Below, piece after piece: positions 1 to 64,000 of a stretch of 64,000 nucleotides of DNA. The notes beneath the pieces are model-generated. The model did no database searches. It was not told the origin of the DNA and was given only the letters and a program-made list of their open reading frames with translations. The translations under genes were made by a program, and so were the position numbers. Position 1 is the stretch's first letter; the number at the start of each line of letters is the position of its first letter. The DNA is from Chiloscyllium plagiosum. Taxonomy: Eukaryota. The stretch lies in NCBI RefSeq assembly GCF_004010195.1, contig NC_057752.1, positions 3,647,639-3,711,638 of the forward strand. Reading direction: 5' to 3'.

Positions 1-300
1 TGTTCCGGGGACCTGGGTTCGAATCCCACCACGGCAGATGGTGGAATTTCAGTTCTATGTTTAAAAATCTGGGATTAAGAGTCTAATGATGACCGTGAAT
101 CCATTGCAGATTGTTGGAAACCCCCATCTGGGTCACTAATGTCCTTTAGGGAAGGAAAAACTGCCATCCTTACCTGGTCTGGCCTACATGTCACTCCAGA
201 TCCACAGCAATGTGGTTGACCCTTAACTGCCCTCTGGGCAATTAGGGATGGGCAATAAATACTGGCCTAGCCAGCGATGCCCACATCCCATGAATAAAGA
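1..300 (+). mobile_element. tRNA-derived SINE (family B) with CR1-type 3' tail, 5' end cut by the window edge
   Basis: Box-B-like GGTTCGAATCCC; body shared with 53103-53460 (+), 24440-24740 (-) and 44720-45045 (-); tail GGGCAATTAGGGATGGGCAATAAA. Confidence 0.8.
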
Positions 301-596
301 AAACACTACACTACCCTGCCAGTGATGGTTTTTTTAAAGATCAGTCCAAACTGTGTCTTGTACTACTTTGAACCTGTGGCCCTTGTCCTCCTCTCATCAT
401 TTAAAATTTTAAGTTTTAAATTCAAAATTCACCTTTCCTGTTCCGTTAACTACAATGGCATTGGCTCAGTGACTCAGTGGTTAGCACTACAGCCTCACCA
501 CGCCAGACACCCAGGTTCGATCCCACCCTCGGGTGACTGTCTGTGTGGACTTTGCACATACTCCCTGTGTCTGTGTGGGTTTCCTCCCACAGTCCA

Positions 597-2737
597 AAGA
601 TGTGCAGGTTAGGGTGGATTGGCCATGCTAAATTGTCCCAAAGTGCCCAGGGATGTACAGGTTAGGGTGGATTGGCCTTGCTAAATTGTACGAGGTAAAA
701 ACAATGACTGCAGATGCTGGAAACCAGATTCTGGATCAGTGGTGCTGGAAGAGCACAGCAATTCAGGCAGCATTTTTGCTGCTCGTCGGATGCTGCCTGA
801 ATTGCTGTGCTCTTCCAGCACCACTGATCCAGAACCTTGCTAAATTGTACCATAGTGCACAGGGATGTGCAGGTTAGGGTGGATTGGCCATGCTAACTTG
901 TCCCATAGTGCCCAGGGATGTACAGGTTAGGGTGGAGTGGCCATGCTAAATTGCCCCATAGTGCACAGGGATGAGCAGGTTAGGGTGGATTGGCCATGCT
1001 AAATTACCCCATAGTGCCCAGGGATGTACAGGTTAGGGTGGAGTGGCCATGCTAAATTACCCCATAGTGCCCAGGGATGTGCAGGTTAGGGTGGATTGGC
1101 CATGCTAAATTGCTCCACGCTGCCCAGGGAAGTGCAGGTTAGGGTGGAGTGGCCATGCTAAATTGTCCCATAGTGCCCTGGGATGTACAGGTTAGGGTGG
1201 AGTAGCCATGCTAAATTGTCCCATAGTGCCCGGGGATGTGCAGGTTAGGGTGGATTGGCCATGCTAAATTGTCCCATAGTGCCCGGGGATGTGCATGTTA
1301 GGGTGGATTGGCCATGCTAAATTGTCCCATAGTGCCCAGAGATGTGCAGGTCAGGGTGGATTGGCCATGCTAAATCGTCCCATAGTGTCCAGGGATGTGC
1401 AGGTTAGGGTGGAGTGGCCATGCTAAATTGTCCCATAGTGCCCAGGGATGTGCAGGTTAGGGTGGAGTGGCCATGCTGAATTATCGATAGTGCCCAGGGA
1501 TGTGCAGGTTAGTGTGGAGTGGCCAAGCTAAATTACTCATAGTGCCCAGGGATGTGCAGGTTAGTGTGGAGTGGCCATGCTAAATTACTCATAGTGCCCA
1601 GGGATGTGCAGGTTAGGGTGGATTGGCCATGCTAAATTGCCCCACACTGCCCAGGGATGTACAGGTTAGGGTGGATTGGCCATGCTAAATTGTCCCATAG
1701 TGTCCAGGGATGTGCAGGTTAGGGTGGATTGGCCATGCTAAATTGTCCCATAGTGCCCAGAAATGTGCAGGTTAATGTGGAGTGGCCATGCTAAATTGTC
1801 CCACAGTGTCCAGGGATGTGCAGAACAGGGTGGATTGGCCATGCTAAATTGTCCCATAGTGTCCAGGGATGTGCAGGTTAGGGTGAAGTGGCCATGCTAA
1901 ATTATCGATAGTGCCCAGGGATGTGCAGGTTAGTGTGGATTGGCCATGCTAAATTGTCCCATAGTGCCGAGGGCTGTGCAGGTTAGGGTGGAGTGGCCAA
2001 GCTAAATTACTCATAGTGCCCAGGGATGTGCAGGTTAGGGTGGATTGGCCATGCTAAATTGCCCCACACTGCCCAGGGATGTACAGGTTAGGGTGGATTG
2101 GCCATGCTAAATTGTCCCATAGTGCCCAGGGATGTGCAGGTTAGGGTGGAGTGGCCATGCTAAATTGTCCCATAGTGCCCAGGGATGTGCAGGTTAGGGT
2201 GGAGTGGCCAAGCTAAATTACCCATAGTGCCCAAGGATGTGCAGGTTAGTGTGGAGTGGCCAAGCTAAATTACCCATAGTGGCCAAGGATGTGCAGGTTA
2301 GTGTGGAGTGGCCATGCTAAATTACTCATAGTGCCCAGGGATGTGCAGGTTAGGGTGGATTGGCCATGCTAAATTGCCCCACACTGCCCAGGGATGTACA
2401 GGTTAGGGTGGATTGGCCATGCTAAATTGTCCCATAGTGCCCAGGGATGTGCAGGTTAGGGTGGAGTGGCCATGCTAAATTGTCCCATAGTGCCCAGGGA
2501 TGTGCAGGTTAGGGTGGAGTGGCCAAGCTAAATTACTCATAGTGCCCAGGGATGTGCAGGTTAGTGTGGAGTGGCTATGCTAAATTACTCATAGTGCCCA
2601 GGGATGTGCAGGTTAGGGTGGATTGGCCATGCTAAATTGCCCCACACTGCCCAGGGATGTACAGGTTAGGGTGGATTGGCCATGCTAAATTGTCCCATAG
2701 TACCCAGGGATGTACAGGTTAGGGTGGATTGGCCATG
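597..2737 (+). repeat. 53-bp tandem satellite (~38 units), consensus CAGGGATGTGCAGGTTAGGGTGGATTGGCCATGCTAAATTGTCCCATAGTGCC
   Basis: Period read directly (GGTTAGG at 2401 and 2454). Some units are 52-bp variants. Confidence 0.97.
692..834. mobile_element. Penelope-like terminal-repeat fold-back insertion (family P1)
   Basis: Perfect 45-bp inverted arms at 729-773 and 790-834; 16-bp TSD CCTTGCTAAATTGTAC at 676-691 and 835-850; same family as 27750, 52543 and 61697. Confidence 0.85.
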
Positions 2738-3559
2738 GGAAATGTAGGTTCCAGAGAAAGTGTGGGTCTGGGTGGGATACTCTTCAGAAGGTTGGTTTGG
2801 ACCCCAATGGGCCGAATGGTCTGCGAGAGGAATTCTATATTTTCTCTTTTGATTCACCTCACCAATACATCCTGTCTGTGCTGCAAGTGTAAAGTTGTTG
2901 CCTTATAAATCAGTTTAATCAGCGTGTGGCCCATCTCTTCACTGCCTCCAATGTTCACATAAAATGGAAGAGAAAATTAATTGGGTTTTCTTTGTGAAAA
3001 GTAACCTGCTTACTGCAGCTCCTCGATAACAAACGTAATATTGCTCAAGACAAGAATTCTCCCTGCAGCAACACTAAACGGGCACACGAAGAAAATATGA
3101 AATTACAAGTTACTGCGCGAGATCGTTGGAAACGAACATTGAATATGTTTGTAACTTGCCCTTCTTACTTAAATAACTGTCTTCATCCATTTATTCTAAA
3201 TGGGTTTAAAATCTTCATTCACTGGTAAATTGGGCAAATTCCTGATGAATACCGTAAACAAAGGCAGTCTTGTGGCACAGCAAAATAGCGTCCCTGCCTC
3301 TGAGCTACAAGCTCTGGGTTCAAGCCCCACTTCAGGACTTGATGACCAAAGAAGGGACAGGGTCAAACAGTTTGAGTCTGAACCTGCAATTTCTTCCAAA
3401 AGGCAGCAAGAACAGGAGAGATTAGTGGTCAGCCACATGGTGGTAAGAAGTCTGGAGCCTCCAGCCCACTGTTTATAACTCTGGACTATCCCAGAGCAGC
3501 TTTGGGGGTCAGTCACATACAGACACAAAGCAGGTTGAGCTCATTCAGCCTCTTCTGCC

Positions 3560-4100
3560 TACTCTGATTGTCACACATCTCCTGCTGGAAGGTGCCTTCA
3601 CAAAGGAAGTCCAGAGAAAGATGCAGTGGTTTCTGTCGAGGTTTGTCCTGAGCCGCCCCGTGACTCAGGACTCTGTGCTCTACGGGCTGTTCCCCAGGAA
3701 GCACACTGAGAAAAACATCGTCTGCGTCTGGAGGACCATTAACTCAGTGAAAGATTCTCTTTGATCTGCCTGAACCTTGTTGGCCTTCCAGAACAAGGAG
3801 TTGACCCTTGGCTGGGTGTTGCAGACTGGCACATTCCAAGGTCCAGGCCTACGTGCTGAGGGACACACTAAAGCCTGGGCCAGCTACCGCCAAGGCGCAG
3901 TGGGGAAAGACCACTGTCTGAAGGCTTTCTGCTGAAGGCAAATGGGGGTCTGTTCAGTTATCGGACTCTCCCAGTGCCTCAGATGCATGTAAATATAATC
4001 TTATACAAGTAAGAAATGCCTTTGGTTTGTTTGTTGCTCCGCATGCTACTGTATAGAACTGAATTGCCTTAGGCACTACGTGTGTATATAAAGGTATTTT
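3560..4100 (+). mobile_element. Tx1/L1-like LINE ORF2 3' fragment (degenerate)
   Basis: Reads VTHLLLEGAFTKEVQRKMQWFLSRFV..VTQDSVLYGLFP..HTEKNIVCVWRTINSVKDSL..AKAQWGKTTV*, the typical Tx1-type ORF2 C-terminus; followed by an AT-rich tail. Confidence 0.7.
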
Positions 4101-4139
4101 TATTATTTGCATGTGTATGATTAGTACAGTGTATATGTG

Positions 4140-4856
4140 TGTTTGGACTATTAATCGAATTTCAGAAGGGTTTTCAAAATGAAGCCATCTTTTGGTATTG
4201 ATGGTTCATTTTTTTAAGGGGGGAGTTATCACAAAGCTAGTCCCTTTCTTCTAAAAGCTGTTCCTTTTCTCAGGAATATTGTGTCCTTGACTTTTTTTTT
4301 CGGATGGGTCATAAACCACGCCGGGCTCTGATCAGTCTGGTTTTGGTACAGAGACAAAAAGGATTATGAGAGGCCTTTTGTTTATATGTAAACAGACGAG
4401 ACTTCAGGCCAAAGTGGTTATGTTTTAGAAGTGACCTGTATAATGAAAGGGGAGTGGTCAGCTCTCTAGCTGAGCAGTTAAGTCCAGAACTAGTTAGAAG
4501 TTCAACAGTGGAACTGTGTGGAAACTCTCTCTGTCTCTTTCTGCCCTTCTAACTTCAACCTGTAAGCATCTGTTCCCTTTTTTAAAGGGGGTTTGTTTAC
4601 TGGGACTGTTGTATATATTCAGAATTGCTAAGTCTAGTTTGGATAGACCGAGTTCTGTAGGGGTGCTTTATGCTGTTCTTTGTGTTTCATTGTGTAATTG
4701 TGTGATTAAAGTTTTGTCTGTTTTACAACCTGGTAGTCAACCTCACTAACTTACTCCGGGTAATTTTCACTGTATACTTACTGATACAAATTGTAAAGTT
4801 ATGGTCTGGGCTGCCTGCTTAAGGACGTTTGGAGTGGTCTGGCCTAGTCCATAACA
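4140..4856 (+). mobile_element. 3' LTR (4227-4856) of an LTR retrotransposon, with upstream polypurine tract
   Basis: Same family as solo LTR 51201-52417; ends ..CCATAACA; preceded directly by TTTTTTAAGGGGGGAGT (PPT-like). Confidence 0.75.
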
Positions 4857-4859
4857 GAC

Positions 4860-5210
4860 AACCTGCCCAGATGTTAGTTTTGCAAAGTGCTTCCAATGCA
4901 ATTCTATTGTTCCTTAAATAAGGTGACCAATACAGGACACAGTACTTGGGGTGTGATCTAATCGGTCCCTTATAATCACTGAAGCGCACCTTTCCTACTT
5001 CTGTATTCAATCCCCTTGCAAGAAATAACACCATTTTATGAGCTTTCCTCATTCCTTGCTGTACCCACATACCAACCTTTTGTCATTCATGCACCAGGAC
5101 ACCCTCTGCTTCTCTGATCCTTGCAATGTCTCACCAAGTCGATAATGTGCTTCCTTTTTATTCTTCCTGCCAAAAATGGACAATTTCCCACATTACACTC
5201 GGAGCTTTGT
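4860..5210 (-). mobile_element. CR1-type LINE RT fragment
   Basis: Minus-strand translation includes RSHPKYCVLYWSPYLRNNRIALE, the CR1 motif RPHLEYCVQFWSPYL. Confidence 0.75.
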
Positions 5211-6204
5211 TCCCTCATTCCATCCATACGCACCTTACGTCCTGTTCATGGCTTACTCACTTTGTGCGATCAACAAATTTGGCACATGGCCCTTCATCCG
5301 AAGCATTTACACAGACAGCTGGCTGCACGGCCGGTGTGTATCAGACTCGTTCCAACAGCAGGAGGTTCAATCCCCGTTCCAGATGGAGGAGATTTTAAAC
5401 TTACCTCCTTGTAGCCTTGCCTTCAGAGAACCAAGCAAATGAAATGTCAGAGGACAATGTGTCAGCAGTCCAAATGCTACAAGTTGCCGTACAAATTTCT
5501 CACACCCAATACTCAAGCCGAAATGTCCGCTGTGTCTTAACTATGCTGCAGCCTGACTCCATTACTGACCCCAGTACTCAATTCAAGAAGGCAGAGCCTT
5601 GGCAAAGTCAGTTTGTTGTCTGAAAGGCGCACACAACTCCATTTCCATGACAGAATGGTTTACCTTGTGTGACACTCCTGTCCTTATAAGACAGCAAATG
5701 CGCTGGCCTGTCGTGAGCACCATTATAGGAGAATACACTGGATCTATATGTATTATACATTTAGGGGAGTTAATTCACCAACACTAAAAGGTTATTGCTC
5801 CATAACTTAAACCAACCTATGTGCATGCAGATTCTGAAATCGTTGAACCTCTCCACTGGATTACTATTTTGTATTCTGCTTGCTAGCTAGCCAATGCTTT
5901 CACTTTATATTCAGATTATGCATCCATTTGCAGAGAATAAAGCGACTGTGTCATAAGTCAATTATATTATGCATTTGCTTGGCCAGGAATGTGAATGGAG
6001 GCCTTTAAATGTAAAAGAGAACAAGCCATCTCCAAATCCCCACGTTATTATAAGTTCGACAGTGACATTTCTGCTTTCATGGGTTGCCAAACTGTTCCAA
6101 TTCTAAAAATAGAGGCAAAGATTAGGAGACACAGTTATATTTTTAAAAATTCTTAGTCTGGTAGCTTAAAAGGTAATTAAGCTCAGTTAAAATAAATAGG
6201 ATTA

Positions 6205-6625
6205 CATCGAGCTATAGAGTCATACAGCACGGAAACAGACCCTTCGGTCCAACTTGTCTGTGCTGACCAGATATCCCAATCTGACCCCTGTCCATTTGGC
6301 CCCTATCCCTCCAAACCCTTCCCATTCATGTCCCCATCCAGATGCCTTTTAAATGTTGTCATTGTACCAGCCTCCGCCACTTCCTCTGGCAGCTCATTCC
6401 ATACACGCACCACCTTCTGTGTGAAAACGTTACCCCTTAGGTCCCTTTTAAATCTTTCCCCTCTCACCTCTGCCCTCTAGTTTTGGACTCTCCTATGTTG
6501 GGATAAAATCCTTGACTATTCACCCTTTCCATGCCCCTCATGATTTTATAAACCTTGATAAGGTCACCCTTCAGCCTCTAATGCTCCAGGGAAAACAGCC
6601 TCAGCCTATTCAGGCTCTCCCTATA
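6205..6625 (-). mobile_element. HER1/CR1 LINE 3' fragment
   Basis: Reverse complement of the 3' end seen at 21762-22453 (tail CTATGACTCTAT; RVVRVWNELPEEV region). Confidence 0.85.
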
Positions 6626-7189
6626 TCAATTTTAAAAGCGACTAAGAAATGTTAAGATTGGAGAAGTATGGGTGGAGTTTACTTCTAAATGGTCAGATTT
6701 AGAGTGTAAAACCCAATGGCTATTCATGACTCCATGTGCAGCGACAGTTACAGAGACTTATAGTCCCAACTGGGAAAGGTCAAGGCCTACAAACACTTAA
6801 AATTGCAAGAGAATGACTTCCAAATGTCTTACAGCCTTTAGAAAAACTTGAAGATCTTTCCAATCTACTTGGCAGCCTTTACCAAGACTGAATGGGGAGA
6901 GACGTTGAGCTGAAATTTCCCACTTTTAGGTGAGATATAAGGCACCCCACTTTGCTAAGGCCCGAGTTTATTTTTCTCAAGCGAGCTTCCACTCTCTTCA
7001 CGCAGCTGGCCTCTCCGGTACCCATTCTGTGGTAACGTGGAGCGGAAAAGAAGGGGGTGTTTGTCATTGCCTGGATGTTCCAGAATTAACACACCCGGTG
7101 CCACATTGAAACACCAGTTCCACAGCACCTCAGATGCTGTAAGCCAGGAGCTGTACATCTCACGGTGGTCTTGCAATGTTATCCCCAAG

Positions 7190-7430
7190 GAAATAGCCCC
7201 AGAAAAGCAAATTCGTTCCTCGGTTCACCTATAGGGACCTGGAGGTGCTGGTGGATCGAGTGATGCAGAGGAGGGCTGCGCCATATCCTGCCGACTGGCA
7301 AAGGAGGCCATGCTACCAGATCCAGTCAGCCGAGACTGAGATAGTGGCCCCAGAGTAGCGCAGCGCCCGGGTGGACTATATCCCAGCAGCACAGGAGGAA
7401 GGTCAAGGATCGTCAACTCGGCAAGGGTTA
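7190..7430 (+). mobile_element. PIF/Harbinger Myb/SANT-like ORF relic
   Basis: Reads KFVPRFTYRDLEVLVDRVMQRRAAPYPADWQRRP...SAETEIVA, then after a frameshift QQHRRKVKD. This matches the PRF..DLE.L...V..RR..L.P...AW..VA...QCRKK.NDL pattern of Harbinger Myb proteins. Confidence 0.6.
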
Positions 7431-7729
7431 GTGCCGCCATCTTGTTCCTGCTCCCTCACGCTGACAGGGCCAACGCTCACTCTGCCAACCACACACACCT
7501 CTCACCAAACCTCAGGAATAACAACTCTCAGTATCACATCCCTTCAATGGCTGCCATCTGCTTTGTTCTCCCAAACTACCAACCCTTCCTGTCCTCTGTG
7601 CTTCCTACCCGCTCGGTGGGGGGGGCACCTCACCATGAAGTGCTCTTCCAAGCATTTCCATCATATCCATTGCCCACTCCCCATTGTAAGGAAAATCTGC
7701 CTGCGCACCCCCCCACTTAAATGATGTCT

Positions 7730-8097
7730 CCACAGCAACCTGAACCTTCCATCCATTGACTTCCCATTGCCTTGGGAAAGCAGCCAACATCCTCAAAGAC
7801 CCCTGCCACCTTGGTTATTGTCTCTTCTGACCTCGTCCATCAGACAGAAGATACAAAAGCTTAAACACATGGTCCAACAGATTCAAGAACAGCTTCTTCC
7901 CCGCTGTTATTAGACTTCTGACTGGACCTCTCCAATTTCAAATCTAATGTTGATCTCTGTGCACCTTCCCTGCAGCCATAACATTGTATTCCTCACTCTA
8001 TTCTATTACCCTGATGCGCTTTATGTGGTAGGATCTGCCCCTGTACTGCACACAGAACAAAACTTTTCACTGTACCTGGGTACATCAAATCAAACAC
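7730..8097 (+). mobile_element. Rex1/Babar LINE 3' fragment
   Basis: Homologous to 31845-32545 (-); encodes ..RFKNSFFPAVIRLL; tail AACTTTTCACTGTAC..ATCAAATCAAA. Confidence 0.75.
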
Positions 8098-9489
8098 AAA
8101 AATCTATATAGTACGACTGATCTGCAAGACTGACCATGGTCAATCCTTTAGACTCGAACCAGACTATGTCCTTGACTAAATGCCTGACCACAGTCCCTCT
8201 TAAACCCAGAAAGGTCTTCTACCCCTTTCACTTTCAGACATGGCCACTTGGTGGCAGCACAGGTGGTGCACTTGTCCTGTGTGCTGCTGGAACATGCTAT
8301 CGGTGGGACACAGACGTAGCACAGTCCATCCTCCTGGTTAATTAGTAACAAGCTACCTGCCGCTCCCTCTCTGCTACAGGCCGCACAGGCTGGAAGTGAG
8401 GTGAGCACTGGGGAAATTATGCCAGACAATGCAGCCTGGGGAGATGCATGGAATGCGTGTGCGTCCCCTTTGCACGGGAACGACTTGGCAGAAGTATGCA
8501 AGTGGTTCAGCTCCAAAGAGAAGTCGTGAACGCCTGAAGCGGTGTGCGAGTTGGCATGATAGCTGGCACCACGATACAGCATAAACTGCTTGGACAAAGC
8601 GCCAGGCGCGGACCGTGTCCATGGGGAGTGCAGGGACAATACGATAAAGACAGAGTCGGGCGAAGACTCGAAGAAGTAAGTGACAAGCTGCTGCTGCCAG
8701 GTTCCTGCTTTGACCTTCACGCCAGCAACTGGCACCCTCTATTTTCTCAAGGGAGGAGCTGGGAATTAGGAGCTGCATAGAAACTCGCTGGGTTGGGTTG
8801 TTAATGAGATGCAAATGCATGGAAATAAGGCCATCGCCACACATTAGGACCATTGGCAATACCAGCTCCTTGATGCACATTACCTGGAAGGTATCCCTGC
8901 AACATCTCTGCATCCAGCTCTCAGTAACCCAGAGGGTGCCATGAATCTCCCAGAATTCCAAGGCAGCGGTACCATGGTGTGTGGGAAACAAATCAAGTTC
9001 TGCTGGCCCTTACTCACCTGCCATTGCCATCATGCATCATCAGTTCAAGCTTGAAAGTGCTGTAACTGAGGTACTTCGAAAGAACCATGCAACTTTGAGG
9101 TTGGCAAGGCCTCCATCCACCAAACTATGACACTGGAGCTGCCCCAGAGAGAATGCAGGCGCCTGATTTTCAAAGTACAGTTGGGGAGACTGACACCCAA
9201 ATGCAGGTCAGATTCCAACGTCACGCCTGAACTGTGTGGCGCACATGACACAATCGCTGAATGTGAATGCCCTGATTAGAAAGGAGCACGTTTGGCACCC
9301 AATTAGTAGCACCAAGTGCCGCCAAGCTGTGAGAGCTGACTATCTGGCACCAGTGGCAAAGTCAGGCGGCAGCCATCTTGGGGCCTGCTGTTTGATTGCC
9401 AGATGAAGCCAGTCAGCACATCAGAGTCAGGAGGATAAATTCTTATTAATGAGAATGATCAGGCCAAACTAAGGCACTGCATGCATGTA

Positions 9490-11030
9490 TAAACATTTGA
9501 ATGAAGACCACTCAGCACATCAAAACAGCTCCACCATTCAATATGATCATAGCAGATCTGCTTGTCTTTTGACTGCCACATCCCTGACTACCTGTTGGCT
9601 GCCAAGCAAGGATCTATCTAGCTCCACCCTGGACCTATTCAATGACCCCGCTCCCACTGCTTTCCAAGGCAGAGAGTTCCAAAGTCACACAACCATCAGA
9701 GATACATTTTAAAAAATTCTCCTCATTCCTGTCCTGACTGGGCAGTCTCTAACTTTAAAACAGTGTCCTCTGATTCTGGACTCACTCAGAAGAGGAAATG
9801 TCCTTTCCACATCCACCTTATCAAAATGACTCAGGATCTTATAAACGTCAAGCAAATCTTGCCTCACTCTGAGATGATAGAATCCCTACAATGTGGAAGC
9901 AGGCCACTCGGCCCATCGAGTCCACACCAACCCTCCTAAATGCATCCCATCCAGACCCACCGTCCCCATTGCCCAGAGCTAATCCACCGAACCCACTCAT
10001 CCCTGGACACTATTGGCAATTAAGTAGAGCCAATGCACTCCAACCTGCACATCTTGGGACTGCGGGAGGAAACCCTCACAGACACAGGGAGAATATGCAA
10101 ACTCCACACAGACAATCATCTGAAGGTGGGACTGAACCTGGGTCCCTGGCATTGTGAGACAGCAGTGCTAACTACTGAGCCACAGTGCCACCCAAACTCC
10201 AGTGGAACAGAGCACAGCCTGTTTTCTCATAAGACAAGCTGTTCATTCCAGCTATTAATCTATCAAACTCCTCTGAACTGTCTCTAACGCATTTACATCC
10301 ATCCTTAAATAAGGAGACCAAAACTGCACACGGTATTCGAGATGTGATCTCCCCAATGCCCTGTATAATTGAAGCATGATATCCTCATTTTTATAATTAA
10401 TTGGGCACAGAATATCTCTCCTGCAGCTAGTCCTGCTTGGCATTCTCACCACTAACCCAAGTTCCAAAAAAGCATAGCATTCCATTCATCTCAATCCCAC
10501 TTAGCTCCTTCTGCACCTTTAGTACTGCAGTCAATATCTCTTTCAATAAGGATCTGTGTTTTCATTCTTCCTGCCAGAGTGAACAACTTCATATTTTCCC
10601 AAATTATATTCTGTCTGCCAGATTTTTACGCACTCACTTAACTTGTCTCTATCCATCTTCACAACATACTTTCTGACTTATCTTTGTTCATCTGCAAATT
10701 TCGACACGTGTCTTTGAGCCCCTCATCTAAGTCACTGATATAAACTGTAAAATGTTGAGGGCCCATCACAGACCCCAAACATCACACCCTGCCAACCTGA
10801 AAATAAATCGGTGCATGCACTCTGTTTTCTGCTGGTCAGCCAATCTTCTATCCTTGCTGATATGTTATCTTTACACCAACTTTGCACAATAACCTTTTAT
10901 GTCGAATTTTGTCAAATGTCATCTGGAAATCCAAGAACAATACATCAATGGGCTCCCCTTTATTCACAGCATCTGTTATTCTTTCAAAGAATTCTGACAA
11001 ATGGATTAAAAAGGATTTCCTGAGGGAGAT
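9490..11030 (-). mobile_element. Degenerate CR1 LINE interrupted by an HE1 SINE
   Basis: Minus-strand MLQLYRALGRSHLEYRVQFWSPYLRMDVNALETVQR (10255-10400), with RT-like fragments to ~11020. Confidence 0.75.
9875..10193 (-). mobile_element. HE1-type V-SINE
   Basis: Reverse complement of GGTGGCACTGTGGCTCAGTAGTTAGCACTGCTGTCTCAC.. head, V-domain and HER1 tail. Confidence 0.85.
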
Positions 11031-11117
11031 TACCCTGTAAACTGTCAGACAAAAAATATTTCTTTGACCTCACTGCCTATCTGTAGCAGACTGTTCAGAT
11101 TCAGTGGAATCAGATTA

Positions 11118-11720
11118 AGAACATAAGAAACAGGAACAGGAGTAGGCCATCTGACCCCTCCAGCCCGCTCCACCATTCACCGAGATCATGGCTGATCTTT
11201 TCATGGACTCAGCTTCACTTACCCGCCCGCTCACCATAACCCTTAATTCCTTTACTGCTCAAATATCTATCGTTGCCTTAAAACCATTCAGTGAGGTAGC
11301 CTCAACTGCTTCACTGGGCAGGGACTTCCACAGATTCACAACCCTTTGGGGGAAGAAGCTCCTCCCTAACTCAGTCCTAAACCTGCTATGCCCCCTCGTT
11401 CTAGTTTCACCCGCCCGTGGAAACAACCTCCCTGCTTCAATCTGATCTATTCACTTAGTCATTTTATATGTTTCTATAAGAGCCCCCCCTCATTCTTCTA
11501 AATGAGTATAACCCCAGTATACTCAGTCTCTCCTCATAAGGCAACCCTCTCAACTCTGGAATCAACTTCGTGAATAACCTCTGCACCCCCTCCGGTGCCT
11601 GTACATCCTTTTTCAAGGAGCCCAAAACTGTACATGGTACTGCAGGGGTGGTCTCACCAGCACCGTATACAGCTGCAGCAGAACCTCCCTGCTTTTCAAC
11701 TGCACCCCTCTAGTGATTGA
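11118..11720 (-). mobile_element. CR1 LINE 3' fragment
   Basis: KSREVLLQLYTVLVRPPLQYHVQFWAP on the minus strand; tail TTCTTATGTTCT. Confidence 0.8.
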
Positions 11721-14700
11721 AAAACTGTTTTCTGGTTCTGAATGGTCCCAGACCCTTAAGCTTCTAAAGCAGCTTACTGGGCATGAACTGGCAGCTAGCC
11801 AATTCCTCCACCACCTCGGCCCCTCCCACCCCACACACACAGTGAGGGTGGAAATCTAAGGCGGGACCCAGAGAGCACCTCCTGCAATTCCAACACTGGA
11901 CCCAATCCCGCCAGCAGTTGAGTATCCTACTCCAAGTCTCTACCTCTGGATGGAAGGTGGGCACAGAGCTCGACCTGCCTGGCGTCTCTCACCAATAAAC
12001 TCAAACTATAGAAGGGATTCCTTCGGCTGACAAGCTCAAGCAGGGCGTGACCGTCAGGAAATAGCGAGCACGGAGAAATTATATTTCCCCATCACCCCCA
12101 ATTAGCAACGGCTATCTCACAGTGGAATTCCATTCAATATTTAGTGTTCAACTTGAATGCGCAGGTTCCTTCAAAGCAAGAGCTCGCTCGCAAGTAAATT
12201 ACAAAGCGGCCCCTCGAGTCAAACTATTGCTGATTGTAAGGAACACAGTATATTGTCACAGCAAAGGGACTGTTGTCTTCAAGAAACACATCCAAATGCA
12301 TGTCAGGAGGCACTCCAGCTCACTGCGGGAGCTGAACATGACTTGCATGTAGTTCTCTCACTGCTAGATATGCAGCAGACTGCTCCTTAATCTATGATAA
12401 TTAGCTTCTCCCTCAGAGAAGAGAAGAAAGCTTGTAAATATTAAAATAACAGTTAAAACATAGCCATAAAACACTTTGAAGCTGGTTTCTGGAATACCTC
12501 CTCCCGACTATTACGATATTCAAAATCCACATTTTAACCTTTGGAGTTGCATATTTCTTAAATACCCAATTGACTGTCATAAGATAAGTTATCAACCATT
12601 TTAAAACATTCAGCGTGATTTCCCTTCTCTTTGTCTCTTAATGGAATTTCAAACAGTCTGGCATCCGTAGTCTGCAATTACAGTCTCTAATTCATTTCCA
12701 AATGCCTTAAAGAAGAGATGTAAGCAACAATTCAAATGGACGAAAGAAAGCAATCGGAGAGATAGTTAAAACATTTCTTTGATTAGAGGGCATCAAAAAG
12801 TGCTTCAAAGGGATAATGGAAAGACTTTACAATATTCACATTTGCCTCACGATACTCAGAAGCAAGCCTTCAGATATTGCTGAAAGCTGTAGGGATTTTT
12901 TTGTGGGAACTTAAAGACAGTAACATCAATTCATAAGAAGCTGAACTGAAATGAAAACGCAGAAAATAAAAGCTCTATACAAAACCCAACATCTACTTCC
13001 GGCAAACCATGGACACTGTGTACAAATTATTTCCATATACTGGTTTTACACAAGATCTTCCTTTCCATAAATACATGACAAAGGGGGTAAATTGCACCAG
13101 GGCCCAGAACTCTAATTGATTGCATGCCTAAAGATCATATATTCTGTCCTTTTCTTGATGTAAGAATGTTATCCTATATTATTAACCATTAATTAGCAAA
13201 ACTTCCAACAGTTCAGCAACTGGGAGGTAGATAGGGTTTACTGTACTGACTGAGGGACTGAGAGACACGAAGCTGAAATACTGCAATACCTGGTTGGAGA
13301 ATGTAATTATGATGTGACACTTTTATATTGGAAGCTCCCATTATAAATATTATGAGCATTTATCAGGGGGAAAAAGTTGACATAGTGTGCTGAAAGCATG
13401 ACAGCAAGAAGTAGGGTTTTGTAGACAGGGAGTGCCCATTGACATAAGCTTTAAAACATTTGATTGGGGAATTTAAGTGTCTGAAAATTAAAATTGCTTG
13501 GTTCCAGCTCTGCTATAAGTAAGGACTGAAGTTATGCAAACGCTCTCTTTGTATGGTACACCGGGGTTGTTTCTCAGACCCGAAAGCAAATCTAAAAGTG
13601 CAACGCCATAGCTCTGTAAATGGTTTCTGGGTTATTGCTTCGCAACGTGTGGTGTGAGCCCTCAAGCTGCTTGGTTTCAGCTGGCACCATGCTGAGTTAG
13701 CTCGGATGCAGTGTTTAATCTCTGCACCTTCGTGCTCGCTGATCAGCACGGGTTCCAACTCTGGTTACTGACCTGGGCTTCCTGCTGGACAGGTCATTAT
13801 TATTAAGCACGTGTCGAATTTCTGATGACTCAGAGAGTAATCTATACTGCATTGACATTTTGTAAACGCTACTGTCCAATATTCTAACCAATTCCATACC
13901 AATATTTCTCAAGTTGACAGGGAAAAATTGACATACTGGACATGCGCTACAGAAACATAACTTACTCGAACCCAGTCTTGCTTGCTACCATATAGAAGGG
14001 CACATGTGCTTTCATAATGCCACTCGTTTCGACATCAGCCGACCCTGTAAAAGTTGGTTCTTGCCCTTTTAAAGTTAATGGTGACTGCTTAGTTGATGAA
14101 TTAGCAATATGATGTTTTTAAGAGTGCAGCACTTGTGATTCATGTGCATTAACAGCTAGTCCCTTGTGATGCATGAGGCAATTACAACTTCAAACAAGCA
14201 TTACAACGGCATTCCGGTCTTCAGAGTTTTTCCTGTTTGGAAAAATAGCCAACGCCTCCGTTTTCAAGGAGTTACTGTGGATACCTGCTTTCAATCGAAT
14301 ATCCAAAGATCCAGACTAATCTGCTTCAATAGTCATTAATATAGTCAAATCAGCTGAAGTTGCTAGATATGGTATCAGCCATAAAACACTTGCCGACCTA
14401 TAAAATGCCTTTGTTCTATTTGAAGGGATAGAACCAGGTCTATATTCAATGGGAGCATGTATTTTAATATAAAGAGAAATATCCTCTGGAATTGCACAGT
14501 ACTAGCGCGCAATGAAATGGCATCCCCAAAAGCATTTATTACTTTTAAATATCATGTGAAACAAGAAAGAGCCATCTCACTTTCCTTATAACCATCGGTC
14601 TTGGAGTATTTATTAAATGGTAGCTCGGGAGAAACGGAAAATTGCGACCAAGTGTTTTCGCAAGTTCAAGCGCCTCCCCATACCGCAACAGCACCTCCTG

Positions 14701-17700
14701 GTGGCCGGTTTGTGGAGATCAACGAAACACGAGACCAGGGCAACTGCTGAGAAAGCGCCCGCAGAGGTATAATCACGGGGGAGAGAGCTGAGAGAGAAGT
14801 ACATCAGGCATTTCAAAGGCAATGTGTTTCATGCTCATTTTAAGCAATCATCCGTGTGTGAGATAAAAGGGACAGGAACTGAAGACCATTTAATAACAAG
14901 TATGGACAATTTATGGAATTATCTGCAATTGATTTCATATCGACACAAACCATGCTCAGCTCCTTTAAAGAAAGCATTCGAACATTCATACGCACTGGTA
15001 CTGTAATGTCCTAAGGTGTATCACTCCAAGTGTCGTGTAATGGAGAGTATGGAGTGCTAGTTGTGTTATGTGTGTGAATTGTGCTGTGAAACAGTCATCA
15101 AATACATACTTTCAGCATGTGACTCTTGATACACGTTCGTTAAAGCTGCCGAGTGTCTATTCGTTAATTTTCAAAGTTTGCCTAAAGCATTCAGAAAGGA
15201 GAGCTGAAAAATGAGCCGAGGTAACACGTACCAAAGCTACTATGACACAAACAACTGAATATGTGTTCCTTTGCCGAAAGATTGGGGGGAAGCTCGGTTT
15301 GGATTTATCTAGTAACCCCTTCCATTGCCACTGTATCTCTCCACACCCATATAAAAGTAAACGCGAGGCGGAATTAAGCAGAAAAGACATCATTGCACAA
15401 ATAAGATGTAGAACAACTATTCAACAAGACATCCCAATCCCCTGTTTCATAAAACGGCATGTAAATTATTGAGCATTTAATGAATGCAACCTGACAACAT
15501 GTGATTTATGAACTTTAATACAAAATGCAGAATGCAGTAGACCTTCCATTTCTATTCTGCAAATTAAAGAGTCCTCTATTTTCCAACTTATTTTTATTTG
15601 CAAAACTGAAATGATCATAATTGTGAAATCCTTCTTATTATGTTCCGTTTTATCTGATTTTAATGCTTGTCTGTAAGTATATAATGAATTATTACCTTTT
15701 CCTTTCTCTGCATTGTCATCACAACTCAAAATCTACCATCATGATGATTTTTCAATAAACTAATTATTTATCTATCTATAAAAGCCATGTGTTCCTTGCT
15801 TAACCTGCCTGAACAGCTTTTTTCACATTAAATCTGCTGTCATCAGGCCCCTTTGTTGACACTGAGCCATTGTTCACAGATTCCACAATCTTTTAGCAAT
15901 TATAAAATTGTACAGCCCCTGTAACATGTTGCATTTCACTTCGAACCTGTTCATTAAAATAATGAGTTTCTGAAAATGAAATCAAAGCAGCCAGGTTTAC
16001 TTTTTTCGACAGTGAGGAGATTTTTTTAACAACCAAGTTATAAACGTATTTCCTTTCAGCGTTGGTGACTCAGTCCCTCCTCAGCTCAGTCGTCGCCAAT
16101 GTTACCAGCTCTAGTATTGCTGGGGATTTAAGTTCTAAAGGCTCTAGCTATTGTTTAGGACTTCCCTCAAGTGCTCATAGTTTGAATGTGTACTGATAAA
16201 GTGAACAACAGAAGGTTATTTTGCCAATGGGGGTGCTGTTCACGTCCATTATCCATACCTGTGCTTTTAGCAGAGCTTACCCACTCATGTTCATGAGTTG
16301 GAAATCTGGTTGATTTCCCTCTCCCTGACCTCAAGGGCACTGAATGCCACTTTCATTCCATCAACTGAAATCTGCTAAGGCAGCGACACAGGGACCAAGC
16401 CCAAGACTGAGGTCGCTGGTCGCTGGATCAACTTGCTGAGCCTTCAGTGAGGAAACATTCAGGCTCGTGGAGTTCAGGAATCACTGAGAACAATCTCCAT
16501 TCAAACGAGACTTTGTCAAGATCAGGTAAAACACAGGAAACATCTAAAGCTCCTTTTTCCTGGTCCCCTGTTATGGTTAATGCAGTGAGTGTTGGCAGGT
16601 GGGCCCACAAGCTGAAGGTGAGAGATCACGGTAAAATCCATGCCATGGTCTCTCAGTAGGGTTGTCATCTCTGGTCCTGGGGATGCTCCCCTCCCTGCCT
16701 CCAATCGCCCCACCTCTCCACATTCACTGCTGTCATGACAAGCTCTCCCACTGAAAAGAAAATAGACTCATCATGAGCTCATTCTTGACCATCCATTAAA
16801 GCTCCCTTTTCCTATAGTCCAATATTGTAATGACTCATAAACAAAAGTGTTCATTTCTTTTTTTTTCAATTTCCTCTCTTCTCGCCCCTGTGGCTGCTTG
16901 GAGCAATGTCTGACAGATTAGTCTTTATTTCCTCCTGACTCCCAGGGCAATCCTGGAGAGTTGGCAAGCCTATCTCTCAGAGAGACACAAGTTTCATCAC
17001 AAGCTGCAGAATCATGCTCACTGGAAACTGAGATGAAAGCAGCCCCAAGCTCATTTGAATTAAGAGTTGCAGCAAATATCTCCCATGGACAGAAAGAGGA
17101 AATTTTCAGTGGGATTAACCCTTCGATGAAAGAAACAATAATTCACTGCTCTGTCCGCAAGTATATCTTTTTATTTTGATTGGTTACTCCAATCTGGGCC
17201 AATTACAGCAAAGTCCAACTTAGCTGAGGGCATAAGGACAATGTATTTGTGTTTATTTCCTGACATGCAAACACAAAATTACTTCACTCTCAGTCATGCA
17301 CACAATCATAAAGTGCACTTGCCTACCTAGAGATAAGACACATTTAATCATTTGATCGTCAAAAGTGGAATGGATTTCTTGAAGAGTGAATTAAAATTTT
17401 AGGCAGCTCTAACTTTAACTATTTCAGGTCAAAATAGAGTGTGCCAGTTGGTAATCGACAGTAAATAGACTTCCCAGATCAGACACTTAAAAGACAAATT
17501 GTTTGTATTTTGGATGGGCAGAATTTGAAGGCATGCTTGAAATTCAGATGGCTACCTAAAGGAGATCTAATTTAATTCAGAGCTGGAAATGCAGGCGATT
17601 CCGTAGTCTGTAATCAAAATGTAACAGTACCGCACATTGAAGCAGAGAGAAAAGCATGATTTACCCATGACAATTATGCATTTAAAGTCCTTGTCATTTC

Positions 17701-18662
17701 TTCATGAACTAAAAATCTAATCGCACAGTTCATGTCAGAAGGCATGTAAACTTAAGGCTCCTGTCAATCCCCTATTGAGGTCACGGCCAGGCTCGGTCGA
17801 AAGGCTGTTTTGTAGGTGGGATTCACAGCAGAATCAGCATGTCACTAGAACTGACACTGTTCATTGTTTGTACACACACACACACAAGAAAATTTGTTTG
17901 AAACAAAATAAGTGAGGCATCTCGGGGGCAGTGTTAACGGATAGTATACTTCTGTTTGATCCATGATTGCCAAGTAGCAATCACTATAAACGCCAAACCC
18001 TTCCCACCCAGTTTATACATAGGCATGAACTGCAATGGATAGCTCATTGAGAGCCCCAGATTTCAGATTCCCAAGCCTTGAGTTGTAAGGACGGTACCTC
18101 TGAGAATTGGTACCTCTGAACATTATAGCTCATAACCAATGAATACTACGACCCAGCCTTGTGTTTCTCAAATGGAAAGATTTCAAGTCTGTGTCGATGG
18201 AACTGTAACTTATTGCTACCATTACCCTGATGTTAAATGGTAACTGTTGCTCTGTCAAGTTTCTTGTTTCATGGCTCTATGCTCCCTGCAGACAAAAGGG
18301 GGGGGGGGGGGGAAGAAGAAGGGGAGGGGGAAGGGGAAGGTCTCTTTCACTTTGAAGCACAGGAAACCTCGGGATGTTTTCCAAAAGTCTCTGTTTCCCT
18401 TGGGCTGACTGCATTGTTGCATAGCCCCCAGACAGCAAGTGATAATGCTCTCCCTTGAGTTCCTATCAAGAGATGCCCCACCAGGATCATAGTCAAGGAA
18501 GCAACCAGTCAGGATGGTTACAACAGCCAAACAAAAACACAACAGACTGTCTCTGAGCTAACCATTCAGATGGGATGATCTCCAATCACATGGAGCCCAC
18601 CAACGCCTAGTCTGGAGCCACATGGCGTGACAATGGAGAAAACTTTCGAGTTGGAGCAAGGT

Positions 18663-18668
18663 ACTCAC
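18663..18668 (-). other. 5' splice donor GTGAGT ending the ASIC exon
   Basis: Plus strand ACTCAC at 18663-18668. ASIC homology stops exactly here (..HFKV|), matching the known ASIC exon boundary before VFTRYGKC. Confidence 0.9.
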
Positions 18669-19226
18669 GACTTTGAAGTGCTGGTGGGTACACTCTTCCC
18701 CTCTGTACTTGCAGCCGAGCAACATGTCTCTCATCTCATGGCCGGCTCGGTCATAGAACTCCCTCATGTTGAAGGGCTTGGGCTTGAAATTCCGAAAGTT
18801 AGCCTTCTCGATGAGCACCTCCAGGACGTGCTTCTCGGCCACGTAAGGGTCAGGGATCTCGTAGCGGTTGTTGAGCAGTCCCAGCAGCTCGCCGGCGTGG
18901 TACAGGTCGTTCTTGGTGATCTTGCTGAAGCGGAACTGGTTGAGGTTGCAGACGGTGACCGCGGGGAAGGTCAGGTTGAAGGCGGTGACCTCGTCCACCT
19001 TGGTGACATGCGGGTACTCGAAGTAATACTGGATCCGCTGCACGAAGACGTGAACCAGGAAGGAGAGGGAGCCCAGGAAAGCCAGGGTCCAGACGATGCG
19101 CCTGAAGGAGAAGCGCTCGTACGTGAAGATGTGACCGATGCCGTGCAGCGTGGAGCTGGTGGCGAAAGCCTGGACGCTGGAAGGCTGCGAGCTGCCCATA
19201 GCCCCGGGCTCTGCCTTTACATCCAT
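18669..19226 (-). CDS. asic1: First coding exon (186 codons) of an acid-sensing ion channel (DEG/ENaC family; ASIC1a-like or ASIC1c-like N-terminus, TM1 and start of the ectodomain)
   Basis: Translation [34 protein letters not shown]...[13 protein letters not shown]...[41 protein letters not shown]...[23 protein letters not shown]...[12 protein letters not shown]. It has the HG gating motif, TM1 and the FPAVTxCNxN DEG/ENaC signature. ATG at 19226; phase-0 donor GTC|GTGAGT at 18669/18668. The paralog (asic1 vs asic1c/ASIC3 lineage) is uncertain. Confidence 0.93.
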
Positions 19227-19236
19227 CTGGGGGGGG

Positions 19237-19274
19237 NNNNNNNNNNNNNNNNNNNNNNNNNNNNNNNNNNNNNN
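19237..19274. other. Assembly gap (N run) just upstream of the ASIC ATG
   Basis: N characters. Confidence 1.
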
Positions 19275-19700
19275 GGGAACAAGGGGTGGGGGAGAAATAT
19301 ACACAGGCAGATCCGGAGATTTTGGTGTTGGGGGTGGGGGGGGGAATAACCCAGAGAGGCGATCAATAGAAAGAGAGAGCAAAGCAGCTCCTTGCTCTCT
19401 CTCTGTGTGTGTGTCTCTCTCTCTCTCTCTCTGTGTATGTGTGTATATATAGAGAGCAAACGCTCCAAGCACTGGAAAGCTCCCCTCCTTTGAAAGAGTC
19501 TCCTGCTTCTGATGAATGACAGGCTGCTCGCTTTCAGGAAAGCAAGAGGGCTCGCTCCCAGATAGGTTCAGCAGAAAATCGTCATTTTTTTAAAAAAAAT
19601 ATATATACATATATTTTGATTGCACGTTTCAGCTCCCCCCCCCCCCCCATATCTTTTTTTTTCAAAAATATACTCTATTCATTAAAAGAAAAGAAAATTC
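19275..19700 (-). promoter_or_regulatory. Probable 5' UTR / proximal promoter of the ASIC gene, with (CT)n/(GT)n microsatellite
   Basis: Unique TE-free sequence directly upstream of the ATG; CT/GT dinucleotide runs at ~19393-19452 and G/C homopolymer tracts. The TSS cannot be determined. Confidence 0.4.
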
Positions 19701-20117
19701 CTTGTCACGAGTGCAGCTCGGTGCTGCACAGTAGCAGATCAAGTCAACAAACATTTGCAACAAAACACAGAAATTGCAACACCCCAGGAGAGAAATCAGA
19801 GTTAAATGTATTCAGGTGGAGTGAGCTTTCCTCAAATCTCTTGTTTTCTGACGGACAGCATCCGCAGTTCTTTAGGATTTTGAACGAACATTTCAGTCTG
19901 ACTCTCAACATAACCTCTCTTGCACATATCAATGTTTCAAGTTGAGATTTGTGCTTTTGGTCAGTTTGTTCATACAAAGCTATTGGATCAACTTCCACCT
20001 TTCTGTGACTTCCTCACAGAGGCACTGGAGTTTTGTGGGCAATTTATAATTTTTTTTAAAAAGAAGGCAAATCCAAGACTATGTTTACATGGGCTGGCTC
20101 ACTTGCAATGCAGCTTC

Positions 20118-20362
20118 AGATTACATTCCCCTACAGTGTGGAAACAGGCCCTTCGGCCAAACCAGTCCATGCCGACCAGATATCCCTTGTCCCATTTGCC
20201 AACATTTGGCCCATATCCCTCCAAACCCTTCCTATTCATATACCCATCCAGATGCCTCTTAAATGTTGTAATTGTACCAGCCTCCACCACATCCTCTGGC
20301 AGCTCATTCCATACACGTACCACCCTCTGTGTGGAAAAAGTTGCCCCTTAGGTCCCTTTTAA
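20118..20362 (-). mobile_element. HER1/CR1 3' fragment
   Basis: VVRVWNELPEDVVEAGTITTFKRHLDGYMNRKGLEGYG plus tail. Confidence 0.88.
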
Positions 20363-20539
20363 ATCACTTCTACCGCTGTATGCGTTGGAAGAATTGCGTG
20401 GTTGGTCGTTGAGCTCTCTCCTTGACCGGCAAGTCCTGGAGCTTTTTTGCTCAGAGGCTACCCACTGCTGCACAAGACTCCCAGGCAGAATTCTAAACAG
20501 AAAGATTACAAGCCGCACCTTGACCGTGACTCTCACACC

Positions 20540-21500
20540 ATCGGCCTGCTTCACAGCCAATGAAGCACTCTTTTTTTATTTTGAAGTGTGGTCGTACTTG
20601 CGCTGGAAGAAGCATAGCGGCCAACGTGTGCATAGCAAGATCCCACAAACAGCAAACACATGATGACCAGAGGTGGTGGGACAAGTGTTGCTCAGGACAT
20701 TGAGGAGAATGACCTTGCTGTTATCAGCTCGTGGAGATGTCCAGCATGAAACAGACCCTTCGGTCCAACTCGTCCATGCAAATTAGATAGTCCAAATTCA
20801 TCTAGTCCGACTTAGAGTCATAGAGATGTACAGCACGGAAACAGACCCTTCGGTCCAACTTGTCCATGACGACCAGACCTCTGAAATAAATCCAGTCCCA
20901 TTTGCCTGGCCCATATCCCTCCAAACCCTTCCTATTCATATATCCATCCAGATGCCTTTAAATGTTGTAATTGTACCAGCCTCCACCACTTCCTCTGGCA
21001 GCTCACTCCACCCTCTGCGTGAAAAACTGGCCCCTTAGGTCCCTTTTAAATTTTTCCCCTCTCACATTTAACCTATGCCCCTCTAGTTCTGGACTCCCCC
21101 AGCCCAGGGAAAAGATCTTGCCTATTCACCCTACCCATGCCCCTCATGATTTTATTAACCTCTATAAGGTCACCCCTCAGCCTCCGACGCTCCAGGGAAA
21201 ACAGCCCCAGCCTGTTCAGCCTCTCCCTGTAGGTCAGATCCTCCAACCCTGGCAACATCCTTGTAAATCTTTTCTGAACCCTTTCAAGTTTCACAACATC
21301 CTTCCTATAGCAGGGGGACCAGAACCGGACCTTAAGTTCTTCAACATAATGCCGTGTGATCTTATACACCCAGCTGAGAGGGCAGACAGTCTCCCTGTTT
21401 AACATCTCGTTTTGAAAACAGCACCTTCGACTGTGCGGCACTCGCTCAGTGCTGGATTGTGTGCTTATATCACGAGGGTGGAACATGAACTACCAACCCG
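20540..21500 (-). mobile_element. Deu-domain-type SINE (20540-20730 and 21335-21500) split by a HER1/CR1 insertion (20730-21330)
   Basis: Deu-like body (GCTGTTTGTGGGATCTTGCT..TTGGCCGC and CAGTCGAAGGTGCTGTTTTCAAAACGAGATGTTAAAC on the minus strand) flanks a HER1 RT 3' end (VRFWSPCYRKDVVKLERVQKRFTRMLPG). Confidence 0.65.
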
Positions 21501-21761
21501 AACTGTATTTGGACCACAGGTTTACAACGTTGTTAAACATATTGCACAGAGTAAACTCAGCCAGTGTTATATCCATATCACATGATGCTGCTATTCTCAG
21601 GTTAAAAAAAACACAAAGGTGCAATCACTGAAAGGGGAGGGAAGAATAGTTGACGTATGCAGCCACCTATCAGTAAGAAGCCCAATCCAAGTTGTTGAGA
21701 ATTGCACACCCTCATTCAGTGTTTATGTTTGGAACACAGCTCTCTTCCCTCAACATGAAAT

Positions 21762-22453
21762 GCAGGTTAATAGCTCCTTGAAAGTCGCAGGTAGATAGGA
21801 TAGTGAAGAAGGCGTTTGGTATGCTTTCCTTTATTGCTCAGAGTATTGAGTACAGGAGTTGGGAGGTCATGTTGTGGCTGTACAGGACATTGGTTAGGCC
21901 ACTGTTGGAATATTGTGTGCGATTCTGGTCTCCTTCCTATCGGAAAGATGTTGTGAAACTTGAAAGGGTTCAGAAAAGATTTACAAGGATGTTGCCAGGG
22001 TTGGAGGATTTGAGCTATAGGGAGAGGCTGAACAGGCTGGGGCTGTTTTCCCTGGAGCATCGGAGGCTGAGGGGTGACTTTATAGAGGTTTACAAAATTA
22101 TGAGAGGCATGGATAGGGTAAATAGGCAAAGTCTTTTCCCTGGGGTCGGGGAGTTCAGAACTATAGGGCATCGGTTTAGGGTGAGAGGAGAAAGATATAA
22201 AAGAGACCTAAGGGGCAACTTTTTCACACAGAGGGTGGTACGTGTATGGAATGAGCTGTCAGAGGAAGTGGTGGAGGCTGGTACAATTACAGCATTTAAA
22301 AGGCATTTGGATGGGTATATGGATAGGAAGGGTTTGAAGGGATATAGGCTGGGTGCTGGTAGGTGGGACTAGATTGGGTTGGGATATCTGGTCGGCATGG
22401 ACGGGTTGGACCGAAGGGTTTGTTTCCATGCTGTACATCTCTATGACTCTATG
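21762..22453 (+). mobile_element. HER1/CR1 LINE 3' end, relatively young
   Basis: 189-aa open frame KKAFGMLSFIAQSIEYRSWEVMLWLYRTLVRPLLEYCVRFWSP...FKRHLDGYMDRKG; tail CTCTATGACTCTATG. Confidence 0.92.
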
Positions 22454-23632
22454 TAATATTTCTGGATTGTTCCCTGGTCGTTCACCGTGAGTAATCTAAA
22501 ATTTATGACACGGTGATCACTCAGGAAACTGCAAAATCGCTGCCCGACCAATCAAAATAATATGATTCACTGTCACTCGAAAATATTAAAGTCCCCGTCC
22601 TTGTTCAGCAATCTGCCGAGTTCCTGGAGACTGTGGCGCTGTCAAACAGACCGAAGGGTCTGTTTCCATGCTGTACATGTCTATGACTCTATAACACATC
22701 CCATTGACCAGAGTCAAGAGGGCTTAGGTGGAGAATAGATGTGCTGAAGCTGAGGGCATCTGTTGGTGATTAACCTGCAGAGTTGCTTCCTGCCGAGCAA
22801 TACCCATTGTGGCCATTGACATATTGCAGGCCTCTCTAGAGCTAAACAAGGAGATGTGTAGGCCACAGTGATGAGTCTACACCTCCAAGATTCCATGGGT
22901 GGGCAAGGCTGGTTCGTCAGCTGTAAATGTACCTGGCTCATGTATCAGACAACCAAGTCTAGCATGGATGGGATTGATTTGTTTCTGAGCTTTCTATACT
23001 AAATTGTCGTTGCCTCAACCTTAAACCTGCTTACGTCTCCCCCAAACAGTCATCAGCTATGTTCCCTCCCCTCCACGTTTTCTCAAAGTCCTCATGCCAA
23101 TGTCTGTTCTTTTCCTACGACACTTTAAAGATGGTAGCACCCAGAGAGAGGGCTATCAATAATATCCCTGTATCTATTTCTGCGCTACATTTCTATTATA
23201 AATGATGCATCCATAAATAATGCAGCAAAGAACTCCGAGGTAAGAGCAAATGTTAAATCTTTGCGAATCCACGAGTTGTTGAAGATATGATATTATATCG
23301 GGACTGTGAGCTGCTCTGATTATATAATGAGTGAACCTTTGTCTGAGTTTTTGAGCATTTGCTCAAATAACGAAAATTTAAATAGACAGAAAACTTTAAT
23401 AGTTTGTCGCCAACAGGGATAAGTTCGTTTTCAAACTGGAAAAGGCGATTTGACAGAAAAAACTTTATCTTTTTGAGAAACAACTCCACCACATCACCAC
23501 GTCCTTCAATCTCTCCAGAAACAAATCTGAGTCTTCATTCCACTCACACCAATTTCATCAATCTTTCTCCCTTTAAGTGAAAATAGGTTTTCTTGACTTC
23601 CTATCTTATTCTCTGCACAGAGTGACTATTCA

Positions 23633-23920
23633 AGATTAGATTCCCTCCATTGTGGAAACAGGCCCTTCGGCCCAACAAGTCCACGCTGACCCTCCGAAGA
23701 GTAACTCGCCCAGACCCATTTTCCCTCTGACTAATGCACCTAACACTATGGGCAATTTGGCATGACCAACTCACCGGGCCTGCACATCTTTGGACTGTGG
23801 GAGGAAACCCGCGTAGACACGGGGAGAATGTGCAAACTCCACACGGACAGTTGCCCAAGGCTAATATCGAACCTGGTGCTATGAGGCAGCAGTGCTAACC
23901 ACTGAGCCACCGTGCTGCCC
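23633..23920 (-). mobile_element. HE1-type V-SINE
   Basis: Head GGCAGCACGGTGGCTCAGTGGTTAGCACTGCTGCCTCA and tail ..GGAATCTAATCT on the minus strand. Confidence 0.88.
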
Positions 23921-24439
23921 CCAAGTTTATGGTGATGATGGATGTGAATATAGATCTTTTTGTTATTCCTTCAGGATATGTATTTATTTATTTAGGCATA
24001 TTTGAGTGTGCTTTTGGCATCCACTTTCAAAGATAATTTTCTATAAACCCGTGTGGAGTTCTCCCAAGTGTCCCACTCATCTCCCAAATTCCTCAATCAA
24101 TATCACCAAACAAAAAGGATTACCTGGTCATTATTCTATTGCTGTTTGCAAGGACTTACTGCAGTGTGAGAACGGACTGCTGCGTTTTCTACATTCCAAC
24201 AATGACACTTCTGCCTGAGTTGGCAGCAGAGCCACCTGGTTTCACTTTTCTCTTCCACCCAGACTGTATGCCGAACCAAGCGTTTGGTACAAATAAGACA
24301 AAATGCGTTGTTGTCACATTATTGAGGTCGTACCCATTGTGTACATACAAAGTGTGCTCGGCTCAAGTGAAAAATGGGGGCTGTGTTTTCGGGTTCAGAA
24401 TATTCCGAAGCTTGTCACTGTGATGATCTGGAACAACTA

Positions 24440-24740
24440 TTTCATTCGTTCATGGGATGTGGGCATCACTGGCTCATCTGTCCAACCCTAATTGCCACGT
24501 CGCTGAGAGTCTGGAGTCCAGACCAAGTAAGAACAGCAGTCTCCCACCTTCAAGGATATTAGTAAACCAGATGGGTTTGATCTGGCAGTCAGGGACATCA
24601 TTAGACTCTTAATTCTACACTTTTATTGAATTCACATTGTACCATCTACCATGGTGGGATTTGAACCCAGGTCCCCAGAACATTACTAGGGTCTCTGGAC
24701 TAACAATCAAGCAATTAGACCATTAGACCATTGCCTCCTT
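24440..24740 (-). mobile_element. tRNA-derived SINE family B
   Basis: Reverse complement of the 1-300 / 53103-53460 element. Confidence 0.75.
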
Positions 24741-24852
24741 GCATTTGGAAAGGATTGGTGGAATCACAGTCAATTCCAGATGTGGCTTAGTTCACTGGTC
24801 AAACTGATTTGTCAAACTTTAGGGGAACTATTGAAAAGGGGGGGGGGGGGGG

Positions 24853-25152
24853 GGGGAGCATGGTGGCTCAGTGGTTTGCATTGCTACCTCACAGTGCCAG
24901 GGATCTGAGTTCAATCCCAGCCTTGGGTGACTGTCTGTGTGGAGTTTGCACATTCTCCCCGTGTCTGAGTGGGTTTCCTCCGGGTGCTCCAGTTTCCTCC
25001 CACAATCCAAAGATATGCAGGCCAGGTGAATTGGCCATGCTAAATTGTGTGAGGTGCATTAGTCAGAGGGAAACGGGTCTGGGTGGGCTACTCTTTGGAG
25101 GGTCAGTGTGGACTTGTTGGGCCAAATGGCCTGTTTCCACACTGTAGGGAAT
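24853..25152 (+). mobile_element. HE1-type V-SINE
   Basis: GCATGGTGGCTCAGTGGTTTGCATTGCTACCTCAC...GGCCTGTTTCCACACTGTAGGGAATC. Confidence 0.88.
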
Positions 25153-25534
25153 CAAAAGAAAATCTATGCAACATTTTACTTGTCAATGTTTGGATGTGGA
25201 GTGAGAATTAAGACAGTTATGCATTTATTTTTAGAATTCTTATTTCTCTTTTATGTTCAAGTTGACAGGACGGCTGAATTTTGATCACATTTTGTATACA
25301 ATCAGTCCTGATTCAGGATATCCTCCTAAACTGCTCCAATTGAGCATGTGATTGGCTGTCAACTGATTTTCAGATTTCTAGGTGTTTTCAACAATATGTG
25401 CTCCTTGTTATTTGTAAGCTCTGTGCAGGCAATACCTGGATAGAGATATGGTAAGTACCAAAGAAAACAAAGTTACATTATGACGTGGGGAAATGGGATC
25501 ATAATAGTTGGCTTGGTCTGCAATACATTGGAAA

Positions 25535-26210
25535 ACTGCAGAGTGGATTCGCAGATAGACAGGGTCGGGAAGAAGACATTTGGTACACTTACCTTTATTG
25601 GTCAGAGTATTGAGTATAAGAGTTGGAAGGTCATGTTGCAGCTGTACAGGACATTGGTGAGGCTGCTTTTGGAATACTGTGTGCAGTTCTGGCCTCCCTG
25701 CTATAGGGTGTTGTGAAATTTGAAAGGGTTCAGAAAAGATTTACAAAGATGTTGCCAGGGTTGGAGGGTTTGAGTTATAGGGAGAGGCTGAATAGGCTGG
25801 GGCTGTTTTCCCTGGAGCGTCAGAGGCTGAGGGGTGACCTTGTAGAGGTTTATAAAATCATGAGGGGCATGGGTAGGGTGAATAGGCAAGATCTTTTCCC
25901 TGGGGTGGGGGAGTCCAGAAGTAGAGGGCATAGGTTTAGGGTGAGAGGGGAAAGATATAAAAGAGACTTAAGAGGACACTTTTTCACACAGAGGGTGGTA
26001 CGTGTATGGAATGAGCTGTCAGAGGAAGTGGTGGAGGCTGGTACAATTGCAACATTTAAAAGGCATTTGGATGGGTACATGAATAGGAAGGGTTTGGAGG
26101 GATATGGGCCAAATGCTGGGAAATGGGACTAGATTAATTTAGCATATCTGGTTGGCATGGATGAGTTGGACCGAAGGGTCTGTTTCTGTGCGGCACATCT
26201 CTAAGACTCA
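25535..26210 (+). mobile_element. HER1/CR1 LINE 3' end
   Basis: Highly similar to 21762-22453; frameshifted RT C-terminus. Confidence 0.9.
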
Positions 26211-27529
26211 ACGTAAGAAGCTCAGTGGTTGCTGTGTTCATACACTTGTGCCATCACTTCAACCTGAATACAAAGATGAACGCCTTCTTCGTTATAGATG
26301 CAATGCCTTGGGCATTTTGCACGATGCGAGGGCCTTCCTGTGACACAGTGGGTAGTGTCCCTCACCCTGGACAGGGAGGCCTGGTTCAAATCCCACCTGC
26401 TCCAGGGGTGCGTAATAACTGAACAGGTTGATTAGGAAAAAAAAAAGATGAAATTTTTCAAAAAAAAAATTACTTCATGATTGACATCACAGTGCTATTC
26501 CAAACTGGCTGGCTGGTGAAAACAGGTCTCTGTATTTGAGAGAGGTGATGGATGAGTTTGCAGTCAAAGTTTGTGGCACCTCGTACTACATTGAAGTATG
26601 TTACACATGGCTTGCTGACACTCGATGACTGAAGAGGGAAGAAGTCCCATTCCCTCATGATCGTTTCCTCCTTGTTGAACACAACAACTCGAAAGAAAGC
26701 CTTGGATTTATATAGCACCTGGAACTACCACTGGGTGTCTCAAGAGCAGCATGTGGATGTGGAACCTTGCAGGCCAGAGGCAAGGGTACGACCAATGTAG
26801 CCACGGCTCACGTGTTAAATTAAACGGACCAATTTCTTTCCTTTTCCCAAGCACAGAGCAAGACAGCCATGCAAAGAGCTCCAATAAGCAAATAGGTTTT
26901 TGATTTGGATGGCATGGCGATATAACATATCAGTACCGCAAGTTCAGCCATGGCTGCTAATTAGAGTGAGTGATTTTGATGTTGTTAGGGAAGGGAGTGA
27001 AATCCAGACACTTCTTCAAAGCAAACAGGAAAAGAAACAGCCATATGGTTCATCAAAGCATCTTCTTGCACAAGCCTTTCCCATACAGTCCATCCCATTC
27101 CAAATAGATGTCTCACACAAGCTCTTCTCGATCCTAAAAGGTGGTTAAGTCCAAATTATGGTTCTCTTCAAGTGGGTCATCTTGAAGTACGTACACCATC
27201 AGACCAAGCAAGAGCACCTTTGCAAGGATATTCAGTTCGAATCTTGGTAAAGCGGTCGTTATATTGATAGGGGCTTGGGCCATCCAGCGAGAATTCCAAC
27301 ACAGCCACACCAGCTTCTGGAAGGTTCCTGAAGCGTGGCATCAACCCGCACTCCGCCTGGCAAACCCGGCCACTCACACCTGTCCCAAACCTGTCCTGAG
27401 TGTGTGAGCACTCCACATGTATTAAACTGAAAGGACCATGATGTTTATGAAGGGATTCATGAATTACTAATGAATTAACTTATTAATCTATTCACTCATT
27501 ATATCTATCAAGGGATAAACCAAAGGAAA

Positions 27530-28455
27530 GAGGAGTGGCAGATGGAGTTTAGTGGAAATAAATGCAAGGCGTTGCATTTTGGTAAAAGAAACCAGGGTAG
27601 GACTTACACCATTAATGCTGGGCCCTGGGGGGAGTGTGGTCAAACAGAGATACCTAGGGGTTCAGGTGCATCGCTCCTTGAAAGTGGCCTCACAGGTAAT
27701 TAGGGTGGTGAGGAAGCTGTTTGGTATGCTTGCCTTCATCAGTCAGAGCGAAAGTGGGTACTGCAGACGCTGGAGATTAGAGTCACGATTAGAGTGGTGC
27801 TGGAAAAGCACAGCAGGTCAGGCAGCATCCCAGGAGCAGGAAAATCGACGTTTTGGGCAAAGGCCTTTCATCAGGAATCATTCCTGATGAATGGCTTTTG
27901 CCCGGAACGTCGATTTTCCTGCTCCTCGGATGCCGCCTGACCTGCTGTGCTTTTCCAGCACCATTCTAGTCTTGACCCTTTATCAGTCAGAGCACTGAGT
28001 ACAACAGTTGGGATATCACATTGCAGCTGTACAGGACGTTGGTCAGGCCATATTTGGAATATCGCATGTAATTCTGTGTTATTAAACAGGAAAGGATACC
28101 AAGACTGGAGGGCTTGAGTTATAAGGAGAGGCTGGGACGTTTTTCACTGGAGCACAGAAGAGGTGACCTTATAGAGGTTTACAAAAATCTTGAGGGGCGC
28201 AGAAAAGGTGATTAGCCAAGGTCTTTTCCCTTGGGTTGGGGAGTTCAAACCTAGAGGGCATAGGTTTAAGGTGAGAGGGGAAAGGTTGAGAAGGGACCTG
28301 ATGGGGTAACCTTTCCACACAGAGTCTATGGGATGATCTGCCAGAGGAAGTGGTAGAGATGGGTACAACTGTAATATTTAAAAGGCAAATGGGTAGAAAA
28401 CCTGACTGACCTGGACAAGTTAGGCCGAAGGGCCTGTTTCAGTAACTCTATGACT
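27530..28455 (+). mobile_element. HER1/CR1 LINE fragment interrupted by a PLE hairpin
   Basis: WQMEF..KC..LHFG..YLGVQVHRSLKVASQVIRVVRKLFGMLAFISQS, resuming after 27993. Confidence 0.85.
27750..27976. mobile_element. Penelope-like fold-back insertion (P1) with two back-to-back degenerate hammerhead cores
   Basis: Inverted arms centred at ~27879; TSD CCTT(C/T)ATCAGTCAGAGC at 27733-27749 and 27977-27993; cores CTGATGA-ATGGCTTTTGCCC-GGAACGTC (+) and CTGATGA-AAGGCCTTTGCCC-AAAACGTC (-). Confidence 0.85.
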
Positions 28456-29399
28456 TCAACTTTAATAGTGAGGACAGTAGATTCAAATGTCCTAACCTTT
28501 GTCTGGGTCAACTCAAGGCTTCACTACTCGGAAGAAGAATGTAATGGCACTGATTGTGTCATAATAACCAGGTTGTTTTTATCTATTTGTTTTAGAAGGA
28601 TTCAAAAGCAGGTACGTTATCTTGGGGCACTAGAGTTGCAGTTAGTGATGGCTTCAAACACGCCCAGTGTGGCATTCATGATCAATGCCCCGCTCTTCCT
28701 GCATTGCTGTGGGATTGGATCTCAGCCCCGGCCTCAAACTGCGCTGGTGTGATTTATATACTCCCTGCACTCTCATTATGATCTCTCCCAATGGGAGTTC
28801 GAGCTCAGTGGTAACTGCCATCATATGGAGGGCCAGCTTTTAATGCTTTTCATTCACATCTGCTGGGAAATGGATTCAAATTGGCTCAATTCAGTTTCAT
28901 TTAGGACCTTTTATCAGCCATCAGAGAGAGAGAAGGCTTTGATCTATCTTGGCTGAATTCAAATCCAGGTCTTAGTGATGAAAGAGCAGTGATCTTGCTG
29001 ACTACATCTCTTTCATTGTGCTCCTATTAAACATAATTTCTGTACTCTTGGCATTAGGTGGCAAGATAAATAAATGCTTCCCAGTTTCTTGGGGGAAGAA
29101 AGGGTAAAAGTGTGCGTTTCGCATTTGAATAACAATACCCACGGTTGCGATTTTAGGTTTGATGGAAATCTTTACTCTGTGGCTCCTATTTTATAGCAGC
29201 CCTGCAGATGTAGACAGGGCTGCATTACCTATTATTTCATTCAGTAAACCTCAGATAATCAAAAGACCATGTAATGGATGAAATGTCTCACAGAACTACA
29301 CTGAATTTGGATTGGCAGATGTCAGCAACCAGCCTTTTCAGACAACATAGGTTGTACTTGGAACACTTGCTAAACAGCTCTGCATTACACCGATAGGTT

Positions 29400-29937
29400 A
29401 TTTACAAACTCCAAGCATGCATTGTTTTGAAAAGTTCCCAATGGAGCAACAACCCCTCATTCCCCATCTGACTCCCCAAAGCCTGTCCACAAGAGCATGA
29501 TGGGATACCTCCTGCTTTGCCTGGATGGGGGCAGCTCCAACAGCACTCGAGCAGCTCGATACCAAAGCGGCCCCCACTTGATTGGACGTCCATCCATCCC
29601 TTCATCAATAATGCCAAGTGGTACAATGTGTGTCATTCACAAGTGCCCCTTTGGCACCTTGCAAACTTGGGACCTCAACCACCTCAAAGGACAGGGGCAG
29701 CAGATGCAGGGAGTGGGGTGGGGGGGTTTGGGGGGAAAATCATGACCTCGAAATCAAATGGCATCATGACTTCGGAATTATATCCCCATTCCTTCACTGT
29801 CACCCGGCTCAAAATCTCGGAACTCCTTCCTTTAACAGCACAATGAGTGTATCGACACTAATTGAACAGCATTGGTTTAGGAAGGTAGCTCACCACCATC
29901 TTTTCAGAGGCAGTTCGGGATAAGCAAATAAATGCAA
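29400..29937 (+). mobile_element. Second CR1-like LINE 3' fragment; its tail is shared with SINE family B
   Basis: ..GGAAGGTAGCTCACCACCATCTTTTCAGAGGCAGTTCGGGATAAGCAAATAAATGC resembles the SINE-B tail GGCAATTAGGGATGGGCAATAAATAC. Confidence 0.6.
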
Positions 29938-31844
29938 GTCCAAGGCAAAGATAGAGAGATGTTTGAACAGTAAAGGGATTAAGGGTTATGGTGAGCGGCC
30001 GAGTGTGTGGAGCTGAGTCCACTTACCTGAGCCATGGTGTTATTGAATGGCGGAGCGAGCTCAATGGGTCAGATGGCTTAATCCTGCTCCTATTTCTTTT
30101 GTTCTCCAATGAAGTTTACATCTGATGAAAGAATGAAAAAAAACCAGAATTTCATTTGAAAACAGCTGCAGAGTAACTTTATGAGCCTGTGCTGCCAAAT
30201 GGGAACATCATCCACTGCCAGCATATACCAGAAATTCAGGAATCCATCAACAATTTTACAGCCATTTTGTGTGCAGTGTGTGGCACTAGCTAAATTGGTT
30301 TGTCTTTTATGTGTTTTTCAGGCATAAAATAGGCATAGCACCTATTTTAATTCACTCATGGGTTGTGGGTATCACAGGTGGGTCAGCATTTATTGCACAG
30401 TCCATAATTGCCCCTTGAGAAGGTAGTGTTGAGTTGCCCTTTTGAACTACTGTAAGTAGACCCACAATGCCCTTGGGGAGAGAATTGCAGGGAATTAAAA
30501 CAGTTCCCTCAGACAAGGAACGAGCTTTCAATCTGACTCATCAGAAGCTGCAAGAACTCAATGTATTGTTTCACATATCTACTTTTAACTGTAGGTCAGA
30601 GTTCCAGACAAACCTAATGATGTTATCTAATTATAATGCAATGATATTAATACAATTTATGACGTTATGATAACAAATCTTCTGAAATGCATTGATTTCA
30701 AGCTTGGAGCTGGAAACGGTTCACTTTCACTTCCATTTTCCTGTGCAATGTTTTACTGGATTCACAATTTTCCAGACCAGCATGGATATTTTCGAATTAA
30801 CCTGTTCAGCGACGCTGTTACGTGACTCTGAAGCAGATCAGACTTAAATCTTGGCTGAGAGGTCGGAACCCCACACTGGCCTAGCAGCTAAAGTGCAACC
30901 AAATATTCAACCAGGCAATTAATTCATTGAGATTTCAAGCATTTTTGAACAGGAAAGGGATTAAGGGCTATGGTGAGCAGCCGAGGAGCTGAGTCCCCTT
31001 ACCTGAGCTTATTGAATGGTCTTATTGAATGGCAGAGCGAGCTCAATGGGTCAGATGGCTTAATCCTGCTCCTATTTCATTGTTCTCCAATGATGTTTAC
31101 ATCTGATGAAAGAATTAAAAAAAAAACAGAATTTCATTTGAAAACAGCTGCAGAGTAACTTTACAGTCCAGTCCATCACCCAAACCAACCTTCCATCCAC
31201 TGGCTCCATCTACACTTCCCACTGCCTCGGGAAGGCAGCCAACATCATCAAAGACCCCTCCCACATCAAACATATCTCGTACGTCAATGTGATAGCCTCT
31301 AATTTAAATCAGTAAGTCAATCTGATGTCGCATCAAACGACACCAACTGACACACGTAACAATACATTTGTGACACATTTACCATCAGTATCTGGGACAA
31401 TGACATCGAGAACAGTTCATTTGTATTGCTCTGTTACAAATTATGTGAAAATCACCTGAACTCCAGTATCCCCAATCTGTCTGTTTGGTACAAGTCAAAC
31501 TAATCACAGGAAAGGCACTTGAATGAGATAAAGCGAGCACGTTTCAAGAAGTTCTCACTTCAAGACTGATCAACATCCGGAATAATCCGTCAATTCCCAC
31601 AGACGGATGTCGTCACATCTGGAATATTCCCAGTGAGAATTAAGAGCAGGATTTGCTCACAGATCCAGGATTCATCTTTGTGAAACTCATACGTCGGTGG
31701 AACTAATGATGGAGAGATACAGGTCTGCAGCACAAAAAATGCCAACGCACCCACGCCAGTCAAAACCAGCCACCGAACGATTCTCAGCCCACTTTCCAAC
31801 ATTTGGCCGATAGCCTTGTATGTCTTGGAATCGCAAAAGCATAC

Positions 31845-32545
31845 CTTTGATTTGATTTATTATTGTCACATGTAGCTCGGTACAGTGAAAAGTTTTGTTT
31901 TGTGTGCAGTACAGGCAGATCACACCGTACAAAGTGCATTAGGGTGATAGAACAGAGCGAGGAATACAATGTTACAGCTGCAGAGAAGCTGCGCAATGAA
32001 TGAGATCAACATTAAATTTGAACTTGGAGAGGTCCAGTCAGAAGTCTGATAACAGCAGGGAAGAAGCTGTTCTTGAATCTGTTAGTCTGTGTGTTTAAGC
32101 TTTTGTATCCTCTGCCTGAGGGAAGAGGTTGGAAGAGATTGTAACTGGGGTGGGAGGGGTCTTTGATGATGTTGCTGCCTTCTCGAGGCAGTGGGAAGTG
32201 TAGATGGAGCCAGTGGATGGGAGGTTGGTTTGGGTGATGGACTGGGCTGTGTTCACAACTCTCTGTAGTTTCTCACTGTCCTGGGCAGAGCAGTTGCCGT
32301 ACCAAGCTGTGATCCATCTGGATAGAATGCTTTCCATGGTACATCTGTAACGTTGGGGAGAGTCTTTAAGGACATGCTGAATTTGCGTAGCCTCCTGAGG
32401 GAGTAGAGACATTGTTGTGCTTTATTGACCATCACATCAACATGGGTGGACCAGGACAGATTGTTGGTGATCGTCACTCCCAGGAACTTGATGCTCTCGA
32501 CCCTCTCCACTTCAACTCCACTGATGCAGACTGGGGCGTGCCCTC
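31845..32545 (-). mobile_element. Rex1/Babar LINE RT C-terminal fragment and tail
   Basis: VEVERVESIKFLGVTITNNLSWSTHVDVMVNKAQQCLYSLRRLRKF.. then TMESILSRWITAWYGNCSAQDSEKLQRVVNTAQSIT. Confidence 0.88.
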
Positions 32546-32929
32546 CTCCCTCTGCCTCTATGACCCTTCCAGGCAGTGAGCTGCAGATCCCTCCCGCCCT
32601 CTGACTGAAAAAGAAACGTTCAAAGCTCAGCCTTTCAGCGGAGGTGCAGGATGCATTGCGAGTAAAATACAGCCAGAAATGCCTACCGCCCTGTAGAATG
32701 ACTTTAGGGGATAAAGAAGGGACTTGCAGATAGGACCTCATCATATTTCCAAGAGACGGCCTGAAGGGCTTCACACAAACTGCACGGCTTCACATCACAA
32801 GGATAGCTTTCAGCTTTCACACAGAAAATTCCTGCAAAGAAATTCCGGGATGACCAACCGGTGGTCAATTGTTTTGGATGGTGTTGGGGTGAAGGATGAA
32901 AGCTGGCCAGGGCTGCGCGAAAATGAGGG

Positions 32930-33226
32930 GGAAAGCACGGTGGCTCAGTGGTTAGCACTGCTACCTCACAGCGCCAAGGACCCGGGGTTCAATTCCCACC
33001 TCGGGTGACTGTCTGTGTGGAGTTTACACATTCTCTCAGTGTCTGCATGGGATTCCTCCGGTTTCCTCCCTCTATCCAAAGATGTGTAGGTTAGGTGAAT
33101 TGGCCATGCTAAATTGTCCCGTAGTGTTGGGTAAATGTAGGGGAATGGGTCTGGGTGTGTTGCTCCTTCAGAGGGTCGGTGTGGACTTGTTGGGCCGAAG
33201 GGCCTGTTTCCACACTGTAGGGAATC
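32930..33226 (+). mobile_element. HE1-type V-SINE, with a P1 PLE fragment (33227-33310) in its tail
   Basis: Full HE1 head, V-domain and tail, followed by GAAGGGCTCATGCCCAAAACGTCGATTCTCC...TTTCCAGCA, then the ATCTAATCTA tail remainder. Confidence 0.85.
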
Positions 33227-34585
33227 TGAAGGGCTCATGCCCAAAACGTCGATTCTCCTGCTCTTTGGATGCTGCCTGACCTGCTGCGCTTTTCCAGCAA
33301 CACATTTTCAATCTAATCTAATATTCTGGTTGCTTCTCAGTAGCTCCTTGGGATTATGAACATCTATTTACACCTGCCATTTTCTTACCTGATCAGAAAG
33401 GTGACAAGGCATCCCTTTTGAAAGCAAATTATCAAACAACGATAGGAATAGGTTTTCTTCCCCCTTTTTTAAAAATGTTGTACATTAAGTAGCATTTACT
33501 GATGACATCACAAAGAGCTAGTGACTTGGAGGAGACACTGAACCGACAGTGCAAAAGAGCTGAATTAATTTTAGTGTAGCTGCAGTCCATTAACCCAGGG
33601 TGTTTTAGTGAACTTGTCAGTTTAATTGCGTCATTAATTCAGCCCCCTCATGTTGCTGGTTTCAGTAATTTCTGCAAGTAACTTCCAAATGATCTTATTA
33701 CCAAGCGCCATTTAAACAATATTCCAAACCTCCAACAGAAAGACAGGCTGAACAGAAAGAGCAGTTGAAGCTGCTTTTCAGAAGAGAATGATGCCCACAG
33801 TCCTTCTGGCTTGGATCGAACTATTAATTTGGTTCCTGAAAAACCTTGACTTCATTCTTTATCGAGAAGGATGGCTTGGATGTGACAAGTACCTGGTTTG
33901 TACCTTCACAATGTCCTGATTACATTTGAAATCTAACTGGCTCCCTGGGGGAACCTTCCTCTGTTCAGGATTGCAGAGTGAAATCAAAATGACGTGTAAG
34001 GACAATGGTCATGATTTGGCTTCAGATGAGAAACAGAGGACATCCTGTCACTCTTGTTTCAAAATACCAAGGTCCCCAAGTAACCAGGGACCATGAACAA
34101 GTGAGCCATGATGAAAATGTAAGGAAATTAAATGGAATATAAATTAAAAAAAACAACCTTCCTGACTGTGCTTGTAGTCTGCTGAACAATTAGGTAAAGA
34201 CAGAAATAGAAAATTGGCCACTTATTTATTAACTGCTGGTCAGAGCGCTGCTTTGTCAAATTGTTGTGATAGTCCCCCTTATTCTCTTTAAGGTATTAAG
34301 GCATGCTCTGGCCCAGTATTTCAGTGATGGCTGCCTTACAACACTGCAACCAAATGATCTTTTTCAATTCTAAGTCTTTATTTTTCAGATCTGTCACTTT
34401 AATCCCAGAAGTAATGCACTTAGTTTGAAATTTGTCATATCCCGGCTGAAAACTGCCTCTTCCCCACCACATCCAAACTTTGTTCCAGCTTGGACAACCA
34501 TGGCTTCACTTGCCAATGTCCAGTTGTGTGCTGTTCCCTCTCACAGACCCTCTGCCTCCTAATCCTTCTTTAAGATCCTCCTGTA

Positions 34586-37500
34586 CTGGAGGCTGTGGCG
34601 GGAAGGTGAGGCCCAGACTGGAGGCTGTCGCGGGGAGGTGAGGCCCGGACTGGAGGCTGTCACGGGGAGGTGAGGCCCGGACTGGAGGCTGTCACGGGGA
34701 GGTGAGGCCCGGACTGGAGGCTGTCGCGGGGAGGTGAGGCCCAGACTGGAGGCTGTCGCAGGAAGGTGAGGCCCAGACTGGAGGCTGTCACGGGGAGGTG
34801 AGGCCCGGACTGGAGGCTGTCGCGGGGAGGTGAGGCCCGGACTGGAGGCTGTCGCGGGGAGGTGAGGCCCGGACTGGAGGCTGTCGCGGGGAGGTGAGGC
34901 CCGGACTGGAGGCTGTCGCGGGGAGGTGAGGCCCGGACTGGAGGCTGTCGCGGGGAGGTGAGGCCCGGACTGGAGGCTGTCGCGGGGAGGTGAGGGCCGG
35001 ACTGGAGGCTGTCGTGGGGAGGTGAGGGCCGGACTGGAGGCTGTCGCGGGGAGGTGAGGCCCGGACTGGAGGCTGTCGCGGGGAGGTGAGGCCCGGACTG
35101 GAGGCTGTCATGGGGACGTGAGGCCCGGACTGGAGGCTGTCTCGGGAAGGCGAGGGCCAGAGTGGAGGCCGTGGCAGGGAGGTGAGGCCCGGACTGGAGG
35201 CCATGGCAGGGAGGTGAGGCCCGGACTGGAGGCCATGGCAGGGAGGTGAGGCCCGGACTGTAGGCCGTCATGGGGACGTGAGGCCCGGACTGGAGGCCGT
35301 CTCGGGGAGGTGAGGCCCGGACTGGAGGCCGTCATGGGAACATGAGGCCTGGACTGGAGGCAATCATGGGGATGTGATGCCCGGACTGGAGGCCATCTCA
35401 GGAAGGCAAGGGCCAGAGTGGAGGCTGTGGCGGGGAGGTGAGGGCCGGACTGGAGGCTGTCGCGGGGAGGTGAGGGCCGGACTGGAGGCTATCATGGGGG
35501 TGTGAGGCCCGGACTGGAGACTGTCCTGGGGACGTGAGGCCCGGACTGGAGGCTGTCTCAGGAAGGCGAGGGCCGGAGTTGAGGCCGTGGCGGGGAGGTG
35601 AGGCCTGGAATGGTGGCTGTCGCAGGGAGGTGAGGACGGACTTGAGGCTGTCTTGGGGAGGTGAGGCCCTGACTGGAGGCTGTCATGGGGACGTGAGGCA
35701 TGGACTGGAGGCTGTCTCGGGAATGTGAGGCCCGGTGTGGAGGCGGTCACGGTGAGGTGATGCCCGGACTGGAGGCTATGGCGGGGAGGTGAGGCACAGA
35801 CTGGAGGCTGTGTAAGGGGATTGTAGGCCCGGAATGGAGGCTGTCTTGCTAAGGGGAGGGCCGGAGTGGAGGCTGTGGCGGGGAGATGAGGTCCGGATTG
35901 GAGGCTATCACGGGGAGGTGAGGACAGGACTGGAGGCTGTCACGGGTAGGTGAGGCCCAGATCGGAGGCTGTGGCAGGAAGGTGAGGCCCGGACTGGAAG
36001 GATGGCTCGGGGAGGTGTGGCCCAGACTGGAGCCTCTCACGGGGAGGTGAGGCCCGGAGTGGAGGCCGTTATTGGGACGTGAGGCCCGGACTGGAGGCCG
36101 TCATGGGGACGTGAGGCCCGGACTGGAGGCCGTCATGGGGACGTGAGGCCCGGACTGGAGGTCGTCATGGGGACGTGAGGCCCGGACTGGACGTCGTCAT
36201 GGGGACGTGAGGCCCGGACTGGAGGCTGTCTCGGGAAGGCGAGGGCCAGATTGGAGGCTGTGGCGGGAAGGTGAGGCCAGGACTGGAAGGATGTCTCGGG
36301 GAGGTGAGACCTGGACTAAAATCTGTCACGGGGAGGTGAGGCCTGGACTGGAGGCTGTCACGGGGAGGTGAGGCCCGGACTGGAGGCTGTCATGGGGAGG
36401 TGAGGCCCGGACTGGAGGCTGTCGCGGGGAGGTGAGGGCCGGACTGGAGGCTGTCGCGGGGAGGTGAGGCCCGGACTGGAGGCTGTTGCGGGGAGGTGAG
36501 GCCCAGACTGGAGGCCGTCATGGGGACATGAGTCTCGGACTGGGGGCTTTCCCGGGAAGGTGAGGCCCGGACAGGAGGCTCGGTTTCGAGGTTGTGGCAT
36601 GGAGGTGAGGCCCGGACTGGAAGCTGTCACGGAGAGGTGAGACCCGGACTGTAGGCTGTCTCGGGAATGTGAGGCCCGGTGTGGAGGCTGTCACGGGGAG
36701 GTGAGGCCCGGACTGGAGGCTGTCACAGGGAGGTGAGGCCCAGACTGGAGGCTGTGACAGGAAGGTGAGGCCCGGACTGGAGGCTGTGGCGGGGAGGTGA
36801 GTACTGATTGGAGGCTGTCACAGGGAGGTGAGGCCCGAATTGGAGGCTGTGGTGGGCAGATGAGGCCTGGACTGGAGGCTGTGGCGGGGAGGTGAGGCCC
36901 GGACTGGAGGCTGTGGCGGGGAGGTGAGGCTCGGACTGCAGGCTGTCTCGGGAAGGTGAGGCCCGGACTGGAGTCTGTCACAGGGAGGTGAGGCTCGGAC
37001 TGGAGGATGTAGTGGGCAGGTGAGGCCGGGACTGGAGGCTGTAGCGGGCAGGTGAGGCCCGGACTGGAGGCTGTCTCGGGAAGGCGAGGGCCGGAGTGGA
37101 GGCTGTCGCGGGGAGGTGAGGCCCGGACTAGAGGCTGTAGCGGGCAGGTGAGGCATGGACTGGAGGCTGTAGCGGGCAGGTGAGGCCCGGACTGGAGGCT
37201 GTCTCGGGAAGGCGAGGGCCGGAGTGGAGGCTGTCGCGGGGAGGTGAGGCCCGGACTGGAGGCTGTCTCGGGGAAGTGGGCCCGGACTGGAGGTTGTCTC
37301 GGGGAGGTGAGGCCCGGACTGGAGGCTGTCTCAGGGAGGTGATGCCCGGACTGGAGGCTGTCACGGGGAGGTGATGCCCGGACTGGAGGCTGTCACGGGG
37401 AGGTGAGGCCCGGAGTGAAAGCTATCAGGGGGAGCTGAGGCCCGGACTGGAGGCTGTGGCAGGCAGGTGATGCCCGGACTGGAGGCTGTGGCGGGGAGGT

Positions 37501-40500
37501 GAGGCCCAGACTGGAGGCTGTGGCAGGGAGGTGAGGCCCAGACTGGAGCCTCTCCCGGGGAGGTGAGGCCCAGACTGGAGTCTGTCACAGGGAGGTGAGG
37601 CCCGGACTGGAGTCTGTCACAGGGAGGTGAGGCTCGGACTGCAGGCTGTCTCGTGGAGGTGATGCACGGACTGGAGGCTGTCACGGGGAGGTGAGGCCCG
37701 GACTGGAGGCTGTCACAGGGAGGTGAGGCCCAGACTGGAGTCTGTCAAAGGGACGTGAGGCCCGGACTGGAGGCTGTGGCGGGGAGGTGAGTACTGATTG
37801 GAGGCTGTCACAGGGAGGTGAGGCCCGGACTGGAGGCTGTCTCGGGAAGGCGAGGGCCGGAGTGGAGGCTGTGGCGGGGAGGTGAGGCCCGGACTGGAGG
37901 CTGTCTCGGGGAAGTGGGCCCGGACTGGAGGTTGTCTCGGGGAGGTGAGGCCCGGACTGGAGGCTGTGACAGGCAGGTGAGGCCCGGGCTGGAGGCTGTG
38001 GCGGGTAGGTGACGCCCGGTCTGGAGGCTGTGGCAGGGAGGTGAGGCCCAGACTGGAGCCTCTCACGGGGAGGTGAGGCCCAGACTGGAGGCTGTCTCGT
38101 GGAGGTGATGCACGGACTGGAGGCTGTCACGGGGAGGTGAGGCCCGGACTAGCGGCTGTCACAGGGAGGTGAGGCCCGGACTGGAGTCTGTCACAGGGAG
38201 GTGAGGCCCAGACTGGAGTCTGTCACAGGGAGGTGAGACCCGGACTGGAGTCTGTCACGGGGAGGTGAGGCCCGGACTGGAGCCTCTCACGGGGAGGTGA
38301 GGCCCGGACTGGAGCCTCTCACGGGGAGGTGAGGCCCAGACTGGAGTCTGTCACAGGGAGGTGAGGCTCGGACTGCAGGCTGTCTCGGGAAGGTGAGGCC
38401 CGGACTGCAGTCTGTCACAGGGAGGTGAGGCTCGGACTGGAGGCTGTTGCGGGGAGGTGAGGCCCGGACTGGAGGCTGTGGCGGGGAGGTGAGGCCCGGA
38501 TTGGAGGCTGTAGCAGGCAGGTGAGGCCCGGACTGGAGGCTGTAGCGGGCAGGTGAGGCCCGGACTGGAGGCTGTCTCGGGAAGGCGAGGGCCGGAGTGG
38601 AGGCTGTGGCGGGGAGGTGAGGCCCGGACTGGAGGCTGTCTCGGGGAAGTGCGCCCGGACTGGAGGTTGTCTCGGGGAGGTGATGCCCGGACTGGAGGCT
38701 GTCGCGGGGAGGTGAGGCCCGGAGTGAAAGCTATCAGGGGGAGCTGAGGCCCGGACTGGAGGCTGTGGCAGGCAGGTGAGGCCCGGACTGGAGGCTGTGG
38801 CGGGGAGGTGAGGCCTGGACTGGAGGCTGTGGCGGGTAGGTGACGCCCGGACTGGAGGCTGTGGCAGGGAAGTGAGGCCCAGACTGGAGCCTCTCACGGG
38901 GAGGTGAGGCCCAGACTGGAGGCTGTCTCGGGGAGGTGAGGCCCGGACTGGAGGCTTTCTCGGGGAGGTGAGGCCCGGATCGGGGAGGTGAGGCCCGGAC
39001 TGGAGGCTGTCTCTGGAAGGTGAGGCCCAGTATGGAGGCTGCCACGGGGAGGTGAGGCCCGGACTGGAGGCTGTGGCGGGGAGTTGAGGCTCGCTCTGCA
39101 GTCTGTGGCGGGGAGGTGAGGCCCGGACTGGAGGCTGTGGCGGGGAAGTGAGGCCCGGATTGGAGGGCGTGGCTGGGAGGTTATGCCTGGATTGGACGGT
39201 GTGGCGGGGAGATGAGGCCTGGATTGGACGGTGTGGCGGGGAGATGAGGCCTGGATTGGAGGCTTTCACAGGGTGGTGAGGCTCGGTTTCGAGGTTGTGG
39301 CATGGAGGTGAGGCCCGGACTGGAGGCTGTCACAGAGAGGTGAGGCCCGGACTGTAGGCTGTCCCGGGAATGTGAGGCCCGGTGTGGAGGCTGTCACGGG
39401 GAGGTGAGGCCCAGACTGGAGGCTGTGGCAGGAGGTGAGGCCCGGACTGGAGGCTGTGGCAGGCAGGTGAGGCCCGGACTGGAGGCTGTGGCGGGGAGCT
39501 GAGGCCCGCTCTGGAATCTGTGGTGGGGAGGTGAGTCCCAGACTGGAGGCTGTCTCGGGAATGTGAGGCCCGGTGTGGAGGCTGTCACGGGGAGGTGAGG
39601 CCCGGACTCGAGGCTGTGGCAGGCAGGTGAGGCCTGGACTGGAGGCTGTCCCGGGGAGGTGAGGCCCGGTATGGATGCTGCGACGGGGAGGTGAGGCCCG
39701 GACTGGAGGCTGTCGCGGGGAGGTGAGGCCCGGACTGGAGGCTGTCACGGGGAGGTGAGGCCCAGACTGGAGGCTGTCAAGCGGATGTGAGGCCCGGAGT
39801 GGAAGCTGTCATGGGGAAGTGAGGCCAGGACTGGAGGCTGTGGCGGGGAGGTGAGGCACGGACTGGAGGCTGTCAAGCGGATGTGAGGCCCAGAGTGGAG
39901 GCTGTCACGGGGAGATGATGCCCGGACTGGAGGCTATGGCGGGGAGGTGAGGCCCGGACTGGAGGCTGTGTAAGGGGATTGTAGGCCTGGAATGGAGGCT
40001 GTCTTGCTAAGGGGAGGGCCGGAGTGGAGGCTGTGGCGGGGAGGTGAGTCCCAGACTGGAGGCTGTCTCGGGAAGATGAGGCCCGGATTGGAGGCTGTCA
40101 CGGGGAGGTGAGGTGAGGCCCAGACTAGAGGCTGTCACAGGGACGTGAGGCCCGGACTGGAGGCTGTCACGGGGAGGTGAGGCCCGGATTGGAGGCTGTG
40201 GTGGGGAGATGAGGCCTGGATTGGAGGCTGTCATGGGGAGATAAGGCCCAGATTGGAGGCTGTGGTGGGCAGCTGAGGCCAGGAATCGAGGCTGTGGTGG
40301 GGAGGTGAGGCCCGGATTGGAGGCTGTGGCGGGAAGGTGAGGCCCGGATTGGAGGCTGTGGCGGGAAGGTGAGGCCCGGATTGGAGGCTGTGGCAGGGAG
40401 GTGAGGCCAGGGTTGGAGGCTGAGGCGGCGAGATGAGGCCCGGACTGGAGGCTGTGGCAGGGAGGTGAAGCCCGGAGTGTAGGCTGTCACGGGGAGGTGA

Positions 40501-43092
40501 GGCCCGGACTGGAGGCTGACACGGGGAGGTGAGGCCCGAAATGGAGGCTGTCACCGGGAGGTGAGGCCCAGACTGGGGGCTGTCTCGGGGAGGTGTAGCC
40601 CGGACTGGGGGCTGTCTCGGGAATTTGAGGCCCGGTGTGGAGGCTGCCACGGGAAGGTGATGCACGGAGTGGAGGCAGTGGCGGGGAGGTTATGCCCAGA
40701 CTGGAGGCTGTGCCGAGCAGGTGAGGTCCAGACTGGAGGCTGTGCCGGGGAGGTGAGGCCCGGATTGGAGGCTGTTGCGAGGAGGTGAGGCCCAGACTGT
40801 AGGCTGTGGCGGGCAGGTGAGGTCCAAACTCGAGGCTGTGCCGGGGAGGTGAGGCCTGGATTGGAGGCTGTGGTGGGGAGGTGAGGCCCAGACTGTAGGC
40901 TGTGGTGGGGAGGTGAGGCCCGGACTGGAGGCTGTGGCGGGGAATTGAGGCTCGCTCTGCAGTCTGTGGCGGGGAGGTGAGGCCCAGACTGGAGGCTGTG
41001 GCGGGGAAGTGAGGCCCGGATTGGAGGGTGTAGCGGGGAGATGAGGCCTGGATTGGACGGTGTGGCGGGGAGATGAGGCCTGGATTGGAGGCTTTCACAG
41101 GGTGGTGAGGCTCGGTTTTGAGGTTGTGGCATGGAGGTGAGTCCCGGACTGGAAGCTGTCACGGAGAGGTGAGGCCCGGACTGTAGGCTGTCTCGGGAAT
41201 GTGAGGCCCGGTGTGGAGGCTGTCACGGGGAGGTGAGGCCCGGACTGGAGGCTGTGGCAGGGAGGTGAGGCCCGGACTGGAGGCTGTGGCGGGGAGGTAA
41301 GGCCCGGAGTGGAGGCTGTCACGGTGAGGTGAGGCCCGGACTGGAGGCTGTCGCGGGGAGGTGAGGCCCGGACTGAAGGCTGTCGCGGGGAGGTGAGGCC
41401 CGGAATGGAGGCTGTCGCGGGGAGGTGAGGCCCAGACTGGAGGCCGTCATGGGGACATGAGTCTCGGACTGGGGGCTTTCCCGGGAAGGTGAGGCCCGGA
41501 CAGGAGGCTGTCTCGGGAAGGTGAGGCGCGTTGTGGAGGCTGTGGCAGGGAGGTGAGGCCCAGACTGGAGGCTGTGGCAGGGAGGTGAGGCCCGGACTGG
41601 AGTCTGTCTCGGGAAGGTGAGGCGCGTTGTGGAGGCTGTGGCAGGGAGGTGAGGCCCAGACTGGAGGCTGTGGCAGGGAGGTGAGGCCCAGACTGGAGTC
41701 TGTGGCGGGGAGGTGAGGCCCGGACTGGAGGCTGTGGTGGGGAGGTGAGGCCCGGACTGGAGGATGTGGTGGGGAGGTGAGGCCCGGACTGGAGGATGTG
41801 GTGGGGAGGTGAGGCCCGGACTGGAGGATGTGGTGGGGAGGTGAGGCCCGGACTGGAGGCTGTGGTGGGGAGGTGAGGCCCGGACTGGAGGATGTGGTGG
41901 GGAGGTGAGGCCCGGACTGGAGGATGTGGTGGGGAGGTGAGGCCCGGACTGGAGGATGTGGTGGGGAGGTGAGGCCCGGACTGGAGGATGTGGTGGGGAG
42001 GTGAGGCCCGGACTGGAGGATGTGGTGGGGAGGTGAGGCCCGGACTGGAGGATGTGGTGGGGAGGTGAGGCCCGGACTGGAGGATGTGGTGGGGAGGTGA
42101 GGCCCGGACTGGAGGATGTGGTGGGGAGGTGAGGCCCGGACTGGAGGCTGTGGTGGGGAGGTGAGGCCCGGACTGGAGGATGTGGTGGGGAGGTGAGGCC
42201 CGGACTGGAGGATGTGGTGGGGAGGTGAGGCCCGGACTGGAGGATGTGGTGGGGAGGTGAGGCCCGGACTGGAGGATGTGGTGGGGAGGTGAGGCCCGGA
42301 CTGGAGGATGTGGTGGGGAGGTGAGGCCCGGACTGGAGGATGTGGTGGGGAGGTGAGGCCCGGACTGGAGGATGTGGTGGGGAGGTGAGGCCCGGACTGG
42401 AGGATGTGGTGGGGAGGTGAGGCCCGGACTGGAGGCTGTGGTGGGGAGGTGAGGCCCGGACTGGAGGATGTGGTGGGGAGGTGAGGCCCGGACTGGAGGA
42501 TGTGGTGGGGAGGTGAGGCCCGGACTGGAGGATGTGGTGGGGAGGTGAGGCCCGGACTGGAGGATGTGGTGGGGAGGTGAGGCCCGGACTGGAGGATGTG
42601 GTGGGGAGGTGAGGCCCGGACTGGAGGATGTGGTGGGGAGGTGAGGCCCGGACTGGAGGATGTGGTGTGGAGGTGAGGCCCGGACTGGAGGCTGGGGTGG
42701 GGAGGTGAGGCCAGGACTGGAGGCTGTGGTGGGGAGGTGAGGCCCGGACTGGAGGCTGTGGTGTGGAGGTGAGGCCCGGACTGGAGGCTGGGGTGGGGAG
42801 GTGAGGCCAGGACTGGAGGCTGTGGTGGGGAGGTGAGGCCCGGACTGGAGGCTGTGGTGGGGAGGTGAGGCCCGGACTGGAGGCTGTGGTGGGGAGGTGA
42901 GGCCCGGACTGGAGGCTGTGGTGTGGAGGTGAGGCCCGGACTGGAGGCTGGGGTGGGGAGGTGAGGCCCGGACTGGAGGCTGTGGTGGGGAGGTGAGGCC
43001 CGGACTGGAGGCTGTGGTGTGGAGGTGAGGCCCGGACTGGAGGCTGTGGTGGGGAGGTGAGGCCCGGACTGGAGGATGTGGTGGGGAGGTGA
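34586..43092 (+). repeat. ~8.5-kb G-rich minisatellite, 32-bp unit GGACTGGAGGCTGTCGCGGGGAGGTGAGGCCC (~265 units)
   Basis: Period read directly (GGACTGG at 34871 and 34903); homogeneous ends and a diverged middle. Confidence 0.98.
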
Positions 43093-43370
43093 GACGTTTT
43101 GCGGACTGCTGGAGAGGCCTTCTATTTTGAAGCCTGGCGTGGTCTGGAGACTAAGTGCCGGGGTGATAAGACTGTCAGTTGAGTAGTTTCTTTTCAAAAT
43201 TCTTCCCCTTTATTCTCATGCTCGGCTATTTATTTATTATTTTTTCTCTTTTATACCAAACGCTTCCGTGTCTCTATCTTGCGATCGTGTACCTAAGATG
43301 GCACTGTAAAGTGGCAACATTGCAAACTCTTCACTGCACTCATGTGACCATCAAGCTAATTCATGATCAT
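43093..43370 (+). mobile_element. 3' part of a non-autonomous element with a Rex1/Babar-like tail, adjoining the minisatellite
   Basis: GTACCTAAGATGGCAC..AAACTCTTCACTGCACTCATGTGACCATCAAGCTAATTC resembles the Rex tails at ~8060 and ~31860 (-) and the segment at 50700-50800. Confidence 0.5.
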
Positions 43371-44719
43371 CTTTTGTGAAGCATGCCTCGAGGTGCCTTT
43401 TCCACATTAAACGCACGTGTCTAACCTTCCTCAGATCTACAACCCTCTGAGACCTCTGCACTCAGTCCACTCTTTTCAATGCGCCTCCCCTGTTTGCACT
43501 GCTTCACCACTGGTCACTGAAATTTCCATTGCCTGCCTTGAAGTTCGGAAATTCCCTCCCTAAATCCCCCTCTCCTCTCCCAGCAAGTCAGCTCCAGTGG
43601 AATCATTCAGGCCTCTTCTTATTGAGGATTAGGAGCAAGAATTTCTCTGGGAATTCTGGACTGGGAATACGTACTTCAAGCTGCATGTGGGCTGTCATCT
43701 CCCTGGATGGATTATTACAACGACTTTGTGCTCTTGGCAAGTTATTGGAATTTCCCATCAGCCTGATCATTCCAAATACCTGTGGCCAACTTGCTGAATT
43801 CCCGAGGGCATCACAGAAGGTGGAATCTGGAATTGGGTTCCCATTCTTATGCTGGAGAGCTGTCTGTTCTTCATGAAAGAGTGCAAAGCATTTGGAATAA
43901 GTTGCCAGGCAAGGGTAATAGAATCAAAACATTGGGGTTATTTAAAATACAATTACACGTCATTCTGTGAGAGTTAACGTTCCAAAGGGATCGGCCTTAA
44001 TATATGAACTGAATCACAATAATTTCAGCACAGAAGGAGGCCAGTGAGTCTACATTGCCTGCCCTGGTGCGGACTTTTCCAGCAGGAGCAATCAGACTCT
44101 GTTTCCTTTTCTGTGCGCGCTTTTATATAATTCCTTTTCAGATATTTATCCAACTGCCTTTTAAATGAGGTTACAGTCCTTGTCTCAATAGCCACTTGTG
44201 GCAAAGCATTCTGCGTGTGAATAATCCTCTGTGTGAAAAATCCCTTCCACTCTCTCCCTCTGTTCTTCTCATGACAATACTCAGTCTCTGCCCCAAGCTC
44301 ATGGGATGAGAGGCTTCTTCTTATCCTTGGCTTTTCTACTGTTCTTGATACAACACTATTTCTTTGTCAAGGTTGTTTTAAAGTGGTGCAGACACAGTTT
44401 TGCTTTGAGACGTCCTCTGTGGATGTAATTTTGACTGCGTGAAACAAATCATTTTCATTTGAAGTGCTGGTATTCATGATCGCAGAAACTAATATCTTAA
44501 AATAACTCCTACCTGGATATAACTGAGTCAGGTACTAATGGGAAACTTGAGTGAAGGCAGGTGCTATTTTGAAGCCAGCAAGAGGCACGCTGATGCTTGT
44601 CCCGTCTTGTATGAAGTTTGTATGGCTTTACCAATCTATAGAACCCCAAATTAGTTGTTCTGCCGTCGGTACGATGCAAGCTATTCCAGTTCACAGGGTT
44701 AACTCATAAGGAGTTGTTG

Positions 44720-45045
44720 AATTCATTCACTGAATGTGAGCACTGCCAGCTCGGGCAGGGTTTATTGTTACCCAGAGGGCAGTTAAGAGTTAACCACATG
44801 GCTTTGGACTCACTTGGAGGCCAGACCAGGTAAGGATAGCAGTTTGCCCTCCCTGAAGAACTTGAGTGAATAAGATGGGCTTTTCCTGAAAATGGATTCA
44901 AGGTCATTATGAAATTCATAATTCCAGATTTTTTTTATTGAATTCAAACCATTGGCTGTGACAGGATTCAAACCCAGGTCCTTAGAATATTCCTCGGGTC
45001 TCTGGATGAACAGCCCAGTGATAATACCATTAGGCCATCTACTCT
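44720..45045 (-). mobile_element. tRNA-derived SINE family B
   Basis: Reverse complement of 53103-53460. Confidence 0.75.
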
Positions 45046-45100
45046 AGGCTAAGTTGCTCACAGACTCAAACCCATATTCTCTAAACTGACACTGCCATTA

Positions 45101-45235
45101 CAGTGCTGAGGGAGTAACCGCACTGGGAGCGTCAGTCCAGTGCAGAGGGAGTAACCGCACTGGGAGCGTCGTCCAGTGCAGAGGGAGTAACCGCACTGGG
45201 AGCGTCAGTCCAGTGCAGAGGGAGTAACCGCACTG
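45101..45235 (+). repeat. 37-bp tandem repeat (~3.7 units) within a Deu-type SINE (~45090-45390)
   Basis: CAGTGCAGAGGGAGTAACCGCACTGGGAGCGTCAGTC at 45101, 45138, 45174 and 45211. Confidence 0.85.
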
Positions 45236-45854
45236 TTGTAGCTGCCATCGTCTGACTGGCCATTAAACTGAAGTCCCTGTTGATGTCAGAGACCAAGCCC
45301 ATGGCACTGTTGAAAGAAGAGTAGGAAGTTCTTTCTAGTATCCTGGGGCATATTTATCACCTGACCAACATCACTAAAAAACAGATCAAGGTCTGAAACT
45401 CAATTTCAGCTGCCAGGAAATTGCCAGTTTGTGGTGTGACTGAGCTTAAAGAAACAGCAAGAAAACTACACCTGGGGAAACCGAATAAAAACACGACATC
45501 AGTGTCACAGGGAGGCAGTGAAGCACTTTACAAGCCTGGAGAGGTATTAACTTGCAGCTGGGCATGGAACTGAAGCTATGAGCAACCCACTTGCTCCACG
45601 CAATGGAGCCATCGCTAATGATGGTTTGGTGTCGAAGGGCGAGGCAGAGCTAACCACCAGGTCAAGAAAATCATCATCATTTCCAAAACCGCTATGGCCT
45701 CGCCCCCCCCCAATTCTACCTTTGTAGTCTCGGCCAACCCTCCAAGAAACCCGTTTTCTTTCACCTTTGGCGCCTTGTGGTTTTTAATCACCTTACTGTT
45801 AGCAGACTTGCCAAGGACTCAAGCTGTTGACTTCCCTCTAGAAGAGATGATTTA

Positions 45855-46045
45855 GAGATGCCAGTGTTGGACTGGGGGGGGGAGGACAAAGTTAAAAACC
45901 ACACAACACCAGGGTTATAGTCCAACAGCTTTATTTGGGAGCACTAGCTTTCAGACAACCACCTGATGAAGGAGCAGCGCTCCGAAAGCTAGTGCTTCCA
46001 ATTAAACCTGTTGGACTATAACCTGGTGCTGTGTGATGTTTAACT
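45855..46045. mobile_element. Penelope-like fold-back insertion (family P2)
   Basis: Inverted arms ~45890-45952 and ~45984-46045 (AGTTAAAAACCACACAACACCAGG.. / ..CCTGGTGCTGTGTGATGTTTAACT). Confidence 0.8.
45960..45994 (+). ncRNA. Minimal type-I hammerhead ribozyme motif, apparently intact (P2)
   Basis: CAC-CUGAUGA-A-GGAGC(AGC)GCUCC-GAAA-GCUA-GUG: stem I CAC/GUG, 5-bp stem II, palindromic AGCU stem III, cleavage triplet CUA. Confidence 0.8.
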
Positions 46046-46683
46046 CCTAGAAGCGAGGCAGGTAAGAGGCTCGAGGAGGTACAAGATGTGGTCGAGTCTC
46101 AGTCCTTGCAACTTTCCAACAGTTTTAAGATGCTTGAAAGGTGAAAGGGCAGGGCAGCAGAATGGATGAGTAAACCGACCAGGGCCCTGAGTGACCAGGA
46201 ATGTCATGCTAGTAAGGGTTAGGATTAAGGGCCACTCTGTGGCCAAGAGTGAGAGTTCAGAGGGCTGCTCAATGTCAGGGTTAGGCACATCTATTTCTAG
46301 CTGAAGAGCAATTTGCAGCGGGAGAGCAGGATCCTGTGTTTATGGACTCCGTCAAGACCAATGATACGGACAGGACCAAGAGAGAAGATCCGCTCGGGAA
46401 GTATAAGCATTCGGAAGTGGAGTTATTTCTGGTGTGCTGGTACAAAAGAGTATGCTGGTACGAATCACAAAATGGTAGCGTGTGGATACAGCAGATGTTT
46501 AGGAATTGCGTAAGTAATGGAATATCAAAGGAGAGATGTTTTGCTGCAGTTGTACAGAGCATTCGTGAGACCACATCTTGAGTACTGTGTTCTGTGCTCA
46601 CAAAACGGGCAGTACTATATTTTTTATTAAATTGCTTTTTAAGATGGCTGTCTTCAGTATACAAGCTTTCTTGGTTAATTGTC

Positions 46684-47125
46684 AAGCAGGAGGAAAACAG
46701 CAAGCCAGGCAGCCCCAGGAGGTGGAGAAGTCGACGTTTCGGGTGTAACCCTTCCTCAGGACTGGGCGTGGGTGTGGGGGGAGGCGGGGGCAGGGTGGTG
46801 AGGTGGAGATAGGTGAAGACAGGTAGAGGGTACGACCTGGTTGGTCAATGGGAGGAATGAGTCCGGTTGGTAGCTGGAAGGAAGGGTCAGTCAGAGAGAT
46901 GGAAGGGAGGGGGAGCAGAGTTGGGGGATGGGGAGGGAGGTTATTTGAAACTGGGGAACTCAATGTTGAGTCCTCCGGTCTGTAGGCTGCCCAGGCGGAA
47001 GATGAGGTGTTGTTCCTCCAATTTGTGGTTTGGTTTGTTGTGGCAATGGAGGAGGCTGAGGATGGTCTTGTCGGAAAGGGAGTGGGAAAGGGAATTAAAA
47101 TGGGCAGTGACTGGGAGGTCTTGGC
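46684..47125 (-). mobile_element. Penelope-like element 3' end: GIY-YIG endonuclease C-terminus plus pLTR
   Basis: Minus-strand QDLPVTAHFNSLSHSLSDKTILSLLHCHNKPNHKLEEQHLIFRLGSLQTGGLNIEFPSFK*, followed by a terminal repeat carrying a hammerhead core. Confidence 0.85.
46729..46763 (-). ncRNA. Minimal type-I hammerhead ribozyme motif, apparently intact (P1-related)
   Basis: AGUC-CUGAGGA-A-GGGU(UAC)ACCC-GAAAC-GUC-GACU: perfect 4-bp stem I, 4-bp stem II, palindromic ACGU stem III, GUC cleavage triplet. Confidence 0.82.
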
Positions 47126-47630
47126 TAACTGTGGCACACCAGGAATATCTGACAGTTCAATCCGAACAACCCCCTTTCTACAACTAACAAAACCAAATTT
47201 GCATGCATGATTTGTAGCAGTGAGTTACCCAAATTATTCCCTCGACAAACAATAATTCTCCAGAAGCAACGACCATTGGGTGTTCTCAGCAGTGTCTGCA
47301 TATGCATGGCAAACATAGTCTTTAAGTGATGCTGGTCTCAGTAATGGTGGTGGTGTATGTGTTGTTGGCTGCTCGTCTGCGTGTTGTTCTTCTCCTACAA
47401 ATTGCATTCCCATGTCATTCGTTGCTGCCATGGTACCTGTAGTGGTTGGGTTGCTGTGGACCTCTGGGTGAGATGGCTGACCCGTGGGCTGTACAGATAG
47501 TGTGTTCACATCTTCCTGATCAGCCATCTGCAGCTTAGGAGCAGCTCTCCACGTTCGCGATGATGTACCTGATGCTCAACTCTGGCAACGGGGTTTCTTG
47601 TTAAAATGAAAGTCCGCTGTTTCATGTTGA

Positions 47631-47867
47631 TGTTACCGCTCTGAAACAACTCCGCAGAGGCCAGTATCCTGTCCCCAGGTCGCCTTTTATTGATACGGGC
47701 CTAGTACATGGACTCTGACCAGCCCAGCTCAGAGTCAGTCCCTAAAGTGGAGAGGATCCCTGACCCTCCTGTTTCTGTCAGTCAGGGCTCCCTGATTGTC
47801 CTCAGGTGAACATCCCCGTTCAGGGATCTTATACTCAATGACCAACACTCATCCCAACACTCCAACA
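47631..47867. mobile_element. Probable solo LTR nested in the Gypsy element
   Basis: Termini TGTT...AACA; flanks GTTGA / GTGGA form an imperfect 5-bp TSD. Confidence 0.5.
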
Positions 47868-48204
47868 GTGGAAGCGTAGGTTGGGTGGAGTGTGTCCCTT
47901 CTACTGGCCTACTCTCTGTGCCATCAGTCAATGTTTCTCTTCACTTGGCGATTGTTCTGAATGCATCTCTGCTGGATTTGCTTGATGGCTTTATGATTCC
48001 TTCAGGTGACTGTCACTGCTGCCTCTGCCTGTCCATGTGACTGAGGACAGGGTGGAGATGCCGTGCTGAATTGCCCCAATCCATAATGAAGCAGCTGAAG
48101 TTTGAATTCCTGAACCGAGGACGATTATTGCTCGCCGCAATGTGGACAGTTCCATGAAGGTGGAAGTTGCGCATTCAGGCATTCGGCAATCTCAGCAGAT
48201 CAGA

Positions 48205-48479
48205 TGAGGTTCCCGACAGTTTGGAAGCAGGCCCTCCGGCCCCACGTCCACACCGACCCTCCGAAGAGCAACCCAGCCAGACCCACATTTACCCCTGACT
48301 AATGCACCTAACACTATGGCCGATTTAGCATGGCCTAACCTGCACATCTTTGGACTGTGGGAGGAAACCCACGCAGACACGGGGAGAATGTGCAAACGCC
48401 ACACAGACAGTCACCTGAGGTTGGAATCGAACCTGGGTCCCTGGCGCTGTGAGGCAGCAGTGCTAACCACTGAGCCATC
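48205..48479 (-). mobile_element. HE1-type V-SINE
   Basis: Reverse-complement HE1 head, V-domain and tail. Confidence 0.85.
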
Positions 48480-49239
48480 AGTGTCCAAAATGATTCCGTT
48501 ACTTGCAGTGAATAGACATCTTTCCCATGCTGGACATACCTTCTTGACCTTTTTGTGATCTTCTCCACAATATTAGTATCCTCTCCATTGTGTGTGATTA
48601 TCCTGCCCAGGTGGGCCTGGAGTAACTGGCAGCATAATGCAAGATCGGATCTGTTCTGCCAGGAATATGTTCTAGCTGCTGATTTACGACCTCGGTGCTT
48701 CTGCACGTCAATTGCTTTCCTGAGAGTAAGTTTCACCTCCCTTCGTTGCTGAGCTCTCATGATAGGATCCCTTATATCCTAATACAATCTGGTCTTTAAA
48801 TAGATTGTCTTGTAATTCTCCAAATTCATAGGGTTCTGCAAGCTGAGTTAATGAAGCCACATATGGATCAATGGATTTCTTTATATCTGGAGCCCTGGTA
48901 TCGAACACACACCGGTTCATAAGTCGCATTCACTTACAGGTTGAAGCAGGCTGTTAAGGCTTTCAAAATTTCTTCTCCTTTTTCCCAGAGAGATTTAGGG
49001 TGGATGACACTTTGAAACAGTCTCTCTCCAACAGTAATTGAAGTGTGGCTATTATATTATTTTATTAAACAAATTACAAAACAGTTTACAAAAAAAACTT
49101 TGACAGCTGTACACAAAAGACAGCAATTTTACAAGGGAGAGGAGCAGCAAAGCTAGGAGTGTGGCTATTATAAACTGCTCTGACTTGTTAAATAGATCTG
49201 TCATAATTTCACAATCCCAGCGTTTCCTTATTTTATAAA

Positions 49240-49392
49240 GCGATTATCCGCAAGGACACGGGCGGGAAGTATTTCATTCGGTTAATCGAATTCCGGAAAT
49301 CCGAATGCCGGATCACATAGTTGAGCCGAGCATTGGGACCTTGCGATCTTGTCGGATAAATCGATATTCAGGATAATCGAGGTTCCTCTGTA
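49240..49392. mobile_element. Tc1/mariner (Tigger/pogo-like) MITE end
   Basis: Ends GGATAATCGAGGTTCCTCTG-TA, resembling a pogo/Tigger TIR plus TA target; internal CGGATAA-like repeats; the left TIR was not found. Confidence 0.55.
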
Positions 49393-49985
49393 TCTCCCAT
49401 CATTTCAGGCAGAGCTTGGAGAGAAAGAGTTATCTCCATCGTGTCTTACCCAACATTTTAGCAGTGGCCTTTTATTTTGTTTTTTTTTCAGTTCCCTTGA
49501 ATTGGGTGTAGCTGTTTTCACAGTTCTAAACGTTCCTGTATCTCTCTGTCAGTTGCTGTGATTTTTTTTTTCTCTCTAGCTCTTCAACAATTAATATCAG
49601 TTCCACCTCTGACACCTCGCTCTGTGCTCACAAGCCAGCAGTCTGATCTGTACTCTGACTTTATTGAAACGTTTCACAAGATGGCTGCCTCCAATGTGTG
49701 CCTCAGACAGGAGATCACATGGGTATAGAAGACCAGGATGGAATTTTGTACACGACTGTGTTCTGATCCAAAGAGCTTTGGTCTTAAAGAATGACACGAT
49801 TGCATTCGGAGCAGTTCAGAGATCGTTTACTCAACTGATTCCTCAGATGAGTGAGTTAGATTCTGAGGAAAGGTTTCACAGGTTGGGTCTGCATCCATTG
49901 GAAACAGGAAGACAGGTGATCTTATTGAAACATGTAAGATTCTGAGGGGACTCAATAGGGCAGTTGGTGAAAGGATGTTTTCCCT

Positions 49986-50446
49986 GGATGTAGGTTTCTC
50001 GCTGAGCTGGAAGGTTCATTTCCAGATGTTTCATCACCATGCTAGGTAACATCTTCAGTGGGCCTCAGGTGAAGCACTGCTGAAAATTCCTGCTCTCTAT
50101 TTATATGTTTGGGTTTCTTTGGGTTGGTGATGTCATTTCTTGTGGTGATGTTATTTCCTGTGGTGAAGTCACTTCCTGTTCTTTTCCTCAGAAGGTAGTA
50201 GATGGGGTCTAACTCCCTGAGAAAAAGAACAGGTAGTGACTTCACCACAGGAAATAACATCACCAATCCAAAGAAACTCAAACATATAAATAGAAAGCAG
50301 GAATTTTCAGCAGTGCTTCGCCTGAGGCCCACTGAAGATATTACCGTGTAAGGTGATGAAACATCTGGAAATGAACCTTCCAGCTCAGCGAGAAACCTAC
50401 ATCCAAAACCTCAACCCGAGCTACAAATCTTCTCAAAACTCGCTAA
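49986..50446. mobile_element. Penelope-like fold-back insertion (family P3) with hammerhead-like cores in both arms
   Basis: ~190-bp inverted arms; 12-bp TSD GATGTTTTCCCT at 49974-49985 and 50447-50458; cores CCA-CUGAAGA-U-(G/A)UUACC..GGUGAU-GAAAC-AUC-UGG at 50022-50061 (-) and 50329-50368 (+). Confidence 0.85.
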
Positions 50447-51200
50447 GATGTTTTCCCTCTTCTGAGAGACAAGAGCCAGGGGAGACGTCGATACATCGAA
50501 ATATAGAAAATACAAGCAAAAGATGGTGGTTCGACCCATCAGTATTCCATTCAATATGACCATGGCTTACAGGGGTTGGTCTTTTGCTAACTATCTTTTT
50601 CTTTCTTAAATATAGTCAGCGACTTGGCCTACTCAGCCTTCTGTGGTACAGAATTCCACAGGCTCATCACTGCTTCACATTTTAGCTTTGTTTTGTTTAC
50701 TACTTTGTACCTGAGCTTTTTGTACTTAGGTATCTTTGTACCTGAGATGGTGCCTTGTGTAACGACATTCACCCTACTTGAGTACACATGACAATAAAAT
50801 CTGTGATTGAAGAAATTTCTCCTAATCTCAGTCCAAAATGGCCGACAAAAGTCCTGAGACTGTGTCCCTTTGTTCTGGAAAGCCAACCAGGGGAAACATC
50901 ACTCCAGCATCCAGTCCGTCTCTCTTTTTTCAAAGTGATTCTGAAATAACACGCGGTGAACTTGTTTTTCCTTTTGAAGTGGGCAACCTCATGTATATCC
51001 ACATTGTATTGCCTGTGCCATGCATTTCCTCACTCACTTGACTTGTCTTGAAGTCACATTACGTCCTCCTCACTAACCACAATCCCACTCAGTTTTGTAT
51101 CGTCAGCAAATTTGGAAATATCGTTTCTTCATGCAGATTGTTGATATGTTGAGGGAGTAGCTGGGGTCAAACATGATAAGAGGTATCCCATTGAAGATGG

Positions 51201-52417
51201 TGTCACACAGCTGGTCCCTTTTCTTTTCGAAAAGCTGTTCGTTTTCTCAAGGATACTGTGTCCTTTATTTTTTTTTCAGATGGGTTGTAAAAAGCCCCTG
51301 GCTCCGATCAGGCTGGTTTGGTACAGAGATGAAAAGGACTTTGAGAGACCTTTTGTTTATATGTAAACAGATGAGACTTCAGGCCAAAGTGGTCATGGTT
51401 TAGAAGTGACCTGTATAAAGCAAGGGGAGTGGTCAGCTCTCTAGATTAGATTAGATTACTTTACAGTGTGGAAACAGGCCCTTCGCCCCAACAAGTCCAC
51501 ACCGACCCGCCGAAGCGCAACCCACCCATACCCCTACATTTACCCCTTACCTAACACTATGGACAATTTAGCATGGCCAATTCACCTGACCTGCACATCT
51601 TTGGACTGGGAGGAAACTGGAGCACCCGGAGGAAACCCACGCAAACACGGGGAGAATGTGCAAACTCCACACAGTCAGTCGCCTGAGGCGGGAATTGAAC
51701 CCGGGTCTCTGGCACTGTGAGGCAGCAGTGCTAACCACTGTGCCACCGTGCCGCCCATTAGATTCCCTACAGTGTGGAAACAGGCCCTTCGGCCCAACAA
51801 GTCCACACCGACCATCCGAAGAATAACCCACCCAGACCCATTTCCCTCTGACTAATGCACCTAACACTATGGGCAATTTAGCATGGCCAATCCACCTGAC
51901 CTGCACATCTTTGGACTGTGGAAACGGGAGCACCCAAAGGAAACCCACCCGGACGCGGGGAGGATGTTCCACACAGACAGTTACCCAAGGCTGAAATCAA
52001 CCCCAGATCCCTGGCGCTATGAGGCTGCAGTGTTAACCACTGAGTCACCGTGCTGCTCTAGCTGAGCACTTCAGTCCAGAACTAGTTAGGAGTTCAGCTG
52101 GGTGGAAACAAGCTGCTAAAGTCTCTCTCTCCTTCTGCCCTTCTAACTTCACCCTGTAAGCATTTGTTCTATTATTACAGTGTTTGAAGGGGGTTTGATT
52201 ATTGGGATTGTTGTGCACATTCAGAACACCATAACTAAGTCTTTATTCTGTTCTTTGTGATTCATTGTGTAATTTTGTGAATAAAGTTTTGCCTATTTTA
52301 AAACGCTCACTCACTCCGGGTAATTTTCACTGTACACTTACTGATACAAATTGCAAAGTTATGGTCTGGGGCTGCCTGCTTAAGGACGTTTTGAGTGGTC
52401 TGGCCTAGTCCATAACA
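51201..52417 (+). mobile_element. Solo LTR (TG...CA) with 4-bp TSD, containing two HE1 SINEs
   Basis: TGTCAC...CATAACA; TSD ATGG at 51197-51200 and 52418-52421; same family as 4227-4856; inserted in a CR1 3' region. Confidence 0.85.
51445..52055 (-). mobile_element. Two tandem HE1 V-SINEs (51445-51757, 51757-52055)
   Basis: Two complete heads and tails; CTCTAG duplicated at 51439-51444 and 52056-52061. Confidence 0.9.
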
Positions 52418-52542
52418 ATGGAAGTGAGGAGAAATCTTTTCTCTCAGAGAGTCATGTGTCTATGAAACTCTCTCCCTTAGAGAGCAGTGGAGACAGAGTC
52501 ATTGGGTATTTTCATGGCTGTCATAGATAGATAGATTCTTGA

Positions 52543-52740
52543 TTAGAGTGGTGCTGGAAAAGCACAGCAGGTCAGGCAGCATCCGAGGAGCAGGAGAATC
52601 AACGTTTCGGGCAAAATGAAGGGCTTTTGCCCGAAACGTCGATTCTCCTGCTCCTCGGATGCTGCCTGACCTGCTGTGCTTTTCCAGCACCACTCTAATC
52701 TTGACTCTGATTTCCAGCATCTGCAGTCCTCACTTTTGCC
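52543..52740. mobile_element. Penelope-like fold-back insertion (P1)
   Basis: Inverted arms; TSD AT(A/C)GATAGATTCTTGA at 52527-52542 and 52741-52756; 5'-truncated core ATGAAGGGCTTTTGCCCGAAACGTCGATTC. Confidence 0.85.
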
Positions 52741-53102
52741 ATCGATAGATTCTTGACTAACAAGGGAGTGAAAGGGTATCGGGTTCAGGGGCAAAGTAGA
52801 TTTGAGACATAATCAAATCAACTGAGGTGCAGCAGTGCCTAAAGGCTGAATGGTTTCTCCCTGCTCTTCATTTGTATGTTCAAAAGTTTGCATGTTCATT
52901 AAGCCCCCTGCACCTCTCTGTTTCTTTTGGTGCTTCTGAAGGCCCAACATTTTGGTCATCCATCCTCATACCTTCGGACGGAGCCCGGTGTTAAACTCTG
53001 AGAGCCACTCCCTGTAAAGTGCCATCGGGGCGGTTTTGCTACGTTAAAGACATGTTATAAGTGCAAGTTGTTGTTGAACACAACTTTGTACCCTTCCACG
53101 TT

Positions 53103-53460
53103 GGGGAGGTGATGGCCCTAGTGGTATTATCGCTGCCCTGTTAATCCAAGGATCCAGGTAATGTTCTGAGGACCCAGGTTTGAATCCTGCCATGGCGGAC
53201 GATGGAATTTGAATTCAATTTTTTAAAAAAATCTCCAATTAAGAGTCAAATGATGACTGTGAAGCCATTGATGATTGTCAGAAAATCCCGCCTGGATCAA
53301 TAATGATCCTTTAGGGAAGGAATCTGCCATCCTTACCTGGTCTGGCCTACATGTGACTCCAGACCCACAGCAATGCGGTTGACTCTTAACCGCCCTCTGG
53401 GCAATTAGGGATGGGGGTAATAGATGCCAGCGATGCCCACATCCTGAAAATGAATTTTAA
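53103..53460 (+). mobile_element. tRNA-derived SINE family B, near full length
   Basis: GGGGAGGTGATGGCCCTAGTGGTATTAT..GGTTTGAATCC head; body and tail as in 1-300. Confidence 0.8.
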
Positions 53461-55271
53461 CAAACACCATTTTAAAAATGAATTTTAAAAAACACATGAT
53501 TTCCTCAGCATCCTTTGAAAACACATCAAAAGGATTGCAATGTCCTTTGGTTGCGTCTGTTTGCTTCTTGCTGTTAATATGTGTGTTTGATCTATGTTTC
53601 CTGATAACTCTAGAAAAGCTGGTCAGGTGGAACTACTGAACCCGGCAGAGCGAGGGAGCAGAAATATCACTCATTCTGCGACCCAAGGATTCTAATGATA
53701 TGTTTAACAAGAAACTCAGTCGTTGTGAAAGACATATATTATGAGTAAAAGCACAGAAAAACTGAATGGTTTGACGCCCTAACATTTCCTTAACAACTTG
53801 TGTTTGTTACATATGCAGTCATCTTGTTCCCTGAAGGAAAATCAATGAGTGTGCCTTGATGGCAACTACATTAAGAGTAATTTACTGCATGGCACTAATT
53901 AAGCAAGAATGTTGTGTAACTCAAAGCTTATTAGAGTGGTTCCTGGAAAGAAGTAACATTCTGACACACATTTATTTAAGTTGCTATGGGCAACTGAGCC
54001 ATTGACATGCTTCAATTTTGTTTTTCTTGCATCATACATCCTCCTGCTGCTGCAAGTGTGGGGGCCGTGGCAGTCGTGACCTTCTGAAGAACTGCCTTCA
54101 TGAACCGATTCCACTGGTGGCCAGCAGGTGGAACCATACAGATTGAATGCAATGCTTTTTGGCCCTCCCGAGCTACTCAAGTCAGATCACTTTACCATCA
54201 ACCGGACGATCGATACAAGTCCTAGCTGTGAAGACTGAATGTCAGGTGGGGAATGGGGGTTTGAGTTACATTTGCCCTATGACTTGAATTTGAAACCTCT
54301 GGTTGGAAGTCAAATACTCAGGTTAGGTTCACAGACAATCCGCAGATCAATGTGATTAGACACCAGTTCAGAAACCTGGCACTGGTTCCACTTGGAAGGT
54401 CAGGCCACTGGTGCCTTCAGTTATAGAGTGTACCGCTATGATAGTCCAGCTGACAGCTTTCCCTCTCGTATCTGTATTAAATAGTCCTCAATCTCACAGA
54501 AAGCACTGCACAATCTTAACTTGCTCACACAGTACTGTAATGGCTCACACACAATATTGTACGTTCCTCAATCTCTTGTCCAGTCCTGTGTAAGGGCTAA
54601 TCTCACAAACAGTGCTGTATTGTCATGGACACAGCGCTGCCTACTATTGAGTTTCAAGCGTACAATGCTGTCTGCTCCTGAACAGTATACATACCCTCCT
54701 GCATTTCACATAAACAGTATTGGATGCTCCTGTATTTCTCACACACAGTGCAATATTCTTTTGAATTTCACTCACAAACAAACTGACACACACAAACACA
54801 GATTACACAAGATAACAGCTCTGTAAGTGTTAATGCGGGAGACTACACCAAGCTCTGTCCAATAACAGAAAGACACATAGGAAATGGCAAAATACCTCAA
54901 AGATAACAGACCTGTTATACTAGGCTGACAAACAGTCTTTGTGGCAATGTATAACGTACTGATGTACTTAGCGCTTAATTGTTACCATGTCATATACTAC
55001 ATCTTGTTTAAGACAAGTTGCACTCCTTATTAAGGCTCTCTTATGATTTTCTTCCACCACTGTAAACCCAAGTAGGCCCTTTGAGTCATAATGAGGACAG
55101 TGCGAGCAAGCTCCCCAAACACAACTTGGTAGTGGCTGACATCACAGCACATACAACATGGCAGCAGGGGTGGACATCATCGCTGAATACCAAGAGGTAA
55201 CAACAATGTGAATTCCAGAGCAGAGAGTTCCAGTTAACGCAGGATCAGTACTGAAACATATCCAGCTTTTG

Positions 55272-55568
55272 GGGTGGCATGGTGGCTCTGTGGTTAGCGC
55301 TGCTACCTCACGGCACCAGGGACCTGGCTTCGATTCCAGCCTCGGGCGACTGTCTGCATAGGGTTTGCACATTCTCCCCATGTCTGCGTGGGTTTCCTCC
55401 CACAGTCCGAAGATGTGTAGGTAAGGGTGGATTGGCCCTGGGGAATTGTGCAGACTAGGTGAACTAGCCATGGGAAGTGCAGGGTTACAGGAATGGGGTG
55501 AGTCTGAGCAGGATGCTCTTTGGAGGGTAAGTGTGGACTTGATGGTCTGCTCCCACACTGTAGGGATA
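55272..55568 (+). mobile_element. HE1-type V-SINE
   Basis: GGTGGCATGGTGGCTCTGTGGTTAGCGCTGC...CCACACTGTAGGGAT. Confidence 0.85.
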
Positions 55569-56169
55569 CTGAGAGAATTGCAACGACTTTAACATGTTAA
55601 GACCGATCCATGACCGATGCAAACAAAGTCATGGAATGATCAACAAGGGAGAGGCAAGTGTTTAATAGTGAAGACCTTTACCTCAGACCTGGAAGGAGAA
55701 GCGCAGAAGTGAGTGTGAGCTCAAAAGTAGTCAAACCTAGCATGAGGAAATGAGAATCTGTGCGAACTGTTCCAATTAGAGGGTTCAGCTAGGAAGAGAA
55801 GAGGCATGGGGCTCCAGGGTAAAGTTAAGAAAATCCTATTGGGCAAGGGGAAAGCTTGAACTTAATGGTGCTGAGTAAGCTAGAAGGCAAAAGGGAGTAC
55901 GTACAGCTCACAATGATTATTACTGCCAGAGTGTGTTGACACCAAAAGGCACGGCTACAGAAGGGAAATCAAAGGCCACAGAAGTAATTCAACCAGACAT
56001 TGCAGCGTCTGAAATGTCAGAATTTATTTTAAAATCTTTTAAAAAACTTTAAAGTAAGAATAGAAGATGTAAGGAGCAAAGAGAATTCGCTTCGACTGTG
56101 TGGAACGCTGGTGAAATCGCGCTTTGAGGATTGTAGTGTTCGGATCCCCTTGCCTTCGGACGAATTGTC

Positions 56170-56535
56170 AACCAGGAGGAAGTGAGGGCGGCAGATGCTG
56201 GGATCAGAGTCGGAGCGTGTGGCGCTGGAAAAGCGCAGCAGGTCAGGCAGCATCTGAGTCTGGACAAAGTGGGGGGATTGGGAGGAGAAATTGTTGCGGG
56301 TGAGGACCAGTTCAGCCAAACGGATGAGAGCATCTATGGAAGGGTACTGGTTAGGTTGGCGTGAGAGGAAGAAACTGGGGGCTTTGAGGCCTTTGTCATA
56401 GTGGATGGATGTGTACAGGGACTGGATGTCCAGGGTGAAGATAAGGCACTGGGAGCCAGGGAAACGAAAGTCATGGAGGGCATGGGTGGTGTCCCGAACT
56501 GCCTGACTGGCTGTGCTTTTCCAGCACCACACTCT
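56170..56535 (-). mobile_element. Penelope-like RT fragment between inverted P1 terminal repeats
   Basis: VRDTTHALHDFRFPGSQCLIFTLDIQSLYTSI..ALIRLAELVLTRNNF, homologous to 62975-64000; P1 pLTR pieces on both sides in opposite orientation. Confidence 0.85.
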
Positions 56536-56949
56536 TTGGTTCGGATGAATACACTTGCCTTAAAGGGGAGCTTCACCAAACTAATTCCTAGGATTGTGAG
56601 ACCATCATAGGAGGAGAACTTGCAGCGAGTGGGCCTATATTCTCTGAAATTCGACAAAAAATTGGAAGACAATCTCATTGAAGCTTACAAAATTCTTAAC
56701 AGGGTAGATTGACAAAAGGGTGTTTCTCCTGGCTCGGGGTGGGGGTGTCTAGAACCAGAGGACACAGTCGCAAGTTAAAAGGCAAGCCACTTAGGACAGC
56801 GATGAGGAGGAATGTCTTCACTCAGAGTGTGATGAATCTTTAGAATTTTCAACTATGGAAGCTTAATCATTAAACATGTTCAATACAGGCATTGACAGAT
56901 ACCTAGTTACTAATGATATCAATGGATATGGCGATAGTATCGTATTACG

Positions 56950-57604
56950 TGTTATGGACCAAACCAAACCCCCTCAAAATATTTTAAGAAGGTAGCCCAC
57001 ACCCTAACTTGTTCTTATTATCAAGGCAAATGCAAAGGGTCTGTTCCAGATGCAATGCGACTGATCAAACTACTCAATGTTAAGCAAGACATACTCTATT
57101 TAAACACTGTTGTTAAAATACAACCAAACAAAGAGGAACTTAGAATAACTTAACTCTATTGGAAAACTTAACAGAATAATAGATACAGTAACTAATTACT
57201 AATTAACTGTTCCAATGCAGTAACACCCCATAAACAACAGCCCCTTGGCACAAAGGCAAATGCAGATACAGATTCTCACATGCAGTTCTCCAATCCAGGA
57301 GGAAAATAGCATCAAGAGAAAATTCAGAGCGAGTAGCAGCTAGGAGACATTCACTGAAGCTTCCAACTCTGTTGAGACCCCAAGAACTTATGCTTAAAGC
57401 TCAACCTAAAAGCTATAAACAAACTGAGAAGGCCTGGTCTGTGAGAGTAGGCCGCACCCAGTCTGCTTCCATTGTTCTAATTTTAGCAAAAGAAAACCCA
57501 AGCTGTTTGCTCAAGGGGTCTTCAGTTGTGGTACCTCCACCTTACAACCTCTCTTCCAAATAAAAACCAGGACAAAACAACCTCTTGAAAGGCACAGCAT
57601 TGTT
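56950..57604 (-). mobile_element. LTR-like element related to the 4227/51201 LTR family
   Basis: Begins TGTTATGGACC, the reverse complement of a ..GTCCATAACA terminus; interrupts a CR1 3' fragment (56535-56940 / 57605-57700). Confidence 0.55.
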
Positions 57605-57769
57605 GGATATGACATTGAGGTAGATGATCAGCTATGGTCTGGAACGACACGGAAGGGTCAATGGACTGAATAGCTTACTCTTGCTCCCATGCTCCTAAGA
57701 ATAAACAAGCAAATGAGGAAGAAATGGCAGGAAAAATAATATTTCCAGGCAGATTTAATTTCAGAGATG

Positions 57770-58420
57770 GGACAAATGGAGTGTAGGATTGAACATCTTG
57801 GAGAAAACAGTTCTTTAGATACTGAAGTGTTTCCAAGCTAGACATTAAATCAGAGGCTGAACAAGTGAATACACCATTGTATTCAATAGGACTTCCAGCT
57901 GATAATGTTTTAAGTTGTGAAGGTAAAAATAAATGCACAGATCATTCTGATGAAGTTTGACAAGCTTTTGACAATTACGTTAACCTGAGAACAAAGAATA
58001 TTCTTGGAAGAGCAACAATTAACAGCGGAGTTCAACATCTAGAGGAATTCAGAGATAAGTTCATTAATGATCTCAATAGATCCGTGGAAAATTGTGATGC
58101 TGGAGCTTTGAAATCAGAATTTATAAGAGACAGCATTGTTCGAATTAGTAATGAGTTTTTGTCAGATTTATGACAGCTCCGAGAAGATTGATTTTGGAGA
58201 AGGCGACTGACATTGTGCTGGAATGAAAAAAAAACAGGAAGGATCAGAGATATCCTCAAAGGAGAGCAACAGAACCCATTCAGGTTGCAGTGTGTAAAAC
58301 CCCTAAAGAGACACATGACAAACCAACGCAAAGACGAAGTCAGATATCAGATACTAAGAGTCAGTGTCAGCAATATAGAATAAACAAACCTCACAGGCAC
58401 AAGCAGTGTCCAGCTGATAA
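57770..58420 (+). mobile_element. Gypsy-type gag relic
   Basis: SKLDIKSEAEQVNTPLYSIG..FDNYVNLRTKNILGRATINSGVQHLEEFRDKFINDLNRSVENCDAGALKSEFIRDSIV, with stops. Confidence 0.65.
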
Positions 58421-58936
58421 AAAGAAGGCTATAATCAACTGTTATGAAGATTCATGATATAATATTGCTGTTTGGAAACTTGGGTTAAAAATGGTCAGAT
58501 TTTGATGTGTATTTATATATTGTGTGCGTTAAGAAAGGGAGACATAGTTTTAGTTTTTTTAAATTCTGGGATTGGTGAAGGGCTATTTGGAGATTTGTTT
58601 GGACGCAATTAAATGAGACTTTTCAAAACATTTGGAAGTGAATACTGAATGTTTTAGAAACAAGGTGAGAAGAGATATTTTGGGTTGTTAACTAGCAACA
58701 TTGTGTGTTAGGGAAGGGAAGCACAGTCAGAAACAAGTTCTTCCGAAAGACAGAACAATTCAGAAGGTCACAGGATGTGCAAGTTTCTTTCAGAGACAGA
58801 AGCAGAGCACTGCAAGAGAAGACACCTGTGATATCAACGGCGTGGTTTCACAATCTGCAAAAATGTCTGGCAGAAGGAAACAAGGTGAGAGTACATAAAT
58901 GTCAGTAATAGAAAAGCTAAAATAAAGCTGCAGGGA

Positions 58937-59118
58937 TTGGACCCAATATACTGGCCACTGCGGCAGACAGCTAAAACTGACAACCGGAAGCGGCAGAGAC
59001 AAACCACTATAAATGCCGGAGCAAACATCACAGAAGCGCTTCACAGGAGGCTCCCAAGCACTGAGGATGTCACCTAGACAGCGGACGAAATGTCTGCAAC
59101 ACAAATTCCCAGCTTGGT
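58937..59118 (+). mobile_element. Penelope-like 3' end (family P4) with hammerhead motif
   Basis: ..LDPIYWPL ORF end, then GCA-CUGAGGA-U-GUCAC(CUAGACA)GCGGAC-GAAAU-GUC-UGC at 59058-59097. Confidence 0.7.
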
Positions 59119-59261
59119 TAGGGAAAGGCAGAACATTTTAGGATCTCAAAGAGAACTTAACTATTATCCTAGGTCTCCAAACTGTCCTTGTGGCAAAGTC
59201 TAACTTACTATTGAACCCGATGACTATCAGGAAACAAACTTTATCGTTCTTTTTTGGCTTA

Positions 59262-59372
59262 TGTGCTGAAACGCTGATTCTCCTGCTCCTCAGATGCTGC
59301 CTGACCGGCTGTGCTTTTCCAGCACCGCATGCTTCGACTCTGATCTTCAGCATCTGCAGTCCTCACTTTCTT
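59262..59372 (+). mobile_element. P1 Penelope terminal-repeat fragment
   Basis: GAAACGCTGATTCTCCTGCTCCTCAGATGCTGCCTGACC...ATCTGCAGTCCTCACTTT. Confidence 0.75.
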
Positions 59373-59611
59373 CTAGTCACGATAAACTTTATCTTGTTGA
59401 ATTATAAGAACGTCCTCTCATTAAGACTCATTAGTAGCTTTCCTCTACGACGGTAAACCAATCAGGCGATAGATCAAATCAAGGAAAGGAGGTAGTGACA
59501 GCACACAACTCGATCACAACACCTCCAACTCAGTACTGTATACTCCTGAATTTGATATGCACAATTCCTAAGTGTGCTGTATACTCCTGAATCTTCCACG
59601 CACAGTGTTAT

Positions 59612-60692
59612 CCAGTGGTGTCCTTCAGGGATCAGTGTTGGGACCACAATTATTCACAATGTACATAGATAATTTGGGAGTTGGGAACCACGTGTAGGGT
59701 GTCAAAGTCTGCAGAAGAAACTATAATAAGTGGCAGAGCAAAATATGCTGAGGACTGGGAAACTTTGAGATGGAATACAATGTTAAGAAATGTAAAATCG
59801 TCCATTTTGGTAGGAGTAACAGGAAAAAGGATTATTACTTGAATGGTAAAAAGTTGCAGCATGAATCACAGANNNNNNNNNNNNNNNNNNNNNNNNNNNN
59901 NNNNNNNNNNNNNNNNNNNNNNNNNNNNNNNNNNNNNNNNNNNNNNNNNNNNNNNNNNNNNNNNNNNNNNNNNNNNNNNNNNNNNNNNNNNNNNNNNNNN
60001 NNNNNNNNNNNNNNNNNNNNNNNNNNNNNNNNNNNNNNNNNNNNNNNNNNNNNNNNNNNNNNNNNNNNNNNNNNNNNNNNNNNNNNNNNNNNNNNNNNNN
60101 NNNNNNNNNNNNNNNNNNNNNNNNNNNNNNNNNNNNNNNNNNNNNNNNNNNNNNNNNNNNNNNNNNNNNNNNNNNNNNNNNNNNNNNNNNNNNNNNNNNN
60201 NNNNNNNNNNNNNNNNNNNNNNNNNNNNNNNNNNNNNNNNNNNNNNNNNNNNNNNNNNNNNNNNNNNNNNNNNNNNNNNNNNNNNNNNNNNNNNNNNNNN
60301 NNNNNNNNNNNNNNNNNNNNNNNNNNNNNNNNNNNNNNNNNNNNNNNNNNNNNNNNNNNNNNNNNNNNNNNNTTAATGGTTGATGTCTTTTCGCTCGGAT
60401 GGGGGATTCAAGACTGGGGGGGGCACATTGTTAAGGTGAGAGGAGAGAGGTTTAAAAAAGACATGAGGGACAATTTTTTAACACAGAGGGTGGTTCACGT
60501 GTGGAATGAACTGTAAGAGGGAGTGCTGGATGGGGGTACAGTTACAACGTTTAAAAGACACTTAGATAACTAAATGAAGACAAAAGATTTGGAGGGACAT
60601 GGGCCAGGAGCAGGCAGGTGGGACTAGGTTAGTTTGGGATTGTGGACTGGTTGGACTGAGGGGTCTGTTTCTGAGCTGTGTGACTCTACAAC
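59612..60692 (+). mobile_element. CR1/HER1 fragments flanking the assembly gap
   Basis: SGVLQGSVLGPQLFTMYIDNL..MEYNVKKCKIVHFG before the gap; KVRGERFKKDMRDNFLTQRVVHVWNEL plus tail after it. Confidence 0.75.
59873..60372. other. Assembly gap (500 N)
   Basis: N characters. Confidence 1.
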
Positions 60693-61696
60693 TCTCAGAG
60701 CAGAGGAATTCTCCCCCTTGTGTTCTGCATGGTAGTTATCCCGTCATAAGCATCCTTATTACGAATGGTCCTCATTGCTGCTTGTGAGAGCTCTGTGTGT
60801 ACAAATTGGCCGCTGTGTTGCAACAATTATGACACCTCAGACGTATTTCATTCACGGTAAAGCATTTTAGGAGGATGAAAGGCACTATAGATGTTTTTCT
60901 TTGTATTTTTTTCTTCATTTTCCTCAGGGTTACACTGTAGGCAAAGCTCATGGGCCTAATAACCCTCCCTTGCTTCACTCATGTCGTAATTTTGTCGCTT
61001 AACCTTATTGGTGAACTGTTGTACTTTGGAAGGAAGTGAGTTAGAATCAACCCTTGTGTCACCTGGATACAAACGGAGCATCAAAAACTGTGATTTCTTA
61101 CCTCCTTTAGTCCAGGGATATTAGTTATCATATCCCAATTGTTACTCTGGGTGCCTTGATCATAGATCCTAGAATTTACATTAAGGGGGCCATTCGACCC
61201 ATCATTTCTGTACTGGTTCCCGAAAGAATAACCCAGCTAATCTCACTCTCCAGCCTCATGTCTATCGCCTTTTATATTCATCCCTTTCAAATATCTCTCC
61301 AGCTCTCTTTTGAAACCTCTGATGGAATCCCCCTCCACCACTCTCCCAGGCAGCACATTCCAATTCCTAACAACTCTGCGTAAAGATGCTTCTCCTCATC
61401 TCATTCCTAACTCTACTGCTGACAATCTTGAAATTCTGACCCCTAGTTACTACTGGCAACAGAATATCCTTCTTTCCCCTGGCAAAATTGGTAGCAATTT
61501 TGAAAACCTCAATAAGGTCACCTCTTAATCTTCTCTGTCCAATTTCTCTAACCTTCCCTTGTATCTGAAATCCCTCATTCCTGGTATCATTCTAGTAAAT
61601 CTCCTTTGCCCTCTCTTCAGTGGTTCAACACCTTTCCTTAAAGAAGGTGCCCAGAACTGAACACAATGCTCCAAATGAAACACAAGATTGTGTTAG

Positions 61697-61899
61697 GCAA
61701 AAGTGAGGACTGCAGATGCTGGAGATTAGAGTCTAGATTAGAATGTTGCTGGAAAAGCACAGCAGGTCAGGCAGCATCCGAGGAGCAGGAAAATAAACGT
61801 TCGGGCAAAAGCCCTTCATCAGAGTTACCCGAAACGTCGATTGTCCTGCTCCTCGGATGCTGCCTGACCTGTTGTCCTTTTCCAGCACCACTCTGATCC
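61697..61899. mobile_element. Penelope-like fold-back insertion (P1) at the end of a CR1 fragment (61180-61690, -)
   Basis: TSD AAACACAAGATTGT(G/A)TTAG at 61678-61696 and 61900-61918; minus-strand core CTGATGAAGGGCTTTTGCCCGAACGTT, with one A lost. Confidence 0.85.
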
Positions 61900-62974
61900 A
61901 AACACAAGATTGTATTAGTCCATGCCGTACAGTTTAATGGCCCACCTTGCCAGTTAAAATCACTGCCATTTTCACTTGCGTGCACCAGCAGTTCGACTGA
62001 AGTCTTAGCTTTTAAGCGGTTAGTCAACCAAATCTCCAGTACTGAAATCGAAGCAGCAAAGCGAGTCAGCCTGAACGTTCACCCTGATTAATCTTTCCCC
62101 TTTCTAACTCAGCAACCTTTGCAAAAACATGTTGGGACACTGCCAAAAGCAAAGACACTGCCAACAGCTAATGTGTCCCACTGATGACATCCCTTTGCTT
62201 TACCATCATTCCACACTAAACAATGATTTTTAAAAAAATTATCACAAAAGTCTTAGGCCTCAAACCTCTGTCTTTCAAATCAGCATACCTGCATTATTTA
62301 CAATTAAAAGACTGGACGAACACATTGATGGGTAAAGAGACAGAAATATGAAACCATCAGTCCAATTCACTTCAATGGATGATTGGAGGCCGACTGGCAA
62401 CTTTATCCCCTCTTCTAGAGATGGCTGTGGGGTTGCTTCTGTGTGTGATCTGCTAGTTTATTTTATTGTTTTACCTATGGCCTTCCTTCCTTCCTGTCAT
62501 CAGCTGAGGTCAAGGGTCGCAGCCTTATTGTGAGCCTGGCACGATGAGTTCCAGTTACCTGTTACTTTGACTTGCCTGGCACCAGTATGTGGAAGTGCTG
62601 CAGTGGGTAAATGTGATGTTGGCATTTCCTTGCTCTGCACTTGTCACAGCAGCAGTTCTATTAGCGTCAATTGGAAAAGCAGGCTCACAGACAATCGAGT
62701 AACTGACCCGATGCCCTTAGTTTTTGACAGTCACCAGCAATGTGGGACCCACCTACAGTTCAGAAACAGCTTAAAAACAGCTTCTGGTCAGCTCCTAGAT
62801 GGTTCATCCAAGTCCATCAGGCTAACTGAAAGAAAGAACTTGATTGGTATAGAATCTATGACCTGCTGATGTCCCTAAGTGCTTCAAAGTTAATTAAGTA
62901 CTTTTATTTCATAGGGAACCTGGGAGCCTGACCCCACCCAGCCAGGCTGCTTCTATTGTTCCAACTTTAAAATA

Positions 62975-64000
62975 AAGGGAGGAGTCTGAGACGGTCCAGG
63001 TGAATTTGAGATCGAGGTGGAAGGTGTTGGTAAAGTGGATGAACTGCTCAACTTCCTCATGGGAGCACGAGGCAGCGCCGATACAGTCATCGATGTAGCG
63101 GAGGAAAAGGGGGTGGTGTCAGTGTAGCTGCGGAAGATGGACTGTTCCACATATCCAACGAAGAGGCAGGCATAGCTGGGGCCCATGCGGGTTCCCATGG
63201 CTACTCCTTTGGTTTGGAGGAAGTGGGAGGATTGGAAAGAGAAGTTGTTCAGGGTGAGGACCAGTTCAGTCAGTCGAAGGAGGGTGTCAGTGGAACTGGT
63301 TGGGTCGGCGCGATAGGAAGAAGCGGAGGGCTTTGAGTCCTTCATGATGGGGGATGGAGGTGTACAGGGACTGGATGTCCATGGTGAAGATAAAGTGTTG
63401 GGGACCGGGGAAGCGAAAATCATGGAGGAGGTGGAGGGCGTTGGTGGTGTCCCGAACATAGATGGGGAGTTCTTGGACATAGGGAGACAGGACTGTGTCG
63501 AGGTATGCAGAGATGAGTTCGGTGGGGCAGGAGCAGGCTGAGACGATGGGTCGTCCGGGGCAGTCAGGTTTGTGGATTTTGGACAGGAGGTAGAAACGGG
63601 CGGTGCGGGGTTGTGGGACTATGAGGTTGGAGGCGGTGGATGGGAGATCCCCTGAGGTGATGAGGTTATGGACGGTCTGGGAGATGATGGTTTGGTGGTG
63701 GGAGGTGGGGTCATGGTCAAGGGGGCAGTAGGAGGAGGTGTCCGCGAGCTGGCGTTTAGCCTCAGCGGTGTAAAGGTCGGTGCGCCAAACTACTACCACG
63801 CCTCCCTTGTCTGCTGGTTTGATGGTGAGGTTTGGGTTGGAATGGAGGGAGTGGAGGGCTGCACCACGGCGGCAGTTGGCTATGAAGAGATCGAGGCCGG
63901 GTAAGAGGCCAGCACGGGGTGTCCAGGTGGATGGGGTGTGTTGGAGGCGGGAGAAGGGGTCGTCCGCGGCGGCAGTTGGCTATGAAGAGATCGAGGGCGG
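62975..64000 (-). mobile_element. Penelope-like element reverse transcriptase, frameshifted
   Basis: VVVWRTDLY..ARFYLLSKIHKPDCPGRPIVSACSCPTELISAYLD..VRDT..FTMDIQSLYTSIPH..LTLNNFSF..QTKGVAMGTRMGPSYACLFVG..YIDD, the PLE-type RT motifs. Confidence 0.92.

Follow-up and report, generated by a model that had tools for sequence, protein, structure and literature searches.

RESULTS

Five Penelope-like families at the locus

The window, that is, the whole 64,000-nt stretch of Chiloscyllium plagiosum DNA analyzed here, contains 19 pseudo-long terminal repeat (pLTR) fragments (Table 1). These repeats are almost certainly the pLTR ends of five families of Penelope-like elements (PLEs) that carry a known minimal type I hammerhead motif. 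An initial annotation had placed hammerheads at eight sites in at least four such families; all eight lie inside pLTR repeats at the positions it gave, and we distinguish five families, P1, P1b, P2, P3, and P4. The PLE origin is borne out by GIY-YIG endonuclease remnants, which precede the motif in each of the five families, and by a motif that equals the published consensus. Pfam GIY-YIG E values were 1e-5 for P1b (above the cut-off), 2e-4 for P3, 5e-4 for P1, and 9e-3 for P4; the P2 remnant had no Pfam match and was related to the P1 type by blastp (1e-7), and Atlas gave 0.95 to HTH_animal plus GIY-YIG clusters for the endonuclease remnants. YVDD/YIND-like and thumb fragments are visible in the reverse transcriptase (RT) region, with Pfam matches in none of four fragments, and neither an intact RT domain nor a full-length element was recovered.

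Table 1. Positions of PLE-derived features within the window
Feature	Position	Strand	Details
P1 hairpin built solely from sequence 3' of the ribozyme	706..833		Absent from the initial annotation
P1 (Neptune-type) head-to-head hairpin	27744..27979		Each arm starts at A(-4), with a single C:G pair (27879) between them; cores of both arms decayed; 12-nt target duplication
P1 stub	33227..33302	+	Starts at offset +4; absent from the initial annotation
P2 inverted arm without core	45848..45955	-	Starts inside stem II/GAAA; 7-nt shared flank
P2 intact minimal hammerhead	45955..45994	+	Starts at A(-8) = 45955 after G; C3 = 45963; predicted cut after 45991; its 37-mer has 1,673 exact copies genome-wide
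P2 poly(A) signal and poly(A)-site equivalent	46001..46021	+	AUUAAA at 46001-46006; site equivalent at 46018-46021
P1b Neptune-type copy, 5'-truncated	46689..47120	-	Endonuclease C terminus 47114-46959; intact hammerhead, C3 = 46759; predicted cut after 46733
P3 (Poseidon-type) inverted pair	49985..50447		Hammerheads 50058- and 50332+; AUG at stem II start; stem III CpG-decayed; 12-nt target duplication
P1 hairpin, not a hammerhead	52533..52740		Core CUG removed by junction; 9-nt target duplication
Three more coreless P1 stubs	within 56180..59369		56180-56258 (-), 56499-56533 (+), 59269-59369 (+)
P4 (Poseidon-type) truncated copy	58937..59118	+	Endonuclease C terminus; hammerhead C3 = 59061; stem II mismatched
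P1 hairpin	61697..61898		Minus-arm core decayed; 14-nt target duplication

A CX2-5CxxC linker precedes the endonuclease in P1 and P1b and is decayed in P2, and these three families appear to have Neptune-type GIY-YIG endonucleases, a clade assignment made by motif only. In P3 and P4, an AUG lies at stem II and an open reading frame starts there, and the zinc linker is absent from a 318-amino-acid P4 stretch; the endonuclease remnants, linker absence, and AUG position point to the Poseidon type (Penelope/Poseidon clade). The claim that the repeats share little other sequence holds between lineages but not for P3 and P4, whose endonucleases are 66% identical. An inverted arm was present in 168 of 365 sampled P1 to P4 copies, the 3' ends of copies form two clusters about 30 to 40 nt apart, and target duplications of 7 to 14 nt flank all five window hairpins. 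No tandem array with the motif occurs in the window.

Condition of the hammerhead cores

A descriptor requiring a stem I of at least 3 bp, CUGANGA plus one nucleotide, a stem II of at least 4 bp, and GAAA-NN-UH found four motifs in the window, at 45963+ (P2), 46759- (P1b), and 50058- and 50332+ (P3), versus none in 100 dinucleotide shuffles. The P4 motif (59061+) is a near miss: its core is complete and its stem I has 3 bp, and it fails through an A.G mismatch at stem II pair 4, which is also in the family majority. The core is retained at these five sites. Thus, four of the eight proposed sites pass, whereas three P1 sites are broken: one arm at 27841-27915 carries G12A and the other GGAA in place of GAAA, C3-U4-G5 is missing altogether at 52616-52645, and 61792-61823 has lost stem I and one A of GAAA. 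Half of the listed motifs are decayed. The Rfam search that had been suggested as a check returned 12 window matches at E ≤ 5, none of them a hammerhead, the motif not being filed under an Rfam family; PDB searches gave no useful match. Monomer folds were ordinary (z = -1.5 to +0.6). Because the window pairs lie on opposite strands, one transcript carries one sense motif, and the window copies are, judged from their arrangement, poor candidates for dimer cleavage, the predicted mode of self-cutting.

The architecture described earlier largely stands. Family majorities match the published consensus (Fig. S3), with the CUGANGA, GAAA, and UH core and one extra nucleotide after A9. Covariation between families is seen in both stem I and stem II: among 165 copies not chosen on pairing, 82% of seven stem pairs were formed, versus 65% (maximum, 68%) with shuffled partners, and a 13-row alignment, two rows of which are misaligned by one column, gave 83.5% versus 52.8%. 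Stem I swaps in register in the 11 Poseidon-type copies (GCA/UGC in five, UCA/UGA in four, and CCA/UGG in one) and is CAC/GUG in 19 of 25 P2 copies. Family-specific stem I sequences are supported by this covariation, but the AGUC/GACU stem assigned to P1 is that of P1b (46729), a family in its own right; in P1, the main form is AUUC/GAUU, which contains a U.U mismatch (53 of 116 copies), and seven of 116 have UUC/GAA. An apparent AAUC/GAUU subfamily was rejected, its copies being hairpin junctions. The loop-less stem III is palindromic in undecayed copies, as in P1b and P2 of the window, P3 and P4 being CpG-decayed as the initial annotation allowed; in the sample, ACGU occurs in 66 of 116 P1 copies (43 more show CpG decay) and seven of 11 P3/P4 copies, and AGCU in 24 of 25 P2 copies.

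In an unbiased genome sample of 140 stretches (1.33 Mb), the descriptor matched 26 times, versus none in 10 shuffles, which implies by extrapolation about 70,000 intact-looking motifs genome-wide. A single 36-mer has 28,555 exact copies, and the genome holds roughly a million pLTR fragments.

Most short P1 and P2 copies end at the front edge of the core

Counting offsets from the first base of the core, the bin from +4 to -15 holds the 5' ends of 102 of the 163 P1 copies that reach the core (63%) and of 39 of 54 such P2 copies (72%); elsewhere in P1, the end hazard is 0.002 to 0.011 per nt. The pile-up thus described lies just 5' of the core in both families, not at the cut site. On a fine map, P1 ends peak at -4 (20 of 257, 11 with G) and P2 ends at -8/-9, with G in all six at -8. 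Since 41% of young P1 copies lack AUUC, P1 ends are spread over about -5 to +2. The Poseidon-type P3 and P4 show no clear pile-up (3 of 18 ends), and the P5 hazard, computed without a long reference, was uninformative. A P2 end peak at +31 is probably an artefact of subfamily differences, as only six of 74 P2 copies lack the upstream GAAA stem, none clearly starting at the cut.

If the ribozyme cut the template in vivo, the cut would define the insertion ends. The core is conserved across families, and 3 of 257 P1 ends do lie at the cut. However, no spike of ends was found there in the P1 and P2 end maps, the genome counts, or the 74 P2 copies: 2 of 252 P1 and 1 of 91 P2 ends fall at the cut, clear cases number 0 of 74, and A or G precedes the cut in 286 genome matches versus 4,078 before -4, counts with different 3' anchors and no neighbor control. 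In addition, the available part of the anole study describes hammerhead mutants that still insert (PMC11167929). We give such template cutting next to no probability.

The ends also carry surplus G. Genome-wide, the base before AUUC in P1 is the family C in 12,282 cases, G in 2,747, A in 1,331, and T in 515; one base further, there are 496 G and 389 A (position difference, p = 2e-10). Before the P2 start, we counted 1,055 G, 761 A plus T, and 9,008 C; one base further, A plus G total 683, with 56 G among the first 100. The G excess is position specific, the G:A ratio being 2.1 versus 1.3 in P1 and about 4.1 versus 1.3 in P2. In solo copies, the excess comes down to 8 G of 15 in P1 (p = 0.02) and one of two in P2. 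No G excess was seen at the guessed P4 start (-19; 17 G, 22 A, and 61 T of 100). Two other readings of the copy edge were rejected: a fixed AG start in P2, which reflected a search bias toward rare words, and a splice acceptor, the family sequence before the A being C-rich and not AG.

In L1 and SVA, a 5' G with no counterpart in the template is interpreted as a copy of the cap. Copies that end at the core's front edge with surplus G likely show where an uncut RNA template began with its cap, and we consider cap run-off a fairly likely origin of both the pile-up and the G. The ends sit on initiator-like A residues, about 31 bases after a TATA-like box. In 10 of 28 P2 loci, this box is TATAAA at -40; in P1, it is TTTAT, which departs from the canonical TATA and is found between -35 and -37 in 31 of 116 copies.

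The same elements could also produce a pile-up through RNA structure, the RT stalling or switching template after unfolding the hammerhead, or self-priming on an antisense template, with the G coming from the inverted arm, microhomology, or terminal addition by the RT. Hazard is already higher inside the P1 ribozyme (0.011 per nt). Hairpins account for 50 of 102 P1 and 26 of 39 P2 ends and for about half of the stubs, and where their arms join, the inverted one is rich in G. The portions of PMC3846280 at hand ascribe junction palindromes to self-priming. Yet the G excess is position specific and extends to solo P1 copies, the longer stems of P3 and P4 come with little pile-up, and the ends keep to an initiator-like A at a fixed distance from the box. 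We therefore regard a structural origin as unlikely, though not negligible.

Nor do the stubs resemble a separate nonautonomous retrozyme or SINE-like family transcribed and amplified via circular RNA, which we judge highly improbable. Their fixed ends and very high copy numbers would suit such a family, as would the poly(A) signal of P2, and retrozymes derive from pLTRs according to the accessible text of a preprint (bioRxiv 10.64898/2026.07.22.740005). The stubs, however, have no upstream promoter, tandem arrays, or A-tails; their 3' ends fall at two positions separated by about 30 to 40 nt, as PLE tails do, and they intergrade with long copies that retain open reading frame remnants, 29% of young P1 copies carrying upstream family sequence.

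The AUUAAA poly(A) signal is present at 24 of 28 P2 loci. In one RNA run, 1,088 reads at a paralogous P2 locus have loose poly(A) ends at +55 to +58, where the DNA has only two A; P2 RNA is accordingly polyadenylated 55 to 58 bases downstream of the base that opens the core. Host transcripts of a small number of loci could be the source of these reads, and a related species could be the source of the run. The one raw, 3'-biased RNA run listed no place of frequent molecule starts or ends.

DISCUSSION

The best explanation of these data, and in our view a likely one, is that the repeats are PLE pLTR ends whose short Neptune-type copies are cDNAs run to the capped 5' end of uncut RNA. Polymerase II would start at the A opening stem I in P1 (-4) or just before stem I in P2 (-8), about 31 nt after the TATA-like box, and the cDNA would be primed at an internal site. 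For the Poseidon element of the anole, the available sections of PMC11167929 describe an RT-endonuclease that nicks both target strands and primes about 110 to 120 nt into the RNA at two sites; by extension, the same may occur here. The RT would then run off at the RNA start, copying the cap as an extra G, so that a single primed strand would leave a solo stub of 90 to 130 bp and two would produce a target duplication around a head-to-head hairpin. Cleavage by the ribozyme itself may be infrequent, delayed, or dependent on protein help, and it would take off a capped leader of 30 to 37 nt or the 3' tail.

A retroviral LTR is organized as U3-R-U5, in the order promoter, start, poly(A) signal, and priming site, and minus-strand strong-stop DNA is a short cDNA ending at the cap. 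Because the same repeat also holds a poly(A) signal, the P2 repeat may work likewise; the ribozyme would then lie within R, and the stub would correspond to a strong-stop-like product that has integrated. In contrast to retroviruses, neither a tRNA primer nor an integrase is involved; priming would be from nicked target DNA, and the short cDNA would be integrated.

The motif class itself was described in 2014; the added clue is where the short copies of two families end, and their surplus G. As far as the accessible text goes, metazoan PLE hammerheads (Cervera and De la Pena 2014, PMC4209133) share CUGANGA plus H, G10.1-C11.1, a palindromic 15.2-16.2, a short stem I, and no loop III; they are likewise mostly solo truncated copies, with several families per genome and opposite-strand pairs. 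That text gives about 4,000 motifs in coelacanth and 9,000 in Xenopus versus our about 70,000, obtained with a different descriptor, and contains no cartilaginous fish in its alignment and, unlike our work, no breakpoint, cap, or poly(A) analysis. Our literature search turned up no study of hammerheads in PLEs of cartilaginous fish, but a 2026 preprint sampled one chondrichthyan.

The anole Poseidon element PAc (Frangieh et al. 2024, PMC11167929) resembles P3 and P4 in its AUG at the stem II start, and it shares two 3' ends forming the tail, extension of both strands, and no RNA ends at the cut. In what is available of that study, these features are proven biochemically, the RNA 5' end is unmapped, and the hammerhead is dispensable for insertion in vitro; our pile-up, by contrast, is in Neptune-type families. 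Endonuclease-positive PLE insertions, in the consulted portions of PMC8557442 and PMC3846280, also show 5' truncation, inverted pLTRs, 30- to 40-bp tails, and target duplications, as well as a predicted TATA plus initiator in a rotifer pLTR and the CX2-5CxxC linker in Neptune; those portions differ in ascribing hairpins to self-priming and mention neither a cap-derived G nor a poly(A) site in use. Drosophila virilis Penelope likewise has its promoter and initiator inside the pLTR, according to the sections available of PMC2377424, but the promoter is internal and TATA-less, and transcription starts not at the ribozyme edge but 46 nt upstream of a 75-nt intron that ends at helix I. Finally, the animal non-LTR retrozymes in the same partial text (bioRxiv 10.64898/2026.07.22.740005) have pLTR-derived type I hammerheads, as tandem arrays, whereas those in the window occur singly or in inverted orientation.

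What PLE hammerheads do is described as unclear in the portion of PMC8557442 at hand. The single-base end statistics of a genome show where cDNAs stop; if that stop is the capped start, the template was uncut and the ribozyme lies at the 5' tip of the RNA. It is possible, and we propose it tentatively, that Neptune-type pLTRs are functional U3-R-U5 analogues in which transcription begins with the hammerhead and stem I also serves as the initiator. On this view, the start site would be mapped by hundreds of thousands of strong-stop-like cDNAs that have integrated and carry a copied cap, and the ribozyme would be a protein-gated decapping or de-tailing switch, not a template-processing enzyme.

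Results

All eight hammerhead sites reported in the initial annotation lie within dispersed repeats, and 19 pseudo-LTR (pLTR) fragments of Penelope-like elements (PLEs) were found in the window. The count of motifs held in part: a structural descriptor recovered four as intact (0 matches in 100 shuffles), whereas three P1 sites are broken and P4 is imperfect. The proposed Rfam search returned no hammerhead match in the window, and single motifs folded no better than shuffles, as expected since helix III is absent. Duplications of 7 to 14 nt flank five window hairpins (head-to-head inverted pairs), so each hairpin represents one insertion.

Features of the window and of other loci (L-numbers) of the genome
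Feature	Position	Strand	Remark
P2 motif	45963	+	intact
P1b motif	46759	-	intact
P3 motif	50058	-	intact
P3 motif	50332	+	intact
P4 motif	59061		core retained, mismatch in stem II
P1 hairpin	27744-27979		both arms begin at A(-4)
P5	L238:346-450
P5	L177, near 1430	-
P5	19787-19834		weak match
P1-type hammerhead pair	L143, 4608 and 4734	-	direct tandem, 126 nt apart
CUGAUGA stretches	30122, 31103		alike, ~980 bp apart, without stems; likely local duplication rather than hammerheads
Minisatellite	34585-43093		8.5 kb, GC-rich, 32-bp units, ~265 copies; long open frames arise from the repetition itself
Tandem array	838-2737		53 bp, 36 copies, 90% matches; starts beside P1 hairpin 706-833
Other dispersed repeat, ~150-180 bp	455-627, 10066-10191, 24867-25025, 48335-48522, 51608-52053, 55274-55455	both	many copies; unrelated to hammerhead families
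Open frame	32256-32789	-	short Pfam match to ALKBH8_N over 27 residues (E 8e-5); possibly LINE-derived
N runs	19237-19274, 59873-60372		38 and 500 bases

An unbiased sample of 140 evenly spaced 10-kb stretches (1,334,550 called bases) yielded 26 descriptor matches, against 0 in 10 shuffles, which extrapolates to ~69,000 motifs genome-wide (45,000-102,000), provided that the large contigs are representative. This is a floor for full-core motifs, since the descriptor misses, owing to a U.U pair in stem I, a P1 36-mer that occurs exactly 28,555 times. The 432 pLTR fragments of the sample correspond to ~1.1 million genome-wide.

The claimed stem covariation was borne out: in 13 representatives, 83.5% of stem cells are paired (a value lowered by two P2 rows misaligned by one column), against 52.8% after shuffling and 22-42% in slid registers, while 165 sample copies selected on the core alone gave 82% against 65%, with relatedness among copies left in by the shuffle and slide controls. 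Stem I swaps in register comprise GCA/UGC, UCA/UGA, CCA/UGG, CAC/GUG, GUC/GAC, UUC/GAA and GUU/AAC. Taken together, the annotated observation is partly confirmed and its interpretation supported.

Each family query found hundreds to thousands of candidate copies in the 3.56-Gb genome. Longer copies carry the end of an endonuclease 140-460 nt 5' to the motif; Pfam GIY-YIG matches four of the five families, above cut-off in P1b only, and reverse transcriptase (RT) fragments are visible without a Pfam match. The Neptune linker is present in P1, P1b and P2 and absent from the Poseidon-type P3 and P4, whose ORF begins at stem II, as described for anole Poseidon in part of PMC11167929. A further hammerhead-bearing group, P5, contributes 67 sample fragments, mostly with a GUU/AUU triplet and a GUU/AAC or GCU/AGC stem I. 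In the young subfamily P1c (L246, L267, L143, L229), perfect stem I AUUC/GAAU is restored and AAUAAA follows ~76 nt after C3, the first core base; P1c is a natural counterpart for a test of the U.U mismatch.

Were the template cleaved by the ribozyme, insertions would be expected to begin at the predicted cleavage site. Insertions ended there in only 2/252 P1 and 1/91 P2 sample copies (3/257 in a finer map), and 286 exact genome matches carry A/G before the cut. Among copies reaching the core, 5' ends fall instead within +4 to -15 of C3 in 102/163 P1 and 39/54 P2 copies, which exceeds the P1 rate at other positions five- to twenty-five-fold, although copies lacking a long relative in the sample may inflate this bin; the figure for P3/P4 is 3/18. 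By eye, 8/28 young P1 and 17/28 P2 core-picked loci continue upstream, so the P2 share ending at the edge is 39% there. Ends peak at -4 (P1) and -8/-9 (P2), 31-32 nt after TTTAT or TATAAA, respectively. In the 3'-biased RNA run X19 this edge reappeared, with 152 loose ends and one hairpin joint, a signal that reflects genomic copies only.

At this edge, the non-family base before AUUC in P1 is G 2,747, A 1,331 and T 515 times genome-wide (G 496 and A 389 at the next position outwards), against a background of 21% G and 29% A. In P2 it is G 1,055 times versus 761 A+T, with 34 A by hand count in the first 100 matches listed, and one base further 56 G to 44 A among the first 100 listed. Solo (non-hairpin) P1 copies have G at 8/15 junctions, after a duplicated G row and 14 rows with the subfamily T had been removed by eye. 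P4 had no G excess at the one position examined. The G-rich inverted arm still confounds the excess. According to part of PMC4859970, an untemplated 5' G is an accepted sign of cap copying in L1 and SVA.

X19 reads on a long P2 copy, mostly 88-95% alike, end in poly(A) at +55 to +58 (463, 89 and 536 reads), with A(A/U)UAAA lying 18 nt upstream and a GU-rich stretch following, and depth falls across this site from 1,198 to 194. Depth on this copy did not drop at the cut site, so the motif appears to be uncut in these RNAs, although many of them are mutated. The reads may come from few host transcripts and from a related species.

Discussion

In P2 the putative promoter and start are followed by the ribozyme, then by the poly(A) signal and the two priming sites, an order that we take to resemble U3-R-U5. 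Priming would be internal, on both nicked target strands, as outlined in part of PMC11167929, and RT would run off at the capped start, which together would produce solo stubs and head-to-head hairpins like that at 27744-27979; long copies would derive from read-through RNA or a 3' repeat. The start site, the cap and any cleavage are those that we infer. The tandem at L143 could in principle form the dimer.

The motif class is already known, and the window adds members: sections of PMC4209133 already report this motif with its extra base and palindrome, its occurrence in solo truncated copies, and weak cleavage as a dimer. A search covering few subscription papers and no repeat databases found, beyond one unrelated review, no paper on PLE hammerheads in cartilaginous fish; one preprint, in the part available, included a single chondrichthyan. 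What our analysis adds to the known motif is its abundance, a cap-like edge and a used poly(A) signal, additions that are worthwhile and testable.
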